64,000 nucleotides of DNA, taken from contig CBDESU010000001.1 in assembly GCA_965242695.1 (NCBI GenBank), positions 1,472,001 through 1,536,000 on the forward strand. The letters are read 5' to 3'. Numbering within the stretch: position 1 is the stretch's first letter; the number at the start of each line of letters is the position of its first letter. The DNA comes from Cenarchaeum sp. Its GTDB lineage: Archaea > Thermoproteota > Nitrososphaeria > Nitrososphaerales > Nitrosopumilaceae. Positions 1 to 64,000 of the stretch are shown here, piece by piece. The position numbers and the translations under genes were made by a program. The notes beneath the pieces are model-generated. The model was not told the origin of the DNA and searched no databases. It was given only the letters and a program-made list of their open reading frames with translations.

Positions 1-14
1 AGTTCTACTGGGAC

Positions 15-665
15 ATGGCCGCCGGCTTTGGCGCAAGGCACGCGCCCGAGCGCATGGCAGACGCCGACGACCCCTCGAGGGACGTCCTGAACATCGTAAA
101 GGTGATCAACGAAGAGATCGAGAAGAGGGAGAGGGCCGAGGTCCGCCGGGCCGCAATGTCGGCCGGCTCGGATCCAAGGGACATCGCCGAGGCGGCGTCC
201 GACGCGGCCAGGAGGGCGCGCGCCGGCGCCGGCGGCGCCGGCGGCCCGCCGACGCTTGCCGAGCTAGCGTCAGACGAGATGGCCGCGTTCAGGCAGAGGG
301 TGGTTGCAAGGGCCATCAAGCCAGAGGTGCTGCGCCACCTGCAGGAGGGCATGCCCGAGCTGTACGAGCGCGACGGGGACCGCATCATCCTGGACGCAGA
401 GGCCGTCAGGTACATTGGGATGGCCGGCGCGGCCCTCAAGGCCGGCCTGTCCCACGTGATCGCCGTGCTGCTCGAAGAGGTCAACCCGTCGATGCGGCAT
501 GCCGCATCCAAGGCAAGGCAGGACGTGCCGTACGAGGAGAGGCTCAAGAAGGTCGTGAGGCTGGAGGCCAGGGCCATGGAGCAGAGAGCCGACGTAGAGT
601 CGCTCTACAGGATATCGTCGGACCTGACGGCCGGCCTAGAGAGGCTCGCTGCGCTCAAGACGTAG
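15..665 (+). CDS. hypothetical protein (helical, may be 5'-truncated)
   Basis: 216-aa ORF with host-like GC3-rich codon usage; no family motif recognised. Confidence 0.6.
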   Translation: MAAGFGARHAPERMADADDPSRDVLNIVKVINEEIEKRERAEVRRAAMSAGSDPRDIAEAASDAARRARAGAGGAGGPPTLAELASDEMAAFRQRVVARAIKPEVLRHLQEGMPELYERDGDRIILDAEAVRYIGMAGAALKAGLSHVIAVLLEEVNPSMRHAASKARQDVPYEERLKKVVRLEARAMEQRADVESLYRISSDLTAGLERLAALKT

Positions 666-763
666 GCGGGCTGTACGGGGCGGACCCCGGCAGCAGGGCG
701 GCGGCATGCCGCCGGCGACTCGGCATCCCGCTCCCCCCCCCACCCTCTCCCGCTCCGCTGCGC

Positions 764-859
764 GCCCGGCGCGATCGCCTGCACTCCGCCTCCGCCCGCC
801 CCTACCTCCGCCCCCGCGCCGCCCCTGCCCGGCGCGATCGCCTGCACTCCGCCTCCGCC
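764..859. repeat. 33-bp direct repeat x2 upstream of dndB1
   Basis: gcccggcgcgatcgcctgcactccgcctccgcc at 764-796 and 827-859. Confidence 0.9.
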
Positions 860-985
860 GTCCCCCTGTCCGCCCTTGCCCCCTCAAGCCGCGCCCCGCG
901 CACGCCCCGCCGCGCCTGCAACGTGCGTCCAAGCGGTACGGCGCACGCCGAAGCATTTATCAACACGCCCCCTGCGCGCCAAATC

Positions 986-2062
986 ATGATGGGGGGGGGG
1001 GCGGATCCTGAGGGCACCATGGGCTTTGACGCCATCCGCGGGGTCCAGGCCAAGCGCGAGTTCTACACCATCATGTGCACGTTCGCGACCATCACAAAGC
1101 ACTTCGAGTTCGACAACGACCCCCGCATAGCCCCCGAGCAGAGGGCCCAGCGCAAGCTGCGCGAGTCGCGCGTGCCCGACATTGCAAGCTACATCCTAGA
1201 GAACCGCGACACGTACGTCTTTTCGTCGATTACCGTCTCGGTCGGCGGCCGCGTAAAGTTCATCCCGAGCCCCGGCCAGGGGTCCGACGCGCGCCTCGGC
1301 AAGCTGTACATACCGCTCGACGCGCCGATCCTCATAAACGACGGCCAGCACAGGTGCGCCGCCATCAGGGCCGCGTTCGAGAAGGATCCGACGCTAGAGG
1401 TCGAGCGGGTCTCGGTCGTCGTCTTCGAGGACAGGGGCCTCAAGCGCAGCCAGCAGATGTTCGCCGACCTCAACAAGCACGCCGTAAAGCCGACGCGCTC
1501 GCTCGGGCTCCTGTACGACCACAGGGACACGTACGCGCGGTTCATCGTGACGATGATCAAGGACATCGAGGCGTTCGCCGGCCGGATAGAGATGGAGCGG
1601 ACCAACATATCGCACCGCTCCAAGAACCTGTTCACGCTCAACGGGGTCGCCGATGCGACGCGCTACCTTCTCAGGATGAGGGCAAAGACAAAGTCGATCG
1701 CGTCCGAGAAGCAAAAGCTCGCCGTAGAGTTCTGGAACAGGGCGGCCGGGAACATACCCGAGTGGAGCCTGCTCATGGAGGGGAGGATCACGACGGCCGA
1801 GATGAGAAAGGGGTACGTCCACGCCCACACGAACATGCTCAACGCTCTGGGGATTGCGGGCCACGTCATTACGAGGAGGGACGACTGGCGCGACGTGCTG
1901 AAGGGGCTGCAAAAGGTGGACTGGCGCAAGGACAGCCCCGTGTGGCGCGACAAGATCGTAATGGACGGGCGCATGCTAAAGAACCGCCTCGGCATAAAGC
2001 GCGCGGCCAACGCGCTGCTCGCCGAGCTCGGCCTAGACGAGAGGGTCGAGGAGGCGGTGTGA
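986..2062 (+). CDS. dndB: DNA sulfur modification protein DndB (copy 1)
   Basis: DGQHR motif, RAQRxLxxxR, QQMFADLNKHAVKP; first gene of dnd operon; start 986/989 or 1019; TTTAT box at ~956. Confidence 0.92.
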   Translation: MMGGGADPEGTMGFDAIRGVQAKREFYTIMCTFATITKHFEFDNDPRIAPEQRAQRKLRESRVPDIASYILENRDTYVFSSITVSVGGRVKFIPSPGQGSDARLGKLYIPLDAPILINDGQHRCAAIRAAFEKDPTLEVERVSVVVFEDRGLKRSQQMFADLNKHAVKPTRSLGLLYDHRDTYARFIVTMIKDIEAFAGRIEMERTNISHRSKNLFTLNGVADATRYLLRMRAKTKSIASEKQKLAVEFWNRAAGNIPEWSLLMEGRITTAEMRKGYVHAHTNMLNALGIAGHVITRRDDWRDVLKGLQKVDWRKDSPVWRDKIVMDGRMLKNRLGIKRAANALLAELGLDERVEEAV

Positions 2063-2063
2063 C

Positions 2064-3602
2064 ATGGGGGCCGCGTCGGTCTTTGACTCGCGCACGCTCG
2101 GGGACGTGTACGAGGAGATCCGCGGGGTGTACGCGGGCGACCCCAGGCCGTGGATACTCGGGTTCAGCGGCGGCAAGGACTCTACGTGCATGGTGCAGCT
2201 CGTGTGGAACGCCCTGTCGGCCCTGCCCCCCGAGAAGCTGCTCAAGCGGCTGCACGTCATATCGTCGGACACGCGCGTCGAGTCGCCGACGGTGGCCGAG
2301 CAGATCAGGCGCTCGCATGCGATGATCGATGCGGCGGCGGCCAGGTCGGGCCTGCCCATATCGACGAGTATAGTCAGGCCGCCGACCGAGGAGACGTTCT
2401 GGGTGTGCCTGCTCGGGAGGGGGTACCCTGCGCCGACGAACCTGTTCCGGTGGTGCACCGACAGGCTAAAGGTGTCCAATGCGGACAGGTTCGTGCGCGA
2501 GCAGGTCTCTAGGTACGGCGAGGCCGTCGCCGTGCTCGGCACGCGCAAGGACGAGAGCGGCTCGAGGGGGCAGCTGATGAACCTGTACGAGATCGAGGGC
2601 AGCCGCCTGTCCAGGCACTCGAAGCTGGCGCAGACGTACGTGTACACGCCGCTGCGCGACTTTACGTCGAGGGACGTGTGGAACTATCTGCTGCAGCACA
2701 AGAACCCGTGGGGGGCGAGCAACCGCGACCTGCTGGCCATGTACAAGGACGCCAACGCGGCCGAGTGCCCGCTGGTCGTCGATACGAGCACGCCCTCGTG
2801 CGGGGGGACGAGGTTCGGGTGCTGGACGTGCACCGTCGTCGAGAGCGACTCGTCCCTGAGGAACACCGTGGACAACGGGGCCGAGTGGATGGAGCCGCTG
2901 CTCGAGCTGCGCGAGGAGCTAAAGGCCACGCAGGATCCGGCGCGGCGGCGCGAGGTGAGGTCGCTCAAGCGGAGGCTGGGGCAGATGAAGCTGATCGACG
3001 ATGCGCGCAGGGATACGTTCGAGAAAAAGATGCGCGAGTCCGAAGAGGCAAGGGCGGCGGCATCGGCATCGGAGGGAGGCGGCAGGGATGCGTCCGGTGC
3101 GGGCGACGACCCGTACTCCAAGCTGGTGCCGGGCCCGTACACGTTCGAGTTCTGCGTGCACTTTCTAGAGAGGCTTCTGGCGGCGCAGGAGAGGGTCAGG
3201 CGGGACGGGCCCGACCCCGGCATCGTCCTGATAGGCGACGACGAGGTGCACGAGATACAGAGGATATGGAGGGCAGAGCGCGGCGACTGGCGCGACACCG
3301 CGTACCGGACGTACGAGAGGGCGACGGGGAGGGCCCTGGCCGCGCCGGGCGAGGACATGGGCGGGCCCGGGGCGGCCGAGCAGGAAGTGTTGGAGGAGGT
3401 CTGCGCCGGCAGGGGCGTGCCGGCGCTGCTCGTCTCAAAGCTGCTCAACGCCGAGCACGAGTCGCGGGGGATGGCGCGGCGATCGGGCGTGTACCGGAGG
3501 ATCAACGCGGTCCTCTCCGAGGAGTGGCGCGAGGACATGGGCGAGGTCATCGGCGACCTTGAGCGCAAAAAGGCCGCAAGGGAGGAGCTTGGAGGGGTTT
3601 GA
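2064..3602 (+). CDS. dndC: DNA phosphorothioation sulfurtransferase DndC (copy 1)
   Basis: PAPS-reductase PP-loop PWILGFSGGKDS, RWCTDRLK, ECPLVVDTSTPSCGGTRFGCWTC. Confidence 0.95.
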   Translation: MGAASVFDSRTLGDVYEEIRGVYAGDPRPWILGFSGGKDSTCMVQLVWNALSALPPEKLLKRLHVISSDTRVESPTVAEQIRRSHAMIDAAAARSGLPISTSIVRPPTEETFWVCLLGRGYPAPTNLFRWCTDRLKVSNADRFVREQVSRYGEAVAVLGTRKDESGSRGQLMNLYEIEGSRLSRHSKLAQTYVYTPLRDFTSRDVWNYLLQHKNPWGASNRDLLAMYKDANAAECPLVVDTSTPSCGGTRFGCWTCTVVESDSSLRNTVDNGAEWMEPLLELREELKATQDPARRREVRSLKRRLGQMKLIDDARRDTFEKKMRESEEARAAASASEGGGRDASGAGDDPYSKLVPGPYTFEFCVHFLERLLAAQERVRRDGPDPGIVLIGDDEVHEIQRIWRAERGDWRDTAYRTYERATGRALAAPGEDMGGPGAAEQEVLEEVCAGRGVPALLVSKLLNAEHESRGMARRSGVYRRINAVLSEEWREDMGEVIGDLERKKAAREELGGV

Positions 3603-5671
3603 TGCTGACCGGGATCGTCCTGACGGACTATGGGCTGTACCGCGGGCGCAACGAGATCGACCTGTCGTGCGCGGCCGACAGGCCGGTCGTGCTCGTCGGC
3701 GGGCTCAACGGGGCCGGAAAAACGACGCTGTTCGAGGCCGTCAGGCTGTGCCTGTACGGCGGCGCGGCGCTGGTCGGGAGGGGGGCGCGGCGGGGAGGCA
3801 GGAAGGCGTACGAGGAGTTTCTGGCGCGCAGGGTGCACAGGCCGACGGGAGAAGGCATGAGGGAGGAGGATCGGCGCGCATCCGTGGCGGTTACATTCGG
3901 GTTCTTCCATGGAGGGAAGGAGTCCGAGTACAGGGTCGAGAGGTCTTGGTCGTCGGGTGCCGGCGGCGGCGGGGGAGTCGACGAGCGGCTAGAGGTCGGC
4001 AGGCGCAGCCCCGGCGATACAGAGTTTGCGCCGCTCGATGCCGTCGAGAGGCCCCACTGGCAGCAGTTCATCGAGGGGATCATACCGCGCGGGATAATGC
4101 AGCTGTTCTTTTTTGACGGGGAAAAGGTAGCAAGGATGGCCGGCGGGGACGAGGGCGCCGGAGCGGCCGAGGGCGAGGCCGTGCGCGAGGCGTTCGGGGC
4201 CCTGCTCGGCCTGGACACGGTCGAGCAGCTCCAGGCCGACCTAGAGGTCAACCTGGCGCGCAACCTGACGGGGGGCGGGGCGGCGCTGCGCGCCGAGTAC
4301 GAGAGGGTCAGGGAGGAGAGGGACGAGAACGACGCCGGCTCGGCGCGCCTGCGCGAGAGGCTGGCCCAAAAGGCTACCGAGCTGGATGCCGTGCGAGCCC
4401 AGACCGAGGCCGCCGAGGCTAGGATAGCCAGGGTGGGAGGCGGCTTTGCGGCAAGGCGGGAAGAGGCAAAGGCCGAGCTTGCAGCGGCGCGGTCCGAGCA
4501 CGAGGCCTCCTGCCAGCGCCTGCGCGAGATGTGCTCCGGCGCCCTCCCGTTCGCGCTCGTGCCGGCCAGGCTGGCGCGGATGCGCGACTCCATACTGGAG
4601 GATCAAAAGGCGCAGCGCCGGCGGGCCGGGCAGGCCGAGCTGAGTGCGAGCATCGGCAGGATGCTATCCAGGCTCGACGCGGACGGGTTTCGGACAGGCG
4701 CGGCCCTTGACGGCGAGGGGGCAAAGAGGGCCGCGATGCTGGTCGCAAGGGCCGCGGCCGGCGAGTCTGGCGGCGCGGACGTGCCCGAGCCGCCCATGGG
4801 CCTGTCCGAGTCGCAGGTGGCCGTACTGGTGCGGGCGATCGACGAGGCCGACAGGGCCGCCGAGGGCCTGGCCGAGCATGCCGATGCGGCGGCCGCATCT
4901 GCCGAGAGGATCGCCGGCATCGAGTCGTCGCTGGCAAAGGCGCCGCGCGACGACGAGATCGGCCCGCTCGTCTCCGAGGTCGGCAGGCTTCGGGCCGAGG
5001 AGGGCAGGCTCAAGGCCGAGTCGGACCACATAGAGGGGAGGATATCGAGCAGCGCGGCGCTGCGGCAGCACCTCAACGCAAAGCTGCGCGAGACGATGTC
5101 CCGCATATACAAGGCCGAGGGATCCCAGAGGAGGGCCGAGCTTACCAGGCGCGTGCAGGGCGTCCTGGAAGAGTACGCCGGCAGGCTCAGGGCAAGGAAG
5201 GTGCGCGAGCTAGAGAGGCACCTGCTAGAGTCGGCCCGCACGCTGCTGCACAAGGGCGACCTGATCGGCGGCGCAAGCGTGGACCCCGAGACGTTTCGGG
5301 TGTCGCTGTCCAGGCCCGGCGGCTCCGAGCTGCGCAGGGACGAGCTGTCCGAGGGCGAGAAGCAGATGCTGGCGACGGCCCTGCTGTGGGCGCTGGCCAG
5401 GGCGTCGGGCAGGGCCCTGCCGTTCATGATCGACACGCCGCTCGCAAGGCTCGACAGGAGCCACCGCGACAGCATGGTCGACAGGTTCCTGCCTGCCGCC
5501 TCGCACCAGGTCATCGTCCTCTCGACGGACGAGGAGATCGACCAGAGGCGGCGCGCCAGGCTCGAGCCGCACCTGAGCCGGACGTACCTTGTGGAGTACG
5601 GGGGCGGCGCGACGAGGTGCCGCGAGGGGTACTTTGAGCCGGAGGAGGCTGGAAGGGTTGCCGCGGTTTAG
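3599..5671 (+). CDS. dndD: DNA sulfur modification ATPase DndD (copy 1)
   Basis: SMC-like: GGLNGAGKTT, LFFFDGEK, coiled coil, LSEGEKQ, IDTPLARLD, ASHQVIVLSTDEEI. Confidence 0.95.
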   Translation: MMLTGIVLTDYGLYRGRNEIDLSCAADRPVVLVGGLNGAGKTTLFEAVRLCLYGGAALVGRGARRGGRKAYEEFLARRVHRPTGEGMREEDRRASVAVTFGFFHGGKESEYRVERSWSSGAGGGGGVDERLEVGRRSPGDTEFAPLDAVERPHWQQFIEGIIPRGIMQLFFFDGEKVARMAGGDEGAGAAEGEAVREAFGALLGLDTVEQLQADLEVNLARNLTGGGAALRAEYERVREERDENDAGSARLRERLAQKATELDAVRAQTEAAEARIARVGGGFAARREEAKAELAAARSEHEASCQRLREMCSGALPFALVPARLARMRDSILEDQKAQRRRAGQAELSASIGRMLSRLDADGFRTGAALDGEGAKRAAMLVARAAAGESGGADVPEPPMGLSESQVAVLVRAIDEADRAAEGLAEHADAAAASAERIAGIESSLAKAPRDDEIGPLVSEVGRLRAEEGRLKAESDHIEGRISSSAALRQHLNAKLRETMSRIYKAEGSQRRAELTRRVQGVLEEYAGRLRARKVRELERHLLESARTLLHKGDLIGGASVDPETFRVSLSRPGGSELRRDELSEGEKQMLATALLWALARASGRALPFMIDTPLARLDRSHRDSMVDRFLPAASHQVIVLSTDEEIDQRRRARLEPHLSRTYLVEYGGGATRCREGYFEPEEAGRVAAV

Positions 5672-6044
5672 CAGGCTGCGGATGAGCCTGCGCTCGCAGA
5701 ACCTCATGGCGCAGCTAAAGGCGCGCACCGGCATGACGCCGAACGTGACCGGCAGGCTCGCCATATGCATCTCGCTCGGCGACCCGTCGCCGCCAAACCC
5801 CGACGAGTTCGACGAGAGGGGCTCCGAGATCTACCCGTCGGCGATGTTCGGCGAGCACGAGGAGATGTTCATGGCGCTCATGCTCCAGCGGCTAGAGGAG
5901 GACGGCCTCGACCCCGACGTATACCTCAACCGCATGGTCAGGGCCCACTTCAACAGGGGGACGATCGCGCTGTTCGCAAGGGTGCACCACATAGCCGACA
6001 TCGGCAGGGTCGTGGCCGAGGAGCGGGAGGCGCAGGGGTATTGA
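5658..6044 (+). CDS. dndE: DNA sulfur modification protein DndE (copy 1)
   Basis: LKARTGMTPNVxxRLAICISL...RAHFNRG; TTG start overlapping dndD end. Confidence 0.9.
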   Translation: MPRFSRLRMSLRSQNLMAQLKARTGMTPNVTGRLAICISLGDPSPPNPDEFDERGSEIYPSAMFGEHEEMFMALMLQRLEEDGLDPDVYLNRMVRAHFNRGTIALFARVHHIADIGRVVAEEREAQGY

Positions 6045-7264
6045 CGGCGCAGGGGCGGGCGGCTGCCCCGAAGGAGGGAAGCGGCGATCGGCCGGTGTAC
6101 CTCGACAGCCACGCCACGACGCGGCCCGACCCGCTCGTAGTGGAGGCTATGATGCCGTACCTGACCGAGCGCTTTGGAAACGCGTCAAGTACGGACCATA
6201 CGTACGGGCGCGACGCCTCGGAGGCCGTGGAAGAGGCCCGCCGGCAGGTGGCTACGCTCGTCAACGCAAGGCCCAACGAGATCGTATTCACGTCGGGCGC
6301 GACCGAGTCGGACAACATGGCCATCGTGGGAGCCATGGAAAGGTACAGGGACAGGGGCGACCACATGGTAACCTGCGAGACCGAGCACAGGGCTGTCCTC
6401 GACACGGCGCGGCACATGGAGAAAAAGGGCAGGCGCGTAACATACCTACCCGTCGATGAGTTCGGGATCGTAGAGCCCGGCGCCGTGCGCGATGCCATCG
6501 GCGACAGGACCATACTAGTCTCTATCATGGCGGCAAACAATGAGATCGGGACCATACCCGACATAGGGGCCATCGGCCGCGCAACGCGCGAGGCAGGCGT
6601 GCTGTTCCACACGGATGCTGCGCAGGCTGCCGGCCACATCCCGATCGATGTGCAGTCCATGAACATCGACCTCATGTCGCTCTCGGCCCACAAGATGCAC
6701 GGCCCAAAGGGGGCAGGGGCGCTGTACGTCAGGGGCACGTCCCCAAGGGTCGTACTCGAGCCCATACTGCACGGCGGCGGGCAGGAGCGCGGCCTGCGGT
6801 CGGGGACGCTTAACGTGCCGGCCATAGTCGGGTTCGGCAGGGCTACCGAGCTTGCTCGGGCCCGCATGCGGGACGATGCGGGGAGGCTTGCCAAATGGTC
6901 GTCAATGATGCGAAAGGATTTCGAGGCGGTCGGCGGCAGGATCATGGGCCACCCCGACCGGCGGCTTGCTCACAACGTCTGCGTGCGGTTCCCAGGCATC
7001 GACGGCAAGGCGATAATCAACACCGTGTCCGAATCGCTGGCGATATCGGCAGGCTCGGCCTGCACCGCGCAGGCGGTCGAGCCATCACACGTCCTGCTTG
7101 CCACGGGGTTGTCAGAAGAGGAGGCGCACTCGGCCGTGCGCATAGGGCTCGACAGGTTCAACACGGATGCCGACGTCGACCTGCTCGTCTCGACAGCGTC
7201 TGCCGCCGTACATCAGCTGCTAGGCATGGGGGGAGGAGGGCGCGAGGAGTACAAAGGGGTGTAG
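6041..7264 (+). CDS. dndA: cysteine desulfurase DndA/IscS (copy 1)
   Basis: YLDSHATT, FTSGATES, SAHKMHGPKG (PLP Lys), SAGSACT (catalytic Cys); TTG start overlaps dndE stop. Confidence 0.92.
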   Translation: MTAQGRAAAPKEGSGDRPVYLDSHATTRPDPLVVEAMMPYLTERFGNASSTDHTYGRDASEAVEEARRQVATLVNARPNEIVFTSGATESDNMAIVGAMERYRDRGDHMVTCETEHRAVLDTARHMEKKGRRVTYLPVDEFGIVEPGAVRDAIGDRTILVSIMAANNEIGTIPDIGAIGRATREAGVLFHTDAAQAAGHIPIDVQSMNIDLMSLSAHKMHGPKGAGALYVRGTSPRVVLEPILHGGGQERGLRSGTLNVPAIVGFGRATELARARMRDDAGRLAKWSSMMRKDFEAVGGRIMGHPDRRLAHNVCVRFPGIDGKAIINTVSESLAISAGSACTAQAVEPSHVLLATGLSEEEAHSAVRIGLDRFNTDADVDLLVSTASAAVHQLLGMGGGGREEYKGV

Positions 7265-7270
7265 CCGGCA

Positions 7271-8152
7271 GTGTCCAAGGACTTTGTGATGATCGTCAGC
7301 GGACGCGATGCGGAGAGGTTCAGGCGGTTCTGCACGGGCGAAGACGGCGCAGCGGCGCTCCCACTGGGCGCAGAGGGCGATGCCGTCAACCTTTGGGCGG
7401 TGTCAGCACCGTCCGGTGGCAACGTGTGGGACAAGGTTGAAAGTGGAGACAGGGTGTTCTTCGCCGAGTTCGGGTCGCGGTTTGTCGCATGCGGCACCGT
7501 GTCTGGCACAGCGCAAGACGGATCGACGGCGGTTCGTACGTGGGGCGACACGCCGCGCATGCGCATGCTCGATCGATTCATACTGTTTTCCAAAGTGCGC
7601 GAAGTGTCCGAGCCGTTCGGCAGGACATGCAGGAAGGCTGGCATCGAGCCGTCCGAGTTCACCGCCCTGTACGAAGCGGCGGGGCACATCGACTCATTGC
7701 CGCGCGGCCCCGGCTCGCAGGCCTACGAGATGCCCATACCGCGCGGCATGATCGCAATTCCGGCCGACGGGGACGGTCCACCCGAAAAGGTAGCAGGGCC
7801 CGTGACCCGGTTTATCAGGGATGCGGAAAAGGCTCAGAAGATCAAGCGCCTGTACCTCGACAGGTGCCAGGTCTGCGGCATTGCGATAGAGATGCCGGGC
7901 GGCATGAAGTATAGCGAGGTCCACCACCTCCGTCCCCTCAAGGAGGGCGGGGATGACAACTATGGCAACATGATCGTCCTGTGCCCCAACCACCACGCAA
8001 GGTTTGACTGCGGGGCCGTAGGAATATCCAAGGACGGCTCGACGGTCATCGACTGGCGAGGCAGAAAGGTAGGGAGAGTCACCATTGCAGGTGGCCACTC
8101 GATCGACCGGAAGAACATCACATATCACGCGGAGGCGATGCGGCGGGTATGA
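7271..8152 (+). CDS. HNH endonuclease with N-terminal PUA/EVE-like domain
   Basis: C-terminal CQVC..EVHHLRPL..GGDDNYGNMIVLCPNHH; N-terminal WAV...WDKVESGDRVFF resembles EVE/PUA fold. Confidence 0.8.
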   Translation: MSKDFVMIVSGRDAERFRRFCTGEDGAAALPLGAEGDAVNLWAVSAPSGGNVWDKVESGDRVFFAEFGSRFVACGTVSGTAQDGSTAVRTWGDTPRMRMLDRFILFSKVREVSEPFGRTCRKAGIEPSEFTALYEAAGHIDSLPRGPGSQAYEMPIPRGMIAIPADGDGPPEKVAGPVTRFIRDAEKAQKIKRLYLDRCQVCGIAIEMPGGMKYSEVHHLRPLKEGGDDNYGNMIVLCPNHHARFDCGAVGISKDGSTVIDWRGRKVGRVTIAGGHSIDRKNITYHAEAMRRV

Positions 8153-10209
8153 ACCTAAGAGACGCAGATGTCAGACCGCAGTACGATTCCATATTCGACG
8201 ACGTATACGGGGATTTTTTCAACCCTGTGTTCAAACGCTCACGACGCTGCAGTCGGGCAGGCGGAAGGTTCACGTCCAAGAACCTCGCAGCCTGCGCCGA
8301 GGGCATGCAGGAATTTATCCAAAACGACGGAAGGATGGAACTGGCCATGCTCCCCGAGCTCAGCGAAGAGGACGTAGAGGCGATCAGGCGCGGCATCCGC
8401 AACGAAAGCGACGTGTTGTCAGAAGGGTGGATAAAGGACATGTCGGAAATAAGAGAAAAGTTCGTGGAGGACCACGTCAAGGCTCTGTCGTGGATGCTGG
8501 CCAACGGCAACTTAGAGATAAAAATAGTCATGCCGAGGGACTGCGAAGGGAAGATTGTCAAATATTCAGCACTTCAAGAAAGCCAAGTGTTCAAGAAAAA
8601 AACGGGGCTTTTTTGGAGCTCGGGAAATGACGTGCTGACGTTTTCTGGCAACATAGAATACGACGACAAAATGATGGGCGAATATTACCATTTTCGTACA
8701 TATCGCAGTTGGGTGCCGGACGAAAAAAAGTACGTCGAACAAGACTACGATGAATTCATGCGGTACTGGGACGGCCAGGCAGAAGCGGGAAAAATGCGGT
8801 TGGAGGCCGTGCAGCTGCCCGACGCCATCAGGGACAGCCTAATCAGGATCGCGCCAAGCTCAAAGTCTGAAATATCCCTGCAAGTGGCGCCGCGGCTCCG
8901 TCCATACCAGAAGGAGGCTGTACAGAGGTGGGCGGGCGCGGGCGGGCGCGGAGTGCTGGAAATGGCCACGGGCACAGGCAAGACGTTTGCCGCCATAGGA
9001 TGCATGGACGAGATCCGCAAGAGGTGCAAGAAAGTGCTGGTTGTAGTAGCTTGCCCCTTCGACAACCTAGAGCGCCAGTGGAAGTCCGAGCTGGAACGGT
9101 GGGGCATCCAATCGCAGATAACCTCGCACAACACGCAATGGTACACCGCCATGAAGGATGGCATATCCGCCCTAAGGGCGTCTAATCAGGAACACATGCT
9201 GGTGATCATAACATCCTACAACACTTTTCACAGCGAAAAATTTACAAGTGTGATAAGGGATTTCGGAATGGAGACGATGCTGGTGGCGGACGAAGTCCAT
9301 AATGCAGGGTCGCCCACACGCCTTGCCGGACTAACCGACGCTTACGTATACAGGCTGGGTCTGTCAGCCACGCTAGAAAGATACTTCGATGAGCAGGGAA
9401 CAGCCGCGCTGCAAAGGTTCTTTGGAGACACCGTATTTGCGCTGGACCTAGAGCAGGCAATAGCACACAAGTTCCTCGTCGGTTACAACTACCATCCAAT
9501 ATATACAGACCTGACAGAGGACGAGTACGAGGAATACAGGAGGAGGACGAAGTTGATCGCCATGCTCTGGCGGTCAAAAAAGGCAGAGGATAGAGAACGC
9601 CTAGAAAGAGAACTAGACATTCGTTCACGCATAATACTCAACGCAGAGTCAAAAATCGAGAGGTTTGCCGAGTGGGCAAGGGCGCACGAGGGTCGAATAA
9701 AACACACCCTAGTGTACTGCTCCGAGGTCCAGATGCCCAGAGTCAAGCAAATACTAACCGAGTGTGGCGCAGTCAACAGGGAAATCACTGCAAAGAATCC
9801 AAGTAATGTATGCGATCGCACATCAATACTGCAAGAATTCGCCAACGGCACCTATGATGCAATAGTGGCCAACAAGGTGCTCGACGAAGGGGCAGACATA
9901 CCGGCCGCCAACACCTGCGTTATGCTAGCCAGTACAGGTAACCCCAAACAGTTCATACAGCGGCGCGGCAGGGTGCTAAGGAGGCTCCCCCAAGGATACA
10001 GCGACGGAAGACAAAAGGAGCATGCCGACATATACGACATAATCGTGATGCCGGATGGCGGGGAAGGGTATACAGTGGCAGAAGCACAGGTTGAAAGGCA
10101 GATCACATCTTCACAGATATGCAGACAAGAGATGATGGCAGAAGTGGCCCTCAACAAGGATGCGTGCATGAAGGAGTTATCCACCATCAAGGCAAAGTTT
10201 GCCCTGTAG
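8149..10209 (+). CDS. PbeA-like SF2 helicase with N-terminal PLD-like domain (PT-associated)
   Basis: MATGTGKT, DEVH, GLSAT, LDEGADIP, QRRGRVLR; N-terminus YDS..D..FFNP..RAGGRFTS typical of dnd-associated restriction helicases. Confidence 0.85.
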   Translation: MNLRDADVRPQYDSIFDDVYGDFFNPVFKRSRRCSRAGGRFTSKNLAACAEGMQEFIQNDGRMELAMLPELSEEDVEAIRRGIRNESDVLSEGWIKDMSEIREKFVEDHVKALSWMLANGNLEIKIVMPRDCEGKIVKYSALQESQVFKKKTGLFWSSGNDVLTFSGNIEYDDKMMGEYYHFRTYRSWVPDEKKYVEQDYDEFMRYWDGQAEAGKMRLEAVQLPDAIRDSLIRIAPSSKSEISLQVAPRLRPYQKEAVQRWAGAGGRGVLEMATGTGKTFAAIGCMDEIRKRCKKVLVVVACPFDNLERQWKSELERWGIQSQITSHNTQWYTAMKDGISALRASNQEHMLVIITSYNTFHSEKFTSVIRDFGMETMLVADEVHNAGSPTRLAGLTDAYVYRLGLSATLERYFDEQGTAALQRFFGDTVFALDLEQAIAHKFLVGYNYHPIYTDLTEDEYEEYRRRTKLIAMLWRSKKAEDRERLERELDIRSRIILNAESKIERFAEWARAHEGRIKHTLVYCSEVQMPRVKQILTECGAVNREITAKNPSNVCDRTSILQEFANGTYDAIVANKVLDEGADIPAANTCVMLASTGNPKQFIQRRGRVLRRLPQGYSDGRQKEHADIYDIIVMPDGGEGYTVAEAQVERQITSSQICRQEMMAEVALNKDACMKELSTIKAKFAL

Positions 10210-10562
10210 GATCGACGCGGCGCAGGACATCAGCCAGAACGAGAATGAGAGAGGCATGCAGAGTCACCTACTCCGATTCACCGGTGCGCGATGGGACGGG
10301 TTGCCCCGTCGTTGGTGATCAGCCACTTACCTAGCGCAACCAGTCGATCAAACCCCGCCATTGCTGACAGCGACATGGGCGATGAATGACGTCGTTTGAT
10401 CACTGTCCAGCGTGGTCATATTCATTGTTATAACATGCGTCCTTTTCAAGTAGAACGTCCCCCACTGAATGATCTATCCTCTGCCATGATCGGGATTTAA
10501 GATCAATATTCCGAATGGAGTCACATGATCACGCTCAGGTGCACGTTCAACAAACCCCAATG

Positions 10563-10573
10563 TTTTTAATATA
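10563..10573 (+). promoter_or_regulatory. TATA box for pbeBCD-like operon 1
   Basis: tttttaatata ~25 bp before GTG at 10593. Confidence 0.6.
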
Positions 10574-10592
10574 CGCCGTATCGCGCCCGGGC

Positions 10593-10799
10593 GTGACGAT
10601 AAACCCGCTGATTGTCAAAGGGATCGACGCTCTGGATGCGCCCGACAGTGTAAAGCGGGTGTTGCACGAGATAATTGAAGTTGAAAACAGTATCACGGTA
10701 GGGAGCGATCGACACGCTCCAAGCACGGCGATAAAGAGGATACTTGAGGAGTGTGCAGGGAACGATGAGGTGGTGAAATTTTGTGGTAGGCATGGTTGA
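10593..10799 (+). CDS. PbeB-like small protein (copy 1)
   Basis: 68-aa helical ORF overlapping start of downstream ATPase; position matches pbeB. Confidence 0.6.
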   Translation: MTINPLIVKGIDALDAPDSVKRVLHEIIEVENSITVGSDRHAPSTAIKRILEECAGNDEVVKFCGRHG

Positions 10800-12897
10800 A
10801 GACAAGGCCAGACTCCAGCTTGGCAAGGTGTCCATGAAGAACTACAAGTCGTACTACGGGTTGATGGACGTAGAGCTGTCACGCGATCCCAGTAAGACCA
10901 TCACCGTGATAGAAGGCGGCATGGGCAAGGGGAAGACTACGTTTCTTGGTGCAATATACTGGTGCCTATACGGCAAGGAAAAGCCGGGTGCAACCACAAA
11001 CACCGATGAGACGATCATAAGCAACGACATTGTCAGGCGTCTAAATGTCGGAGACAACGACACTCTGCATGTGGAATTGTCTCTCTACGAGGACAGAGAA
11101 CTACGCTACAAAATAAAACGTTCGCTCTCGTTTACTAAAAAAAGCGAGTCGGATGGCTCTAAGCACCACATAGCGGTGAGTGGGCGATTGCCTCACGGGA
11201 TATCGGTAGAAGAAAGGGTAGAATACAAGGAACTGCCCAAGGGGGAAAGCGACTGGTTGACATCCAGCGATCCGTCAAGGGTCAGATACATGATAGAGCG
11301 ACTATTTCCGGAATCGCTTTCGTCGTACTTCCTGTTTGACGCGGAATTGCTAGACAGCTTTTTCCGTCATGGTAGGGAAAACCACGTAAAAAACGGCATT
11401 GAGGAAATATCAGGGCTTCCACTGGTTGAAAGTGCAATTCAACACGTCTCAAAGACGAGAAACAATGTAATGGATGGGATTAAGAGCGTCGAGACAGACC
11501 AAATAAAAAATGACTTGCACCATTATCGAAAAGAAGTAGAAGAATGCGAGGATGTAATCGAAAAATCCTCAGCAGAAATAGACAGGCTTGAGACTGAGAT
11601 AGAAGCAATCGACTCGTACCTCAGGGACCACAGCGAGCCCGCAATCAGTGCAATCCAGGGCCAAAGAGACGAGATCGGCAGAGCAAGGCAAGAGATATCG
11701 CAGAAAATAAAAGAACATCGCGTCAGGATGAACACCTGGCTGCTGTATTCCAATATAGTCGGCAATGTGAGCGGAGCAATGTCGGCCAGCATCAACATGT
11801 GCGACACGTGGGAAAAAGAGGGAAAGATACCCATAGCCGTAAGCAGCCTTGCGCTAAAGAACATACTAGCCGGTGACCCACCCCGGTGCATCTGCGGTGC
11901 GCTCCTAGATGAGGGGAGTGGCGGGAGGAAGCATGTGGAGGAAATCCTCAGCGAGGGGTTGTCCGAGTCGGCCGTCATACAGAGTATCGCCACAGGGCGC
12001 GGGCACTGGGCAGGCATGATCGCCGAGTACAGTGAGCAATCTAAAGATCTAGACAGGCAGCGCACCGAGCGCCATAATCTGAGAATCGCGCACGGTGCGA
12101 AGGATCTAGAATACAAGGATCTGTCGAGAAATCTCGAAGTGCACGACTTGGATGTCGTTAGGGAAAAGTCGGCGCGGCGCAGAGACCTCATGGACAGGCT
12201 TCACGAGTGCGGGAGTGAGAAGAAAGGGGCGGAGAACAAGGTGGTCGAATCGCGTAGAAAGCTTGTCGAAAAAGAGCAGGGCCTAGAAAAGGCCATGGCG
12301 AAAGAAAAAAAGTATACTGTACAAAAGAATATGATGACAATTGCGGGCGCAATCAACAGATTGCTGTCACAGTGCAAGGCTGACCTTATTGAAAACATGC
12401 GCGACACGGTGGCAAGGACAACTACAGACTATTTTCTCAAGCTTGTGCCCAGTGATGATTTTTCAAAGGTAGAAATATCCAACAGATACGAAACATCTGC
12501 CTTGGGCAATGATAAAAAAACAAAATCTTTATCTGCAGGCCAAAATTGCTGCCTTGCATTGTCATATATAGCCGCCATTCGTGAAATAGCTGATCGTAAC
12601 TATTTCATGGTAATCGACTCCCCGCTACACAACATATCGCAAGCGGAACGCGTAGGAATCGCCAAAAACCTACCAAGATTCCTACAGGGCACTCAAATCA
12701 CGATGCTAGTCCAAGATCAAGAATATGTAGGAAAGGTCGTAAGAGGTGCGGAAACACCTGGCATTGAGTCCGTCCAAAAGACCTTGATCGACGCAGGGTG
12801 CCTGTGGCGAGAGTATATCATAGAACAGTCCAAGAAATCGCCAGACGACGTATCCACTCATAGCAAGATCAGGGAGAGGAGGAACGGGGAGGAATGA
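10792..12897 (+). CDS. PbeC-like SMC/Rad50-type ATPase with CxC motif (copy 1)
   Basis: GGMGKGKTT, YFLFDAE, central CICG, LSAGQ, VIDSP. Confidence 0.85.
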   Translation: MVEDKARLQLGKVSMKNYKSYYGLMDVELSRDPSKTITVIEGGMGKGKTTFLGAIYWCLYGKEKPGATTNTDETIISNDIVRRLNVGDNDTLHVELSLYEDRELRYKIKRSLSFTKKSESDGSKHHIAVSGRLPHGISVEERVEYKELPKGESDWLTSSDPSRVRYMIERLFPESLSSYFLFDAELLDSFFRHGRENHVKNGIEEISGLPLVESAIQHVSKTRNNVMDGIKSVETDQIKNDLHHYRKEVEECEDVIEKSSAEIDRLETEIEAIDSYLRDHSEPAISAIQGQRDEIGRARQEISQKIKEHRVRMNTWLLYSNIVGNVSGAMSASINMCDTWEKEGKIPIAVSSLALKNILAGDPPRCICGALLDEGSGGRKHVEEILSEGLSESAVIQSIATGRGHWAGMIAEYSEQSKDLDRQRTERHNLRIAHGAKDLEYKDLSRNLEVHDLDVVREKSARRRDLMDRLHECGSEKKGAENKVVESRRKLVEKEQGLEKAMAKEKKYTVQKNMMTIAGAINRLLSQCKADLIENMRDTVARTTTDYFLKLVPSDDFSKVEISNRYETSALGNDKKTKSLSAGQNCCLALSYIAAIREIADRNYFMVIDSPLHNISQAERVGIAKNLPRFLQGTQITMLVQDQEYVGKVVRGAETPGIESVQKTLIDAGCLWREYIIEQSKKSPDDVSTHSKIRERRNGEE

Positions 12898-13352
12898 CCA
12901 ACAAAAAAATCGCCATGCGCTTGCAGTCAGACTGGCCACACGACATGTCGTACGACAAGGAAAATGCCGATGCGGGCAGGTTTTACGGAGTCTCAGGGGG
13001 CGACGGGGCCGTAGGCGACGATACATCCATATTCCACAAGAAGCGGCAGGTCGACATATTCCTCCTCGCCATGTCTATAGGATACGCAAAGAAAACCCGC
13101 AAAAAAGTGGCTCGGCCGTCAATGTCTATACGCCGCGACGCCCTCACCGAGAAGGAGACGTGGATCATGTGCAGCGTGGCACTTGCGTCCGAAGAGCGCT
13201 TAGAGGTGCTCGCAGACCCGGCCCGAGTGGTCAAGATATGCGAGGAATATGCCAACGGGGGCATAGACGAGCTCATCAAGATGGACAAGTCTGGGAGGGG
13301 ATCAGAGAAGTATGAAGACGTAATAGACAGGCTAGCGCGCGACGCCTCGTGA
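12894..13352 (+). CDS. PbeD-like (DndE/dnd-associated protein 4-like) protein (copy 1)
   Basis: DIFLLAMSIG...ICEEYANGGI; overlaps ATPase stop. Confidence 0.75.
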   Translation: MTNKKIAMRLQSDWPHDMSYDKENADAGRFYGVSGGDGAVGDDTSIFHKKRQVDIFLLAMSIGYAKKTRKKVARPSMSIRRDALTEKETWIMCSVALASEERLEVLADPARVVKICEEYANGGIDELIKMDKSGRGSEKYEDVIDRLARDAS

Positions 13353-13371
13353 TCAGAGGCGGTGCGGCCGC

Positions 13372-15468
13372 TTGCCATGCATAGACGACTTTGCTGAGTG
13401 GTGCGAGCCCGTCGTTCGCGGTATGAATGCCAGGGACATGGTCATGACGGACAGCCTGATCGCGCTAGTGTCGAAGGTGGCCAAGAGGCACCCCCTGCTG
13501 TTCCTCCCAGACTTCGTAGACGATGTGGTGGGCGGTCTGCAGACGAGGGAGATAATGGCCGCGCACTGCATAGCGTCACAGCCAGACTACTACAACCTCG
13601 TGAACACTACCATAAAGCTAAAAGGATCGCGCTCCAAGGGCAAACCGGACAGCAGGGAGAAGAATCTGGCCAACGACGGGTGGCGCGAACGGTACGACGC
13701 AATCATGCTTCCGTCTGCTGCGATATACGACCTGCTGGTGGAGCTCCACCGATGCAACACGCTGGCGGCGGCAGTCGCAGACGCCATCCTCAGGGACCAA
13801 TACATCTCGAGCGCCAACCTGCTGCCGGCAGTTCTCAAGTCGTACAGCAGCGTCAAAGCCCGCATTCACGCCCCACGCGCGGCGCATGCGAGGGCTGGAC
13901 AGACAGAGTGCGACGGAGATAGGATGCATGCGAGGGTGAGGCAGGTAGTGTCCCGCCTGTCCGCACAGGGCCACGTCACCTATATTGACGACAACGTTTC
14001 CGCACCCGAAAAGTACTCGCGGATCGACGGCGCGGTTTACGAGATCCTGGACAGCAAGAAAGACGGCATGTCATACCAAGCCCTCATGTCTGCGACCATG
14101 CAGGAACTGCACCTGCTGAGGCTAGTGCCCGGTGCCGATGTCTTCGACGACTGCCTGTCCAGGCTGGAAGACGGAGGCCTCATAGTGCACAAGCGATCGG
14201 GATCAAGCTACGCAACCCATAGCAGGCAGCTCTTCACCAAGGAAACATACGATCGCCGTATGAACGAGGCAAAGAGCGCTGTCATGTCAACGAAAATCAA
14301 GTTCTTTGGCAGAAGGACAACGCCAAACCAGTTTGTCAACGAGCTGCGCCGGCTAGATCCAGGTGACCTAGACGACAGGGACGATCAAGTTACCCGAATC
14401 GCGGGGCTGGTGATGAGCGACGCGGCCGTGCCGCAGGGGCCAAGGGATCCTACGGGCGTGTTCGACTTTGTGGTCGACATATCAAACTACAAGTTCAGGC
14501 CAGAGCAGGTGGACCTCATGGAGCGCATTGACTTCAAGGCGACGTCCACGGTATTCCACTGCAAGGTCATGATAGACGAGACGGTCACCATGTCTGTGCT
14601 AGCTGGGCTCAGTGACGCACTGCCCAAAGGCGAACAGGGCGTGGTCTTTACGTGCAGGAACGTTCCGCCTGCGGTCGCCGCCGCGACCAAAAAGGACAGG
14701 AGCGTCCAGGTGATAAGTGAGCGAGGTATATTGGAGTGGTGCTCCATCACACCCGTAATGCCGTGCAGGAAAAACTCGGTGGTCGTCGTAAAATATGGAA
14801 ACTCCATAGGCAGGGTGGCCATGGTGTACGCGCTCAACTACGAGTCCGGCATGGCCACTGCGATTCTCGCCCCGGATCGGGCAGAGGTGACCCTGCCCAT
14901 CGGATCCCTAAAGGAGGTTGGGCCCGATGCGCACTCCACCAGCGAAGAGTTTGCAGAGGTGTCCGAGTCGTTCTTTCGCCTAGTCTGCTCGTTGGACAAG
15001 ATTGCGCCGGACGGATTCGAGGACGGGATCTGCGAATGTGATGCTCCGGTCTACGGGAGCCGCATGGAGATGATGGTGGGCACCAAGCCCGACCTGTTCA
15101 CCGACTCGGCGCATCCGCCCTATCCCGTAGAGCCCGATGCGTCCAAGTTTGTTCGCTACGTGGCGTTCGAGGGAGACACGCATGTGGAGATCACCCCCGC
15201 GTTAGGATCTACGCTGGCGTGCACGTGCCTACACAGCGTCAACGAGGAGTACCGGACGACGTTGTGCAGGCACATGGTGGCCGCAATACCCGCGGCCATA
15301 GCGCAGGAGTCCGACCCGTCTAGGGCCATAGCCCGCATGGAGAGAAAACTAGCAAGGATCAAGGAAGGGAATGTCAGGCGTACAGCTCTGGCGGTGGGCT
15401 ATGCGCTCGGCACCAAGCGCGTGGGTATTCTCCAAAGATACCTGCGGGCACGAGCCGATGACGCCTAG
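13372..15468 (+). CDS. uncharacterised multidomain protein X1 (wHTH, Mrr-like REase fold, KOW-like, SWIM Zn finger)
   Basis: SWIM ACTC..LCRH; wHTH-like VYEIL..GMSYQAL..CLSRLEDGGLI; FDFVVD..FHCK..GEQGVVFT; KOW-like VVVKYGNSIGRVAMV. Confidence 0.75.
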   Translation: MPCIDDFAEWCEPVVRGMNARDMVMTDSLIALVSKVAKRHPLLFLPDFVDDVVGGLQTREIMAAHCIASQPDYYNLVNTTIKLKGSRSKGKPDSREKNLANDGWRERYDAIMLPSAAIYDLLVELHRCNTLAAAVADAILRDQYISSANLLPAVLKSYSSVKARIHAPRAAHARAGQTECDGDRMHARVRQVVSRLSAQGHVTYIDDNVSAPEKYSRIDGAVYEILDSKKDGMSYQALMSATMQELHLLRLVPGADVFDDCLSRLEDGGLIVHKRSGSSYATHSRQLFTKETYDRRMNEAKSAVMSTKIKFFGRRTTPNQFVNELRRLDPGDLDDRDDQVTRIAGLVMSDAAVPQGPRDPTGVFDFVVDISNYKFRPEQVDLMERIDFKATSTVFHCKVMIDETVTMSVLAGLSDALPKGEQGVVFTCRNVPPAVAAATKKDRSVQVISERGILEWCSITPVMPCRKNSVVVVKYGNSIGRVAMVYALNYESGMATAILAPDRAEVTLPIGSLKEVGPDAHSTSEEFAEVSESFFRLVCSLDKIAPDGFEDGICECDAPVYGSRMEMMVGTKPDLFTDSAHPPYPVEPDASKFVRYVAFEGDTHVEITPALGSTLACTCLHSVNEEYRTTLCRHMVAAIPAAIAQESDPSRAIARMERKLARIKEGNVRRTALAVGYALGTKRVGILQRYLRARADDA

Positions 15469-16379
15469 TCTGATACAACATCATCGGCCAGCTGGCGCAG
15501 TATGGCAGGATCTACATCATCTATGTCAGATTCCAGCATCTCAAATATTTTAAGTGCATCTTGATCACACTCTAGGATATCTCGTATCTTTTCTCTAAGC
15601 GTCGCTATGTTGTCGTGATCAGTATTGTCATCATAGGCAGAATCGTTTGCATCCCCCCGCCCGTCCGCCTCTATTGCAGGTTGCTTGTCCTTCCCGTCGC
15701 CCCCACCCGTGGCGTCTGCGTGTTTGTACCACGGATCGTGTCCCAGCTTGTCAAGAAAATTCTCCCACGAGTCGAACTCGATGTCGTATGCACCAACGCT
15801 CAGCGGCGAGTGCCTTTCAAATTCCTCCTTGGTCGGAACCCTGTCTAGGTTCCACTTGACCCTCTCAAATTCGATCAGCATTGATATTTTGTTCGGCGGG
15901 TCGATGTTGTATGCAAGATCCAAGAGCGCACTTGTGTCGCCAAATTCTTCCCTCAAGTGGTAGATCATCTCAGTGGGGAAGTAGCCTACTCCCGATCCCT
16001 CTATATCTTCCCTGCTCTCCGGCAGAACGGCGGCCATCCTCTGGAGCAGGTCGGCCCGCACCCGGCTAAAGTACGACAAATCAACGTTTGATGCGCCTCC
16101 ATCTTCCACACCCGTACCAACACGCCCGGCGGCTCCAGACCGTGACTTGTACCGGACGTTGCGCATCCTCGCCCGTAGCTTGCACTTGCAGCACCGGCAG
16201 TGCCAGCCAACAGTGCCTGCCGTCGCAATCGCGCCGCCCTCTAGAAGCGCCCCCTTTGCATCTAGCCAGACGTTGCACATTCGGCACCGCGCCTGTCCTT
16301 CTCCATACCGCCCCATCCCCGCTCGCTCGCCCACTGCGTATTTTTGGCACGCCCCACGGCAAAACGACCTAGGGTTCAT
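15465..16379 (-). CDS. protein Y1: N-terminal Cys-rich Zn finger + homing-endonuclease-associated repeat
   Basis: CRGAC..RCRMC..CRCCKCKLR; EFERVKWNLDRVPTKEEF..Y..EFDSWENFLDKLG; TATA box CTTTATATA at 16401-16409. Confidence 0.75.
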   Translation of the reverse strand: MNPRSFCRGACQKYAVGERAGMGRYGEGQARCRMCNVWLDAKGALLEGGAIATAGTVGWHCRCCKCKLRARMRNVRYKSRSGAAGRVGTGVEDGGASNVDLSYFSRVRADLLQRMAAVLPESREDIEGSGVGYFPTEMIYHLREEFGDTSALLDLAYNIDPPNKISMLIEFERVKWNLDRVPTKEEFERHSPLSVGAYDIEFDSWENFLDKLGHDPWYKHADATGGGDGKDKQPAIEADGRGDANDSAYDDNTDHDNIATLREKIRDILECDQDALKIFEMLESDIDDVDPAILRQLADDVVSD

Positions 16380-16481
16380 GCTGGAAACGGCCAAGTGGCA
16401 TATATAAAGAACATGGCAGTCTGTTCATGGCGCCTTCACTCCGCAGAGCGCGCGTGCAGAGTGCCGCAGAGCGCGCGTCCA

Positions 16482-16511
16482 CCCCCCCCCCCCCCCCCCC
16501 CCTCCCCCCCC
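16482..16511. repeat. poly-C tract (C21-T-C8)
   Basis: direct reading. Confidence 0.9.
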
Positions 16512-16586
16512 TCCAAGGGGCAGGCGACAGGGGCACAGCATAGGCAGTATCCGCGACATAGCGCCTGACATACTCGTCTGCTGCGC

Positions 16587-17136
16587 CTAGTCGGGGAGAA
16601 CTGGCGCACATCGTGCGGCGCCGATCGGCTCGGGGCGATACGGCGCGCCCCGCCTTGTAGAGTCCACCATGTCGCAGGATCGCATTTCGAACCCGTGCCG
16701 CTCGCCGCCGCGGGCGCTGTGAACCGTCACGGTGTCGGCTATGGAGAACGGTGAGAGCTTTCCAATCCCGTTCCGCCCCATGACAAGCCGCCCCTTCTTC
16801 GGCGTCCTGCCGCTCGTCCTGCTTGTACGAGCCGTTATCGATGTCGCCCCCATGACAAGCCGCCCCTTCTTCGGCGTCCTGCCGCCCCCTTCCTTGCGGC
16901 GCTCGCATCCGACGCGCAGGTACTTTTCGTTGACGTCGGCTGCGGTCATGCCGCATCCGTCGTCCTCGACGGCGATCCTGCCGCCGCCGATCGATATGTC
17001 ACGCGGCCGGCATCGGCATCCCACGCGTTGGCCACCGCCTCCGACAGGCATCCGGCGCGCCGCCGTGCAGTCTGATCCAGAGGTGCCTCAATGCGGCAAG
17101 ATCCAGCGCCATTTTGTACTCGTCAGTAGCCGGCAT
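16587..17136 (-). pseudogene. MORC-type GHKL ATPase N-terminal fragment, frameshifted
   Basis: three frames give EYKMALDL..LRHL, LSEAVANAWDADA, IAVEDDGCGMT..YLRVG, VMGRNGIGKLSPFSIAD; internal duplication of GRTPKKGRLVMG. Confidence 0.8.
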
Positions 17137-17914
17137 CACAACACCCGCTGCTCCGCGCATGCTCCCAGAGGCCGCGCGCCCTATAAACCGCCCGCAGGGT
17201 TTGGAGCCATTCCCGGACAAGGTGAATGTGCCGGCGCCGCCGTCCCGCTACGCGGATGCGGTGCGCCCGATCCCGCCATGTTCGATGCGCCGTGCAGGCG
17301 CAGTCCCCCGGCCGCCGCCGGGCGGCGGCGTCCTGCACAGCGCACTCGGCCGTGTACATGACGTACCGGGCAAGCTCGCCGCCGTCACGCTGTCGTATCC
17401 GATCAGGTTCAGCGCAAACCACAGCGGCGCCGCCCTGCCGGGCCGCGTCAGAGTAGGCGCCGGCGCTAGCCCTCACCCCAGGTCGGGCGAGGCGAAGCGC
17501 ACCAAGCATTAGCGTCCGTCGGGCTGCGGCGTACCATGTTCGAACAGGGCGATGTTGAACCGCGTCAAGTGGTACGTGTAGATCACCTTTTCGCCCCCCG
17601 CCGCTGTGTCGAGCTGGATGTGCACCCTCTGTGCATCGTCTGCCGCGCACCTCCCGTCGATCGCCTCGGCCGCACCGGCGCCGGCCGATGCGCGGCCGCC
17701 GGCCTGCCCAGCCAGCAGTATGCGCACGAGCTTGTCGAATGCGACGGCGCCCGCTCGCCGCCTGCCTCTACCACGGTCCGCAGGACGAGCCGGCCAGTGC
17801 CAGGATAGTCAGAGTGATGAAGGGCGCGCGGGCCGGGAGTATCTTGGACCGGCCGCCCTGCCAGCCGTCCCCGTGCTCGCATATGCCGCCCTTGGCAGGC
17901 GGCATTGCCGGGTT

Positions 17915-18123
17915 TTCTCTCAGGCCGTCCGTGATGCATGCGGCCGTGGCACTTGCGGCCGAGGGGCGCTTGGAAGTACTCGCCGACCCGGCCCACGTGG
18001 TCAAGATATACGAAGAATGTGCCAACGGTGGACATAGACGAGCTCGCCAAGATGGGCAAGTCTGGCAGGGGATCGGAGAGGTGCGAAGGCTCAATAGACA
18101 GGCTAGCGCGCGGCGCCGCGTGA
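17915..18123 (+). pseudogene. 3' fragment of pbeD-like gene (duplicate of ~13150-13352), frameshifted
   Basis: VALAAEGRLEVLADPAHVVKIYEECANGG then 1-nt insertion, IDELAKMGKSGRGSE..IDRLAR. Confidence 0.85.
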
Positions 18124-18142
18124 TCAGAGGCGGCGAGGCGGC

Positions 18143-20227
18143 ATGTCATGCATAGACGACTTTGCAGAGTGGTGCAAGCCCGTCGTTCGCAAGATGAGCG
18201 TCAAGGACAGGATCATGGCAGAGGGCCTGATCATGCTGGTGTCGAAGGTGGCAAAAAGGCACCCCTTCCTGTTCCTCCCAGACTTCGTAGACGATGTGGT
18301 GGGCGGACTGCAGACGAGGGACATAATGGCCGCGCATCGCATAGCGTCACAGGGCGACTACTACAGCATTGTGAACGACACCGTAAAGCTGAGGGGATCG
18401 CGCTCCAAGGGCAGGGCGAGCAGCAGGGAGAAGAACCTGGCCAACGACGGGTGGCGCGAGCGGTACGACGCAATCATGCTTCCGTCCGCTACGCTGTACG
18501 ACCTGCTAGCGGATCTTTATCGATGCAACACGCTGGCAGCGGCAGTCGCTGACGCCGTCCTCAGGGAACGATACATCCCGGGCGCCGGCCTGCTGCCGGC
18601 AGTCCTCAAGTCGTACGACGGAGTCAAGGCCCGCATCCACGCGCCGCGCGCAATGCATGCGAGAGTCGAACGGGAAGAATGCGACGACGACAGGGTGCGG
18701 CACGTGGTGTCCCGCCTTGCCGCACAGGGCCACGTCACCTATATCGACGGCAACGTTTCCGTGCCCGAAAAGTACTCGCGGATCGACAGCGTGGTTTACG
18801 AGATCCTGGGCAGGAAGGAGGATGGCGTATCGTACCAGGCCCTCATGTCGGCAGCCATGCAAAAGCTGCACCTCCTAAAGCTGGTGCCCGGCACAGGCAT
18901 CATCGACGACTGCCTGACCAGGCTGGAGGACAAGGGCCTCATAGTGCACAGGCGAACTACTTCAGGCCATACCGGCCAAAGCGTGCAGATCTTCGCCAAG
19001 GGAATATACGATCGCCGTATGGAGGAAGCAAGGAGCGCCGCCGTATCGACGAAGATCAAGTTCTTTGGCAGAAGGACATCGCCGGACCAGTTCGTCAGCG
19101 AGCTGCGCCGGCTAGATCCGGGCGGCCTGGACGACAGGGACTGCCAAGTCGCCCGAATTGCCGGGCTGATGATGAGCGACGTGGCCGCACCGCAGGGGCC
19201 AAGGGACCCTACGGGCGCGTTCGACTTCGTGGTCGACGTGTCAGACTACGAGTTCAGGCCGGAGCAGGTGGGCCTCATGAGGCGCCTCGACTTTGAGGCT
19301 GCGTCCACGGTACTCCACTGCAAGGTTATGATAGACGAGACGGTCACTGCGTCAGTGCTGGCCAGGCTCGCCTACGCGCTGCCCGAGGGGGAGCAGGGAG
19401 TGGTCTTCACGTGCAGGAAGGTTCCGCCCGCGGTGGCCGCCGCGGCCAAAAAGGACAGGAGCATCCAGGTGATAGACAAGCGCGGCATACTCGAGTGGTG
19501 CTCGATCGCTCCCGTGACGCCGTGCAGGAAAGGCTCGGCGGTTCTTGTAAAGTACGGAAGCGCCGTAGGCCGGGCGGCCATTGTGAGCGCGCTCAACTAC
19601 GAGTCGGGCATGGCCACCGTGATCCTCGCCCCGGATCGGGCGGAGGCAACCCTTCCCATCGGGTCCCTAAAGGAGGTCGGGCCCGACGCGCACTCTGCCG
19701 GCGGCGAGTTTGCCGAGGTCTCTGAGGCGTTCTTTCGCCTGGTCTGCTCGCTGGACAGGATTGCGCCCGGCGCCTTTGAGGACGGCATCGGCGAATGCGA
19801 TGCGCAGGTATACGGGAGCCGCAGGGAGATGATGGAGGGCACGAGGCCCGAGCTGTTCAACGACCCGACGCACCCGCCCTATCCCGTAGAGCCCGATGCG
19901 TCCGAGTTTGTCCGCTACGTGTCGTTCGAGGGGGACACGCACGTGGAGATCACCCCCGTGTCCGGGTCCACGCTGGCGTGCACGTGCCTCCACAGCGTCA
20001 ACGAGGAGTACAGGACGACGCTGTGCAGGCACATGGTGGCCGCAATACCCGCGGCCATAGCGCAGGAGCCGGACCCGCTGGGAGCCATAGCATGGATGGA
20101 GGAAAGACTGGCAAGGATCAAGGAGGAGAACGTCAGGCGCACGTCGCTGGCCGTGGGCTATGCGCTCGGCGCCAGGCGCGTGGGTATCCTCCAAAGGTAC
20201 CTGCGGGCGCGAGCCGACGAGGGCTAG
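18143..20227 (+). CDS. uncharacterised multidomain protein X2 (paralog of 13372-15468)
   Basis: colinear, highly similar to X1 over full length, intact 694-aa ORF. Confidence 0.8.
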   Translation: MSCIDDFAEWCKPVVRKMSVKDRIMAEGLIMLVSKVAKRHPFLFLPDFVDDVVGGLQTRDIMAAHRIASQGDYYSIVNDTVKLRGSRSKGRASSREKNLANDGWRERYDAIMLPSATLYDLLADLYRCNTLAAAVADAVLRERYIPGAGLLPAVLKSYDGVKARIHAPRAMHARVEREECDDDRVRHVVSRLAAQGHVTYIDGNVSVPEKYSRIDSVVYEILGRKEDGVSYQALMSAAMQKLHLLKLVPGTGIIDDCLTRLEDKGLIVHRRTTSGHTGQSVQIFAKGIYDRRMEEARSAAVSTKIKFFGRRTSPDQFVSELRRLDPGGLDDRDCQVARIAGLMMSDVAAPQGPRDPTGAFDFVVDVSDYEFRPEQVGLMRRLDFEAASTVLHCKVMIDETVTASVLARLAYALPEGEQGVVFTCRKVPPAVAAAAKKDRSIQVIDKRGILEWCSIAPVTPCRKGSAVLVKYGSAVGRAAIVSALNYESGMATVILAPDRAEATLPIGSLKEVGPDAHSAGGEFAEVSEAFFRLVCSLDRIAPGAFEDGIGECDAQVYGSRREMMEGTRPELFNDPTHPPYPVEPDASEFVRYVSFEGDTHVEITPVSGSTLACTCLHSVNEEYRTTLCRHMVAAIPAAIAQEPDPLGAIAWMEERLARIKEENVRRTSLAVGYALGARRVGILQRYLRARADEG

Positions 20228-21129
20228 TCCGCCTCGACCTCGTCCGCCAGCTGGCGCAGGACGTCGGGGTCCACGTCGCCGATGTCAGACTCTAGCATCT
20301 CGAATATCTTGAGGGCATCGGGATCGCTCTCCAAGATGCCCCGTATCTTTTCCCCAAGCGCGGAGGAGTTGTCATGGCCGCCGCCGCCAGAGTCGGGCAC
20401 GTCTACCTGCCCGTCCGCCTGCGCTGCGGGTTGCTCGCCCTGTCCGGCATCCCCGGCCGCGGATCCGGCGCTCCTGTACCACGGGTCGTGCCCAAGCTTG
20501 TCGAGAAAATTCTCCCACGAGTCGAATTCGTCGTCGTATGCTCCGGCGCCTACCGGCGAGGCTTTTTCAAACTCGGCCTTGGTCGGCACCCTGTCCAGGT
20601 TCCATTTGACCTTCTCAAACTCGATCAGCAGCGATATCTTGTTCGGCGGATCGATGTCGTATGCAAGGTCCAAGAGCTCGCTCACGTCGCCGAACTCCTC
20701 CCGTAGGCTGCTGATCATGCCGGCAGGGAGGTAGCCGGCGCCCGCCCCCACTACGTCGTCCCGGCTCTCAGGCATGGCGGCGGCCAGTCCCTGGAGCAGG
20801 CCGGCGCGCTGCCGGTTAAAGTAAGACAGATCGACGCTGGATGCGCCATGGTTTTTCTGTCCTGCGCCGGCACGGCGCGCCGCCCCAGGCCGCGGCTTGT
20901 ACCGGACGATGCGCCGCCTCGCCTGCAGCTTGTGCTTGCAGCACCGGCAATGCCAGCCAACCGTGCCGGCCGCCGCAATCGTGCCGTCCTCTAGGCGGGC
21001 CCCCTTTGCATCGACCCAGACGTCGCATATCTGGCACCGCGCCTGCCCTTCTCCGTACTGGCCCGTCCCCGCAGGCTTGTCCGCTGCGTATTTTCGGCAC
21101 GTTCTGCGGCAAACCGGCCTGCGGCCCAT
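20224..21129 (-). CDS. protein Y2 (paralog of 15465-16379)
   Basis: MGRRPVCRRTCRKY.. aligns with Y1; TATA TCTTTATAC at ~21152-21160. Confidence 0.8.
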   Translation of the reverse strand: MGRRPVCRRTCRKYAADKPAGTGQYGEGQARCQICDVWVDAKGARLEDGTIAAAGTVGWHCRCCKHKLQARRRIVRYKPRPGAARRAGAGQKNHGASSVDLSYFNRQRAGLLQGLAAAMPESRDDVVGAGAGYLPAGMISSLREEFGDVSELLDLAYDIDPPNKISLLIEFEKVKWNLDRVPTKAEFEKASPVGAGAYDDEFDSWENFLDKLGHDPWYRSAGSAAGDAGQGEQPAAQADGQVDVPDSGGGGHDNSSALGEKIRGILESDPDALKIFEMLESDIGDVDPDVLRQLADEVEAD

Positions 21130-21521
21130 GCGGGAAGCGGCCAGGCGGCGCGTATAAAGAGCATTCTGGACGGTCAGGGCGGCGACCGTTCGGGGGTGGG
21201 GCGGCCTGCGGGCGCCCCAAGGCGGCGGCAATGTCCCCGCCCGCCCCTGTCGGGCCGAGTTGACGGCCACCACCTCGAGCCCGCCGTCGCCCCTATGGCG
21301 CCGAACCTGCTGGCAAGCGCCCTCCCGAACGGAGTTCCGCAGACGGCGCGCCGCAGATCCGCACATGCCCCCGCAGAGGCCGCGCGCCCTGCAAGGCGCC
21401 CGCAGTGTCGGTCGCCGCTGCCGGACAAGGGGATGCGTCGCGCCGGCGTCCCGCTGTGCCGATGCGTCGCGCCAGAACTGCCATGTGCGTCGCGCGTGCA
21501 GGGCGCCGGCCCCCCGGCCGC

Positions 21522-22700
21522 CTACCCGCCCAAGAACCGGCCGAGCGATGCGACGGCGCCTGCGACCAGGTCGGCGGCCCTGCCCGCATCCTCGTCCGTG
21601 GTGAACCTGCCGAGGCCCACCCGTATCGACGAATGGGCTCGCGCCTCGCCTAGGCCCATCGCCAAGAGGACGTGCGACGGCTCTACGGACTGCGCCGTGC
21701 AGGCAGAGCCGGCCGATATGGCCAGATCCTCGGACACCGAGTTTATGACGGCGCGGCTCTCTATTCCCGGAAAGCACACGCTGACGTTGCGCGCAAGGCG
21801 CCGCGTGCGGTGGCCGTTGAGCAGGCCGCCGGCGGCCTCGAACGCCTTGATCATGCGCGAGGCCTGCGCGGCATGCCGCCTGTTCTCGGACTCCATCTCT
21901 TGCGCCGCAATCCGCGCGGCCGCCCCAAACCCCACTATTCCCGGCACGTTGAGCGTGCCGGATCGTATCCCGCGCTCCTGCCCGCCGCCGCGCAGCAGCG
22001 GCCTTGCCGCCACGCGCGGCCGCAGCCCCCTCACGTACAGCGCGCCGATCCCCTTTGGCCCGTACATCTTGTGCGCCGATAGCGACATCATGCCGACTCC
22101 CGCCCGCTCCGCATCGACGGGCATGTGGCCTGCCGCCTGCGCCGCGTCCGTGTGGAACGCCACGCTGTGGTCGCGCGCGATCCGGCCGATCGCCGCAATG
22201 TCGTGAACCGTTCCAACCTCGTTGTTGGCCGCCATTATGGAGATCAGCGAGGTCCGGCTGGTAACGGCCGCCTCTACGCCGGCAGGATCGGCAAGGCCGT
22301 CCTCGTCGACTGGCACGCGCGTCACGTCGGCCGCGCCGGACGCCTCTAGGTGGGCCGCCACGTCGAGGACCGCGCTGTGCTCGGTCGCGCAGGTTATGAT
22401 GTGGGGACGGGCCGCATCGCCCCCTCTGCCGTCCGCGCCCTGCACCGCCCCGACAAGGGCCGTGTTGTTCGACTCTGTCGCCCCGCTCGTGAATACGATC
22501 TCGGTCGCGCTCCTGGCCCCGACCAGTTCCGCGACCTGCTCGCGCGCCCTTTCGACGGCTTCGGCCGCTGCCGCCCCGTACGCGTGGTCGGCGCTCGACG
22601 CGTTGCCAAACTCGTCGCCAAAGTACGGCAGCATCTCTTCTAGGACGCGCGGGTCGACGGGGGTCGTCGCGTGCGAGTCGAGGTAGATCGGGCGCGTCAT
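21522..22700 (-). CDS. dndA: cysteine desulfurase DndA/IscS (copy 2)
   Basis: YLDSHATTP, SAHKMYGPKG, SAGSACT; last gene of dnd operon 2. Confidence 0.92.
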   Translation of the reverse strand: MTRPIYLDSHATTPVDPRVLEEMLPYFGDEFGNASSADHAYGAAAAEAVERAREQVAELVGARSATEIVFTSGATESNNTALVGAVQGADGRGGDAARPHIITCATEHSAVLDVAAHLEASGAADVTRVPVDEDGLADPAGVEAAVTSRTSLISIMAANNEVGTVHDIAAIGRIARDHSVAFHTDAAQAAGHMPVDAERAGVGMMSLSAHKMYGPKGIGALYVRGLRPRVAARPLLRGGGQERGIRSGTLNVPGIVGFGAAARIAAQEMESENRRHAAQASRMIKAFEAAGGLLNGHRTRRLARNVSVCFPGIESRAVINSVSEDLAISAGSACTAQSVEPSHVLLAMGLGEARAHSSIRVGLGRFTTDEDAGRAADLVAGAVASLGRFLGG

Positions 22701-23161
22701 GGATCGCCGCCGCCCTTGCCGCCCCCCGGCGCCCCGTCTCCCGCCCCCGGCGCAACATCGGCGTCCTCCCCGCCCGCCGCCGCCGCCGCCGCATCCTCGC
22801 AGCCGAGCAGCCTCGCAAAGTCGCCGAGACCCCGCACGCGCGGGAACAGCATCCCGGCGCCCCTGTTCAGGTGCGCGCGCATCATGCGGTCGGCGTACAT
22901 TGCAAGGTCAAGCCCGTCCTCGTCGAGGCGGCACCGCAGGGCCGCCGCGTACGCGGCCTCGTGCTCGCCGAACAGGATATGCGGGAGCAGCTCCATGCCC
23001 TTTTCGTCGTACAGGTCGGGGTTTGGCACGGTCTCGTCTGCGAGCGACATGCAGATGCCGAACCTGGCAAGGACGTTTATCGGCAGGCCGGTGCGCGACT
23101 TTAGCTGGCCTAGCTGGCTCTGCGAACGCATCGACATGCGGACGCGGTCTAGCCGGTACAG
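22697..23161 (-). CDS. dndE: DndE (copy 2); start uncertain (CTG at 23161 aligns with DndE1 start)
   Basis: LKSRTGLPINVLARFGICMSL..MRAHLNRG. Confidence 0.85.
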   Translation of the reverse strand: MYRLDRVRMSMRSQSQLGQLKSRTGLPINVLARFGICMSLADETVPNPDLYDEKGMELLPHILFGEHEAAYAAALRCRLDEDGLDLAMYADRMMRAHLNRGAGMLFPRVRGLGDFARLLGCEDAAAAAAGGEDADVAPGAGDGAPGGGKGGGDP

Positions 23162-23162
23162 C

Positions 23163-25345
23163 CTAGGCCCCCTCCCCCTCTCTCGGCCCTGCCCTGCCGC
23201 CGCCCCTGCCGGCCCCGCCCCCGCCGTCCCCTGCTCTGAGGGGGCCGGCCCCGGAGACATGGGCAAAGCCGCCGCCCCTGCCGGCCCCGCCCCCGCCGTC
23301 CCCAAAGTACCCCTCCCGGACGGCGCTCCGGCGCCCGTCCCCGTCGAACTCGATCACGTACGCCCTCGCCACGCGCGGCCTCAGCCGCGCGTACTCGGCG
23401 GGCCCGATCTCGCGGTCCGTCGAGAGCAGGACGGTCTGGTGCGAGGCCGACGGGTAGAACCTGTCGACCAGGTTCGAGAGGTGCGCGCCGTCGAGCCGGC
23501 CGAGCGGCGTGTCGATCACGAACGGCAGCGGCCGCCCGCTCGTCTTTGCAATGGCCCACAGCAGGGCCGTCCCGATCATCTGCTGCTCGCCCATGGACCG
23601 GAGCGGGACGGGCTCGTCGATGCCCTCTTCGTACGCGCCGACCTCTAGCGTCTCCGGGTCGACTACGATGCGCTCGACGCCGCCCTTGTGGAGCAGGACG
23701 GAGGCGACGGCGAGCAGGTTCTCCTCCAGCTCGCGCATCTTGCGGGCAAGCAGGCCGCCGCGGTACGTCGCCAGCGCGGCCTTCATCCGGCCGGCGAGTG
23801 CGACGCCCTTGTCGGCGCGCTCGTCGCGGCGCATCTCGTCGAGCAGCTTCTTGAGGCGGTTTCTGACGACCTTTAGGTTGGCCTGCCTTGCCGACAGGCG
23901 CTGCCCCATGTGATCGATCTCGGCGCGCAGCGTGCCGATCTCGCGGTGCGCGTCCCGTATGCCCCGCACGCGGGCGGCCATCTCGTCGTCCGACGGGGCC
24001 CGCGCAAGGCCCTCGACCACCTCCTCTAGGCGCGCCTCGGCGGCGGCAAGCCCTGCAAGCTCGCCGCGCAGCGACGGCGGGGGAAACGAGGCGGCCGCGG
24101 CGGCCGCAGTGCGCACGGCGGCCGCCTCTTCCTCGGACACGTCGAACAGGGGCGGCGCAGAGTCGCCCGGGTCGTGCCGGAACATCTCTTCCAGGCGCCG
24201 CGCGATCAGGTCGGCCGCCCTGTCGTCGGCCCTCCCGCCGGGCCAGAACGAGTCTGATCCCATCTCGCGGCGGAGCGCGTCGATCTTTGGGATCGCATCG
24301 GCCGCGGCCGCTGCCGATCGGGCGGCGCCGGCGTCCGCATCGATGCGCGAGACGGCGCGGCCGAGCAGGTCCGATGCCAGCGCCAGCGGGGCCGCCCCCG
24401 ACAGGGCCTCGCGTACGGCCCGCTCGTGCCCGCGCAGGCGCTCCTCAATGGCGGCCTTTTCTGCCAGCAGGCCGGCGCGCAGGTCGGCGTACCCGCCGCC
24501 GGCGCCCCTGATCTTTTGCTCCTCCTCTGCCACATGCGCCTCGGCGGCCTCCAGCTGCCCCCTCTTTGATTGCACCTCGGCCTCGAGCGACTCGACGCCG
24601 GCCACGAGCGCGTCGCGCTCGGCCATCATGTCCTGGTACTGCCTGTACGCGGGGCCCTGTTCGCCGCCGCTGTCGCCGCCGCTGCGCCCCGCCCTCCGCG
24701 CCACGTACAGGTCGAGGTCGGCAGAGAGCCTGTCGACCAGCTCGGCGCCGAGCAGCACGTCGAGCGACTCGCGCATCGGGTTGGGGCCCGCGCCGCCGCT
24801 GCTCCCGCCGGCCGCATCCGCGGCCCCGACGATCTTTTCGCCGTCAAAAAAGAACAGCCGCGCGATGCCGAGCGGTACGAGGCCCTCGACGAACGCCTGC
24901 CACTGCGACTCGTCCGTGTCGGCCAGCACCCAGCCGTTCCTCTCGACGCGCAGCGACTCGGAGACCGCGCGGCCTCCTCCCCCTCCGTCCGAGGGATCGG
25001 CCGCCTCCCAGCTCCGCACCACCCTGTACAGGTCCTCGCTGCCCGCATGCCGGAACCTAAACGACAGTGCTACCGAGGCCGCGCGCGCCCGTTTTCCGCC
25101 CCCCCCCCCCGTGATTTATGGATGCGCGATAGTACGAACGCCTCGTACTCCTTTGCCGTCGTGCGCCTGCCCAGGTGCGCCCGGCCGTACAGGGCGACCA
25201 TCATCGACTCTAGTACGGTCGTCTTGCCGGCGCCGTTGAGCCCGCCGATCAGCACTATCGGGCGGCCCGGCCGCACCGACAGGTCGAACCGGTTCGTTCC
25301 GGCGTACGCGCCGTAGTTTTCGATCTCTAGTCCCTCGAGGAGCGT
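23163..25345 (-). pseudogene. dndD: DndD (copy 2), frameshifted at G12 tract 25099-25110 (phase-variable or sequencing error)
   Basis: N-part LEIENYGAY..GGLNGAGKTT (25345-25111) is out of frame with C-part ASVALSF..LFFFDGEK..SMGEQQ..IDTPLGRLD; G13 restores frame. Confidence 0.85.
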
Positions 25346-25346
25346 C

Positions 25347-26756
25347 TTAGATCTCCCCCGCCTGCCGCCGCCGCTCGGCCTCTACCTCGGCGGCGGCATC
25401 CATGTCGTCGGCCCACTCCTCGTCGAGCAGGCCGGCGATCCTGCCGTGTATGCCGTGCCTCTTGGCCATGCCCTGCGCGCCGGCCTCGGCCTCTAGCGCC
25501 CTTGCAAGCAGCGGGTACGGCAGGCCGTGCAGGCCGCACGCCGCCTCTAGCTCGGACTGCTCGACGCCGCCGAACGCGCCGAGGTCGTCCCCTCCATCCT
25601 CCAGGTCGACGCCGGCGACGTCCCTGTACAGCTGGAATGCGGAATTGTGCCAGTCGCCCTGCTCGACGCGCCATATGCGCTGTATCTCGCGCACCTCGTC
25701 CTCGCCGATGAGGCTGATGGACGGGTCGGGCCCAGACGAGCGCACCTTGTTCTGCGCCTCGAGGAGCTGCCCGAGCACCTCCTTGCGGAACTTGAACGTG
25801 TACGGGCCGCGCGTGATCCTGTCGTTCCAGAATACGAGCCGGCCGTTGCGGTGCTTGAGGTCACGGAACTCGGCCTTGCGGGCGGGGTCCTGCGTGTCCT
25901 TTAGCACCTGGCGCAGCTCGAGCAGCGGCAGCATCCACTCCTCGCCGTTGTCGATCATGTTCTCCATCGATCGGTCGCGGTCGACGACGGTGCACGTCCA
26001 GCACCCGAACCGGCTGCCGCCGCACGAGGCCGTCTTGGTGTCGACTACGAGGGGGCATTCGCCGGCCTTTGCGTTGCGGTACAGCGAGAGGAGGCCGCGG
26101 TTGTCGCCGCCCCAGGGGCTTGTATTCTGGAGCAGGTAATTCCACACGTCCTTGTCGGTAAAGTCTCGTATGGGCATGTACACGAACGCCTGCGCGAGCG
26201 TGCTGTGGTGCGAGAGGTTGCTGCCGCCGAGCCGGTGCGCGTCGATGACCTGCGCGCGCGTGCTGCTCTCGGCCCTGCGGCTGCCCAGGACGACGACGAC
26301 CTCGCCGTGCTCGGAGACGCGCTCCTCTATGAAGCGGTTGGCGTTCTTGATCTTTAGGCGGTCCGTGCACCAGCGTATGGTGTTTGACGGCGCGGGGTAC
26401 CCCTTGCCGATGAGGCACACCCAGAACGTGTCGGACAGGACGGGCCTGACCAGGCCGGTCTCTAGCGGCAGCGGGCTCGAAGCGGCCGCCTTTTCCATGG
26501 CCTCTAGCGAGCCCGTCACGGTCTCCACTATGCGCGGCTGCTCGACTAGCGTGTCCGACGATATGACGTACACCCTCTTTGAGAGGGCGTCTGCGGGCAG
26601 CTTTGAGAGGGCCGACCAGACGAGCTGCACCGTGCACGTAGAGTCCTTGCCGCCGCTGAACCCGATGATCCACGGCCGGCCGTCGGCCAGGTACGTCTCG
26701 CGCACCTCGTCCTCGATCGCCTCGAGGGTCGTCCCGTCGAACACGGACGCGGCCAT
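25347..26756 (-). CDS. dndC: DndC (copy 2)
   Basis: PWIIGFSGGKDS, RWCTDRLK, ECPLVVD..SCGGSRFGCWTC. Confidence 0.95.
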   Translation of the reverse strand: MAASVFDGTTLEAIEDEVRETYLADGRPWIIGFSGGKDSTCTVQLVWSALSKLPADALSKRVYVISSDTLVEQPRIVETVTGSLEAMEKAAASSPLPLETGLVRPVLSDTFWVCLIGKGYPAPSNTIRWCTDRLKIKNANRFIEERVSEHGEVVVVLGSRRAESSTRAQVIDAHRLGGSNLSHHSTLAQAFVYMPIRDFTDKDVWNYLLQNTSPWGGDNRGLLSLYRNAKAGECPLVVDTKTASCGGSRFGCWTCTVVDRDRSMENMIDNGEEWMLPLLELRQVLKDTQDPARKAEFRDLKHRNGRLVFWNDRITRGPYTFKFRKEVLGQLLEAQNKVRSSGPDPSISLIGEDEVREIQRIWRVEQGDWHNSAFQLYRDVAGVDLEDGGDDLGAFGGVEQSELEAACGLHGLPYPLLARALEAEAGAQGMAKRHGIHGRIAGLLDEEWADDMDAAAEVEAERRRQAGEI

Positions 26757-27781
26757 CAGGCGCCGGCCTCGCAGTGCTCTACAATAATCTTGGCGGCGTT
26801 GTTCATGCCCGCCTTGGTCTTTGTCATCTTGCCTCGTATGATGACCTTGCCGTCCCAGACAGGGTTCGTCCTAGTCCAGTCGATCGTCCGCAGGGCCGGC
26901 AGCATTGCGAGCCACCGGTCGGGGTGCCGCTTGCGGAGCTGGCCGCCCGCTAGCCCGATCGCCTCTAGCATGTTCGTGTTGGCGTGGACGTACTCCTTGC
27001 GCAGCTCGTACGCCGAGACCTTGCCCTCCTCGAGCAGGACCCACTCGGGCACGTTCGACGAGACGGCCTTCCAGAACTCTAGGGCGTCGCGCCTGTCCTG
27101 GTCGGTCAGCCCCTTGGACTTGCCGAGCAGGTTGGCCGTGGCCATGCGCAGGCCGCTTAGCGTAAAAAACTTGACGGAGCGGTTTGAAAGGGTCGTCTTT
27201 TCCATCTCTATGCGGCCCCGAAACACGTCGACCTTGCCGGCCATGTCGACGACGAACTGCGAGAGCGGGTTGCGGCGGTCGTACAGTATGCTGAGGGACT
27301 TTGTCGGCTTGACGGCGTTCTTGTTCAGGTCGGCGAACATCTGCTGGCTCTTCTCTAGGCCGGGGTCTTGGAAGAAGACGACCGAGATCTTGTCGCGGCC
27401 TAGCTGCGGCGACTCCCTGACGGCGTCCTTGATGCCGGCCACGCGGTGCTGTCCGTCGTTGATGAGGATGGCCGCGTCCTGGGACATGCGGATGGTCCCG
27501 AGGTTGGCGCCGGCCGAGACGGGCTCGAAGTCGATCTTGCCGTCGACCGAGACCGTCAGCGACGAGAAGGTGTAGTCCTTTTCGTTCTGGAGGATGTAGT
27601 CGCGGATGCGCGGCACCCTGGACTTGCGCAGGACTCGCTGGGCCCGCTGGAGGGGCGGTATGTCGGCGTCCTGGAAGGTGAAGAGCTTGGCGACGGCCTT
27701 TAGCGTGCACATGGCGATGTAGAAGTCCGAGCCGGCCTGTGAGCCCCTTATGGCCTCAAAGGAGTGTGTGTTTGTGGGCAT
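26756..27781 (-). CDS. dndB: DndB (copy 2)
   Basis: DGQHR, QQMFADLNKNAVKP. Confidence 0.92.
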   Translation of the reverse strand: MPTNTHSFEAIRGSQAGSDFYIAMCTLKAVAKLFTFQDADIPPLQRAQRVLRKSRVPRIRDYILQNEKDYTFSSLTVSVDGKIDFEPVSAGANLGTIRMSQDAAILINDGQHRVAGIKDAVRESPQLGRDKISVVFFQDPGLEKSQQMFADLNKNAVKPTKSLSILYDRRNPLSQFVVDMAGKVDVFRGRIEMEKTTLSNRSVKFFTLSGLRMATANLLGKSKGLTDQDRRDALEFWKAVSSNVPEWVLLEEGKVSAYELRKEYVHANTNMLEAIGLAGGQLRKRHPDRWLAMLPALRTIDWTRTNPVWDGKVIIRGKMTKTKAGMNNAAKIIVEHCEAGA

Positions 27782-27797
27782 TCTTGGCGAACGGCCA

Positions 27798-27863
27798 TAT
27801 GGGAAGTATATTATGCTTGTGCCGGACGCCGATACGATAAAGATTATTTATGGGAAGTATATT
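27798..27863. promoter_or_regulatory. 15-bp direct repeat overlapping dndB2 promoter
   Basis: tatgggaagtatatt at 27798-27812 and 27849-27863. Confidence 0.7.
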
Positions 27864-28047
27864 TTTAGTGCAAACAAGCCATTTCGGCGTCGATTTCGCC
27901 AGCCGCGGCCAGATACAGGCGTCAAAAAGTCGTGCCGACGCCCCCTCAGAGGACTAATCGCGCAAATCAAGGGTGGTGGAGATACCCCATGCGTGCCGCT
28001 GACCACAACCGAGTTAACCTTATGAACCGTCAAGATCCAGGTGGCGC

Positions 28048-28239
28048 GTGCCCAGTGCGAGGGAGGAAATTGCAAGGATTCTCGCAGAGGTCGAAAGTGA
28101 CAGTGCGCTGCCCCGCGGCATGCTGAAGAGGGTATACGACATGGAGGCAGGCGTCGTTCACCTGCGATCGCGCGAGCGCATCTACAGCGACCTCAGGGAG
28201 ATGATAGCCGACGCGGCGGCTGAAAGCAAGGAGGCGTAG
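28048..28239 (+). CDS. PbeB-like small protein (copy 2)
   Basis: 63-aa ORF 3 bp before ATPase, followed by GGAGG; resembles 10593 ORF (KRVxxxE). Confidence 0.65.
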   Translation: MPSAREEIARILAEVESDSALPRGMLKRVYDMEAGVVHLRSRERIYSDLREMIADAAAESKEA

Positions 28240-28242
28240 CGC

Positions 28243-30180
28243 ATGCTGTTCAAGAGGATCGAGATGTACAACTTTGGTAGGTATGCGGGAAAAAACACCT
28301 TCGACACGACAGTGACGCGCGAGCGGAACGTTATACTCGTGAGGGCTCCCAACGACAGGGGGAAGACTACGCTGTTCAAGGCCATCAAGTTCGCCCTCTA
28401 CGGTGACAAGGACGCTCCGGCGAGCAGCTGGATCAACTTCCAGGCAGCGGCCGAGGGCGACGGGGAGATGTACGTTGAGATAGTGTTCGACGATGGAGGC
28501 GAAGAGTACCGGTTGAGGCGATCTGCGGCGTTCAAGAAGACGCCCCGAGGCGAGGAGATAAACACGAAAGGGATCCCCAAGTTCGAGCTGTTCAGCGGGG
28601 ACGGCGAGGTGGCGACTGGAGCCTCCGAGAGTGAAGGCAGGGACAAAGTCGATGCGATGCTCCCAAGGGATGCTAGCCAGTTCTTCTTCTTTGACGGCGA
28701 GGAGATTCAAGGGTACATAAAAAACCAAAGCTCGCACGTGAAGCTTGCGATAGAGAAGATCCTTGGCATAAAGGAGATGTTTAATGCTGCGGATGATCTG
28801 TTTCACATCAAGGGCGGCCTGGACGCAGAGTACACCCGAATCGCAAAGAGCCACACCAAAAGCCAAAGGGACAAGGGAAAGCTCGAAGGGGTAGAGCGGG
28901 ATCTGTCCGAGATCCAAGACAGCATAGACGCGAACGAGACCCTACTGAAAGGCGCTGCAAGTAGGCATAGAGAGCTCAAGGAGGCCCTTGCTCAGTACGA
29001 GTCGATAAAAAGCGTCGTGGAGGAGAGGGACCGGGCCGAGGCAGAGTGCGCCAGGATCGAGGGGGGGATCAAGGAGGTCGACAAGGCGCTTGCCAAGCAG
29101 TGGGGAGACCTAGGCATAAGCATGCTTGTCGGACTCCTTTACATCATTGACAGTGGGGGGGAGGCGGGTGCAATGGCCGACGAGTGTGAGTCAAAGATCG
29201 TACAGCGCATGGTCGAAGGGCATGCAAAGACCTGCATCTGTGGTAGGCCCATAGACGACAAGTCGTACAGGGTGCTAGAGTCAAGGGCACGCCGCGTCGA
29301 GCCACCAGTTGCCCTGTTGCTCAAGCGCTTTGTAGAGAGGATGCTCATTGACCTTCGGCCCGGCCAGCGCGCAACCGACCTGAGGCAATCCGTCGAAAAG
29401 CGATCCTCGTATGTAAAGGACATGGACGCGCAAAAGAGTGCCATACAGAGGTGCATGTCAGAGATCAAAAAGGCGCCAGTCGAGGGCGTGGCAAGGCTAG
29501 AGAGCGAGTACGAAGAGTCGGCCAGGGACATGGGCAAGTACGAGCGCGACATCCAGGCACTGTTCATTGCAAAGCGGAAAAAAGAGGCAGACAGAGAGAA
29601 GATCGAGTGGAAGATAGAGGCAAGCACCGACGATGTGCAGCTCCAACAGGCCAAGAACAGAAAGACCGTGTGCGACGCTGTTATAGGCGGAATCGAGCAG
29701 GCCATCGAACTGTTTTATCAAAATCGGAAGCCCGAGCTGGAGGGTCACGTGTCAAGGATATTCACGCGGCTGACGAACAACCCCGGCCTCTACAAGGGGA
29801 TCAAGATCGATCGGGAGTTCAACTTAGTCGTCGTCCGTCACGACGGCACCGAGCTTCCGACAGACACGTACAGTCCGAGCCCGGGGGCTTCGCAGACGGT
29901 GGCGACCGCGATGATCGGCGGGATGAACAGGTTTGCGACAAGAGATGCTCCCATCGTAATAGACACGCCACTCGGAAGGCTCGACGACATCCACAGGGCC
30001 AACGTCATGAGGTATTACTCCGAAATGGGCAGGCAGGTCATCATACTTTATCAACCCAGTGAGATCGGCGGGGAGGACATGGAAGGCATCAGGGATCAGT
30101 TGGCCTCTGAGTGGGACATAGAATTGCTAACGGACAAGCCAGACTTGTCGCGGATCACAAGAAAGGTGACGTATATATGA
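28243..30180 (+). CDS. PbeC-like SMC-type ATPase with CxC motif (copy 2)
   Basis: APNDRGKTT, FFFFDGEE, CICGRP, PSPGASQ, IDTPLGRLD. Confidence 0.85.
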   Translation: MLFKRIEMYNFGRYAGKNTFDTTVTRERNVILVRAPNDRGKTTLFKAIKFALYGDKDAPASSWINFQAAAEGDGEMYVEIVFDDGGEEYRLRRSAAFKKTPRGEEINTKGIPKFELFSGDGEVATGASESEGRDKVDAMLPRDASQFFFFDGEEIQGYIKNQSSHVKLAIEKILGIKEMFNAADDLFHIKGGLDAEYTRIAKSHTKSQRDKGKLEGVERDLSEIQDSIDANETLLKGAASRHRELKEALAQYESIKSVVEERDRAEAECARIEGGIKEVDKALAKQWGDLGISMLVGLLYIIDSGGEAGAMADECESKIVQRMVEGHAKTCICGRPIDDKSYRVLESRARRVEPPVALLLKRFVERMLIDLRPGQRATDLRQSVEKRSSYVKDMDAQKSAIQRCMSEIKKAPVEGVARLESEYEESARDMGKYERDIQALFIAKRKKEADREKIEWKIEASTDDVQLQQAKNRKTVCDAVIGGIEQAIELFYQNRKPELEGHVSRIFTRLTNNPGLYKGIKIDREFNLVVVRHDGTELPTDTYSPSPGASQTVATAMIGGMNRFATRDAPIVIDTPLGRLDDIHRANVMRYYSEMGRQVIILYQPSEIGGEDMEGIRDQLASEWDIELLTDKPDLSRITRKVTYI

Positions 30181-30647
30181 CCGAGATAAGGCGCATAACA
30201 ACCGAAAAGTGGGAGATACTCACATCACACAACGACGACTATGAAAAGCTTGTCACAAGGGGAAAACTCTTCCCTACAAAGCACCACCTCTTTGCAGCAG
30301 GGCTAGTGTACGGATTGCTACACGACAAGCGGTACGACAAAAAGCCCACGGTTGCGATTACAAAACTTTTTTCGATCGGCGACAAAACGACAACTGGTGT
30401 CATTGACATGGTATTCTGGGTTTTGAACAACGAAAAAGATGATAAAAAAGTGTGGGCAGAAATGCTCCACATTGCGGACGGAGGAGTCATGGCACTGAGC
30501 GAGATGTATGATTCAGGAGGAGGCAACATTGACATATCGCGCCTGTTGGACGACGCCAAAGCGTTGTGGCCAAGACGGGCCAATGGCCTTTACAACATAG
30601 GCACGGCGACAAGCAAGCAGGGCAGGACGGCAACACTGCCAGAATGA
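30177..30647 (+). CDS. PbeD-like protein (copy 2)
   Basis: LFAAGLVYG..MLHIADGGV; ATGA overlap with ATPase stop. Confidence 0.65.
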   Translation: MTEIRRITTEKWEILTSHNDDYEKLVTRGKLFPTKHHLFAAGLVYGLLHDKRYDKKPTVAITKLFSIGDKTTTGVIDMVFWVLNNEKDDKKVWAEMLHIADGGVMALSEMYDSGGGNIDISRLLDDAKALWPRRANGLYNIGTATSKQGRTATLPE

Positions 30648-31073
30648 CGATCTATTTTGGGAGCCTCGACAGAGGCCGTCCAGGAGCGCACGAGTACACA
30701 AGGAAACTAAAGATCATGGGGGCATTTTGAGCGGGCGCATGCAACCAATCCCGACACGGCCTGCGACATCACCACGACATCGAAAAGTGATGTCCATATC
30801 AGCGTGTGTAATAGTCAAGAGGTGTGTTTGAGACATATCAAACGCGGATGCTAGGATTACACATGATAGAAGTCTATTTTTAATGCAAACACTAAAAGAG
30901 TAAATTAAACCTATACACCTAGAAATATACCGACAATTGCTTACGGCTGAAAAGCAAACAAACATGAGTGACTACTACGATATTTGCCAAGGAAGTCAAT
31001 TTTAAACGCTGTACAGTATTTGGGCAGAATCACTACATATAATAACCCACGCAGGGACGGGCCAGACGTGACG

Positions 31074-33317
31074 ATGAAGGGGAAGTTTGATGAAACGCAT
31101 GCTGAGCGCATAAGTGCCCTTTTAACCTCACAAGACATCCCGATGCAGTCGTTTGTCGTACCAAGGTTTCAACGAAACTACGCGTGGAGGCATGACAGAG
31201 AAGCAGGGAAGTTGTGGGAGGATGTATATGACAACTACGTAGAGTACAAAGAAAATATTCCCGAGAACATTATCGATGGGCAGTACATGCTCGGTCCGCT
31301 GGTACTGTTAGAAGACAAGAAAGAAGAATTTGAATGGCAAGTGATTGATGGACAACAGCGTCTAGCCACATTAACCACACTTTTTTGTGTAATAAGAGAC
31401 ATATTCTTTGTCCTAAGAGAGCATTTGACCAACGATGAGGGTTACAAGTTATCCAAATCACTCATTGAAAAAGAGAGGTTCGATGAAGATGATATCGAGT
31501 CAAAGCTAGAGCCAAAGCTACAACTAAATCATATCGATAGGGGCTTCTTTTTCGAAATGATTCAAAAAGAAGGCGATCCTGACGCTAAACTTTCTGCGTG
31601 GGTCAGCAAGGCAAAAGGCCAAAAAAAGACGATCCCAACATCCCATAAACTACTTATGAAATGCTATGAAGAATTCTACGATGAGGTTGAAAGGGCCTTG
31701 CTGACAGGGTTTGTTGATCGAAATGAAGCTGAAAGTAGGTTAAAAGAAAAAGAAGAACAAATTGAAAAAGATTTGACAAGAGACATGGCAGCAAACCCTG
31801 AAAAATACGGTTTTGAGGGTGGCTTTTTTTTGAGGCATTGGGATGGAGAAAAATTTGTGCAAGATGGCAAAATAGATGAAAATGAGCGTGCAGATTATGA
31901 GCGAATAAAGGCGATGCCAAGTGGCAGAAGGCACCAAGACGCTAGTGAGTACGTAAGATACATTGTTAGTCAAAAAGAAAAAAAATTCAGAAAGCGACTC
32001 AGTGTAGAGACCAAAACCCGAAGATCGAGAATGTTAAGAGATGATGGTCCCAAAAACATAGGGATGCTAACAAAATTTCTGAAACATGTGATAAGACAAA
32101 ATTTTGTGGTGTCTGTAAAAGTAAGAAACGAGAGCGATGCATTTATGATTTTTGAGACATTAAATGCAAGAAACAAACCGCTATCAAAATCAGAGCTTAT
32201 AAAAAATATGTGCTTTAAGGCAGTAAAAAATGAAAAAGAGATAATCGATCTGGACAATCAATGGATGGATATTTTCAGCGAGTTGGAAAATGGCGATCGG
32301 TTTATTCGCGAGTCACTTCGTTCACGGTATTTTGATGATCATGAGAATCCTAACCCCAAACGAAAGAAAAAAGTCAAGGCAACAACGTCGAACCTCTTCG
32401 TCATTATCAAGAGTATTGTTAATGACGACGATCGAAAGGCAAAAGATTACATTAATTGGTTGGAAACAGATTCAAAGTTTGTAAAATTTATGGACGACCC
32501 CTTCAGTTATACCGATGACGAAGTAATTAAATCGAATTTGGTTTCGTTGAAACGACTGGATGCGGTTCATATCAGGATACCGCTTCTTACTGCCTACAGA
32601 AGACTAAACTCGGGGGGAAAACGATATGGGTTTTCTGAGAAAGATTTTGAGGAGTTTTCGAGTATGTTGATAAAGTTTCACTTTCGAAACAGAACCATTG
32701 GTAAGTTACATCCAAGTAAAATGGAAGACATCATGTTAGATGTGGCAAAAAAAATAGAGAGTGGAGAAAGTTTAGCAGACGTCACAAGTCTACTGCGTCA
32801 AAAAGACATAGAGGATGACGAATTTGAGAGTGGGTTTCGCAAATTCAAACCAGACGAATCAGAAGTGATAAAGTATATCCTGTTGGAAATTGAGAAATAT
32901 TTGCGTAACAGTCAAGATGTATTGCAACTTAAAACCGATGCTACCGTTGAACATATACTACCCAAGGACCCAGGAGGAAATTGGAATAAGAGTGAATTTT
33001 TCAACGAGGAGAGCGACGATGTTGAACATAATTTTGAGTCATATCATAACCGTATCGGAAACATGACGCTGTTAACAAAAGGACTCAATTCAAAAATTCA
33101 AAACAAGTCTTTTTGTGTAAAAAAAACTGAGGCGTACAAAAACGAAAAGACGTTACATATAACATTAGAAACTGTTTTAAAAATGGCAAAATGTGCCGAA
33201 GAATTGGGCCGTGGTGCTAAGCCAGAATTTAACGATGTAAAAGAATGGACAGCGAGAATCATTGATGAGAGAAGCGAGTGCTTTTCAAAACTGGCAAAAA
33301 TGATATGGAGTGTGTAA
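31074..33317 (+). CDS. DUF262-DUF1524 protein (GmrSD / SspE-like nuclease)
   Basis: VPRFQRNYAW, VIDGQQRL, FETLNARNKPLS, C-terminal VEHILPK..RIGNMTLL..LNSKIQNKSF; strongly AT-rich. Confidence 0.9.
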   Translation: MKGKFDETHAERISALLTSQDIPMQSFVVPRFQRNYAWRHDREAGKLWEDVYDNYVEYKENIPENIIDGQYMLGPLVLLEDKKEEFEWQVIDGQQRLATLTTLFCVIRDIFFVLREHLTNDEGYKLSKSLIEKERFDEDDIESKLEPKLQLNHIDRGFFFEMIQKEGDPDAKLSAWVSKAKGQKKTIPTSHKLLMKCYEEFYDEVERALLTGFVDRNEAESRLKEKEEQIEKDLTRDMAANPEKYGFEGGFFLRHWDGEKFVQDGKIDENERADYERIKAMPSGRRHQDASEYVRYIVSQKEKKFRKRLSVETKTRRSRMLRDDGPKNIGMLTKFLKHVIRQNFVVSVKVRNESDAFMIFETLNARNKPLSKSELIKNMCFKAVKNEKEIIDLDNQWMDIFSELENGDRFIRESLRSRYFDDHENPNPKRKKKVKATTSNLFVIIKSIVNDDDRKAKDYINWLETDSKFVKFMDDPFSYTDDEVIKSNLVSLKRLDAVHIRIPLLTAYRRLNSGGKRYGFSEKDFEEFSSMLIKFHFRNRTIGKLHPSKMEDIMLDVAKKIESGESLADVTSLLRQKDIEDDEFESGFRKFKPDESEVIKYILLEIEKYLRNSQDVLQLKTDATVEHILPKDPGGNWNKSEFFNEESDDVEHNFESYHNRIGNMTLLTKGLNSKIQNKSFCVKKTEAYKNEKTLHITLETVLKMAKCAEELGRGAKPEFNDVKEWTARIIDERSECFSKLAKMIWSV

Positions 33318-33536
33318 ATTGTTAGAGTTTCAACGCACCTCACATATTTTAGATTAAAAAACAATATCCAACGTAGTTATCAACAAACGATCACCCATAT
33401 TTGGTATGAAGCGTTAAAATTTCAGAACTTTCGTCGCCAAAAAACAGGTCGTTCCCCCTCTACTGCACCCAACTCGCCACGCATGTGTTTACCGTGCCCA
33501 TGCTCGCATCACGCCCCTATAGAATGTTGCCAACGT

Positions 33537-33582
33537 GCCATGACCAGACGAACAGCGTGGCCATGACCAGACGAACAGCGTG
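33537..33582. repeat. 23-bp tandem duplication
   Basis: gccatgaccagacgaacagcgtg x2. Confidence 0.9.
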
Positions 33583-33770
33583 GCCACAACAAAACGCTCT
33601 CGACGACCCCGAAATTCACAGCCCCCCCCCCAAGACGTGAACTGCCCACATGAGCACATCAAATGCTTAATACACTAACGAAGCCGGCCCGCCGTGTGGC
33701 TCCACAGCACGGATCATGCGGATGGATGCAAAGCGGCGTACCCGCAGGCGGAGGGGGTACGAAGCCTACC

Positions 33771-34844
33771 ATGCTTCAGATAGAGGACATAGACGAGGAT
33801 AAGAGCAGTTGTACAACACCGAAAAAATACAACGTGATGTACATGCCCTCAGACTATACTCTCGGCGAGCTCTACGACATGTGGAAAAAGAACGCCATCA
33901 CCGTACCCGAATTCCAGCGAGGTTATGTGTGGACACCCGCACAGGCATCACGGCTTATAGAGTCATTCTGGATGGATCTCCCCGTGCCGCCCGTGTTCCT
34001 AATGATGGACAAGGAAGAGAATGCACTAGTGATAGACGGCATGCAGCGGCTCCTGACCATCTTCTACTTTTTTGACGGGTGGTACGGGAAGAGGGGGCAT
34101 CAAGAGTCTAGGCAGGAGTTCAAGATCGTCGGCATAAGCAAGGACAACGAGATCTATGGAAAGAGGTTTGATGATCTGCCAGAATACATACAGAAAGAGC
34201 TAAAGAACCAGCTTCTTCGCGCCATACTTATTCGTCAGAACCCGCCCGTCACCGGTAGCGCCAACGGCACCGCCATCTACCACATATTCGAACGCCTGAA
34301 CATGGGCGGCACCGCACTGTCTGAGCAGGAGATCAGAAACTGCATCTACACAGGCAAGCTCAACGATCTTCTTCACGATGTCAACAGTGACAAGGACTGG
34401 AGAAAGATTATGGGCAAGGCTTATCCAGATTCCCGCATGAACGACCTACAGCTTGCCCTTCGCTGCATAGCGCTTGTCCACTGTAGTGACAGGTACCGAA
34501 AGCCCATGAAGGACTTTTTGTCAGGGTTCATGCACGACATGCGCAACCCGACAGATGTCTTCATCCTGCAGGAAAAAGATCGCTTCGGCAACGTCTGCAG
34601 GGACATAGTCGACCACCTCGGCGAGCGCCCATTCCACAACTCGCGGGGGGCCCTCAAGTCCACACTCCTGGATGCCGTATTCGTGGCGTTCGCGCACAAT
34701 GATAGCCATGCCCCAATCGACATAAAAGAAAGGTTCGAAAGCTTGAAAAGAGGCCCCCTATTTGCATCGCATTCTGGCGCGTCCACTGACACATCAGCGG
34801 TCGGAGGACGCCTAGAAATCGCCCGCAAGGTGATGTTCGGGTGA
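33771..34844 (+). CDS. DUF262 (ParB-like/GmrS) domain protein
   Basis: VPEFQRGYVW, SRLIES..LPVP, IDGMQRL, IFERLNMGGTALSEQEIRN. Confidence 0.88.
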   Translation: MLQIEDIDEDKSSCTTPKKYNVMYMPSDYTLGELYDMWKKNAITVPEFQRGYVWTPAQASRLIESFWMDLPVPPVFLMMDKEENALVIDGMQRLLTIFYFFDGWYGKRGHQESRQEFKIVGISKDNEIYGKRFDDLPEYIQKELKNQLLRAILIRQNPPVTGSANGTAIYHIFERLNMGGTALSEQEIRNCIYTGKLNDLLHDVNSDKDWRKIMGKAYPDSRMNDLQLALRCIALVHCSDRYRKPMKDFLSGFMHDMRNPTDVFILQEKDRFGNVCRDIVDHLGERPFHNSRGALKSTLLDAVFVAFAHNDSHAPIDIKERFESLKRGPLFASHSGASTDTSAVGGRLEIARKVMFG

Positions 34845-35100
34845 TGGCAGACGGCTCTCGACGCACCTGACAGTGAGCTGGCAGTATGGATCGACCACTT
34901 CGACAGGACGGGTCCCCGGCGCACAATCATCGAGTGCCACCTAACCGGATTCACGTCTGTCCACATATGGGTCACTATGAAAATGAAATAGTCAGGATCA
35001 TACCAGACAGGGTCCAAGTGTCGAGAGACGGAAGTCCGTTGCCGCACACGGCACCCCTGCATGAGTGTCGCGCTCCCATGCATCCCGACGCCCTCGGGGC
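34844..35100 (+). pseudogene. possible degraded HEPN-type partner of DUF262 gene
   Basis: frame-broken ..IECHLTGFTSVHI/G-HYENEIVRII.. resembles N-terminal helix of HEPN proteins that often follow DUF262 genes; weak. Confidence 0.3.
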
Positions 35101-35617
35101 GCCCTGTCTGGATTTGCCCGGAGCGCCTAGACGAGTTCCGCTAGGGCATCGAGCGATGTTATCTGTGACACTACAGGGACATCATGGAGAATAGGAGCGG
35201 GAGCGTGCATGGGAGGCGCATTCAAGTGACCTTTGACGAGGCTTGCGCGCATCATGCAAGCGCAAAGCGCGTTATTGGCAATTCAGATGCTCCCGGCACC
35301 TAGCGCGGCGTACGAAGGGAGTGATGCAGTGGCAAAGGCCGCGCCCTGCCAGCAACGCTCTGCGTTGCCCCGCATGCGGCGGGGCATGCGCCCTTGACGC
35401 CGCCCCGCCGATCCCGCCCACAACGGCTGCGCCGCCAGGCGCTACACGGATCGCCGCCCCGCCGATCCCGCCCGCCGATCGCCGTAGCACCGATCGTCCG
35501 CGCGGCCCGCTCAGGCGACCAGACAGAGCCAGCCCCGCTCTCGCCGACGGAGCGCCCGCGCGGCCCCAAACAACACTCAAATTGCCTGACGATTTGTCGG
35601 GGCGCGTGAGCCAGGCG

Positions 35618-37327
35618 ATGGAGGAGCAGACCATGATCGGCGCGGCGGCCCTCATGAAGGCCATGTCCCGGGAGGGCGTCAAGCAGGTCTTCGGGCTGCC
35701 CGGCGGGGCCAACCTGCCCATGTACGACGAGCTGTTCAAGTCGGACATACGCCACATCCTGGTACGGCACGAGCAGTCGGCCGCCCACATGGCCGACGGG
35801 TTCGGCAGGGTCAGCCGCAAGCCCGGCGTGTGCTTTGCCACGTCCGGCCCCGGCGCTACGAACATCCTCACGGGGATCGCCACGGCCCAGGCCGACTCTG
35901 CCCCCATGGTCGCCGTCACCGGGCAGGTGCCCGTCAAGATGATCGGCAGGGACGCCTTCCAAGAGAGCGACATCATCGGCATGGCCAACCCCGTCGTAAA
36001 GTACGCGTTCCAGCCTCGCGACGCGGCCGAGATACCGGATGTGGTCCGCAAGGGGTTCTACATCGCCGAGACCGGCAGGCCCGGCCCCGTCCTGCTCGAC
36101 ATACCAAAGGACGTGCAGCAGAACGAGGCGCCCATGAAGTTTCCCGACGAGTTCAAGATAAGGGGGTACCACCCGTGGGCCGACCCCGACATCGCCAACA
36201 TCGAAAAGGCCATAGAGATGCTCATGGTCTCGGAAAAGCCCGTCATACTTGCGGGCGGCGGGACCATCATATCGATGGCGTTTGCCGAGCTGCAGGCCAT
36301 TGCAGAGGCGCTCGCAATCCCCGTCGTGACGACCTTCAAGGGCAAGGGGTCGTTCCCCGAGAACCACCCGCTCTCGCTCGGCCCCATCGGCATGCACGGG
36401 CATGCAGAGGCCAACAAGATAATGACCGAGGCCGACTGCGTGCTCGCCATCGGCACCAGGTTCTCGGACAGGTCGGTCGGAACGTTCGACGAGTTCGAGC
36501 GCAACCTAAAGATCATCCACATGGACGTCGACCCCGCCGAGATCGGCAAGAACCAGACGACAAAGGTCGCCGTCGTCGGAGACGTGCGCGCATCCCTGCG
36601 CATCATGGTAAAGATGGTCCTGGAGAGGCAGGAGAGGGCAGGCAAGAGCGCCGAGGGAGACGGGACGGAGTGGTTCAGGCACGTAAAGGAGGTGCGGCAG
36701 TACTGGAAGGACAACCTAAAGATACACCCCGGCGAGATGGCCGCGGCCCGCATACTGCGCAAGCTGCGCGAAGAGCTCCCCGCAGAGTCTATCATCACGA
36801 CCGAGGTGGGCCAGCACCAGATGTGGGCGTCGCTGTTCTACGACGTCGTGCAGCCCGGCACGTTCTTCAGCTCGACGGGCCTCGGCACGATGGGCTGGGG
36901 ATTCCCGGCGGCCATCGGCGCAAAGGTCGCAAGGCCGGACGTTCCCGTCGTAGACATCGCCGGCGACGGCTCGTTCAACATGACAGAGAACTCGCTGGCC
37001 ACGTCCGTCCTCGAGGACATACCCGTCATCGTCTTCCTGGTCAACAACTTTACGCTCGGCATGGTAGCGCAGTGGCAGCGCACGTTCTACGACCGCCGCA
37101 TGATCGGCGTCGACCAGAAGCACTGCCCCGACTACGTAAGGCTGGCAGAGTCGTACGGCGCGCAGGGCATACGCGCCGAGACGCTCGACGAGCTAGGCAG
37201 GGCGGTCCGCACGGCCCTGCGCAGCGAGGTGGCCACCGTCATCGACATACCGATCGACCCCGAGGAGGACGTCCTGCCGTTCGTCGCCCCGGGCACGTCC
37301 CTCAAGGAGATGATCCTCCCGTCCTAG
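35618..37327 (+). CDS. ilvB: acetolactate synthase large subunit
   Basis: FGLPGG, RHEQ, TSGPGATN, GDGSFNM TPP motif. Confidence 0.95.
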   Translation: MEEQTMIGAAALMKAMSREGVKQVFGLPGGANLPMYDELFKSDIRHILVRHEQSAAHMADGFGRVSRKPGVCFATSGPGATNILTGIATAQADSAPMVAVTGQVPVKMIGRDAFQESDIIGMANPVVKYAFQPRDAAEIPDVVRKGFYIAETGRPGPVLLDIPKDVQQNEAPMKFPDEFKIRGYHPWADPDIANIEKAIEMLMVSEKPVILAGGGTIISMAFAELQAIAEALAIPVVTTFKGKGSFPENHPLSLGPIGMHGHAEANKIMTEADCVLAIGTRFSDRSVGTFDEFERNLKIIHMDVDPAEIGKNQTTKVAVVGDVRASLRIMVKMVLERQERAGKSAEGDGTEWFRHVKEVRQYWKDNLKIHPGEMAAARILRKLREELPAESIITTEVGQHQMWASLFYDVVQPGTFFSSTGLGTMGWGFPAAIGAKVARPDVPVVDIAGDGSFNMTENSLATSVLEDIPVIVFLVNNFTLGMVAQWQRTFYDRRMIGVDQKHCPDYVRLAESYGAQGIRAETLDELGRAVRTALRSEVATVIDIPIDPEEDVLPFVAPGTSLKEMILPS

Positions 37328-37336
37328 GGGGTGGCC

Positions 37337-37825
37337 ATGGTGTGGGCAATACTCTCGCTGCTCGTCGAGAACAAGCCGGGCATACTGTTCCAGGTGACGC
37401 ACCTGTTCAGGGCCCGCAACTTCAACATCGACAGCATATCGGTCGGCGTGACCGAGGACCCCGGGCTGTCGCGCATGACCATCACGACCTACGGCGACGA
37501 GAGGCAGGTGAGGCAGATCGTAAAGCAGCTCGACAAGATGATCGACACGATCGAGGTGATGCACCTAGACGAGCACAAGACCGTGTACAGGGAGCTCGTC
37601 CTGTTCAAGATACGCGTGTCCAGCGCCCAGGACAGCATGCGCATAAACGAGATGGCCAACGCGTACGGCGGCAAGGTGCACGACGTGCGCAGGGACTCCA
37701 TGATGGTCGAGCTGACGGCGACCCCCGACCAGATACGGGCGTTCGAGGAGCTCGCAAGGCCGTTCGGCATACTAGAGACGGCGCGCACTGGGATCGCCGC
37801 CATGCAGAGGAGCGGGTCGGATTGA
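37337..37825 (+). CDS. ilvH: acetolactate synthase small (regulatory) subunit
   Basis: LVENKPGIL..FRARNFNIDSISVG ACT domain. Confidence 0.93.
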   Translation: MVWAILSLLVENKPGILFQVTHLFRARNFNIDSISVGVTEDPGLSRMTITTYGDERQVRQIVKQLDKMIDTIEVMHLDEHKTVYRELVLFKIRVSSAQDSMRINEMANAYGGKVHDVRRDSMMVELTATPDQIRAFEELARPFGILETARTGIAAMQRSGSD

Positions 37826-39420
37826 GGGTGCGCGTGTTCGACACGACGCTGCGCGACGGCGAGCAGACGCCAGGCGTGTCGCTCTCGCCAGAGGACAAGG
37901 TGAGGATTGCCGGGATACTCGACGGCCTCGGCGTCGACGCGATAGAGGCGGGGTTCCCCGTCATATCCGACGGCGAGGCGAGGGCGGTCAGGATGATCTG
38001 CAGGGAGAGCCTGTCGGCGCAGGTGTGCGGGCTTGCGCGCGCCAACAAAAAGGACATCGACGCGGCCGCCGACGCCGGCCTGTCGTACGTGCACGCGTTC
38101 ATCGCGACGTCGGACATACACTTGGAGTACAAGCTAAAGATGAAGAGGGAAGAGGCGCTGGCAAGGGCCGTAGAGGCCGTAGAGTACGCAAAGTCGCGCG
38201 GCATGGAGGTAGAGTTCTCGGCAGAGGACGCGACGAGGACGGACAGGGCATTTCTGTCCGAGGTGTTTCGGGCAGTCGCGCAGGCCGGCGCCGACCGCGT
38301 AGACATACCCGATACCGTCGGGTACTCTACGCCGGCCTACATGGCCGAGATTACGAGGGACGCCGTAGAGGCCACAAGGGGCCTGCCCATCAGCGTCCAC
38401 TGCCACAACGACTTTGGCCTCGCCGTCGCCAACGCCATATCCGGCCTGCAGGCCGGCGCGCAGTGCGCCCACGTCACAGTCAACGGCATAGGCGAGAGGG
38501 CAGGCAACGCGTCGCTCGAGGAGCTTGTGATGGCCCTCCAGTGCCTCCAGTTCGGGGAAAGGTACGAGACGGGCGTGCACTCGGAGCGCATATACGACGC
38601 GTCAAGGGAGGTGTCCAGCCTGGTCGGCATACAGGTGCAGCCGAACAAGGCCATTGTAGGCGACAACGCGTTCGGCCACGAGTCGGGCATACACACGCAC
38701 GGCGTGCTGTCCAACCCGCTCACGTACGAGCCGATAAGCCCCGAGCTGGTCGGGCGCACCCGCTGGATGCAGGTCGGCAAGCATGCGGGGGTGCACGGCA
38801 TGAACGCGATGCTCGCCGAGTACGGCGTGAGGCCGACCGACGGGCAGGCAAGGGCGATACTTGCGAGGGTCAAGGGCATGGGCGACAGGGGGAGGCAGGT
38901 GACGGACGTCGAGCTGCTCTCGATGGCAAGCGAGGTCATGCAGGACGACGCGATACGGCGCATAGTGCGCCTCGACGGGTTCTCCGTATCGACGGGGATC
39001 GGGACGATGCCGTACGCGTTCGTGAGGCTCAACATCGACGGCAAGGAGTTCTCGGCGACGGACCACGGGGTCGGGCCCGTCGATGCCGCCCTCAGCGCGA
39101 TACAGAAGATTACCGGCGAGATCGCAAAGGTGCGCATACGCGACTACGCCCTTGCGTCGATATCGGGCGGGTCCAACGCCCTGTGCGAGGTCACGGTGCG
39201 GGTCGAGGACGCGGCCAAGAACAAGGTGACGGCAAAGGCGATCGGCGAGGATATAGTGACGACGAGCGTAAAGGCCGTCATCGACGGGATAAACAGGGTG
39301 ATGCTGCGCAAGATGCTCTGGTCTAGGGGGAGCGGGGCGTCGGCCGCGGGGGCGGGCGCGCCGGGGGACGCGGGGCCCGCCCCCGGCGGCGGGGCCGGCG
39401 ATGCCGGCGGCGTCTCCTAG
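37822..39420 (+). CDS. leuA: 2-isopropylmalate synthase (LeuA/CimA family)
   Basis: DTTLRDGEQ, HCHND, GERAGN, HESGIH, C-terminal regulatory domain; TTG start overlapping ilvH stop. Confidence 0.88.
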   Translation: MRVRVFDTTLRDGEQTPGVSLSPEDKVRIAGILDGLGVDAIEAGFPVISDGEARAVRMICRESLSAQVCGLARANKKDIDAAADAGLSYVHAFIATSDIHLEYKLKMKREEALARAVEAVEYAKSRGMEVEFSAEDATRTDRAFLSEVFRAVAQAGADRVDIPDTVGYSTPAYMAEITRDAVEATRGLPISVHCHNDFGLAVANAISGLQAGAQCAHVTVNGIGERAGNASLEELVMALQCLQFGERYETGVHSERIYDASREVSSLVGIQVQPNKAIVGDNAFGHESGIHTHGVLSNPLTYEPISPELVGRTRWMQVGKHAGVHGMNAMLAEYGVRPTDGQARAILARVKGMGDRGRQVTDVELLSMASEVMQDDAIRRIVRLDGFSVSTGIGTMPYAFVRLNIDGKEFSATDHGVGPVDAALSAIQKITGEIAKVRIRDYALASISGGSNALCEVTVRVEDAAKNKVTAKAIGEDIVTTSVKAVIDGINRVMLRKMLWSRGSGASAAGAGAPGDAGPAPGGGAGDAGGVS

Positions 39421-39435
39421 GCGGGTGCCGCGCCG

Positions 39436-40539
39436 GTGAAGCCGCTCGACATTTCGCTCATACCGGGCGACGGGATAGGCCCCGAGCTTGCGGCATCGGC
39501 GCGCGCCGTCCTCGATGCGGCCGGCGACAGGTTCGGCGTGCGGATGGACGTGCGCGAGTGCGAGGCCGGCGATGCCGCGCTCGAGAGGACGGGCAGGGCG
39601 CTGCCGGACGAGACGTTCGAGGCCGTGCGCGGGTCGGACGCGTGCCTAAAGGCGCCGGTCGGCGAGAGCGCGGCCGACGTCATCGTGGCGCTGCGCCGCA
39701 GGCTCGGCCTGTACGCCAACGTCAGGCCGGCAAAGTCGTACCCCGGCATGCCGGCCCTGTCGGACCGAATGGACATGGTCGTCGTCCGCGAGAATACCGA
39801 GGACCTGTACACGGGCGCCGAGTTCTATGTGGACGGGCCGCTGCCGCTGGCCGGCGCGTACGGCGGGGATGCCGGGGCGGGGAAGGGGGGCGGCCGCACG
39901 GCCGTGGCCCTGCGGATCGTCTCGGATGCGGCCTCGGAGCGCATAGCCAGGTACGCCTTCGAGTCGGCCGTCGAGAGGGGCGGGGCGAAAAAGGTCACGT
40001 GCGTGCACAAGTCGAACGTGATGCGCGTGACGGACGGGGTGTTTGCCGGCGCGTGCGCGCGGGTGGCCGAAGAGTACCCCGGCGTCGAGTTCGAGCAGAT
40101 GTACGTCGACGCGTGCGCGATGAACCTCATACGTCGGCCCGAGTCGTTCGACGTCGTCGTGACGACAAACCTGTTCGGCGACATACTCTCCGACGAGTCC
40201 TCGCAGGCGGCAGGCGGCCTCGGCATGGCTCCGGCCGCCAACGTAGGCGACTCGTTCGCGCTGTTCGAGCCCGTGCACGGGGCGGCGTTCGACATTGCGG
40301 GCAGGGGGATCGCCAACCCGTCGTCGTTCATCCTGTCGGCGTCGATGATGCTCGGGTGGCTTGCGCGGAGGAGGGGCGGGGCGGAGGGCGAGGGGTGCGC
40401 CGCGGCCGGCAGGGCCGTCGAGGATGCCGTGCGCGGGGCGGTGGCGGCAGGAGCCAGCACCGCAGACGTGGGAGGTGCGATGACGACGGTGCAGTTTACG
40501 GAAGAGGTCGTGTCCAGGATGGGCAGGCGGAAGGCGTGA
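39436..40539 (+). CDS. leuB: 3-isopropylmalate dehydrogenase (isocitrate/IPM dehydrogenase family)
   Basis: GDGIGPE, VRENTE, NLFGDILSD, EPVHGAAFDIAG. Confidence 0.85.
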   Translation: MKPLDISLIPGDGIGPELAASARAVLDAAGDRFGVRMDVRECEAGDAALERTGRALPDETFEAVRGSDACLKAPVGESAADVIVALRRRLGLYANVRPAKSYPGMPALSDRMDMVVVRENTEDLYTGAEFYVDGPLPLAGAYGGDAGAGKGGGRTAVALRIVSDAASERIARYAFESAVERGGAKKVTCVHKSNVMRVTDGVFAGACARVAEEYPGVEFEQMYVDACAMNLIRRPESFDVVVTTNLFGDILSDESSQAAGGLGMAPAANVGDSFALFEPVHGAAFDIAGRGIANPSSFILSASMMLGWLARRRGGAEGEGCAAAGRAVEDAVRGAVAAGASTADVGGAMTTVQFTEEVVSRMGRRKA

Positions 40540-40677
40540 GCCGCGCCGGGTCGGGCGGCGGCCCGAGGCGGCGGCAGGGCGGCCGGTACGGCAGGGGTGG
40601 CGCCCCCGGCGCCGCGGCCGGACGCGAGGTTTGACGAAAACTGTATGCTTAATGAGGGGCGATGGGCGTCCGGAATC

Positions 40678-41493
40678 GTGAAGGCGGGGCAAGGTCGGAT
40701 GCAGGGGGGACGAGGGGTGGCTCGGACGGGCCGCGGCGGGGCCGCCGTTGCTGCCGCCGCGCCAGCGGCGGCTGACGGCAGGGCCGAGTTCAGGGAGATG
40801 TTCGTGTCGCTTGTCGATCCGGCCGGCCTGCTCGACATGGAGAGGTGCGGCAGGACGGCCGCCCTGATGAGGGAGGCGGCGTCAAGGTCGGGGTACGAGT
40901 CGGGGGCCAGGATGGCGTCCATACTGGAGGACATCTTTGCCGACACGGCCGACATCGCGAACAGGCCCGTCGAGGACGGGGCACTGCGTCATACCCATGT
41001 CGCGTTTCGCAACATAATCTGGGTGCTGCGCAGCACCGCCGAGTTGTACAGAAATAGCAGGTGCGAAGAGCCAGTCTACAAGGAAAAAGACGGCACGCCG
41101 TTCCCGTTTTGGCGGCCTGTGAGCAACGATCCCGAGCCGGTCGCCAAGCTGGAAGAGGTGAGGAAGGCCGTTTCAGACCTCAGGTCAAAGGCGGACGCGC
41201 GCCGCGAAGAGTTGAGGGCGGCCGACCCGCCAGGCTCAGGCCTGGACATGTACACCGCGTCGTACAAGGGCAGCATCTGCAGGGATCTCGTGAGGGAAGA
41301 CATCGAAAAGGTACGCGCAGAGTACAGGGCAGAAGACGTCGATCCGATATTCCCGCCAAGGCCAAAGCCGCTCGACGAGCACTTCAAGAAGTGCGACGGC
41401 CCGATCTGGTCGTCGGCAGAGATAATCGCATGGGCTAGGGGCAACGGGCCCCCGGACGGGTACGAGGTGGTCAAGGTCGGGGACGACGAGTGA
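40678..41493 (+). CDS. hypothetical protein (paralog of 42131-42910)
   Basis: near-identical to downstream copy; TATA-like cttaat at ~40648. Confidence 0.8.
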   Translation: MKAGQGRMQGGRGVARTGRGGAAVAAAAPAAADGRAEFREMFVSLVDPAGLLDMERCGRTAALMREAASRSGYESGARMASILEDIFADTADIANRPVEDGALRHTHVAFRNIIWVLRSTAELYRNSRCEEPVYKEKDGTPFPFWRPVSNDPEPVAKLEEVRKAVSDLRSKADARREELRAADPPGSGLDMYTASYKGSICRDLVREDIEKVRAEYRAEDVDPIFPPRPKPLDEHFKKCDGPIWSSAEIIAWARGNGPPDGYEVVKVGDDE

Positions 41494-41800
41494 CATCAAA
41501 CCCAAGGTGCTGGAGGCCTACTTCGACAGCACGTGATCGTAGCGCTTGCAGCCATGACGGACACCGCGCATTGCACGCGCGCACCCAGCGGCGGTCCACT
41601 CCCTACGCCACGCGCAACCGCACATCGACGACATCGAGTGCATGGCCGTCTGCATTGCGATCCGCTCGAGGTCGTGCGGTTCGATCGGCGGCGAGGGGGG
41701 GGGGCAACATGACCATGACGTCGAGCATGCGCAGGAACGGGTCGCGGTGGCATCCCTGCTCGCACGCAATCATGTCGAGAGGTACAGCACGATAGGTGCC
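41490..41800 (+). pseudogene. degraded PIN-domain gene
   Basis: AYFDS/(frameshift)VIVALA aligns with VYLDTSVIVALA of 42894 ORF. Confidence 0.6.
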
Positions 41801-42130
41801 ATGGCTGGTACGAGCGATGACGATATGGTGGGCGATGACGGCGGCGCAGACTACGGAAGAGTTGGAGACCAAGATGGCCAAGCGGTCGGCGCGAACCGCA
41901 CGGCCACAGCGGCGGCAGCACGGCAGACAGCGAGCGCCCCTGCCGACATCCTGCATGTCCTAAGCAACACGTGGCTGTAGCCGCGATCGGACTGTGCGGC
42001 GATCGGCGCCTCCGCACGCCCGGCCGGCCAAGACTACCCTTTTTGTCCCCGCGCTGGCGCCGCGGCCAGATGCGGAGCCTGCGCGGCGAAGGCGGTATCT
42101 TTAATAGGTGGTAAGTGGGCCTCCGGTATC

Positions 42131-42910
42131 GTGCAGGCTGTGCAGGGACAAAAGCAGAAGGCTCGCGAGGCGGCGCGGACAGGCCGCGGCAGGGCCGCCG
42201 CAGAGGCGGACGGCAGGGCCGAGTTCAGAGAGATGTTCGTGTCGCTCGTCGATCCGGCAGGTGTACTCGACATGGAGAGGTGCGGCAGGACGGCCGCCCT
42301 GATGAGGGAGGCGGCGTCAAGGTCGGGGTACGAGGCGGGGGCCAGGATGGCATCCATGCTGGAGGACATCTTTGCCGACACGGCCGACATTGCGAACAGG
42401 CCCGTCGAGGACGGGGCGCTGGGCCATACCCATGTCGCGTTTCGCAACATAATCGAGATACTGCACGACACGGCCGAGCTGTACAGGGAGGAATGGGGGA
42501 TCAAGCAGGAAGGCCCGCTCCCGTTCTGGAGGAATGTGAACAGAGATCCCGAGCCGGTCGCCAAGCTGGAGGAGGTGAGAAAGACCGTTGCAGACCTCAG
42601 GTCAAAGGCGGACGCGTACCGCGAAGAGCTGAGGGCCGCCGACCCTCCAGGCTCCGGCTTGGACAAATACGACGCGTCGTACAGGGGCAACATCTGTAGG
42701 GACCTCGTAAGGGAGGACATGGAAAAAATACGTGCGAATTGCAGGGCAAGGGGCGTCGATCCCATATTCCCGCCCAGGCCAAAGCCGCTCGACGAGCACT
42801 TCAAGAAGTGCGATGGTCCAATCTGGTCGTCGGCAGAGATAGTCGCATGGGCAAGGGGCAACGGCCCCCCTGACGGGTACGAGGTGGTCAAGGTTGAGGA
42901 CGACGAGTGA
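42131..42910 (+). CDS. hypothetical protein upstream of PIN gene
   Basis: 259-aa ORF, paralog of 40678; TATA tttaata at ~42100. Confidence 0.8.
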   Translation: MQAVQGQKQKAREAARTGRGRAAAEADGRAEFREMFVSLVDPAGVLDMERCGRTAALMREAASRSGYEAGARMASMLEDIFADTADIANRPVEDGALGHTHVAFRNIIEILHDTAELYREEWGIKQEGPLPFWRNVNRDPEPVAKLEEVRKTVADLRSKADAYREELRAADPPGSGLDKYDASYRGNICRDLVREDMEKIRANCRARGVDPIFPPRPKPLDEHFKKCDGPIWSSAEIVAWARGNGPPDGYEVVKVEDDE

Positions 42911-43493
42911 CGTCAATGTCTTTAGAGTCTATCTTGACACCAGCGTTATTGTGGCGCTGGCAGTGGCGTTTGACCTGCACCACAACGATGCTGTCAGGAC
43001 GTGCGTTGCCCTGCTGCGAGGTGGGCATCAACTGATCACCTCGCGGCTGGCCATCATAGAGGCGATCGGCTCGGTTCGCAAGAAGATCACGATGTCGCAC
43101 AGGTACCAGTCGGGGAGCGAGGAGGAGCGGGCAGGTGTGGATGCGGATGCGGCCAAGGCCGTCAAGGACCTGCTCGGACTCATAGAATACATGACAAGGC
43201 ATGGCTTTCTAAAGATCACAGAGCCAAAACGCTGGTCGCCCGACTTTTCACTCTTGTACGACAGGGTGATCGAGCAGGTCGGCCGCGCCGTGCACACCGG
43301 CAAGGGCAAGAACTACAGGTACCGAGGCGTCGGGTCGTACGACTGGCTGAACTTCCTGCTCGCCCGGGACTCTGGCGCGTCCGTCATCTGCACGACTGAT
43401 GCGGCGTTCGCCGACATCGAGGGCAACGACAGTGAGTTTGGGCACATCAGGATACAGCTGGCCGGCGCCCCGTTGATCACCGGCGCCCTGTGA
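42894..43493 (+). CDS. PIN-domain (VapC-like) ribonuclease
   Basis: VYLDTSVI, IIEA, YDWLNFLLA, TTDAAF acidic quartet. Confidence 0.8.
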   Translation: MRTTSDVNVFRVYLDTSVIVALAVAFDLHHNDAVRTCVALLRGGHQLITSRLAIIEAIGSVRKKITMSHRYQSGSEEERAGVDADAAKAVKDLLGLIEYMTRHGFLKITEPKRWSPDFSLLYDRVIEQVGRAVHTGKGKNYRYRGVGSYDWLNFLLARDSGASVICTTDAAFADIEGNDSEFGHIRIQLAGAPLITGAL

Positions 43494-43612
43494 GTAGCGC
43501 GCGCATGCCGCAATGCTGGCACCGCCAGGGAACAGGGGATTCCTGCAACCGTAGGCAGTATGCACGGTGCGCCAGAGCCCGCCGCGGCGCGCGTGCGCGC
43601 ACATCCGCCGCC

Positions 43613-45073
43613 CTACGCCGCGCCCAGCCGCGCATCGACGGCATCGAGCACGCGGGCCGTCCGCCGCACGATCCGCTCCAGGTCGTACGGCACGACGGCC
43701 AGCGGCGGGACCAGCATGATCATGTCGCCGAGCGTGCGCAGGAACACGTCGCGGCGGCGCCCCTCCTCGAACACCACCTTGTTGAGCGACGGGAGGCGGC
43801 GCGAGGCGGCGGGCGCATCGCCCCCGGCCCCGCTCCCGCCCCTGCCCCCCCTCCTGCCGGCCGGCCGCCCGTACGCCGCACCCGCGGCGGCCACGCAGAT
43901 CCCCGCTAGCATCCCCCTGTGGCGGACCGCCCCCGCCGAGGATAGCGGCCGGATGTGCCTGTCGAGCAGCCTGCCGAGCTCGGCCGACGAGTCGCGCACC
44001 CTGGCGATCAGCCCCTCGCTCTCGTACAGGGCCAGGTTGGCGTTGGCCGCGGCCGCGGCCAGCGGGTTTCCCGTGTACGTGTGGCCGTGGAACAGGTGGC
44101 GCCCCTCGTCGTGCCGCCCGAGGAACGACTCGTACACCCTACGCGTGGCCAGCGTGGCGGCCATCGGAAGGCAGCCGCCGGTGAGCATCTTGCCGTACGA
44201 GACGATGTCGGGCCTGCTGCCCTGCGCCCTGTGCTCGGCCATCGAGCCGAGGCGGCCGAGCCCCGTGGCCACCTCGTCAAGGACGAGCGCCACGCCGAAC
44301 CGGCGGCACAGCTCGGACGCCCCGCGCTCGAACCCGTCGGGGTACACGGCGACGCCGCCGGCGACCTGCGCGCCGCTCTCCATTACGAGCGCCGCAATGG
44401 ACGGGTCGGACTCGAAGGCGGCCCCCATCTTCTCGAGGCACCTGCGCGAGTCCTCCGCCGGCGTCATTCCCGCCGGCGGGTCGGCAAGGTCGGGCGCCGG
44501 CAGGCGCCTCACGCCGCGCAGCAGGAGCGGCTCGTACCCCCGCGTGAACGACGGCACGCCGCACAGCGACATCACGCCGAGCGTGTCGCCGTGGTACCCG
44601 CCCTCGAGTGCGGCGATCCTCGCGCGCCCCTCCTCGCCGCGGTTGGCCGCGTGCATGACGGCCATCTTCATGGCCGCCTCCATTGCGGTCGACCCGTCGT
44701 CCGAAAAGAACGCTCGGTGCATGCCCGGCGCGACATCCTCGACGAGCCTCAAGGCGAGCTCCTCGGCCGGCCGGTTCGTGAGGTTGAACAGCGTCGAGTG
44801 CGGCATGCGCCTGGCCTGCGCTACCATCGCATCGACGATCGGGCGCGGCGTCCTGCCCCACACGTTCGTCCACATGGATCCCACCGCGTCGAGCAGGTGG
44901 CGCCCGCCGGAGAGGAACAGGGTGGAGCCGACCATGCGGACGGCCTCGTCAAAGCCGTCCGGCCACTCGGACATCTGCGTGTTCGGGTGCCACACGCGGC
45001 TTTCGGACGGATCCTCGGCCGCATCGCAGGCTCCGCGCCCCGCGCCGCCCCGCCTCGCCGCCGCCGATCCCAT
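43613..45073 (-). CDS. bioA: adenosylmethionine-8-amino-7-oxononanoate aminotransferase
   Basis: VWHPNTQM, DDGSTAMEAAMKMA, YHGDT, DEVATG, GKMLTGG, HGHTYTGNP. Confidence 0.92.
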   Translation of the reverse strand: MGSAAARRGGAGRGACDAAEDPSESRVWHPNTQMSEWPDGFDEAVRMVGSTLFLSGGRHLLDAVGSMWTNVWGRTPRPIVDAMVAQARRMPHSTLFNLTNRPAEELALRLVEDVAPGMHRAFFSDDGSTAMEAAMKMAVMHAANRGEEGRARIAALEGGYHGDTLGVMSLCGVPSFTRGYEPLLLRGVRRLPAPDLADPPAGMTPAEDSRRCLEKMGAAFESDPSIAALVMESGAQVAGGVAVYPDGFERGASELCRRFGVALVLDEVATGLGRLGSMAEHRAQGSRPDIVSYGKMLTGGCLPMAATLATRRVYESFLGRHDEGRHLFHGHTYTGNPLAAAAANANLALYESEGLIARVRDSSAELGRLLDRHIRPLSSAGAVRHRGMLAGICVAAAGAAYGRPAGRRGGRGGSGAGGDAPAASRRLPSLNKVVFEEGRRRDVFLRTLGDMIMLVPPLAVVPYDLERIVRRTARVLDAVDARLGAA

Positions 45074-45288
45074 GCGCCGGGCCGCGCCGCGCCGCTATAA
45101 AAGGCGCCCCCCTGCTGGCGCCTGCGCAATTGCGGCCGCTCCCGGCGCAGCCGCGGGGGCTTTCGATCCTGCACCCCTCCAGGCATGCGGGAGAACCGCG
45201 CCGATCGCATCCGCGCCCGGCGTGCGCCCGGCGCATGCCGGCGCGCCGCGCAGTTTATACCGCCCGCAGTCCGCCGCAAGGCGGGGCA

Positions 45289-46095
45289 ATGCCAGGCAGT
45301 CCGAGCAAGGGATCCCGCGTGGGGAGCGGCGCGCAGGGCGGCTGGTTCGATCGCATCCCCCCGCCGTCGCCGGACGCGCACGGCAGGAGGGTCGTAATGC
45401 TCGTCGTAGACTACAAGGTGGTAAGGATCGCCGAGCCGGGCGGCCGTGGGGCCGACGGCAGGGCGCGCGCCGCGAAGTACGGCGTGCTGGCCATTGCCCG
45501 CTCGGACGGCCTGATAATATTCCTGAGCAAGGCGCAGCGGGGGCTTGCCACCGGCGCAGCATCCCTCCGCTCCATCCTTCCGAAATTGGGCATCCTGACA
45601 GATTCGCTCGAAAATCCCGACACCCCTCCCGACGAGCGCGTCGTGGTGTGCGTCGACCGCGCCCTGCAGGAGATCAAAAAGGTCTGGCCCGGCGCCGATG
45701 TTCTCGTTCCGCACGGCGGGCGGCGGGCGGCCGGCGCCGCCCGGGCCGCAGACATTACAAAGGGCATGCAGTCCGCCGAGAGCAGGTCAGGCATAGAGAT
45801 GGCCTTCCGCGGGATCGACGGGTACAGGCTTGTCGGCGGGGTCTTTGCCGGGACGGCCGACGACTTTGACGAGACGCTCCAGGTCGTGGCCGGGATGGTC
45901 AACATGCGGGTGATAGCGCGCGCCAAGGAGGCGCGCAAGAAGGGATCCGGCAAGAAGGGATCCGGCAAGAAGGGATCCGGCAAGAAGGGATCCGGCAAGA
46001 AGGGATCCGGCAAGAAGGGATCCGGCCGGAAAGGCAGGAAAGGTGCAGGTATGGCGGCGGCGCGGGGCAGGGATGCGGCAGGGCTCCAAGGCTGA
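45289..46095 (+). CDS. degenerate DDE-transposase-like (IS5/HARBI1-type) domain with C-terminal KKGSG repeats
   Basis: VVD..K..DGLIIFLS..CVD..VPH..SRSGIEMAFRGIDGY..VAGMVN pattern; own TATA tttatac ~45254. Confidence 0.55.
   Translation: MPGSPSKGSRVGSGAQGGWFDRIPPPSPDAHGRRVVMLVVDYKVVRIAEPGGRGADGRARAAKYGVLAIARSDGLIIFLSKAQRGLATGAASLRSILPKLGILTDSLENPDTPPDERVVVCVDRALQEIKKVWPGADVLVPHGGRRAAGAARAADITKGMQSAESRSGIEMAFRGIDGYRLVGGVFAGTADDFDETLQVVAGMVNMRVIARAKEARKKGSGKKGSGKKGSGKKGSGKKGSGKKGSGRKGRKGAGMAAARGRDAAGLQG
45937..46026 (+). repeat. 15-bp tandem repeat x6 (KKGSG)
   Basis: aagaagggatccggc repeated. Confidence 0.95.
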
Positions 46096-46331
46096 CCGGG
46101 CCCGCCGCGGCAGGGCCAGCCTTCCGGCTCTCGCCGGCGCGTGCGGCGCGTCTAAGCTGCACGTATGCGCGCGACGATGCATGTGATCCGCCGCCGAGTA
46201 TCTACGTGCGGCGCAGGGGCCTTGGGTGCAGGCCGCCCCGGATCTGTCCCGCCCGCAGAGGCGCCGCGGCGCCGTCTGCCCCGCGGCCGCAGGCGGCCGC
46301 GGCCGCCGTGCCCCCCCTCCCCCCCGCCCCG

Positions 46332-46919
46332 CTACGCGCGCCCGATCCCGCCCGACTCTATCGCCCTGTCACGGCCGCGCCTGGCCTCGTCGAGGGACGG
46401 ATCCAGCCGCAGCGCCTCGTCGTACGCCGCGGCCGCCTCGGCGTGCCTGCCCAGCGCGGCGAGCGAGTCGCCGCGCCCCCTGTGCGCATCGGGTATGCCT
46501 GGGTCGATCCCGAGCGCCGCCTCGAACCTTGCGAGCGCCTCCTCGAACCTGCCCAGCGAGACGAGCGACTCGCCGGCGCCCCAGTGGGATCCCGCAAACC
46601 CCGGCGCAAGCCGCGCCGATGCATCGGATGCGGCCAGCGCCTCCTCGAACCTGCCCTCGTGGATCAGGACCGTCGAGCGCCCCCAGTGGGCCGCGGCCAT
46701 GTCGGGGTCGCAGGCAAGCGCGCGTTCGTACGCGGCCATCGCATCCCCGTACATGCAAAGCTCGCCCAGGCAAAAGCCGCGGCCCCAGTGCGCCCATGCG
46801 TTGGACGGGTCGGCCTCCACGGCGCGGTCGTACGCATCGATGGCCTCGCCGTATGCGCCGCGAAGTGTCAGCCTCCTGGCCTCTTCCACGAGGCGTTCCG
46901 CGCCGCCAAAGATGCCCAC
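46332..46919 (-). CDS. tetratricopeptide repeat protein
   Basis: about five TPR units (AHWGRG..LG.YEEA..AYD.AL..DP). Confidence 0.9.
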   Translation of the reverse strand: MGIFGGAERLVEEARRLTLRGAYGEAIDAYDRAVEADPSNAWAHWGRGFCLGELCMYGDAMAAYERALACDPDMAAAHWGRSTVLIHEGRFEEALAASDASARLAPGFAGSHWGAGESLVSLGRFEEALARFEAALGIDPGIPDAHRGRGDSLAALGRHAEAAAAYDEALRLDPSLDEARRGRDRAIESGGIGRA

Positions 46920-47079
46920 AGCGCCGGGGCCGGGCCGCCGGCACATAGCGGTTGCGGATCGGCAGGCCCGGTTGCGCGGCCGCCCGGCCGCCCGGCCGCC
47001 CTGCAGGGAAGGGCGGAGGAGGGCGGGGCGCCGTGCGATCCCGCCCGCAGGCGCCGGCAGGGCGGCCCATGCCCCCGCC

Positions 47080-49587
47080 CTAGTTCCCGTTGCCGCTTCC
47101 GCCGCCGCTGTTATGCCTGCCGCTCACTCCGAGCAGGTCGGTCGCAACGGCAAACTCGAACCGCCTCATCCTCTCGGAGAGCGGCAGGACGGCAGACCCG
47201 AGGGCCCACTCTCGGGCCTCGGAGCCGACGGGCATGTCGAGCGCGCCGCTGCCGCATATGATCGCGTACTCGGCGTGGGTGTACTCGCACAGCAGCCCCT
47301 CGTTGCTGATGCACGCCTCGGCCTCGGCGCATGCATAGTCGAGCGATCCGCGCTCCATGTCGACGATCATCTCCCTGGTGATCGACGCGTCGGGGACCGT
47401 CGGCAGGAGCGCCCACAGGCCGGCCCGCGCGTCGCGCACGGCCGGCATCCCGTGCCGCATGGACACGTCGCGCTCGGCGAACGCGGTGGCCCGCACGCCG
47501 TGCAGGCGCTCGCACTCGTCGGGCCCCGCAGCGGCAAGGGGCGAGTCGGCCACGCCCTCGAGCGGGTTGGCCGTAAACCACAGGCGCGCGTCGGGATCGT
47601 GCCACGCGTCGCCGTGCACGCCCCCGCGCGGCGCGGACGGCGGCACGGCCGGCCCGGCTGCTCGCGCCCTCGCCTCCTGCGAGCGGGCATGCGCCTCGCG
47701 CAGCATCCTCGACAGGGTCTTGCCGTCCCCCCGCCTGATGCGGATGAGCTCGTCGGCGGTGCGCGACATGTTGTCGATCAGGTACTGGATCCAGGAATAG
47801 TCGTAGGGGTCGTCGAACGGCGGGAGGCTGCGCGCTCGCAGCTCGCCCGGGGCCGCGCCGCCGGCGCCGCCGGACGCGCCGGCGCCCCCTGACGCCCACG
47901 CCTCGTACACGCGGGCGGCGCGCACGCGCGCCCCCTCGAGCAGGCGCCGCCCGGCAAGGACCGACAGCGCGCGCGGCGAGACGATGTCTAGCATGCCGTA
48001 CTCGGCCCTGACCGCATCGCACTCGGCGAGCGCCTCGGCGTACCCGGGCCTGGCCAGCACGCGGGCCGCCTCGCCGGGCGTCCACGGGCACGGCGAGGAC
48101 CACCCGGAGCGGCCCGCGCCGAGGACCCTCCTGCCGGCGTCCGCGTCCCAGTCCTCCTCGCCGCCGCCGACCCTCCTCGCCCCGATGTCGGCGGCGAGCA
48201 GCTCGTACCGCCTCGCCGTCGGCGGGACGAACGAGGAGTCTGGGCGCCGGCCCGACCCTGCCGCCTCCTCTATCGTCTCGTGTATGATGCGCCAGTGGGG
48301 GACGGACAGCAGCGCGCGCTTTTCAGACTCTGGGAGGCCGTCCGTCTGCAGGCCGAACAGGTCGGCGAGCAGCGGCCGTATGCGCTCCTCGTACTCGGCG
48401 CGCGCCTCGGCGTGGCCGCGCAGCGCGCCGTGGAGCCTGCGGTCGCCCTCGGTCATGCCGCCGGCCGCCTCGACGGGGACGCCGGCGAGCACGCAGGCGG
48501 CCGCGACCCTGTGGTCGTACAGCACGGATCCCGATCCGTACCACGCGCCCCACCTCCTCGCCGCCAGGAGCTTTGCATACTCGTCCAGGACGCGCTCGCC
48601 CTCCCACTCGCGCTGCTTGCCGTACGCCTCGACGAGCAGCTCGGTCGGCGCAAGGCGCCCAAACTTTGCCTCCAGCTCCTCGAGGCGGCGCGCATCGGCC
48701 TCGCCGCACCGCGAGTACGCCTCGCGTATGTCGCCGGCGAGGGACTCGGCGCCGGCGCCCGGCACGCGTAGGTCGAACGAGCCGCCCCTCTCCTCCTCGG
48801 GGCTGCGGCCCGCGCTAGCGCGGCCGCCGGCGTACCTGAGGGACACGGTCCGGTTCGAGACGGAGCATCCGACGAACATCTCGAACGGGAGGTCCAGGCA
48901 CATCCCCCTGCCGGGGTCGACCAGGTACACGCCGCGGCTCGTCACGCAGGCCGTGCCGTCCCCCTGCAGCCACTGCACGCCGTCGTACTCGCCGAAGACG
49001 CGCTCGCCGGGGCCGACGACGAGCCTGCCCGAGCACGGGCCCCCCGCGGGGGACCCGCCGGACTCTGGGCCCGCGGCCCCTCCGGCCTCGCGGGCCGCCG
49101 CCCCGAGAAGATCCGCCGCGTCGGCCCGCCACCTCCTGCCGGCCAGGGCCGCCAGCCTTGCCCTTGCGACGGCGACTATCGCCCTTGCGAGCGAGGGCGC
49201 CTCGGACGCCTCCGCGGCGCGCCGGTCGGCCCTGTCCGGGTACATCCTCTTCATGTCCAGCTCCAGGTCGCAGTACGTCCGGCCGCCGCCCTCCCCGGCC
49301 TCGGGGCCGCCGGCGCCAGGGGACCACGTCACTCTGACCGTGCGGGCGCCCGGCGCGACGGCGCTGCGCACGTCCTGCGCGCCAATCTCCAGGATCGCCC
49401 TGCCGTCCCTGTCGGAGACCGCCAGGGCGTCGCTGCGCACGTACAGCTCGCGGCCCCCCTTGAGGTACGCCGAGACGACCTGGCTGGCCGGCGGCGCTCC
49501 GCTGCCGCCGCTGCCGGCATCTTCGTCCGCCTTCCGCTCGCGGCGCAGTACTGCCTGCCGCTGGATCCGCCCTAGGGGGCCGTGCAT
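47080..49587 (-). CDS. large hypothetical protein with two PH/GRAM-like N-terminal segments
   Basis: 835-aa ORF with TATA upstream; PGERVF..GTACVTSRGVYL..LDLPF pattern. Confidence 0.65.
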   Translation of the reverse strand: MHGPLGRIQRQAVLRRERKADEDAGSGGSGAPPASQVVSAYLKGGRELYVRSDALAVSDRDGRAILEIGAQDVRSAVAPGARTVRVTWSPGAGGPEAGEGGGRTYCDLELDMKRMYPDRADRRAAEASEAPSLARAIVAVARARLAALAGRRWRADAADLLGAAAREAGGAAGPESGGSPAGGPCSGRLVVGPGERVFGEYDGVQWLQGDGTACVTSRGVYLVDPGRGMCLDLPFEMFVGCSVSNRTVSLRYAGGRASAGRSPEEERGGSFDLRVPGAGAESLAGDIREAYSRCGEADARRLEELEAKFGRLAPTELLVEAYGKQREWEGERVLDEYAKLLAARRWGAWYGSGSVLYDHRVAAACVLAGVPVEAAGGMTEGDRRLHGALRGHAEARAEYEERIRPLLADLFGLQTDGLPESEKRALLSVPHWRIIHETIEEAAGSGRRPDSSFVPPTARRYELLAADIGARRVGGGEEDWDADAGRRVLGAGRSGWSSPCPWTPGEAARVLARPGYAEALAECDAVRAEYGMLDIVSPRALSVLAGRRLLEGARVRAARVYEAWASGGAGASGGAGGAAPGELRARSLPPFDDPYDYSWIQYLIDNMSRTADELIRIRRGDGKTLSRMLREAHARSQEARARAAGPAVPPSAPRGGVHGDAWHDPDARLWFTANPLEGVADSPLAAAGPDECERLHGVRATAFAERDVSMRHGMPAVRDARAGLWALLPTVPDASITREMIVDMERGSLDYACAEAEACISNEGLLCEYTHAEYAIICGSGALDMPVGSEAREWALGSAVLPLSERMRRFEFAVATDLLGVSGRHNSGGGSGNGN

Positions 49588-49595
49588 GGCTCCAC

Positions 49596-49625
49596 TGTAC
49601 CGTCATCACATATAAGGACGGTACA
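49596..49625. promoter_or_regulatory. inverted repeat enclosing TATA box
   Basis: tgtaccgtc-N12(contains tataag)-gacggtaca. Confidence 0.65.
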
Positions 49626-49840
49626 CGGACGTAGGGTTTATATCTGGGTACCGTTTCGCCCGGAGGCCCAGATCCTGCCCCCGGGGGCGCCGGCGAGGGC
49701 CAGGCAGGGGGCCGCCGCGCCGGCCTCTTCGTGCCGCGCCGCGGCGCCCCCGTCTCCGCCCGGACGCGCCGGCCTCCCCCGGCGCCGCGATCCCCCTCCC
49801 CGGCAAAGCCCTTTAACTGAGCCCGCCCCCCTCGCCGCCC

Positions 49841-50602
49841 GTGGCGGACACGATCCTGGCCGTCTCCGGCGCGGCCAAGCGCTTTGCCGGCCCGCCCGTC
49901 CTGGTGGACATAAGCATGGAGGTCGAGCGCGGCGGAATATTCCAGCTGATCGGGCCCAACGGCAGCGGCAAGACGACGCTGATCAACGTCGTATCCGGCC
50001 TGCTGCGCCCCGACTCTGGGCGCGTCGAGTTCGACGGCGTCGACATTACGGAGATGGGCCTGTACGAGACGTACCGGCAGGGCCTGGTGCGCACGTGGCA
50101 GATACCGCAGCCGTTCTACGACCTCACGACGGCCGAGAACGTCCTGGTGTCGAGCGCGACAAACTCGGGCGAGTCGTTCCTGCTCGCCCCGCTGGCCCCA
50201 AAGTGGGCCGGCGACGAGCGCCGCGTCTCGGACGAGGCCGTCGCGGTCATGAGGACCGTCGGCCTGGAGGAAAAGGCGGACGTCCCCAGCAAGAACCTCA
50301 GCGGGGGGCAGCAAAAGCTGCTAGAGCTCGCCCGCGCCCTCATGTCCGGCGCGACGATGATACTCATGGACGAGCCGATCGCCGGCGTCAACCCGGCCCT
50401 GGCGCACAGCATATTTGAAAAGATCACCTCGATATGCAGGGACAGGGGGGTCACGTTCCTTATCGTGGAGCACCGCCTGGACATATCGCTGCAGTACGTC
50501 GAGAGGGTATTCGCGATGGACAGGGGGCGCATAATCGCGGAGGGATCCCCGGACGAGGTCGTGCGGCACCCCGCCGTCGTCGACTCGTACCTGGGAAGGT
50601 GA
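49841..50602 (+). CDS. livG: branched-chain amino acid ABC transporter ATPase (LivG-like)
   Basis: GPNGSGKTT, RTWQ, LSGGQQKLLE, MDEPIAGVNP, VEH. Confidence 0.85.
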   Translation: MADTILAVSGAAKRFAGPPVLVDISMEVERGGIFQLIGPNGSGKTTLINVVSGLLRPDSGRVEFDGVDITEMGLYETYRQGLVRTWQIPQPFYDLTTAENVLVSSATNSGESFLLAPLAPKWAGDERRVSDEAVAVMRTVGLEEKADVPSKNLSGGQQKLLELARALMSGATMILMDEPIAGVNPALAHSIFEKITSICRDRGVTFLIVEHRLDISLQYVERVFAMDRGRIIAEGSPDEVVRHPAVVDSYLGR

Positions 50603-50607
50603 GGGGC

Positions 50608-51348
50608 GTGGCCGAGGCGGGCGGGTCCGGAGGAGGCGCCGTCGTCCGCGTCGACTCGCTCGACTCGGGCTACATGGGCAACCACATCCTGTTCGGCGTC
50701 GACTTTGAGGCGCTCGAGGGCCTCATAACCGTCATCGTGGGGCCCAACGGGAGCGGCAAGAGCACGCTCCTCAAGAGCATGTTCGGGCTGTGCACGATAC
50801 ACTCTGGGACGATCAGGGTGCGCGGGGTCGACATTACGGGGATGGCCCCCCACGAGGTGGCCCGCCAGAGGATCGCGTACCTCCCGCAGGTCAACAACGT
50901 CTTTGCCAACCTGACGGTCCTCGAGAACCTCGCGATGGCCGGATACACGCTCGGCCGCCAGGATGCGGGGGAGCGCATACCGCCGCTGCTCGAGACGTTT
51001 CCCGTCCTCGGCCGCCTCCGGTCGTCAAAGGCCGGCGTGCTCAGCGGCGGCGAGCGGCAGATGCTCGGAATGGCGATGGCGCTGGTCCGCCGCCCGACCG
51101 TCATGCTGTTCGACGAGCCTACTGCGAGCCTCTCGCCGCGCCTTGCCGGCGAGGTGCTCGCCAAGATACGCGAGATGAAGGAGGAGTTTGGGATAACGGT
51201 GGTCCTGGTCGAGCAGAACGTGGAGCGGGCGCTCGGCATCGGCGACCGCGTATACCTGCTGGCCAACGGCAAGAACGTGTTCGACGGCAGTCCCGACGAC
51301 CTGCGAAGGCAGCCCGACCTCGGCAGGCTGTACCTGGGGATCGGATAG
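50608..51348 (+). CDS. livF: branched-chain amino acid ABC transporter ATPase (LivF-like)
   Basis: GPNGSGKST, LSGGERQML, DEPTASLSP, VEQN. Confidence 0.85.
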   Translation: MAEAGGSGGGAVVRVDSLDSGYMGNHILFGVDFEALEGLITVIVGPNGSGKSTLLKSMFGLCTIHSGTIRVRGVDITGMAPHEVARQRIAYLPQVNNVFANLTVLENLAMAGYTLGRQDAGERIPPLLETFPVLGRLRSSKAGVLSGGERQMLGMAMALVRRPTVMLFDEPTASLSPRLAGEVLAKIREMKEEFGITVVLVEQNVERALGIGDRVYLLANGKNVFDGSPDDLRRQPDLGRLYLGIG

Positions 51349-51547
51349 GCTCGCGGGGCCCGCGGCAGCGCATGCGCCGCGGCATCGCCCCGCCATCCTG
51401 GGGAGAGGCGGCGCATCGGGAAGGGTCGCCGGGGGCGCGCCCCGCGGCGCGGGGAGGGGCAGGGGGCGGCCGCGACGGGCCCCCCACCGGCGAAGCGAAA
51501 AATGGCGGAACCGCTACCCGGGTGTCCGCCTTGGGTAGTCGGCCTTG

Positions 51548-52357
51548 CTAGCCGACCTTTGCCCTGAACTTCTTGTAGTACTGTGCAGGTATCTTCTTGC
51601 TCATCTCGTCGAGCGTGCCCTTCGCCGGGAGGCGAGGCGCGCCGCCGACTGCCTTGACGAGCTTTTTGTTGACCCCGATGGTCCTTTCGTTGTCGTCGTA
51701 GGAGCGACCGAACTTGTCCCGGATGGCCTTGGTGATGACCACGACCCTCGGCGAGTATGGCGGCCTGCCAGGCTTTTTCCTGGCCTTCCACGGGTCGCCC
51801 ATCTTGTCTGCCACCGTCCTAGCCTTTGTGGCGTATGCGACAGCCGCCTTCACCTTGAACGGCGGTGCGGCTGCTGCCTTGCGCCCGGGCTTCGGGCCGG
51901 GCTTGCGCCCAGCCGTCTTGCGGCCTGGCTTCGGGCCGGGCTTGCGCCCGGGCTTGCGCCCAGCCGTCTTGCGGCCTGGCTTCGGGCCGGGCTTGCGCCC
52001 AGCCGTCTTGCGGCCTGGCTTCGGGCCGGGCTTGCGCCCAGCCGTCTTGCGGCCTGGCTTCGGGCCGGGCTTGCGCCCGGGCTTCGGGCCGGGCTTGCGC
52101 CCAGCCGTCTTGCGGCCTGGCTTCGGGCCGGGCTTGCGCCCAGCCGTCTTGCGGCCTGGCTTCGGGCCGGGCTTGCGCCCGGGCTTCGGGCCGGGCTTGC
52201 GCCCAGCCGTCTTGCGGCCTGGCTTCGGGCCGGGCTTGCGCCCCGTCTTCTTTCCTGACCCCTTGGAGCCGGAACTGGAGGCGCGCCCCTCCCTTGCCAA
52301 GACCGTGGTTTGCCTGGATGTAGATGTGAGACTGCGTCGTACTGGTGTCTTGTTCAT
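51548..52357 (-). CDS. very basic repeat protein (GRKPGPKP/GRKTA) with C-terminal transposase-N-terminal-like helical domain
   Basis: Lys/Arg/Pro/Gly repeats; GRPPYSP..FGRSYDD.E..LPAKGTL. Confidence 0.65.
   Translation of the reverse strand: MNKTPVRRSLTSTSRQTTVLAREGRASSSGSKGSGKKTGRKPGPKPGRKTAGRKPGPKPGRKPGPKPGRKTAGRKPGPKPGRKTAGRKPGPKPGRKPGPKPGRKTAGRKPGPKPGRKTAGRKPGPKPGRKTAGRKPGRKPGPKPGRKTAGRKPGPKPGRKAAAAPPFKVKAAVAYATKARTVADKMGDPWKARKKPGRPPYSPRVVVITKAIRDKFGRSYDDNERTIGVNKKLVKAVGGAPRLPAKGTLDEMSKKIPAQYYKKFRAKVG
51879..52242. repeat. mixed 39/24/12-bp coding tandem repeat
   Basis: gggcttgcgcccagccgtcttgcggcctggcttcgggcc units. Confidence 0.95.
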
Positions 52358-52496
52358 GGGCCGCCGATGATCGGGATTCTTTTAACTGTGCTGTGTCTAA
52401 TGTTTTTTTGCGGCGGGTCTATTTTATTTCACCCCTTTTGCGGCCCGGCGCCCTGAACGCGATCGCAAGTCGGGGGCAGGGGCGCCGTCCGCCCCC

Positions 52497-52938
52497 GAAT
52501 CGCGCCCAAAAAGCGCCCCAGAATGCGATCGCATCGGGCAGGGGCGCGATTTGGCGCCGGATCAGCCGCCGATTGCGGGTCGAACGCGCGATTTGTGCCG
52601 CGCGGGTCGATTTTATTTCACCATTTTCGGGGCCGGGCGCGGCCGGAAATGCGATCGCCAGCCTGGCAGGAGCCTCGGATCGGGCAGAATCGCGCCCAAA
52701 AAGCGCCCCAGAATGCGATCGCATCGGGCAGGGGCGCGATTTGGCGCCGGATCAGCCGCCGATTGCGGGTCGAACGCGCGATTTGTGCCGCGCGGGTCGA
52801 TTTTATTTCACCATTTTCGGGGCCGGGCGCGGCCGGAAATGCGATCGCCAGCCTGGCAGGAGCCTCGGATCGGGCAGAATCGCGCCCAAAAAGCGCCCCA
52901 GAATGCGATCGCATCGGGCAGGGGCGCGATTTGGCGCC
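52497..52938. repeat. 190-bp tandem repeat (2.3 copies), non-coding
   Basis: units start at 52497, 52687, 52877; degenerate partial copy at ~52410-52470. Confidence 0.95.
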
Positions 52939-53185
52939 AAGTCCGCGCGGCTGCAATCGATCGCATGATTTGGCGCCGCTACGGGAAATTCACCAGCGGG
53001 TTGCTTTTTTGCGCGGATGCGATCGCCCTGCTTTCCGGCATGCGATCGCCTAACGTCCCGCCGAACCGGCCCATTTTCGCGCGGATGCGATCGCCCTGCT
53101 TTCCGGCATGCGATCGCATGCCTTGGCGTCAGATAGATTCGTCGGAAGGCCGCGCCGCCATGCCGGTGCGCCGGCGCCTGCGGCG

Positions 53186-55369
53186 CTACATCCGGGGCGG
53201 CGCATCTATGCCGATCAGTCCGAGCGCCTTTTTCAGGGCAGACGTGAACGAGGCCACCAGGCACAGGCGGGAGTTGGTCAGCGCGGCGTCCGATGCGTCT
53301 ATGACCCTGACGTGCTCGTAGAAGGCGTTGAACGCAACTGCCAGGTCTCGGCAGTACCTTGCAATCACCTTTGGCGACAGGTTTGCCGACGCCTCGGCGA
53401 CGCGGACGTCGAGCATGCCGATTGTCCTGACGAGCGCCATCTCGCGCTCGCCCGCAAGGCGGCCAAAGTCGGCCGCGTCCAGATCGGGCGCCCTGCCGGC
53501 CTTTTCAAGGACTCGGGCGGCGCGCGCGTGCGCGTACTGGATGTACGATGCCGTGTCGCCCTCGAGGCTTAGCGACTTTGCGGCGTCGAACGCGATCACC
53601 TTGTCGAGATCCTGCCTGACCATCTCGTAGCGCACGGTCGCCACCGCCACGGCATCGGCTATGCGCCCGACCTCGCCGGCGTCTAGGGCGCTGTTGCGCT
53701 TGAGCGTCTCGGCGCTGGCCCTCTCGCGCAGCATCGAGAGGATCGACTCGGCGCTCACGTACAGCCCCCGCCGGCCCGACATCTGCGCCGCCTTGCCGCC
53801 GGTGTCCAGCCCGAGCGACGCCGCGGTCGAGGCGCTGAGCGTGACCGACTCGTACGACAGGTGCATGTGGCCGCCGCCCTCCCCGGGATCCCGCCCGCCG
53901 CCCGCGCCTTCCGCGGGACACATTCCGCCGACTACCCCCGCGACGATCTGCTGGAGGCGCGACTGGCGCGAGTCTATGACCGCGATGGACGTGGATCCCG
54001 AAAACGGCGAGGTTCCGGTGCCGCCGCCGCCGCTGCCGTTGTCGGCGCTGCCGCCCTGCCCATCCTTGCGCAGGACGGTGCGCACGAGCCGCCTGCCCGG
54101 CTGCCTTGCGCCGTCGGACGTGGCGTACTCTTCGTACGCGAAAGGGTCGCCTACGAGCCCCAGCTTCCATGCCGCGTACGGAATGTCCTTTGCGACGTAC
54201 GTGGCGGTTCCGTCGCTCCTCACGATCACCTTGTCCGCCGAAAATTCGTCGCCCTTGTCGTCCTTGGCGGATGCGTCGTCCTTGTCGTCCTTGGCGGATG
54301 CATCGTCCTTGGCGGATGCATCGTCCTTGGCGGATGCATCGTCCTTGGCGGATGCATCATCCTTGGCGGATGCATCGTCCTTGTCGTCCTTGGCGGATGC
54401 GTCGTCCGCCCGAAACACCCAACATCCGGCGTTCTTCTCGGCCGTCGCCGGCTCTAGCTCGACGATCCCGCCCGCCCTCATCGCATCGAACGCGTTCGCC
54501 CACATGCCCGACCTGACGATCTGCGACTCGTAGTTGAGGCAGTCGTACGAGGCGCCGAGCGACCAGCACGTGCGCAGCTGGCACTCCAGAACCCGCGACG
54601 TCACGGCCTCGGCCGTGCGGGCCGACTCGGTCCCGCCGGACTCGATCTCCCTCAGGACCTCTGACCGCCTGGCAGACAGGCCCGGATCCGAGTCGTACCG
54701 GGCCGTCACCGCAACGTACACCTCGTCGCCGCAGTACGCATCGAACGGCATTCCCTCGGGCGGCTCCCGCGCAAGACCGAGGTTCTCGAACCCGACGACG
54801 ACGTCGGCCACCTGCGCGCCCGAGTCGTCAATGTAGTTGAGGACGCGCACGTCGTGCCCAGAGTACGACAGTATGCGCGCGACCGAGTCGCCGACGACCA
54901 CGTTCCTTACGTGCCCTATGTGCAGCGCCTTGTTCGGGTTGACGCTCGTGTGCTCGACGACGACAGGCCGGCCCCGGCCGATCTCGGCGCGGCCGTACCC
55001 CTCGCGGACGGACTCGCGTATGATGCTCCCCGCAAGGGCGCCGGCCTCCGCCTCTAGGTTGACGTACCCCGACCGGTGGGCCGAGGCGCGCATGAGCGGC
55101 GGCGATCCGTCCCCGCCGTCGCCGTCGCCCTCCGCGGCCGCGGCCGCCCGGTTGTACTCTTCTGCGATCGCCTCCGCGATCTCGGCGGGCCTCCTGCCTG
55201 CGCCCCTGGCAAGGACGAACGCCGCGTTGCACGACAGGTCGCCGAACCCGGGCCTCGCCGGAGACACCGCGTACGGGGCCGAGTCGGCCGCCGCGCCGGC
55301 AAGCCCCGCGGCCTTGACGGCCCTTTCGATCGCCGCCTCGGCGGCCTCAATCATGGCGCGGTACGCCAT
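53186..55369 (-). CDS. argS: arginine--tRNA ligase
   Basis: EHTSVNPNKALHIGHVRN, RSDGTATY, MSGRRG, GDTASYIQYAHAR, DALR domain. Confidence 0.95.
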   Translation of the reverse strand: MAYRAMIEAAEAAIERAVKAAGLAGAAADSAPYAVSPARPGFGDLSCNAAFVLARGAGRRPAEIAEAIAEEYNRAAAAAEGDGDGGDGSPPLMRASAHRSGYVNLEAEAGALAGSIIRESVREGYGRAEIGRGRPVVVEHTSVNPNKALHIGHVRNVVVGDSVARILSYSGHDVRVLNYIDDSGAQVADVVVGFENLGLAREPPEGMPFDAYCGDEVYVAVTARYDSDPGLSARRSEVLREIESGGTESARTAEAVTSRVLECQLRTCWSLGASYDCLNYESQIVRSGMWANAFDAMRAGGIVELEPATAEKNAGCWVFRADDASAKDDKDDASAKDDASAKDDASAKDDASAKDDASAKDDKDDASAKDDKGDEFSADKVIVRSDGTATYVAKDIPYAAWKLGLVGDPFAYEEYATSDGARQPGRRLVRTVLRKDGQGGSADNGSGGGGTGTSPFSGSTSIAVIDSRQSRLQQIVAGVVGGMCPAEGAGGGRDPGEGGGHMHLSYESVTLSASTAASLGLDTGGKAAQMSGRRGLYVSAESILSMLRERASAETLKRNSALDAGEVGRIADAVAVATVRYEMVRQDLDKVIAFDAAKSLSLEGDTASYIQYAHARAARVLEKAGRAPDLDAADFGRLAGEREMALVRTIGMLDVRVAEASANLSPKVIARYCRDLAVAFNAFYEHVRVIDASDAALTNSRLCLVASFTSALKKALGLIGIDAPPRM
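54254..54406 (-). repeat. 18-bp/9-bp coding repeat (DDASAK x7, DDK) in argS
   Basis: direct reading, in frame. Confidence 0.95.
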
Positions 55370-56086
55370 TCAGCCCGCCGCCTGCCCTGCCGAGGCGGAC
55401 AGGAGCAGCCCCTCGAGCCTGCCGATCGCCTCGATCACGCCGCCGCCTGCGGCCGCCTCGGTGGTCATCGTGGCCGCCGCCCTTGTCGAGTCCGGCGCGT
55501 TGGCAAGGGCCACGCTCGTGCCGGCCCTCCTGAACATGGCCTCGTCGGTCTCGCTGTCCCCTATGGCGATTATGTCGGGCCTCTCGGCTCCGAGCATGCG
55601 CGCGGCGTGCTCTAGCCCCGTCCCCTTGTCGACGCCGGCCGAGTTGATGTGGTACGCAAAGAGGCTGTCTGACAGGGAGACTCCGAGGCCCCTCTCGGAG
55701 ACTATGCGCCTTGCCGCGCCGAGATCGAACGTCCGCTCGAGGACGACCTCGGTGAGCCTCGGAAACACGGGCTTTTGCCGGACGCCGGCGATCTCGGACT
55801 CTATTATCCGCAGCGCCTCGATGCAGGCGGCCTGGTCGCCGACCAGGGCGTGCTCGTCCGGGCCGGTCGTAATGCAGCCGCCGTTCTCGCCGACGGCGAC
55901 CCTCGTCGTCCCGCCGAACACGGCGAGCAGGTACGCCTCGACCGACGACCTGCCCGAGACGAACACGACGTTGTGGCCTGCCGAGACGACGTCGCGGAGG
56001 GCGCCGAGCGCGGCAAGGTCTATCGTGCCGGCGCCGTCGACGGTTATAGTCCCGTCTATATCGACGGCAAGCGTTGCGCGCCCCAC
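55370..56086 (-). CDS. HAD-IIB phosphoglycolate phosphatase (archaeal SPP-like)
   Basis: DIDGTIT, SGR, ENGG, DKG, GDSETD. Confidence 0.9.
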   Translation of the reverse strand: MGRATLAVDIDGTITVDGAGTIDLAALGALRDVVSAGHNVVFVSGRSSVEAYLLAVFGGTTRVAVGENGGCITTGPDEHALVGDQAACIEALRIIESEIAGVRQKPVFPRLTEVVLERTFDLGAARRIVSERGLGVSLSDSLFAYHINSAGVDKGTGLEHAARMLGAERPDIIAIGDSETDEAMFRRAGTSVALANAPDSTRAAATMTTEAAAGGGVIEAIGRLEGLLLSASAGQAAG

Positions 56087-56141
56087 GGCCCGCGGGTGGC
56101 CGGGGCGGCGGTAATAACGGTTTGCGCGGCGGCCTGCGCGG

Positions 56142-56834
56142 TCAGGCGGGCGGGCGCGTCCGCCTGTCCTCGTACGTGTCCACCTTGCCGGTCCGGCTGT
56201 CCGAGTAGTGCGGCTGATGGCCGAACTCGAGGTACATCCTGAAGAACAGGGCGTACCTCTTGATCTCGGGGCGCCGGTCGGACCCCTTCTCGAGCCGGCG
56301 GTACGCCGACAGGGCCCGCCCGACGTCCTGCGGCGCAAATATTGCCGAGGCGCCGGCCGTCATCGAGATGCTCGGCAGTGCGATGATCCTCGCAAAGACG
56401 CCCAGTCCTGCATGCTCCGTCATGCTCATGCCGCGGTCGCAGATCGTGACGGTTCCGCCGCCGAGCATGTCGGCAAGCTCGACGGTGCAGGCCGCGGGAT
56501 CCGCTCGGCCGACCCTGTAGAGCGACGTCTTGGCCGACAGCATGGCCCTGAGCAGGCGCCTGCGCGCCGCGCTCGCCACGCTCTCGATCCCCCCGATGCC
56601 CTCGACGTAGCTCTCGAGCGCCGTCTTCCCGCCGCGCCGCACATCGCTGATGGAAAAGTCGTACAGGCCTGGAATGTCGTTCCCATCGATCTCGATCTTG
56701 CCCCCGCGGATTCCCAGGCCGAGCAGCCCCGCCGCGGCCCTGAGCCGGTCCTCGTCGACGTAGTTCGCCAGGACGTCCTCGCCTATCTCCACCTGCATGT
56801 CGCGGTACCTGAGGTACTTTTCAAAGGGCTTCAA
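56142..56834 (-). CDS. hypothetical protein
   Basis: C-terminal third of 582-aa ORF is protein-like (SLYRV...VELADML....TICD); upstream part is antisense to GTPase. Confidence 0.6.
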   Translation of the reverse strand: MKPFEKYLRYRDMQVEIGEDVLANYVDEDRLRAAAGLLGLGIRGGKIEIDGNDIPGLYDFSISDVRRGGKTALESYVEGIGGIESVASAARRRLLRAMLSAKTSLYRVGRADPAACTVELADMLGGGTVTICDRGMSMTEHAGLGVFARIIALPSISMTAGASAIFAPQDVGRALSAYRRLEKGSDRRPEIKRYALFFRMYLEFGHQPHYSDSRTGKVDTYEDRRTRPPA

Positions 56835-57003
56835 CGGGGGCGCGGCAGCGGGGGCGGATATGACCCTAGCGCCGCCGCCCCTTGGGTTCCGCGGCCCCCG
56901 GCGCCGCGGGCCCCGGCCCCGGGCAGGAACGGCGGCCCGGCTCTGCGGCCGCGCGGCGCGCTCGAATGGTATTAAGCGGCCGGCCGGCCGCGCGCGGGCC
57001 CCC

Positions 57004-58107
57004 ATGGGCATACCCGAAAAGATCAAGGCCATACAGGACGAGATGGCCCGCACGCAGGTCAACAAGGCTACCGAGCACCACCTCGGGCTGCTCAAGGCAA
57101 AGGTCGCAAAGCTGCGGCGCGAGCAGGACGACCAGCAGGCCAAAAAGTCCGGCGGGCAGTCCGACGGCTTCGACGTCAGGCGCGCCGGCGATGCGACCGT
57201 CGTGTTCATCGGGCTGCCGAGCGTCGGCAAGTCGACGCTGCTCAACAGGCTCACCGGCGCAAAGTCGGCCGTCGGCGCCTTCCAGTTCACGACCCTTACG
57301 GTCGTCCCCGGCATGATGGAGTACAAGGGGGCCCGCATACAGGTCCTCGACCTGCCGGGCATCATAAAGGGCGCCTCGTCGGGGCGGGGCCTCGGAAAGC
57401 GCATACTGTCGGTCGCGCGCAGCGCCGACCTCGTCCTGCTCGTCCTCGACGTATTCCAGCCGTACCACGAGGACGTGCTCGTCGGCGAGCTCGGCAACAT
57501 GGGAATACGGCTCAACCAGAGCCCGCCGGACGTGGTGATCGAAAAGACGCACACCGGCGGCATATCAATAGCGCAGCAGCGGCCGCTGACGCTCACGACC
57601 GAGAGGTTCGTGCGCGACCTGCTGCGGCTGTACGGGTACACTAGCGCGCGCGTCGTCATACGCGAGGACGTCACGTCCGAGCAGCTCGTCGACAGGCTCA
57701 CCGGCAACAAGACGTACGCAAAGGCGCTCACCGTCATCAACAAGATCGACCTCGTCGACGACGCGTTCGTCGAGTCGCTGCGCTCGCGCGTCCGGCCGGG
57801 GTTCGTCCAGGTCTCGGCCGACTCGGACCGCAACATCGACGTGCTGCGCGAGGAGATATACCGGAGGCTAGAGTTCATACGCGTGTACATGCGCCCAAAG
57901 GGCGGGCAGACCGACTACGACGAGCCGCTGATAATGCGGCGCGGGGCCACCATCGGGGCCGTGTGCGACAAGCTCCACCGGAGCATGAGGCGCGAGTTCA
58001 GGTACGCCCTCGTGTGGGGCGGCAGCGTAAAGTTCGGCGGGCAGCGCGTCGGGATAGGGCACGTCCTGGACGACGAGGATGTGCTGACGATCGTAAAGGC
58101 GAGGTAG
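57004..58107 (+). CDS. DRG/Rbg1-family OBG GTPase with TGS domain
   Basis: NKATEHHLGLLKAK, GLPSVGKS, FTT, DLPG, NKID, C-terminal TGS. Confidence 0.95.
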   Translation: MGIPEKIKAIQDEMARTQVNKATEHHLGLLKAKVAKLRREQDDQQAKKSGGQSDGFDVRRAGDATVVFIGLPSVGKSTLLNRLTGAKSAVGAFQFTTLTVVPGMMEYKGARIQVLDLPGIIKGASSGRGLGKRILSVARSADLVLLVLDVFQPYHEDVLVGELGNMGIRLNQSPPDVVIEKTHTGGISIAQQRPLTLTTERFVRDLLRLYGYTSARVVIREDVTSEQLVDRLTGNKTYAKALTVINKIDLVDDAFVESLRSRVRPGFVQVSADSDRNIDVLREEIYRRLEFIRVYMRPKGGQTDYDEPLIMRRGATIGAVCDKLHRSMRREFRYALVWGGSVKFGGQRVGIGHVLDDEDVLTIVKAR

Positions 58108-58323
58108 GGCCGCGGCCGCCCCCGGCGCCGCGCGCGCCGCCGCCAATCCCCCTCCCCCGCCCGCCGCGCGCGGCCGGGCCGGCCGATGGGGTTAAATGAA
58201 GGCGGCCGTGGCCAAAGACATGGAGCACAGCGCTGGATTGGCGCCGCCGCCGCCGCGCGCGGCCGGGCCGCCGCCGCGCTGCGCACGGGCGGTGCACGGG
58301 GGGGTGCTAGCGGGTTGATCAGG

Positions 58324-59964
58324 GTGCCCGCGGCGTTCAAGACGGCCCCGCGCGTGCCCCCGAGGGACGGCCGCTACCCGTGCAAGGAGTGCGGGTCGCG
58401 CACGTGGATGGCGTACAGGAGCGGCGAGACCAAGCGCGGCACAAAGGGGGTGATGCCGGCGCCCATACGGTGGTGCATGTACTGCAAGGGCCTGCGGCAC
58501 TGGTCGGGCCGCAAGATAGAGGAGCAAAAGGCGTGGGCCAACCACTACTCGTGCCTGACGTGCTCTAGCTCGACGTACCGCCTGCGGCTGTGGGTCTCGG
58601 ACGGGCTGACGCTGACGCTGCCGTACGCGTACTGCGTGACGTGCGATGCCGTGGCGGACAGGCCGATCGAGACGCGCGGCGAGCGCAAGACGGACGGGGT
58701 AAAGAAGTGCGCCGGGTGCAACGCGAGCATATCCGACAGGTACAAGTGGTGCTCGAACTGCAAGCTGCGCCAGATATACGGGCACGGCCGCCTCGGCCCC
58801 CCGCAGCGCCGCGTGCGCGCCGACGAGGCCCACATAAAGCGCAACTGCGTCGAGTGCGGGGAAGAGTACCTGCCAAACTCCGGCACGCAGCGGTTCTGCA
58901 CCGAGTGCGCGGCCGCGCGCCTGCGCACGTCGCGCCGCAAGCCGACGCCCAAGAAGAAGCCGGCCAACGAGCTAGAGGTCGAGATCGATTTTTCGGCGGT
59001 CGTCGACGACGGGGCGGAGGCCGAGGCCGAGGCCGCCGCGGCCGCGGCCGCCCGGCCGGGACGCGGAGGCAAGGGGCGGCGGAGGGGGCGCGGAGCCGCA
59101 GCCAGCGCCATCGGCGCGCTGTCGTTGATTGCGCTGGAGGCCGGCGGCGGGGCGGCCCCGGCATCGCCGATACCGCCGCCCGTGTTTGACGCATCGCTGC
59201 CATACGTGCTGTGCAGGCCGTCGAGCCTGGAGGATGTGTTTCCGGGATCGGCCGACAGGGGCGGCTCTGGGCGCGCCGCTTCCGATCCTGCCGCCGCCGA
59301 CTCGGACGGCGGGGCGGCCGCGGAGCCGGGCGCCGATGCGCCCGCAAAGCGCCGTCCCGGGAGGCCGAGGAAGACGGAGGCGGCGGCGGCCGGTTCCGAT
59401 GCGCCCGCAAAGCGCCGCCCCGGGAGGCCGAGGAGGGCGGAGGTCGAGGCGGCGGCCGGTTCCGATGCGCCCGCAAAGCGCCGCCCCGGGAGGCCGAGGA
59501 GGGCGGAGGTCGAGGCGGCGGCGGCGGCGGCGGGCACCGATGCGCCCGCAAAGCGCCGCCCCGGGAGGCCGAGGAAGACGGAGGCGGCGGCGGGCACCGA
59601 TGCGCCCGCAAAGCGCCGCCCCGGGAGGCCGAGGAGGACGGAGGTCGAGGCGGCGGCCGGTTCCGATGCGCCCGCAAAGCGCCGCCCCGGGAGGCCGAGG
59701 AGGACGGAGGCGGCGGGCGAGGCGGCGGACAGTACCGGTGCGGCCCCGGGCCTCAGGGACGCTGATACGACAGCCGGCAAGCCGCGGCGCCGCGGCCGCG
59801 GCCGGCCTTCCGGCGCCGCGGCGCCTCCAAGGGCCTCGCCGTCCGCGGCAAGGCGGCGGCCCGCCAAGGCCACGCCCCCCGCAAGGGCGGCAGGGGGGAG
59901 CAAAAAGGGTCGCACCGCATCCGGCAGGGCTGCCGCAAAAGGGGCATCGGGCCGCCGATCCTGA
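58324..59964 (+). CDS. Zn-ribbon (8 CxxC) + AT-hook repeat protein; start uncertain
   Basis: CKEC,CMYC,CLTC,CVTC,CAGC,CSNC,CVEC,CTEC; six KRRPGRPR(K/R). Confidence 0.75.
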   Translation: MPAAFKTAPRVPPRDGRYPCKECGSRTWMAYRSGETKRGTKGVMPAPIRWCMYCKGLRHWSGRKIEEQKAWANHYSCLTCSSSTYRLRLWVSDGLTLTLPYAYCVTCDAVADRPIETRGERKTDGVKKCAGCNASISDRYKWCSNCKLRQIYGHGRLGPPQRRVRADEAHIKRNCVECGEEYLPNSGTQRFCTECAAARLRTSRRKPTPKKKPANELEVEIDFSAVVDDGAEAEAEAAAAAAARPGRGGKGRRRGRGAAASAIGALSLIALEAGGGAAPASPIPPPVFDASLPYVLCRPSSLEDVFPGSADRGGSGRAASDPAAADSDGGAAAEPGADAPAKRRPGRPRKTEAAAAGSDAPAKRRPGRPRRAEVEAAAGSDAPAKRRPGRPRRAEVEAAAAAAGTDAPAKRRPGRPRKTEAAAGTDAPAKRRPGRPRRTEVEAAAGSDAPAKRRPGRPRRTEAAGEAADSTGAAPGLRDADTTAGKPRRRGRGRPSGAAAPPRASPSAARRRPAKATPPARAAGGSKKGRTASGRAAAKGASGRRS

Positions 59965-60011
59965 GCCTCGGCGCCGCGGCGGGATCGGGCCGCCGCGCAG
60001 TCCGGCCGCAG

Positions 60012-61070
60012 GTGCCGCACGCAGCGCGGATCGCCTTGCAGTCTCGGACGGCGGCAACCCATATACTCGCGCGCAGGCGCCGCGCGCCACTGACCGCCCT
60101 CATGCACGGGCCGCTGTTCGGCCCCGTCCGCGCGTACCTGTCCGGAAACGACACGGGCCGCGGCATGACGTACGTCTTCTCGCCGCACATAGAGGCGCCC
60201 GTCCTGGAAAGGCTGGCAAAGGGGCTGCGCAACCCGCTCGTCGTCGTCACCACATGGGATCCCGCCGACATCCTCGCGGGCGCATCGGATATCGGGGCGT
60301 ACCGCGTATGCAGGGATGCGGGGGCCGCGCTGTACGTGTCCGACCGCCTGCACTTCACCCTCTACTCGGCGGGCCTGTCGACGGCGATCGTCTCGACGGC
60401 CGAGGCGACCGAGGACGGCATGGCGCCTGGCGGGACCCTGGACATGTCGACGGCCGTCGAGCCGCTGTCGGCCGGCGACCGCCTGTTCATCGAGGGCATA
60501 CGCCGCGGCGCGCGGCTGGTAGACGACTATGCGCACGGGGCGCTCGCCGAGTGGGCGTCCCGCGCTGGCGCCGCGGGCGGGAGGAGTGGGCGGGATGCGC
60601 CCTCGCTGGCCGACCTCGCCCCCCTGCCGGCGCCGGGCGCAAGGCCGTTCCTAGCATCCGACCTGCCGATGACGGCGACCGTCAAGGACCTGGAGACCGC
60701 CTACAGGAGGATAGTGTCGGGCCGCGAGGCGGCGCGCGACGAGGCCGACGCCGCATGCGCGTTCCACGACCTGGCAAACTACATGGTCGGCCCCGACCTT
60801 TCGAAGGGCGGATTTCGGGAGGAGCTTGCAAGGAGGTTCTTTGATCATCCCCTCACGGCGGCTGCGGCAAGGGCAATCGGCGCGGGCTCGGACCTGGACA
60901 AGGTCCACGAGTGGGTCGGGTCGAGCTGCGAGCCCGTCCCCGTGCCGAGCGCGCTCGGCCCCGAGGGTCGCACGCGCGTCCTGCTCGAGTGGATGGCCGA
61001 GCTCGGCGGCGGCGCGTACCGGCTCGACGCCTCGGGTGGCGGCCCCGTGCGGATTGCGGCGGCGCGGTGA
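60012..61070 (+). CDS. PLD-like domain protein with degenerate active site
   Basis: FSPHI..TTW...DILAGASD..LHFTLY..STAEAT (cf. LHAKxY..GSANLT). Confidence 0.65.
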   Translation: MPHAARIALQSRTAATHILARRRRAPLTALMHGPLFGPVRAYLSGNDTGRGMTYVFSPHIEAPVLERLAKGLRNPLVVVTTWDPADILAGASDIGAYRVCRDAGAALYVSDRLHFTLYSAGLSTAIVSTAEATEDGMAPGGTLDMSTAVEPLSAGDRLFIEGIRRGARLVDDYAHGALAEWASRAGAAGGRSGRDAPSLADLAPLPAPGARPFLASDLPMTATVKDLETAYRRIVSGREAARDEADAACAFHDLANYMVGPDLSKGGFREELARRFFDHPLTAAAARAIGAGSDLDKVHEWVGSSCEPVPVPSALGPEGRTRVLLEWMAELGGGAYRLDASGGGPVRIAAAR

Positions 61071-61161
61071 GCCGGTCCCGCCGCCCGGGCTCGGCGGGCC
61101 CGCATGGGGCGCATGCGCCCCGCGCGGCACGGTTTATTTATCGAGTGGCGGCCGGACGGCC

Positions 61162-61599
61162 ATGGCGGTGGAAAAGTACATTGCCGCGGCCGGCCTGGGG
61201 CTGTTTGCGATGTTTGCCGGCGAGATCATCACCGTATACAACTTCATGCAGGACGAGCCGGTGCAGGCCGGCGCGTTCATACTCGAGCCCGACCCCAAGA
61301 TACTCCAGTTCATCTCGATCGGCGCCGCGCCGGCCCTCGTCATGGCCGGCGTCTCGTTCATGATGGCGCGCCGGTACGGCTCGCGCCCGATAGGGGCCAT
61401 GATAATCGGCGGCGGCGGCATCATGCTGGCCGGCATGGCCGTCGCCCACTCGATGATCGACGGGATAGACCCCGTGTACGAGAGCGAGTTTGTCCCCATT
61501 GTGACGCCGCTGTTCATGGCCGCATCGGTGCCGGTAATGGCCGTCGGCGCGGCGCTGCTGCGCACGCGCGCCCGCCGGCCCAAGAAGGAGTACGTCTAG
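61162..61599 (+). CDS. conserved membrane protein (4 TM)
   Basis: hydrophobic helices, PKILQFISIGAAPA; TATA tttattta at ~61133. Confidence 0.8.
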   Translation: MAVEKYIAAAGLGLFAMFAGEIITVYNFMQDEPVQAGAFILEPDPKILQFISIGAAPALVMAGVSFMMARRYGSRPIGAMIIGGGGIMLAGMAVAHSMIDGIDPVYESEFVPIVTPLFMAASVPVMAVGAALLRTRARRPKKEYV

Positions 61600-62020
61600 G
61601 ACACGCGGCGGGCCGAGTCGCTGTGTGTGCCCCGTGTTGGCCCGGCGAAGGCTGGCAGCGGGCTGCCACATGGCGCCAGAAACGGGCGCCTTTCGGGAGC
61701 AGGGTTCGTCGGGGCGGGCCGGCACCTCCCGCTTGCGGATGGGATCCAATGCCGGGATCCGGATACGCGCCGGCTAGGCTGTGCTAGCCTGCGCTGCTTC
61801 CGGTCTCGCTTGCCGGCACGGCCGGCGCCTCGACGCGGGTGCCCGTGCGGCCGTCGCATTTCCCGAGAGCATGCGCCCGCGCGGCAGCAATACCGCGGCC
61901 GCACCTCCTATGGAGGGGGCAGGGAATCGCCCCGTGCGGCAGGGTGCACTATCCAGCCGCCTGCACCTCTTCCGCGGCGGCGGCCGCCGTTTCGCGCGCT
62001 ACGCCCGTGCCGCGGCCTGC

Positions 62021-62284
62021 CTAGTCTGGGAGCCCGTATGCGATCTTTATTATTAGCGACTCCCTCATGGACACAGGCTCTATCGGCTCGTCCAGCTTGA
62101 ATCCCTTCTTGTCTAGCTTGACAAGCTGGCCGCCGTCGTGCCGGCTGGAGTCTATGATCGTCTGGGCCATCGCAAGATCTACGGCGTTCGTATCTAGCGC
62201 CAGTCCGGGGCCGTGTTCCATCCGGACAATCTCTTCTGGCCGGGATTCCGTCAAATCAGCCCCGCCCTCGACATGTCGTCCCAC
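62021..62284 (-). CDS. small hypothetical protein, possibly truncated PIN-like
   Basis: LALDTNA motif; overlaps upstream gene. Confidence 0.35.
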   Translation of the reverse strand: MGRHVEGGADLTESRPEEIVRMEHGPGLALDTNAVDLAMAQTIIDSSRHDGGQLVKLDKKGFKLDEPIEPVSMRESLIIKIAYGLPD

Positions 62285-62730
62285 GCCTGCTCCACCTGCC
62301 CCGCCGTGAACTCGGGCCGTTTTTCTTCGACCTTTTTCTTTATGCGATCGTCGGGGTCGCCCACTCCGCTGTGTTTGAGGTGGTGCAGGGATGCGGCGAT
62401 CTCCAGGTATGCCGCACCCCTGCCGCGCACAAACGAGCAGAACCTGTCGAACAGCTCGTTGGCCCTATAGGTCGTGAACGGCTTTCCGCCTTCGGGTATC
62501 CGGTCGTACACGCCGCGCAGGTCAAAGCCGTCCATGGCCACCAACGAGCAATACGGGCCGCGCATGTACCACCCAAACTCGTAGCCGCGGTTTATGCCAA
62601 ACGCCTGCAGGAAATAGACCGTTTTTTGAAGCCGCATGCGATCGTCGAACCTGTCCACCGAGAACTTGTAGTCAGGTATATGCTTGAGGATGTAGCCCAG
62701 CTCTACGGCGCTGCGGTTTGTGTTGAACAT
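62251..62730 (-). CDS. YwgA/Panacea(SocA)-like winged-helix antitoxin-type protein
   Basis: RLQKTVYFLQ..G....YEFGWYMRGPYC..LEIAASLHHL. Confidence 0.7.
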   Translation of the reverse strand: MFNTNRSAVELGYILKHIPDYKFSVDRFDDRMRLQKTVYFLQAFGINRGYEFGWYMRGPYCSLVAMDGFDLRGVYDRIPEGGKPFTTYRANELFDRFCSFVRGRGAAYLEIAASLHHLKHSGVGDPDDRIKKKVEEKRPEFTAGQVEQAWDDMSRAGLI

Positions 62731-63024
62731 GCCTACCACATCCTCACATGCGCCCGGGCGGGCGCTGGCACGGGGGCGGCACCTGCATTGTCCGGACAAC
62801 GCGGCGGGGGATAATAAGCGCAGCGCGTATAGGCGCGGGCCCAGGCGCCCGCGTGCCGCGGGCGCATTGCAAGCGATGCTAGACCCTGCCGCCCCGATGA
62901 GCTGCACCCATGGCGGCACGGTCGGCAGCCGCACATGGGAGGGCCGCCTGCGGGTCCATCCGAGTGCCGCACGGCTGGAGGAGTGGATCTGCAGGGTGTG
63001 CCGTAACGAAGGTGTCGGTGCGGG

Positions 63025-63564
63025 CTACGCCAGGCCGCCTGCGCGCCGCCTGCGCGCCGCATTCTTGGCCTGACCCTGCGCCCCGCCCCCTGCATGGTCG
63101 TACCTCATCTCGCTTGCGTGCCGCGCGAACCCGATCCCCTCGTAGAACGGCCGGACATCCTCGGCGCAGTCCAGGATGGTCTTGTAGCACCCGCGCCGCC
63201 CGGCCTCCTCAAGGCACGCCCTGACAAGGGCCGCGCCGATGCCGCGCCCCTGCGCCCGACCGAGCACCGACACGTCCTCTATGTGGCCCACGCGGCTGCC
63301 GCCGTGTATCAGCTTTGGCTCGACGAGGAGGGTCGACGCACCGACCACCCGGTCCCCCTGCCCCCCGTCCTCCTCGACGGCGACCATGACGACATGGTTC
63401 GGGTTGGCCGCAATCTCTGCCATCGCGTCCCGCACGGGGCCGCGAGGCGCCGAGGCGGCGCCGGGGCTTAGGCTCTCTAGCGCCTCGGGCAGGCCGCGGT
63501 CGACGTCGGCCGGCGCGGCGGGGCGCACGGCAAAGGGCGCCCCTCCGCCCCCGCTGGAACCCAA
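63025..63564 (-). CDS. GNAT acetyltransferase (glucosamine-6-phosphate N-acetyltransferase-like)
   Basis: EPKLIHGGSRVGHIEDV, QGRGIG, GCYKTILDC, FYE..GF. Confidence 0.88.
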   Translation of the reverse strand: MGSSGGGGAPFAVRPAAPADVDRGLPEALESLSPGAASAPRGPVRDAMAEIAANPNHVVMVAVEEDGGQGDRVVGASTLLVEPKLIHGGSRVGHIEDVSVLGRAQGRGIGAALVRACLEEAGRRGCYKTILDCAEDVRPFYEGIGFARHASEMRYDHAGGGAQGQAKNAARRRRAGGLA

Positions 63565-63567
63565 GCG

Positions 63568-64000
63568 TCACACCCTCCCGAGCTTTTCGACAAAGTGCTG
63601 GTGCGCCCTCTTGTACGACGCGCGGTCGCCGATGTCCATGAACCCCCTCTTCGTCACGTAGCTTGCCACCTTCCTGCCGTCGGCTATGGCCGATCGGACG
63701 ACGTCGTCCATGCCGTACGGCCTGCCCTCGGGTATGTACCCGAACACGCCGGGGTCGAATATGTAGCAGCCCATGTTTATCTTGGCGCGTATCTCGGGCT
63801 TTTCGTTCCACTCGGTGACGCGCCCTCCCCTGCCGGTCTCGATCACGCCGTACGGCAGGTTGGTCGAGTAGTCGTGCAGGCTTATCGTAGCGAACGGGCC
63901 GTCGCGGCGGTGCTGCCGGGCCATCGCGCGCAGCCCGAACCCGTATATCGAGTCGCCGTACATGCAGACGAACGGCGAGTCGCTCCGGCCGCCGACGAGC
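63568..64000 (-). CDS. sugar-phosphate nucleotidyltransferase (partial, runs off window)
   Basis: MYGD, YGVI, EKP, INMGCY, DIG. Confidence 0.85.
   Translation of the reverse strand, partial: LVGGRSDSPFVCMYGDSIYGFGLRAMARQHRRDGPFATISLHDYSTNLPYGVIETGRGGRVTEWNEKPEIRAKINMGCYIFDPGVFGYIPEGRPYGMDDVVRSAIADGRKVASYVTKRGFMDIGDRASYKRAHQHFVEKLGRV

Follow-up and report, generated by a model that had tools for sequence, protein, structure and literature searches.

The closest described counterpart of the locus reported here is the archaeal DndCDEA-PbeABCD system (Xiong et al. 2019, PMC6459918), for which it is described that Pbe needs phosphorothioation (PT) of the host DNA and is harmless without it, and that PT-marked virus escapes Pbe. 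A second precedent is the survey of Rakesh et al. 2024 (PMC10853773), which presents duplicated DndBDE/DndDE clusters in opposite orientation, with a CxC (i.e., Pbe) pair between them in 39 taxa; its main-text treatment of Dnd clusters makes no mention of SSRs, and its supplement may list twin full clusters. PT marks are described as partial and heterogeneous, and DndB as acting as a repressor, in a 2018 review (PMC6435447), which likened this heterogeneity to phase variation, yet noted that repeats of this kind had not been seen in dnd genes or promoters. Further, three loop residues of DndC are reported to set PT specificity (PMC12193691). The literature that we searched on sulphur marking yielded no report of SSR-gated dnd genes. 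Control by homopolymer slippage is known from bacterial DNA methylases, and the poly-G loci of C. jejuni are the phase-variable comparison.

Using PADLOC, NCBIfam and Pfam, we found two dndBCDEA sets facing each other in one defence island of a sponge-associated archaeon (986-7264, + strand; 21522-27781, - strand; Table 1; the window is the whole stretch of 64,000 nucleotides analysed), as a first-pass annotation had read them from the letters. With E-values of 1e-30 to 1e-180 in profile searches, the core dnd genes are not chance matches. The earlier description of both sets as full stands in that all ten genes are present and gives way at dndD2, which is frameshifted at a C12 run (25099-25110) and begins with ACG. 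Writer 1 has dndB, C, D, E and A intact in one operon; its B, C and D exceed the NCBIfam cut-offs, its E exceeds that of Pfam but not that of TIGR, and its A is below the TIGR one. B, C, E and A are intact in copy 2 as well, whose dndD2 is split at the tract in the window and in frame in a contig of sequencing run X1; the tract aside, dndB2-A2 shows no further stop or frameshift in the window. The SGGKDS and CxxCT motifs of DndC and the PLP and Cys motifs of DndA are present in both copies, and an element of the type ATACTTCC, judged by eye, precedes most dndB genes of the family, the pair ahead of dndB2 being a putative DndB operator. A search for dndFGH gave no match, its control likewise being without one, an Atlas search with the gene at 15-665 had no match, and dndC relatives were not found in viral contigs. 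A chimeric join of the clusters, named beforehand as an outcome fatal to this layout, is rejected: overlapping contigs of run X1 cover 17000-35300, save for a skipped repeat (23200-23305) spanned by a contig of run X7, and two congeneric genomes, G071 and G052, have the inverted pair too, as the proposed synteny check among relatives brought out. In G071, an IS interrupts dndC2. Furthermore, 13 of the 22 dndB1-bearing contigs of at least 16 kb equal a DndD2 record in exact length, from which we infer a shared layout.

Table 1. Features of the island, in coordinates of the window.
Feature	Position	Strand	Basis
dndB1, repressor-type DGQHR protein, first gene of writer 1	986..2062	+	TIGR03233 372 bits, cut-off 328
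G11 tract directly behind first ATG ATG of dndB1, in frame here	991..1001	+	sequence
dndC1, specificity-loop triad T125-N126-L127	2064..3602	+	TIGR03183 480 bits
dndD1, intact	3599..5671	+	TIGR03185 441 bits
dndE1, start approximate	5658..6044	+	PF08870 68 bits, cut-off 25
dndA1, cysteine desulfurase	6041..7264	+	PADLOC DndA 3e-152; SAHKM and GSAC motifs
EVE/YTH(PUA) reader fused to TagI-like HNH nuclease (predicted)	7271..8152	+	predicted structure, pLDDT 78
pbeA1	8149..10209	+	PADLOC PbeA 2e-180
pbeB1-like small gene, pbeC1 (CxC ABC ATPase, CICG hook), pbeD1	10515..13352	+	PADLOC, NCBIfam
X1, uncharacterised family	13372..15468	+	59 relatives; predicted structure, pLDDT 83
Y1, zinc finger + HNH_repeat protein, convergent on X1	15465..16394	-	PF18780 4e-8
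Diverged pbeD-X-Y duplicate: pbeD remnant, X2 (18143-20227 +), Y2 (20224-21144 -)	17945..21164	.	81% nt
dndA2	21522..22700	-	PADLOC DndA 1e-144
dndE2, start approximate	22697..23161	-	PF08870 68 bits
dndD2, ACG at initiator position, tract-split in assembly	23163..25345	-	dN/dS 0.32-0.33 vs G071
G12 tract of dndD2, past the Walker A region; candidate ON/OFF switch, in the OFF state in this assembly	25099..25110	-	frame analysis
dndC2, specificity-loop triad S124-N125-T126	25347..26756	-	TIGR03183 494 bits
dndB2, without tract	26756..27781	-	TIGR03233 378 bits
Two ATACTTCC copies upstream of dndB2, candidate DndB operator	27802..27860	-	sequence, by eye
pbeB2-pbeC2-pbeD2, without pbeA	28048..30647	+	PADLOC
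GmrSD-family DUF262-DUF1524 protein, HEC-06/Orf5-like, 39% GC	30984..33317	+	PADLOC, Pfam
C10 tract ~30 nt upstream of DUF262-only gene	33622-33631	.	sequence
DUF262-only protein, 7 paralogues in genome	33663..34844	+	Pfam

The two copies share 48% protein identity in DndB, 52% in DndC, 37-47% in DndD, 50% in DndE and 60% in DndA, and their DndC proteins fall in different clades of quick trees, where joining them costs 138 lnL (p-AU 1.4e-7). A recent duplication of the set is thereby rejected, as had been proposed from differences throughout the proteins (37-60% identity), and the DndC tree suggested as a check agrees. As judged from dN/dS against G071, both writers are under purifying selection (dndD2 0.32 vs dndD1 0.29; dndC2 0.19 vs dndC1 0.21; range 0.08-0.33 for copy 2 genes and 0.15-0.29 for copy 1 genes). 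The separate clades, the selection and the inverted layout in three congeneric genomes show, on sequence comparison, two paralogous predicted PT writers that were distinct before the genus diversified. The specificity-loop triads, TNL in copy 1 and SNT in copy 2, match no published triad, and since these triads, reported to determine specificity, are not alike in the two copies, the two writers probably mark different motifs. The earlier suggestion of two PT writers, perhaps with different motifs, is thus strengthened to a probable one by the clades, the loops and the selection, the motifs being read from the loops. The loops differ in 12 of 12 co-resident DndC pairs, which adds little, because about 92% of random pairs (a hand estimate) also differ.

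Recombination might swap the specificity loops or invert the island, so that the inverted copies would form a shufflon, cf. hsdS; dndC1 and dndC2 do share exact matches of 33 and 31 nt on either side of the loop, and contigs break there in all four runs. However, these matches fall on invariant motifs and are not found between the two copies of G071, the island showed no recombinase gene, and a four-taxon test (G000/G071, five genes) counted 1170 orthologous sites against 44 shared within a genome and 34 of the control pattern, which rejects gene conversion or shuffling between the copies and makes a shufflon extremely improbable.

The dndD2 coding sequence contains a homopolymer of at least 9 nt, and the 12 G of the window put the gene out of frame, 13 G being the in-frame length. 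Near-identical assemblies carry 12 G (window; P0173), 13 G (the run X1 contig; P0178, P0179) or 14 G (P0182), where the lengths in the P-numbered database records are deduced from translations; tract length hence varies among close relatives, with both ON and OFF alleles, partly as read from translations. G071 has an 18-C run here, out of frame, and the sole read-derived contig that spans the run (run X1) is in frame. The 81 records of the DndD2 clade, which as kin are not independent, comprise 27 full-length proteins, 46 C-fragments, 3 N-fragments and 5 others; the full-length share (27/73, 37%), against 82/83 among distant relatives, is compatible with one third (p 0.54), again among non-independent kin. 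With the same dependence among kin, Walker A is kept in 9/29 near vs 82/83 distant representatives (p 3e-14). A frameshift is directly visible in only six dndD2 records (window, G071, P0065, P0173, P0181, P0182), and some of the C-fragments in databases may be contig breaks, because contigs of runs X4, X6 and X7 end at the run. Long-read homopolymer error likewise yields two-thirds frameshifts. A pattern scan of the metagenome collection for tract alleles at the DNA level found none, and an alignment scan returned distant loci only, whose best segments are 25-43% identical and which served as controls. Length variation among assemblies is plain from these alleles and suggests that the tract would switch reversibly in the population.

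A comparable tract stands in dndB1, followed 11 codons beyond by an in-frame ATG; its G071 counterpart is G12 and out of frame. Across the family, 11 of 47 dndB 5' ends (kin that are not independent) have a run of at least 9 nt no more than 100 nt from the conserved start, all of them among the 23 in loci of at least 42% GC, where 0.12 would be expected; these tracts comprise both G and C runs at varied positions in two DndB clades, and 7 of the 11 have no in-frame start behind the tract. The distant metagenomic loci have 0 such runs in 43 dndB 5' ends. Long and short DndB1 records number 17 vs 26 of 44, a cluster without a Gly run showing a like division. Tuning by dndB 5' tracts may operate, a notion well supported for the family and weak in this genome, where the internal ATG could bypass the tract. 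Genome-wide, run lengths show a second peak at 10-13, 10 of the 15 runs of 9-15 nt within CDS shift the frame (vs 72/925 six-mers), and G/C runs of at least 9 nt occur in 10/43 methylase ORFs vs 16/514 control ORFs (p 6e-6). Of the 227 runs of 9-15 nt, 212 could not be placed in CDS with confidence, so that runs also arise without a switching role. No MutS was found in the genome, and a NucS search of it gave one marginal match only. Gly-rich insertions are common in these proteins.

These data also bear on a reading with two constitutive writers, which puts the dndD2 frameshift and most split database records down to homopolymer errors in assembly or to broken contigs, and takes the G runs for a neutral growth of poly-Gly stretches in a GC-rich, repair-poor genome. 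It would fit the in-frame length of the run X1 contig, the breaks of short-read contigs at the dndD2 run in 3/4 runs, and the Gly-rich insertions together with the abundance of G11 matches (552 in G071 and 464 in G052, overlapping matches counted). Against it, 12 G recurs in P0173 (Logan + ENA, 2 contigs) and 14 G is present in P0182, in-frame readings exist (P0301, P0339, P0336, P0332) for four kinds of tract of which the genomes compared carry OFF versions, and the concentration of runs at dndB 5' ends and in methylases goes unexplained, because errors alter the length of a run, not its location; we regard this reading as unlikely. Less likely still, copy 2 could be a decaying spare, with writer 1 and the distant Ssp cluster being what matters; the ACG start and frameshift of dndD2, the missing pbeA2, the IS in G071 dndC2 and the pbeD remnant in the duplicated block point that way, whereas the dN/dS of copy 2 resembles that of copy 1, 27 full-length DndD2 alleles exist, dndB2-A2 is otherwise undamaged, and Thr occupies the initiator position in 12/12 records that reach that far, across clusters 71-95% identical, which fits a conserved non-canonical start.

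The gene content assigned earlier to the cargo of set 1 (HNH, pbeA, pbeB/C/D and X) is borne out by PADLOC and Pfam. The modelled HNH protein matches TagI (Z 17.4), the McrB-N EVE/YTH domain (Z 11.4) and VcaM4I (Z 9.3), and NF045808 covers its HNH part only (41 bits, cut-off 180); an SBD-HNH identity is rejected, the N-terminal domain folding as EVE/YTH, and the product is predicted to be a candidate nuclease of the modification-dependent kind rather than a PT reader of the SBD type. PbeA1 retains its SF2 helicase motifs and has a degenerate HKD motif (HxK and GSxN replaced), so that it departs from the PbeA definition (HKD nuclease + SF2 helicase) on HKD. The CxC ABC ATPase (PbeC 3e-86, CICG hook), its DndE-like partner and a small protein are all present, pbeB1 being called by position and homologues in four related loci and pbeD1 having a weak match to TIGR04062. 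For X1, modelling predicts tandem winged helices, a restriction-endonuclease-like domain, KOW and a SWIM zinc finger, with structural matches to AF1548 (Z 7.5) and wHTH (Z 8-9) and weak ones to MspJI and KOW; Foldseek with X gave no match at E 0.001 or better, and an Atlas search with X returned SWIM leads under 0.9. The putative nuclease-like domain of X is a lead. A second copy of the pbeD-X-Y block (13175-16414) lies at 17945-21164, the two being 81% identical at the nt level over 3242 columns, with 77% aa identity in X and 67% in Y.

Set 2 likewise has the predicted content, pbeB/C/D without pbeA followed by DUF262-DUF1524 and DUF262 (PADLOC, Pfam). A search there for pbeA or a remnant found none, pbeC2 and pbeD2 being matched, and in G014 and G044 the homologues of pbeB2C2D2 are preceded by HNH and pbeA. 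The DUF262-DUF1524 protein had been called an SspE-type effector, an identity now rejected: it scores 250 bits against HEC-06, 188 against Orf5 and 57 against SspE models, its match to SspE is at E 1e-5 only, its DGQQR and DUF1524 HNH are common to the whole GmrSD family, and the ssp cluster of the genome is ~100 kb away. Its gene is missing at the corresponding place in the run X7 contig. The first-pass annotation further held each writer to be wired to its own effector set, with, in one form, an SspE-type PT sensor serving set 2. EVE-HNH-pbeABCD(-X) does follow clade-1 writers in G144, G258, G049 and G037, pbeB2C2D2-type modules and GmrSD genes adjoin SNT-clade writers in G014 and G044, and the GmrSD protein has an SspE-like DGQQR and EH motif. 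Nevertheless, the HNH-pbe-X module also stands beside a third DndC clade in G014 and others in G057, G228, G194, G290 and G080, G071 has no Pbe at copy 1 and a different, HKD-intact Pbe at copy 2, and the strains of runs X6 and X7 diverge right behind dndB2 or pbeD2. Because the cargo between or beside the writers differs in G071, G052 and these strains, and the SspE match is far weaker than that to HEC-06/Orf5, we consider hard wiring very improbable.

The account that we favour, and hold to be reasonably probable, is of two PT writers, probably with different motifs, of which writer 2 is phase-variable by poly-G slippage, with exchangeable effector cargo. Writer 2 would be a contingency locus: replication slippage in the dndD2 run would leave the ATPase DndD2 in frame in ~1/3 of alleles, so that lineages or cells would differ in whether the second PT mark is ON or OFF. 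Writer 1 may be tuned through the tract at the start of its repressor gene dndB1, an OFF repressor giving more PT. The effectors would read the PT or methyl state of the cell as Pbe modules (CxC ATPase-DndE), EVE-HNH and GmrSD proteins, with the EVE-HNH nuclease perhaps standing in for the lost HKD site of PbeA1. An OFF writer would bear no direct cost, since Pbe is harmless without PT, and virus grown in OFF cells without mark 2 could be stopped by ON neighbours, conceivably a bet-hedging as in phase-variable restriction-modification. More tentatively, sponge-symbiont ammonia-oxidising archaea might share a phase-variable multi-motif sulphur epigenome, in which two Dnd writers with unreported motifs, alongside an Ssp writer elsewhere, would be switched by slippage in dndD or dndB, having evolved several times; we rate this at slightly under an even chance. 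If true, a clonal population would be a patchwork of PT states, which would re-arm PT-dependent Pbe against host-modified viruses and may act as a PT phasevarion. The loci supply concrete candidate ON/OFF dnd alleles, co-resident DndC paralogues with unlisted triads (TNL, SNT, TSM) offer a natural same-cell test of the loop code, the HKD-less PbeA next to an EVE-HNH protein is relevant to the disputed question of DNA cleavage by Pbe, and the case warns against writing off split dnd genes of symbiont genomes as pseudogenes or errors.

Compared with the system of PMC6459918 as described there, the dndCDEA order and adjacent pbeABCD are alike, but here there are two writers, each with dndB, a second Pbe without pbeA, poly-G tracts, and a PbeA1 without HKD paired with EVE-HNH. 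VcaM4I (EVE-HNH) and TagI share the PUA-type reader fused to HNH, whereas the candidate nuclease here is encoded within a Pbe operon, in front of an HKD-less PbeA. SspE (PMC9646914; PDB 6jiv) has, as described, a DUF262 with DGQQR, a DUF1524 HNH and a similar length; the protein here is nearer the HEC-06/Orf5 GmrSD models. With the layout of PMC10853773 the locus shares the opposite orientation, a CxC/Pbe module between the copies and nucleases as mobile cargo, which takes from the earlier claim of an undescribed layout; what stands of that claim is the two full writers, both with B, C, D, E and A and in old separate clades, where the clusters of that survey usually have one copy without DndB and no DndC/DndA in their names. 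Phase-variable R-M systems and phasevarions (PMC12707154, PMC6435447), as far as described there, likewise have in-CDS runs of 9-14 G/C, random-frame alleles, tracts enriched in DNA-modification genes and no MutS. Unlike in those systems, the genes apparently gated here encode the ATPase and the repressor of a PT writer, and the host is an archaeon; this proposed poly-G gating of dnd, absent from the first-pass annotation, is a more novel feature than the twin layout.

Two distinct, conserved phosphorothioate (PT) writers face each other in the window, each a full dndBCDEA set in inverted orientation, as the first-pass annotation had described, and profile searches confirm both sets; in protein comparison the copies are 37-60% identical. 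A chimeric join between the clusters is excluded by assembled contigs of the sequencing runs X1, which tile 17000-35300, and X7, which bridges one skipped repeat. X1 contig depth is ~19 over 17000-26010 vs 32 over 26636-35300, and that of X7 is flat; the step is compatible with either a strain mixture or GC bias. The facing pair recurs in two of the four other genomes of the genus (G071 and G052), and dndC is absent from the remaining two. Across the family, 45 of the 301 genomes searched carry dndC, and eight of these have two or three full copies (the window's genome G000, G071, G052, G014, G016, G044, G123 and G298), with extra fragments in G256 and G218; none of 80 distant metagenomic loci, many of them short, displays two copies.

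Location of features in the window and in related loci
Feature	Location	Strand	Remark
216-aa gene	15-665		no family match; adjoins dnd clusters in G071, G052, G298, G014, G012 and G078; partly HNH-like: similar to a portion of one G014 HNH protein
dndBCDEA set 1	986-7264	+	
G11 tract, dndB1	991-1001		
pbeA of set 1	8149-10209		
Spacer between duplicated blocks	16394-17950		C21 run and ~380-nt element with many diverged genomic copies
38-nt exact direct repeat	16776-16885		72 nt apart, unique insert between
dndBCDEA set 2	21522-27781	-	
36-nt exact direct repeat	23196-23303		72 nt apart, unique insert between; in dndD2 tail; missing from X7 contig, P0061 and P0062
G12 tract, dndD2	25099-25110		
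ACG start, dndD2	25343-25345		
Repeated motifs upstream of dndB	27802-27860		also in L068, L069 and L076
Lys/Arg-rich protein	51548-52357		repeated KPGPKPGRK units; histone-H1-like composition
Ssp-Pbe locus	L001:4330-17636 (G000:C1:1608330-1621636)		
Partial inverted second dnd copy, G065	L056:2480-4755		dndA, dndE and dndD/dndB pieces, upstream of full cluster
dndC2, G071	L035:9735-11352		interval of the 1.6-kb IS that breaks the gene (terminal inverted repeats; 443-aa transposase-like ORF)
Run-bearing, out-of-frame methylase ORFs	C1:292849; C1:1860676		

The two DndC copies fall in separate, well-supported clades, and holding them together is rejected (p-AU 1.4e-7, in a test using 24 of 55 DndC rows; a separate quick tree took 54 rows). 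Exchange between the copies finds no support in a four-taxon site count (1170 orthologous, 44 conversion-type and 34 control sites). Their dN/dS values against G071 are similar by simple counting with a GC3-compressed dS. Three DndC loop residues are reported to set specificity, with TRS directing GAAC/GTTC, TQN or NQT GATC, and RxK/R GGCC (PMC12193691). The triads of copy 1 (TNL) and copy 2 (SNT) both lie outside those given in the accessible text of that source; because SNT resembles NQT, GATC may be guessed as the copy 2 motif. The two writers, whose loop triads differ, probably mark different motifs. Co-resident copies differ in their triads in all 12 pairs from eight genomes, as most random pairs would.

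The second writer carries a length-variable tract. As assembled, dndD2 opens on ACG and its frame shifts at a 12-G run behind the Walker A motif; the sole run contig spanning the tract (X1) has 13 G and is in frame, which we at first read as an assembly error in the window. Contigs of three of the four runs end at this tract, such that some C-terminal fragments may be contig breaks, and the shift is directly visible in only six records of the clade. We moved away from the assembly-error reading because G071 has the same run, 18 long and likewise out of frame, full-length proteins make up only 27 of 73 records, a share compatible with one third (five other fragments omitted), and DndD is whole in 82 of 83 distant representatives of like provenance vs nine of 29 representatives in the clade. 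The 81 clade records (30 representatives and 51 further cluster members) comprise, besides the 27 full-length ones, 46 starting just behind the run, three N-terminal pieces leaving frame inside it and the five other fragments. Judged from their translations, the nearest records correspond to 12 G (P0173, in Logan and ENA), 13 G (P0178, P0179) and 14 G (P0182), and the number of Gly residues varies among in-frame records. A tract of this kind would permit reversible switching of the writer. The ACG start is shared by G000 and G071, with ATG in G052, and Thr stands at the Met position in all 12 records reaching there; G043 likewise has ACG in place of ATG upstream of dndB, relative to G112. Non-canonical initiation in these symbionts is possible.

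In dndB1, the G11 run directly follows the first ATG; a TATA-like TTTATC, a candidate promoter element, lies 24 nt upstream. Within the family, 47 dndB 5′ ends extend far enough upstream to be compared (one was excluded for its short length), and 11 of them display a homopolymer of 9-14 G or C; these 11 are among the 23 ends in loci of at least 42% GC, against 0.12 expected from local density. Although several of the genomes are close kin, the runs likely have at least three origins, since they lie at varying distances, on either strand and in two DndB clades. The nearest upstream start is in frame with three runs and out of frame with eight (G083 also has a farther in-frame GTG), seven of the 11 ends lack an in-frame start beyond the run, and the database contains in-frame readings of four tract types. 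The case for a dndB1 switch in the genus of G000 is weak, because initiation at an internal ATG could avoid the run, and because the control for the count of long and short DndB1 records was uninformative. Loss of DndB in Salmonella is reported to raise dnd transcription 15-fold and PT 2-fold (PMC6435447); polarity could instead have a lowering effect. Many loci display repeated ATACTTCC(A) / ACATGC(T/G)TCCA motifs upstream of dndB, a candidate archaeal DndB operator.

The effector cargo is mobile and exchangeable. The set 1 effectors, EVE-HNH with pbeABCD, form a family-wide module, often followed by the protein X (and Y), that occurs beside at least three DndC clades. In G071 the two writers are separated by IS630-like, ParB and HATPase genes, and copy 2 is followed by a different Pbe; the G052 cargo features GmrSD, IS66 and Schlafen genes. 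The earlier proposal that each writer is wired to its own effectors is thus not supported. Nor is the suggested SspE-type effector of set 2: its DUF262-DUF1524 protein is an AT-rich GmrSD-family member and not SspE. The modeled set 1 HNH protein couples an EVE/YTH reader to a TagI-like HNH, which makes modified bases, not PT, its probable target. The adjoining PbeA1 lacks the HKD nuclease motif. Among 22 aligned PbeA N-termini, representing few independent lineages, 11 are of this degenerate type, all with an EVE-HNH neighbor; two other His-less ones neighbor another HNH gene; and nine retain HxK and GSxN, none with EVE-HNH in the fetched stretch. We infer that the nuclease role of PbeA may have been outsourced. 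X is an unnamed family (59 clusters) of winged helices, KOW, SWIM and a candidate restriction-endonuclease-like domain with invariant D365 and K398; pbeD-X-Y is duplicated (81%). The set 2 pbeBCD has lost the HNH-pbeA front that its counterparts in G014 and G044 retain; protection is reported as under ten-fold without pbeA (Xiong et al., PMC6459918). Elsewhere in the genome, sspA-sspB-sspC-sspD (SspD 2e-109), followed by pbeC, pbeD and pbeA, constitutes a predicted third PT writer, an Ssp-Pbe pairing; its sspB and sspC are named by position and size rather than HMM, sspC is split into two ORFs, and pbeA is split by an IS630-like element.

An ON/OFF writer would be both tolerable and useful alongside Pbe, because Pbe requires host PT, writer deletion leaves growth normal and PT-marked virus escapes (Xiong et al., PMC6459918); with DndFGH, the OFF state would be self-destructive. 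The claim that the layout is undescribed stands only in part, the duplicated-Dnd layout being partly catalogued (section 16 of PMC10853773). Among the papers listed on phase-variable dnd, archaeal SSR phase variation and multiple dnd copies, subscription papers aside, we found no description of the present arrangement; the sole direct statement found, in the accessible text of PMC6435447, is that no repeats were seen in dnd genes.

G000 (3.89 Mb in two contigs, 67-68% GC, 96% complete, 0.75% contaminated) would belong to a sponge-associated member of the Nitrosopumilaceae: sponge metagenomes are among the datasets containing window DNA, and the named relatives of its proteins are Cenarchaeum and Nitrosopumilus. 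Dnd genes are already known from sponge-type symbionts (PMC7848895, PMC6790972). G/C runs in this genome number 265, 46 and 29 at 7, 8 and 9 nt, and 53, 54, 47 and 30 at 10, 11, 12 and 13 nt. By a hexamer model, 15 of the 227 runs of 9-15 nt are confidently in CDS, and ten of these shift the frame vs 72 of 925 six-mers. A Pfam scan of 20 of the 50 run-bearing CDS or 5′ loci, some of which proved misclassified, found several methylase, restriction or helicase genes and a few surface-type or unrelated ones. G000 has at least 43 DNA methylase ORFs; by independent count, a run is present in ten of 43 methylase ORFs vs 16 of 514 long ORFs of other kinds. MutS was not found in G000 by a search whose control was detected in 11 of 14 genomes. 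This profile of G000 is that established for the contingency loci of repair-poor host-associated bacteria (PMC12707154).
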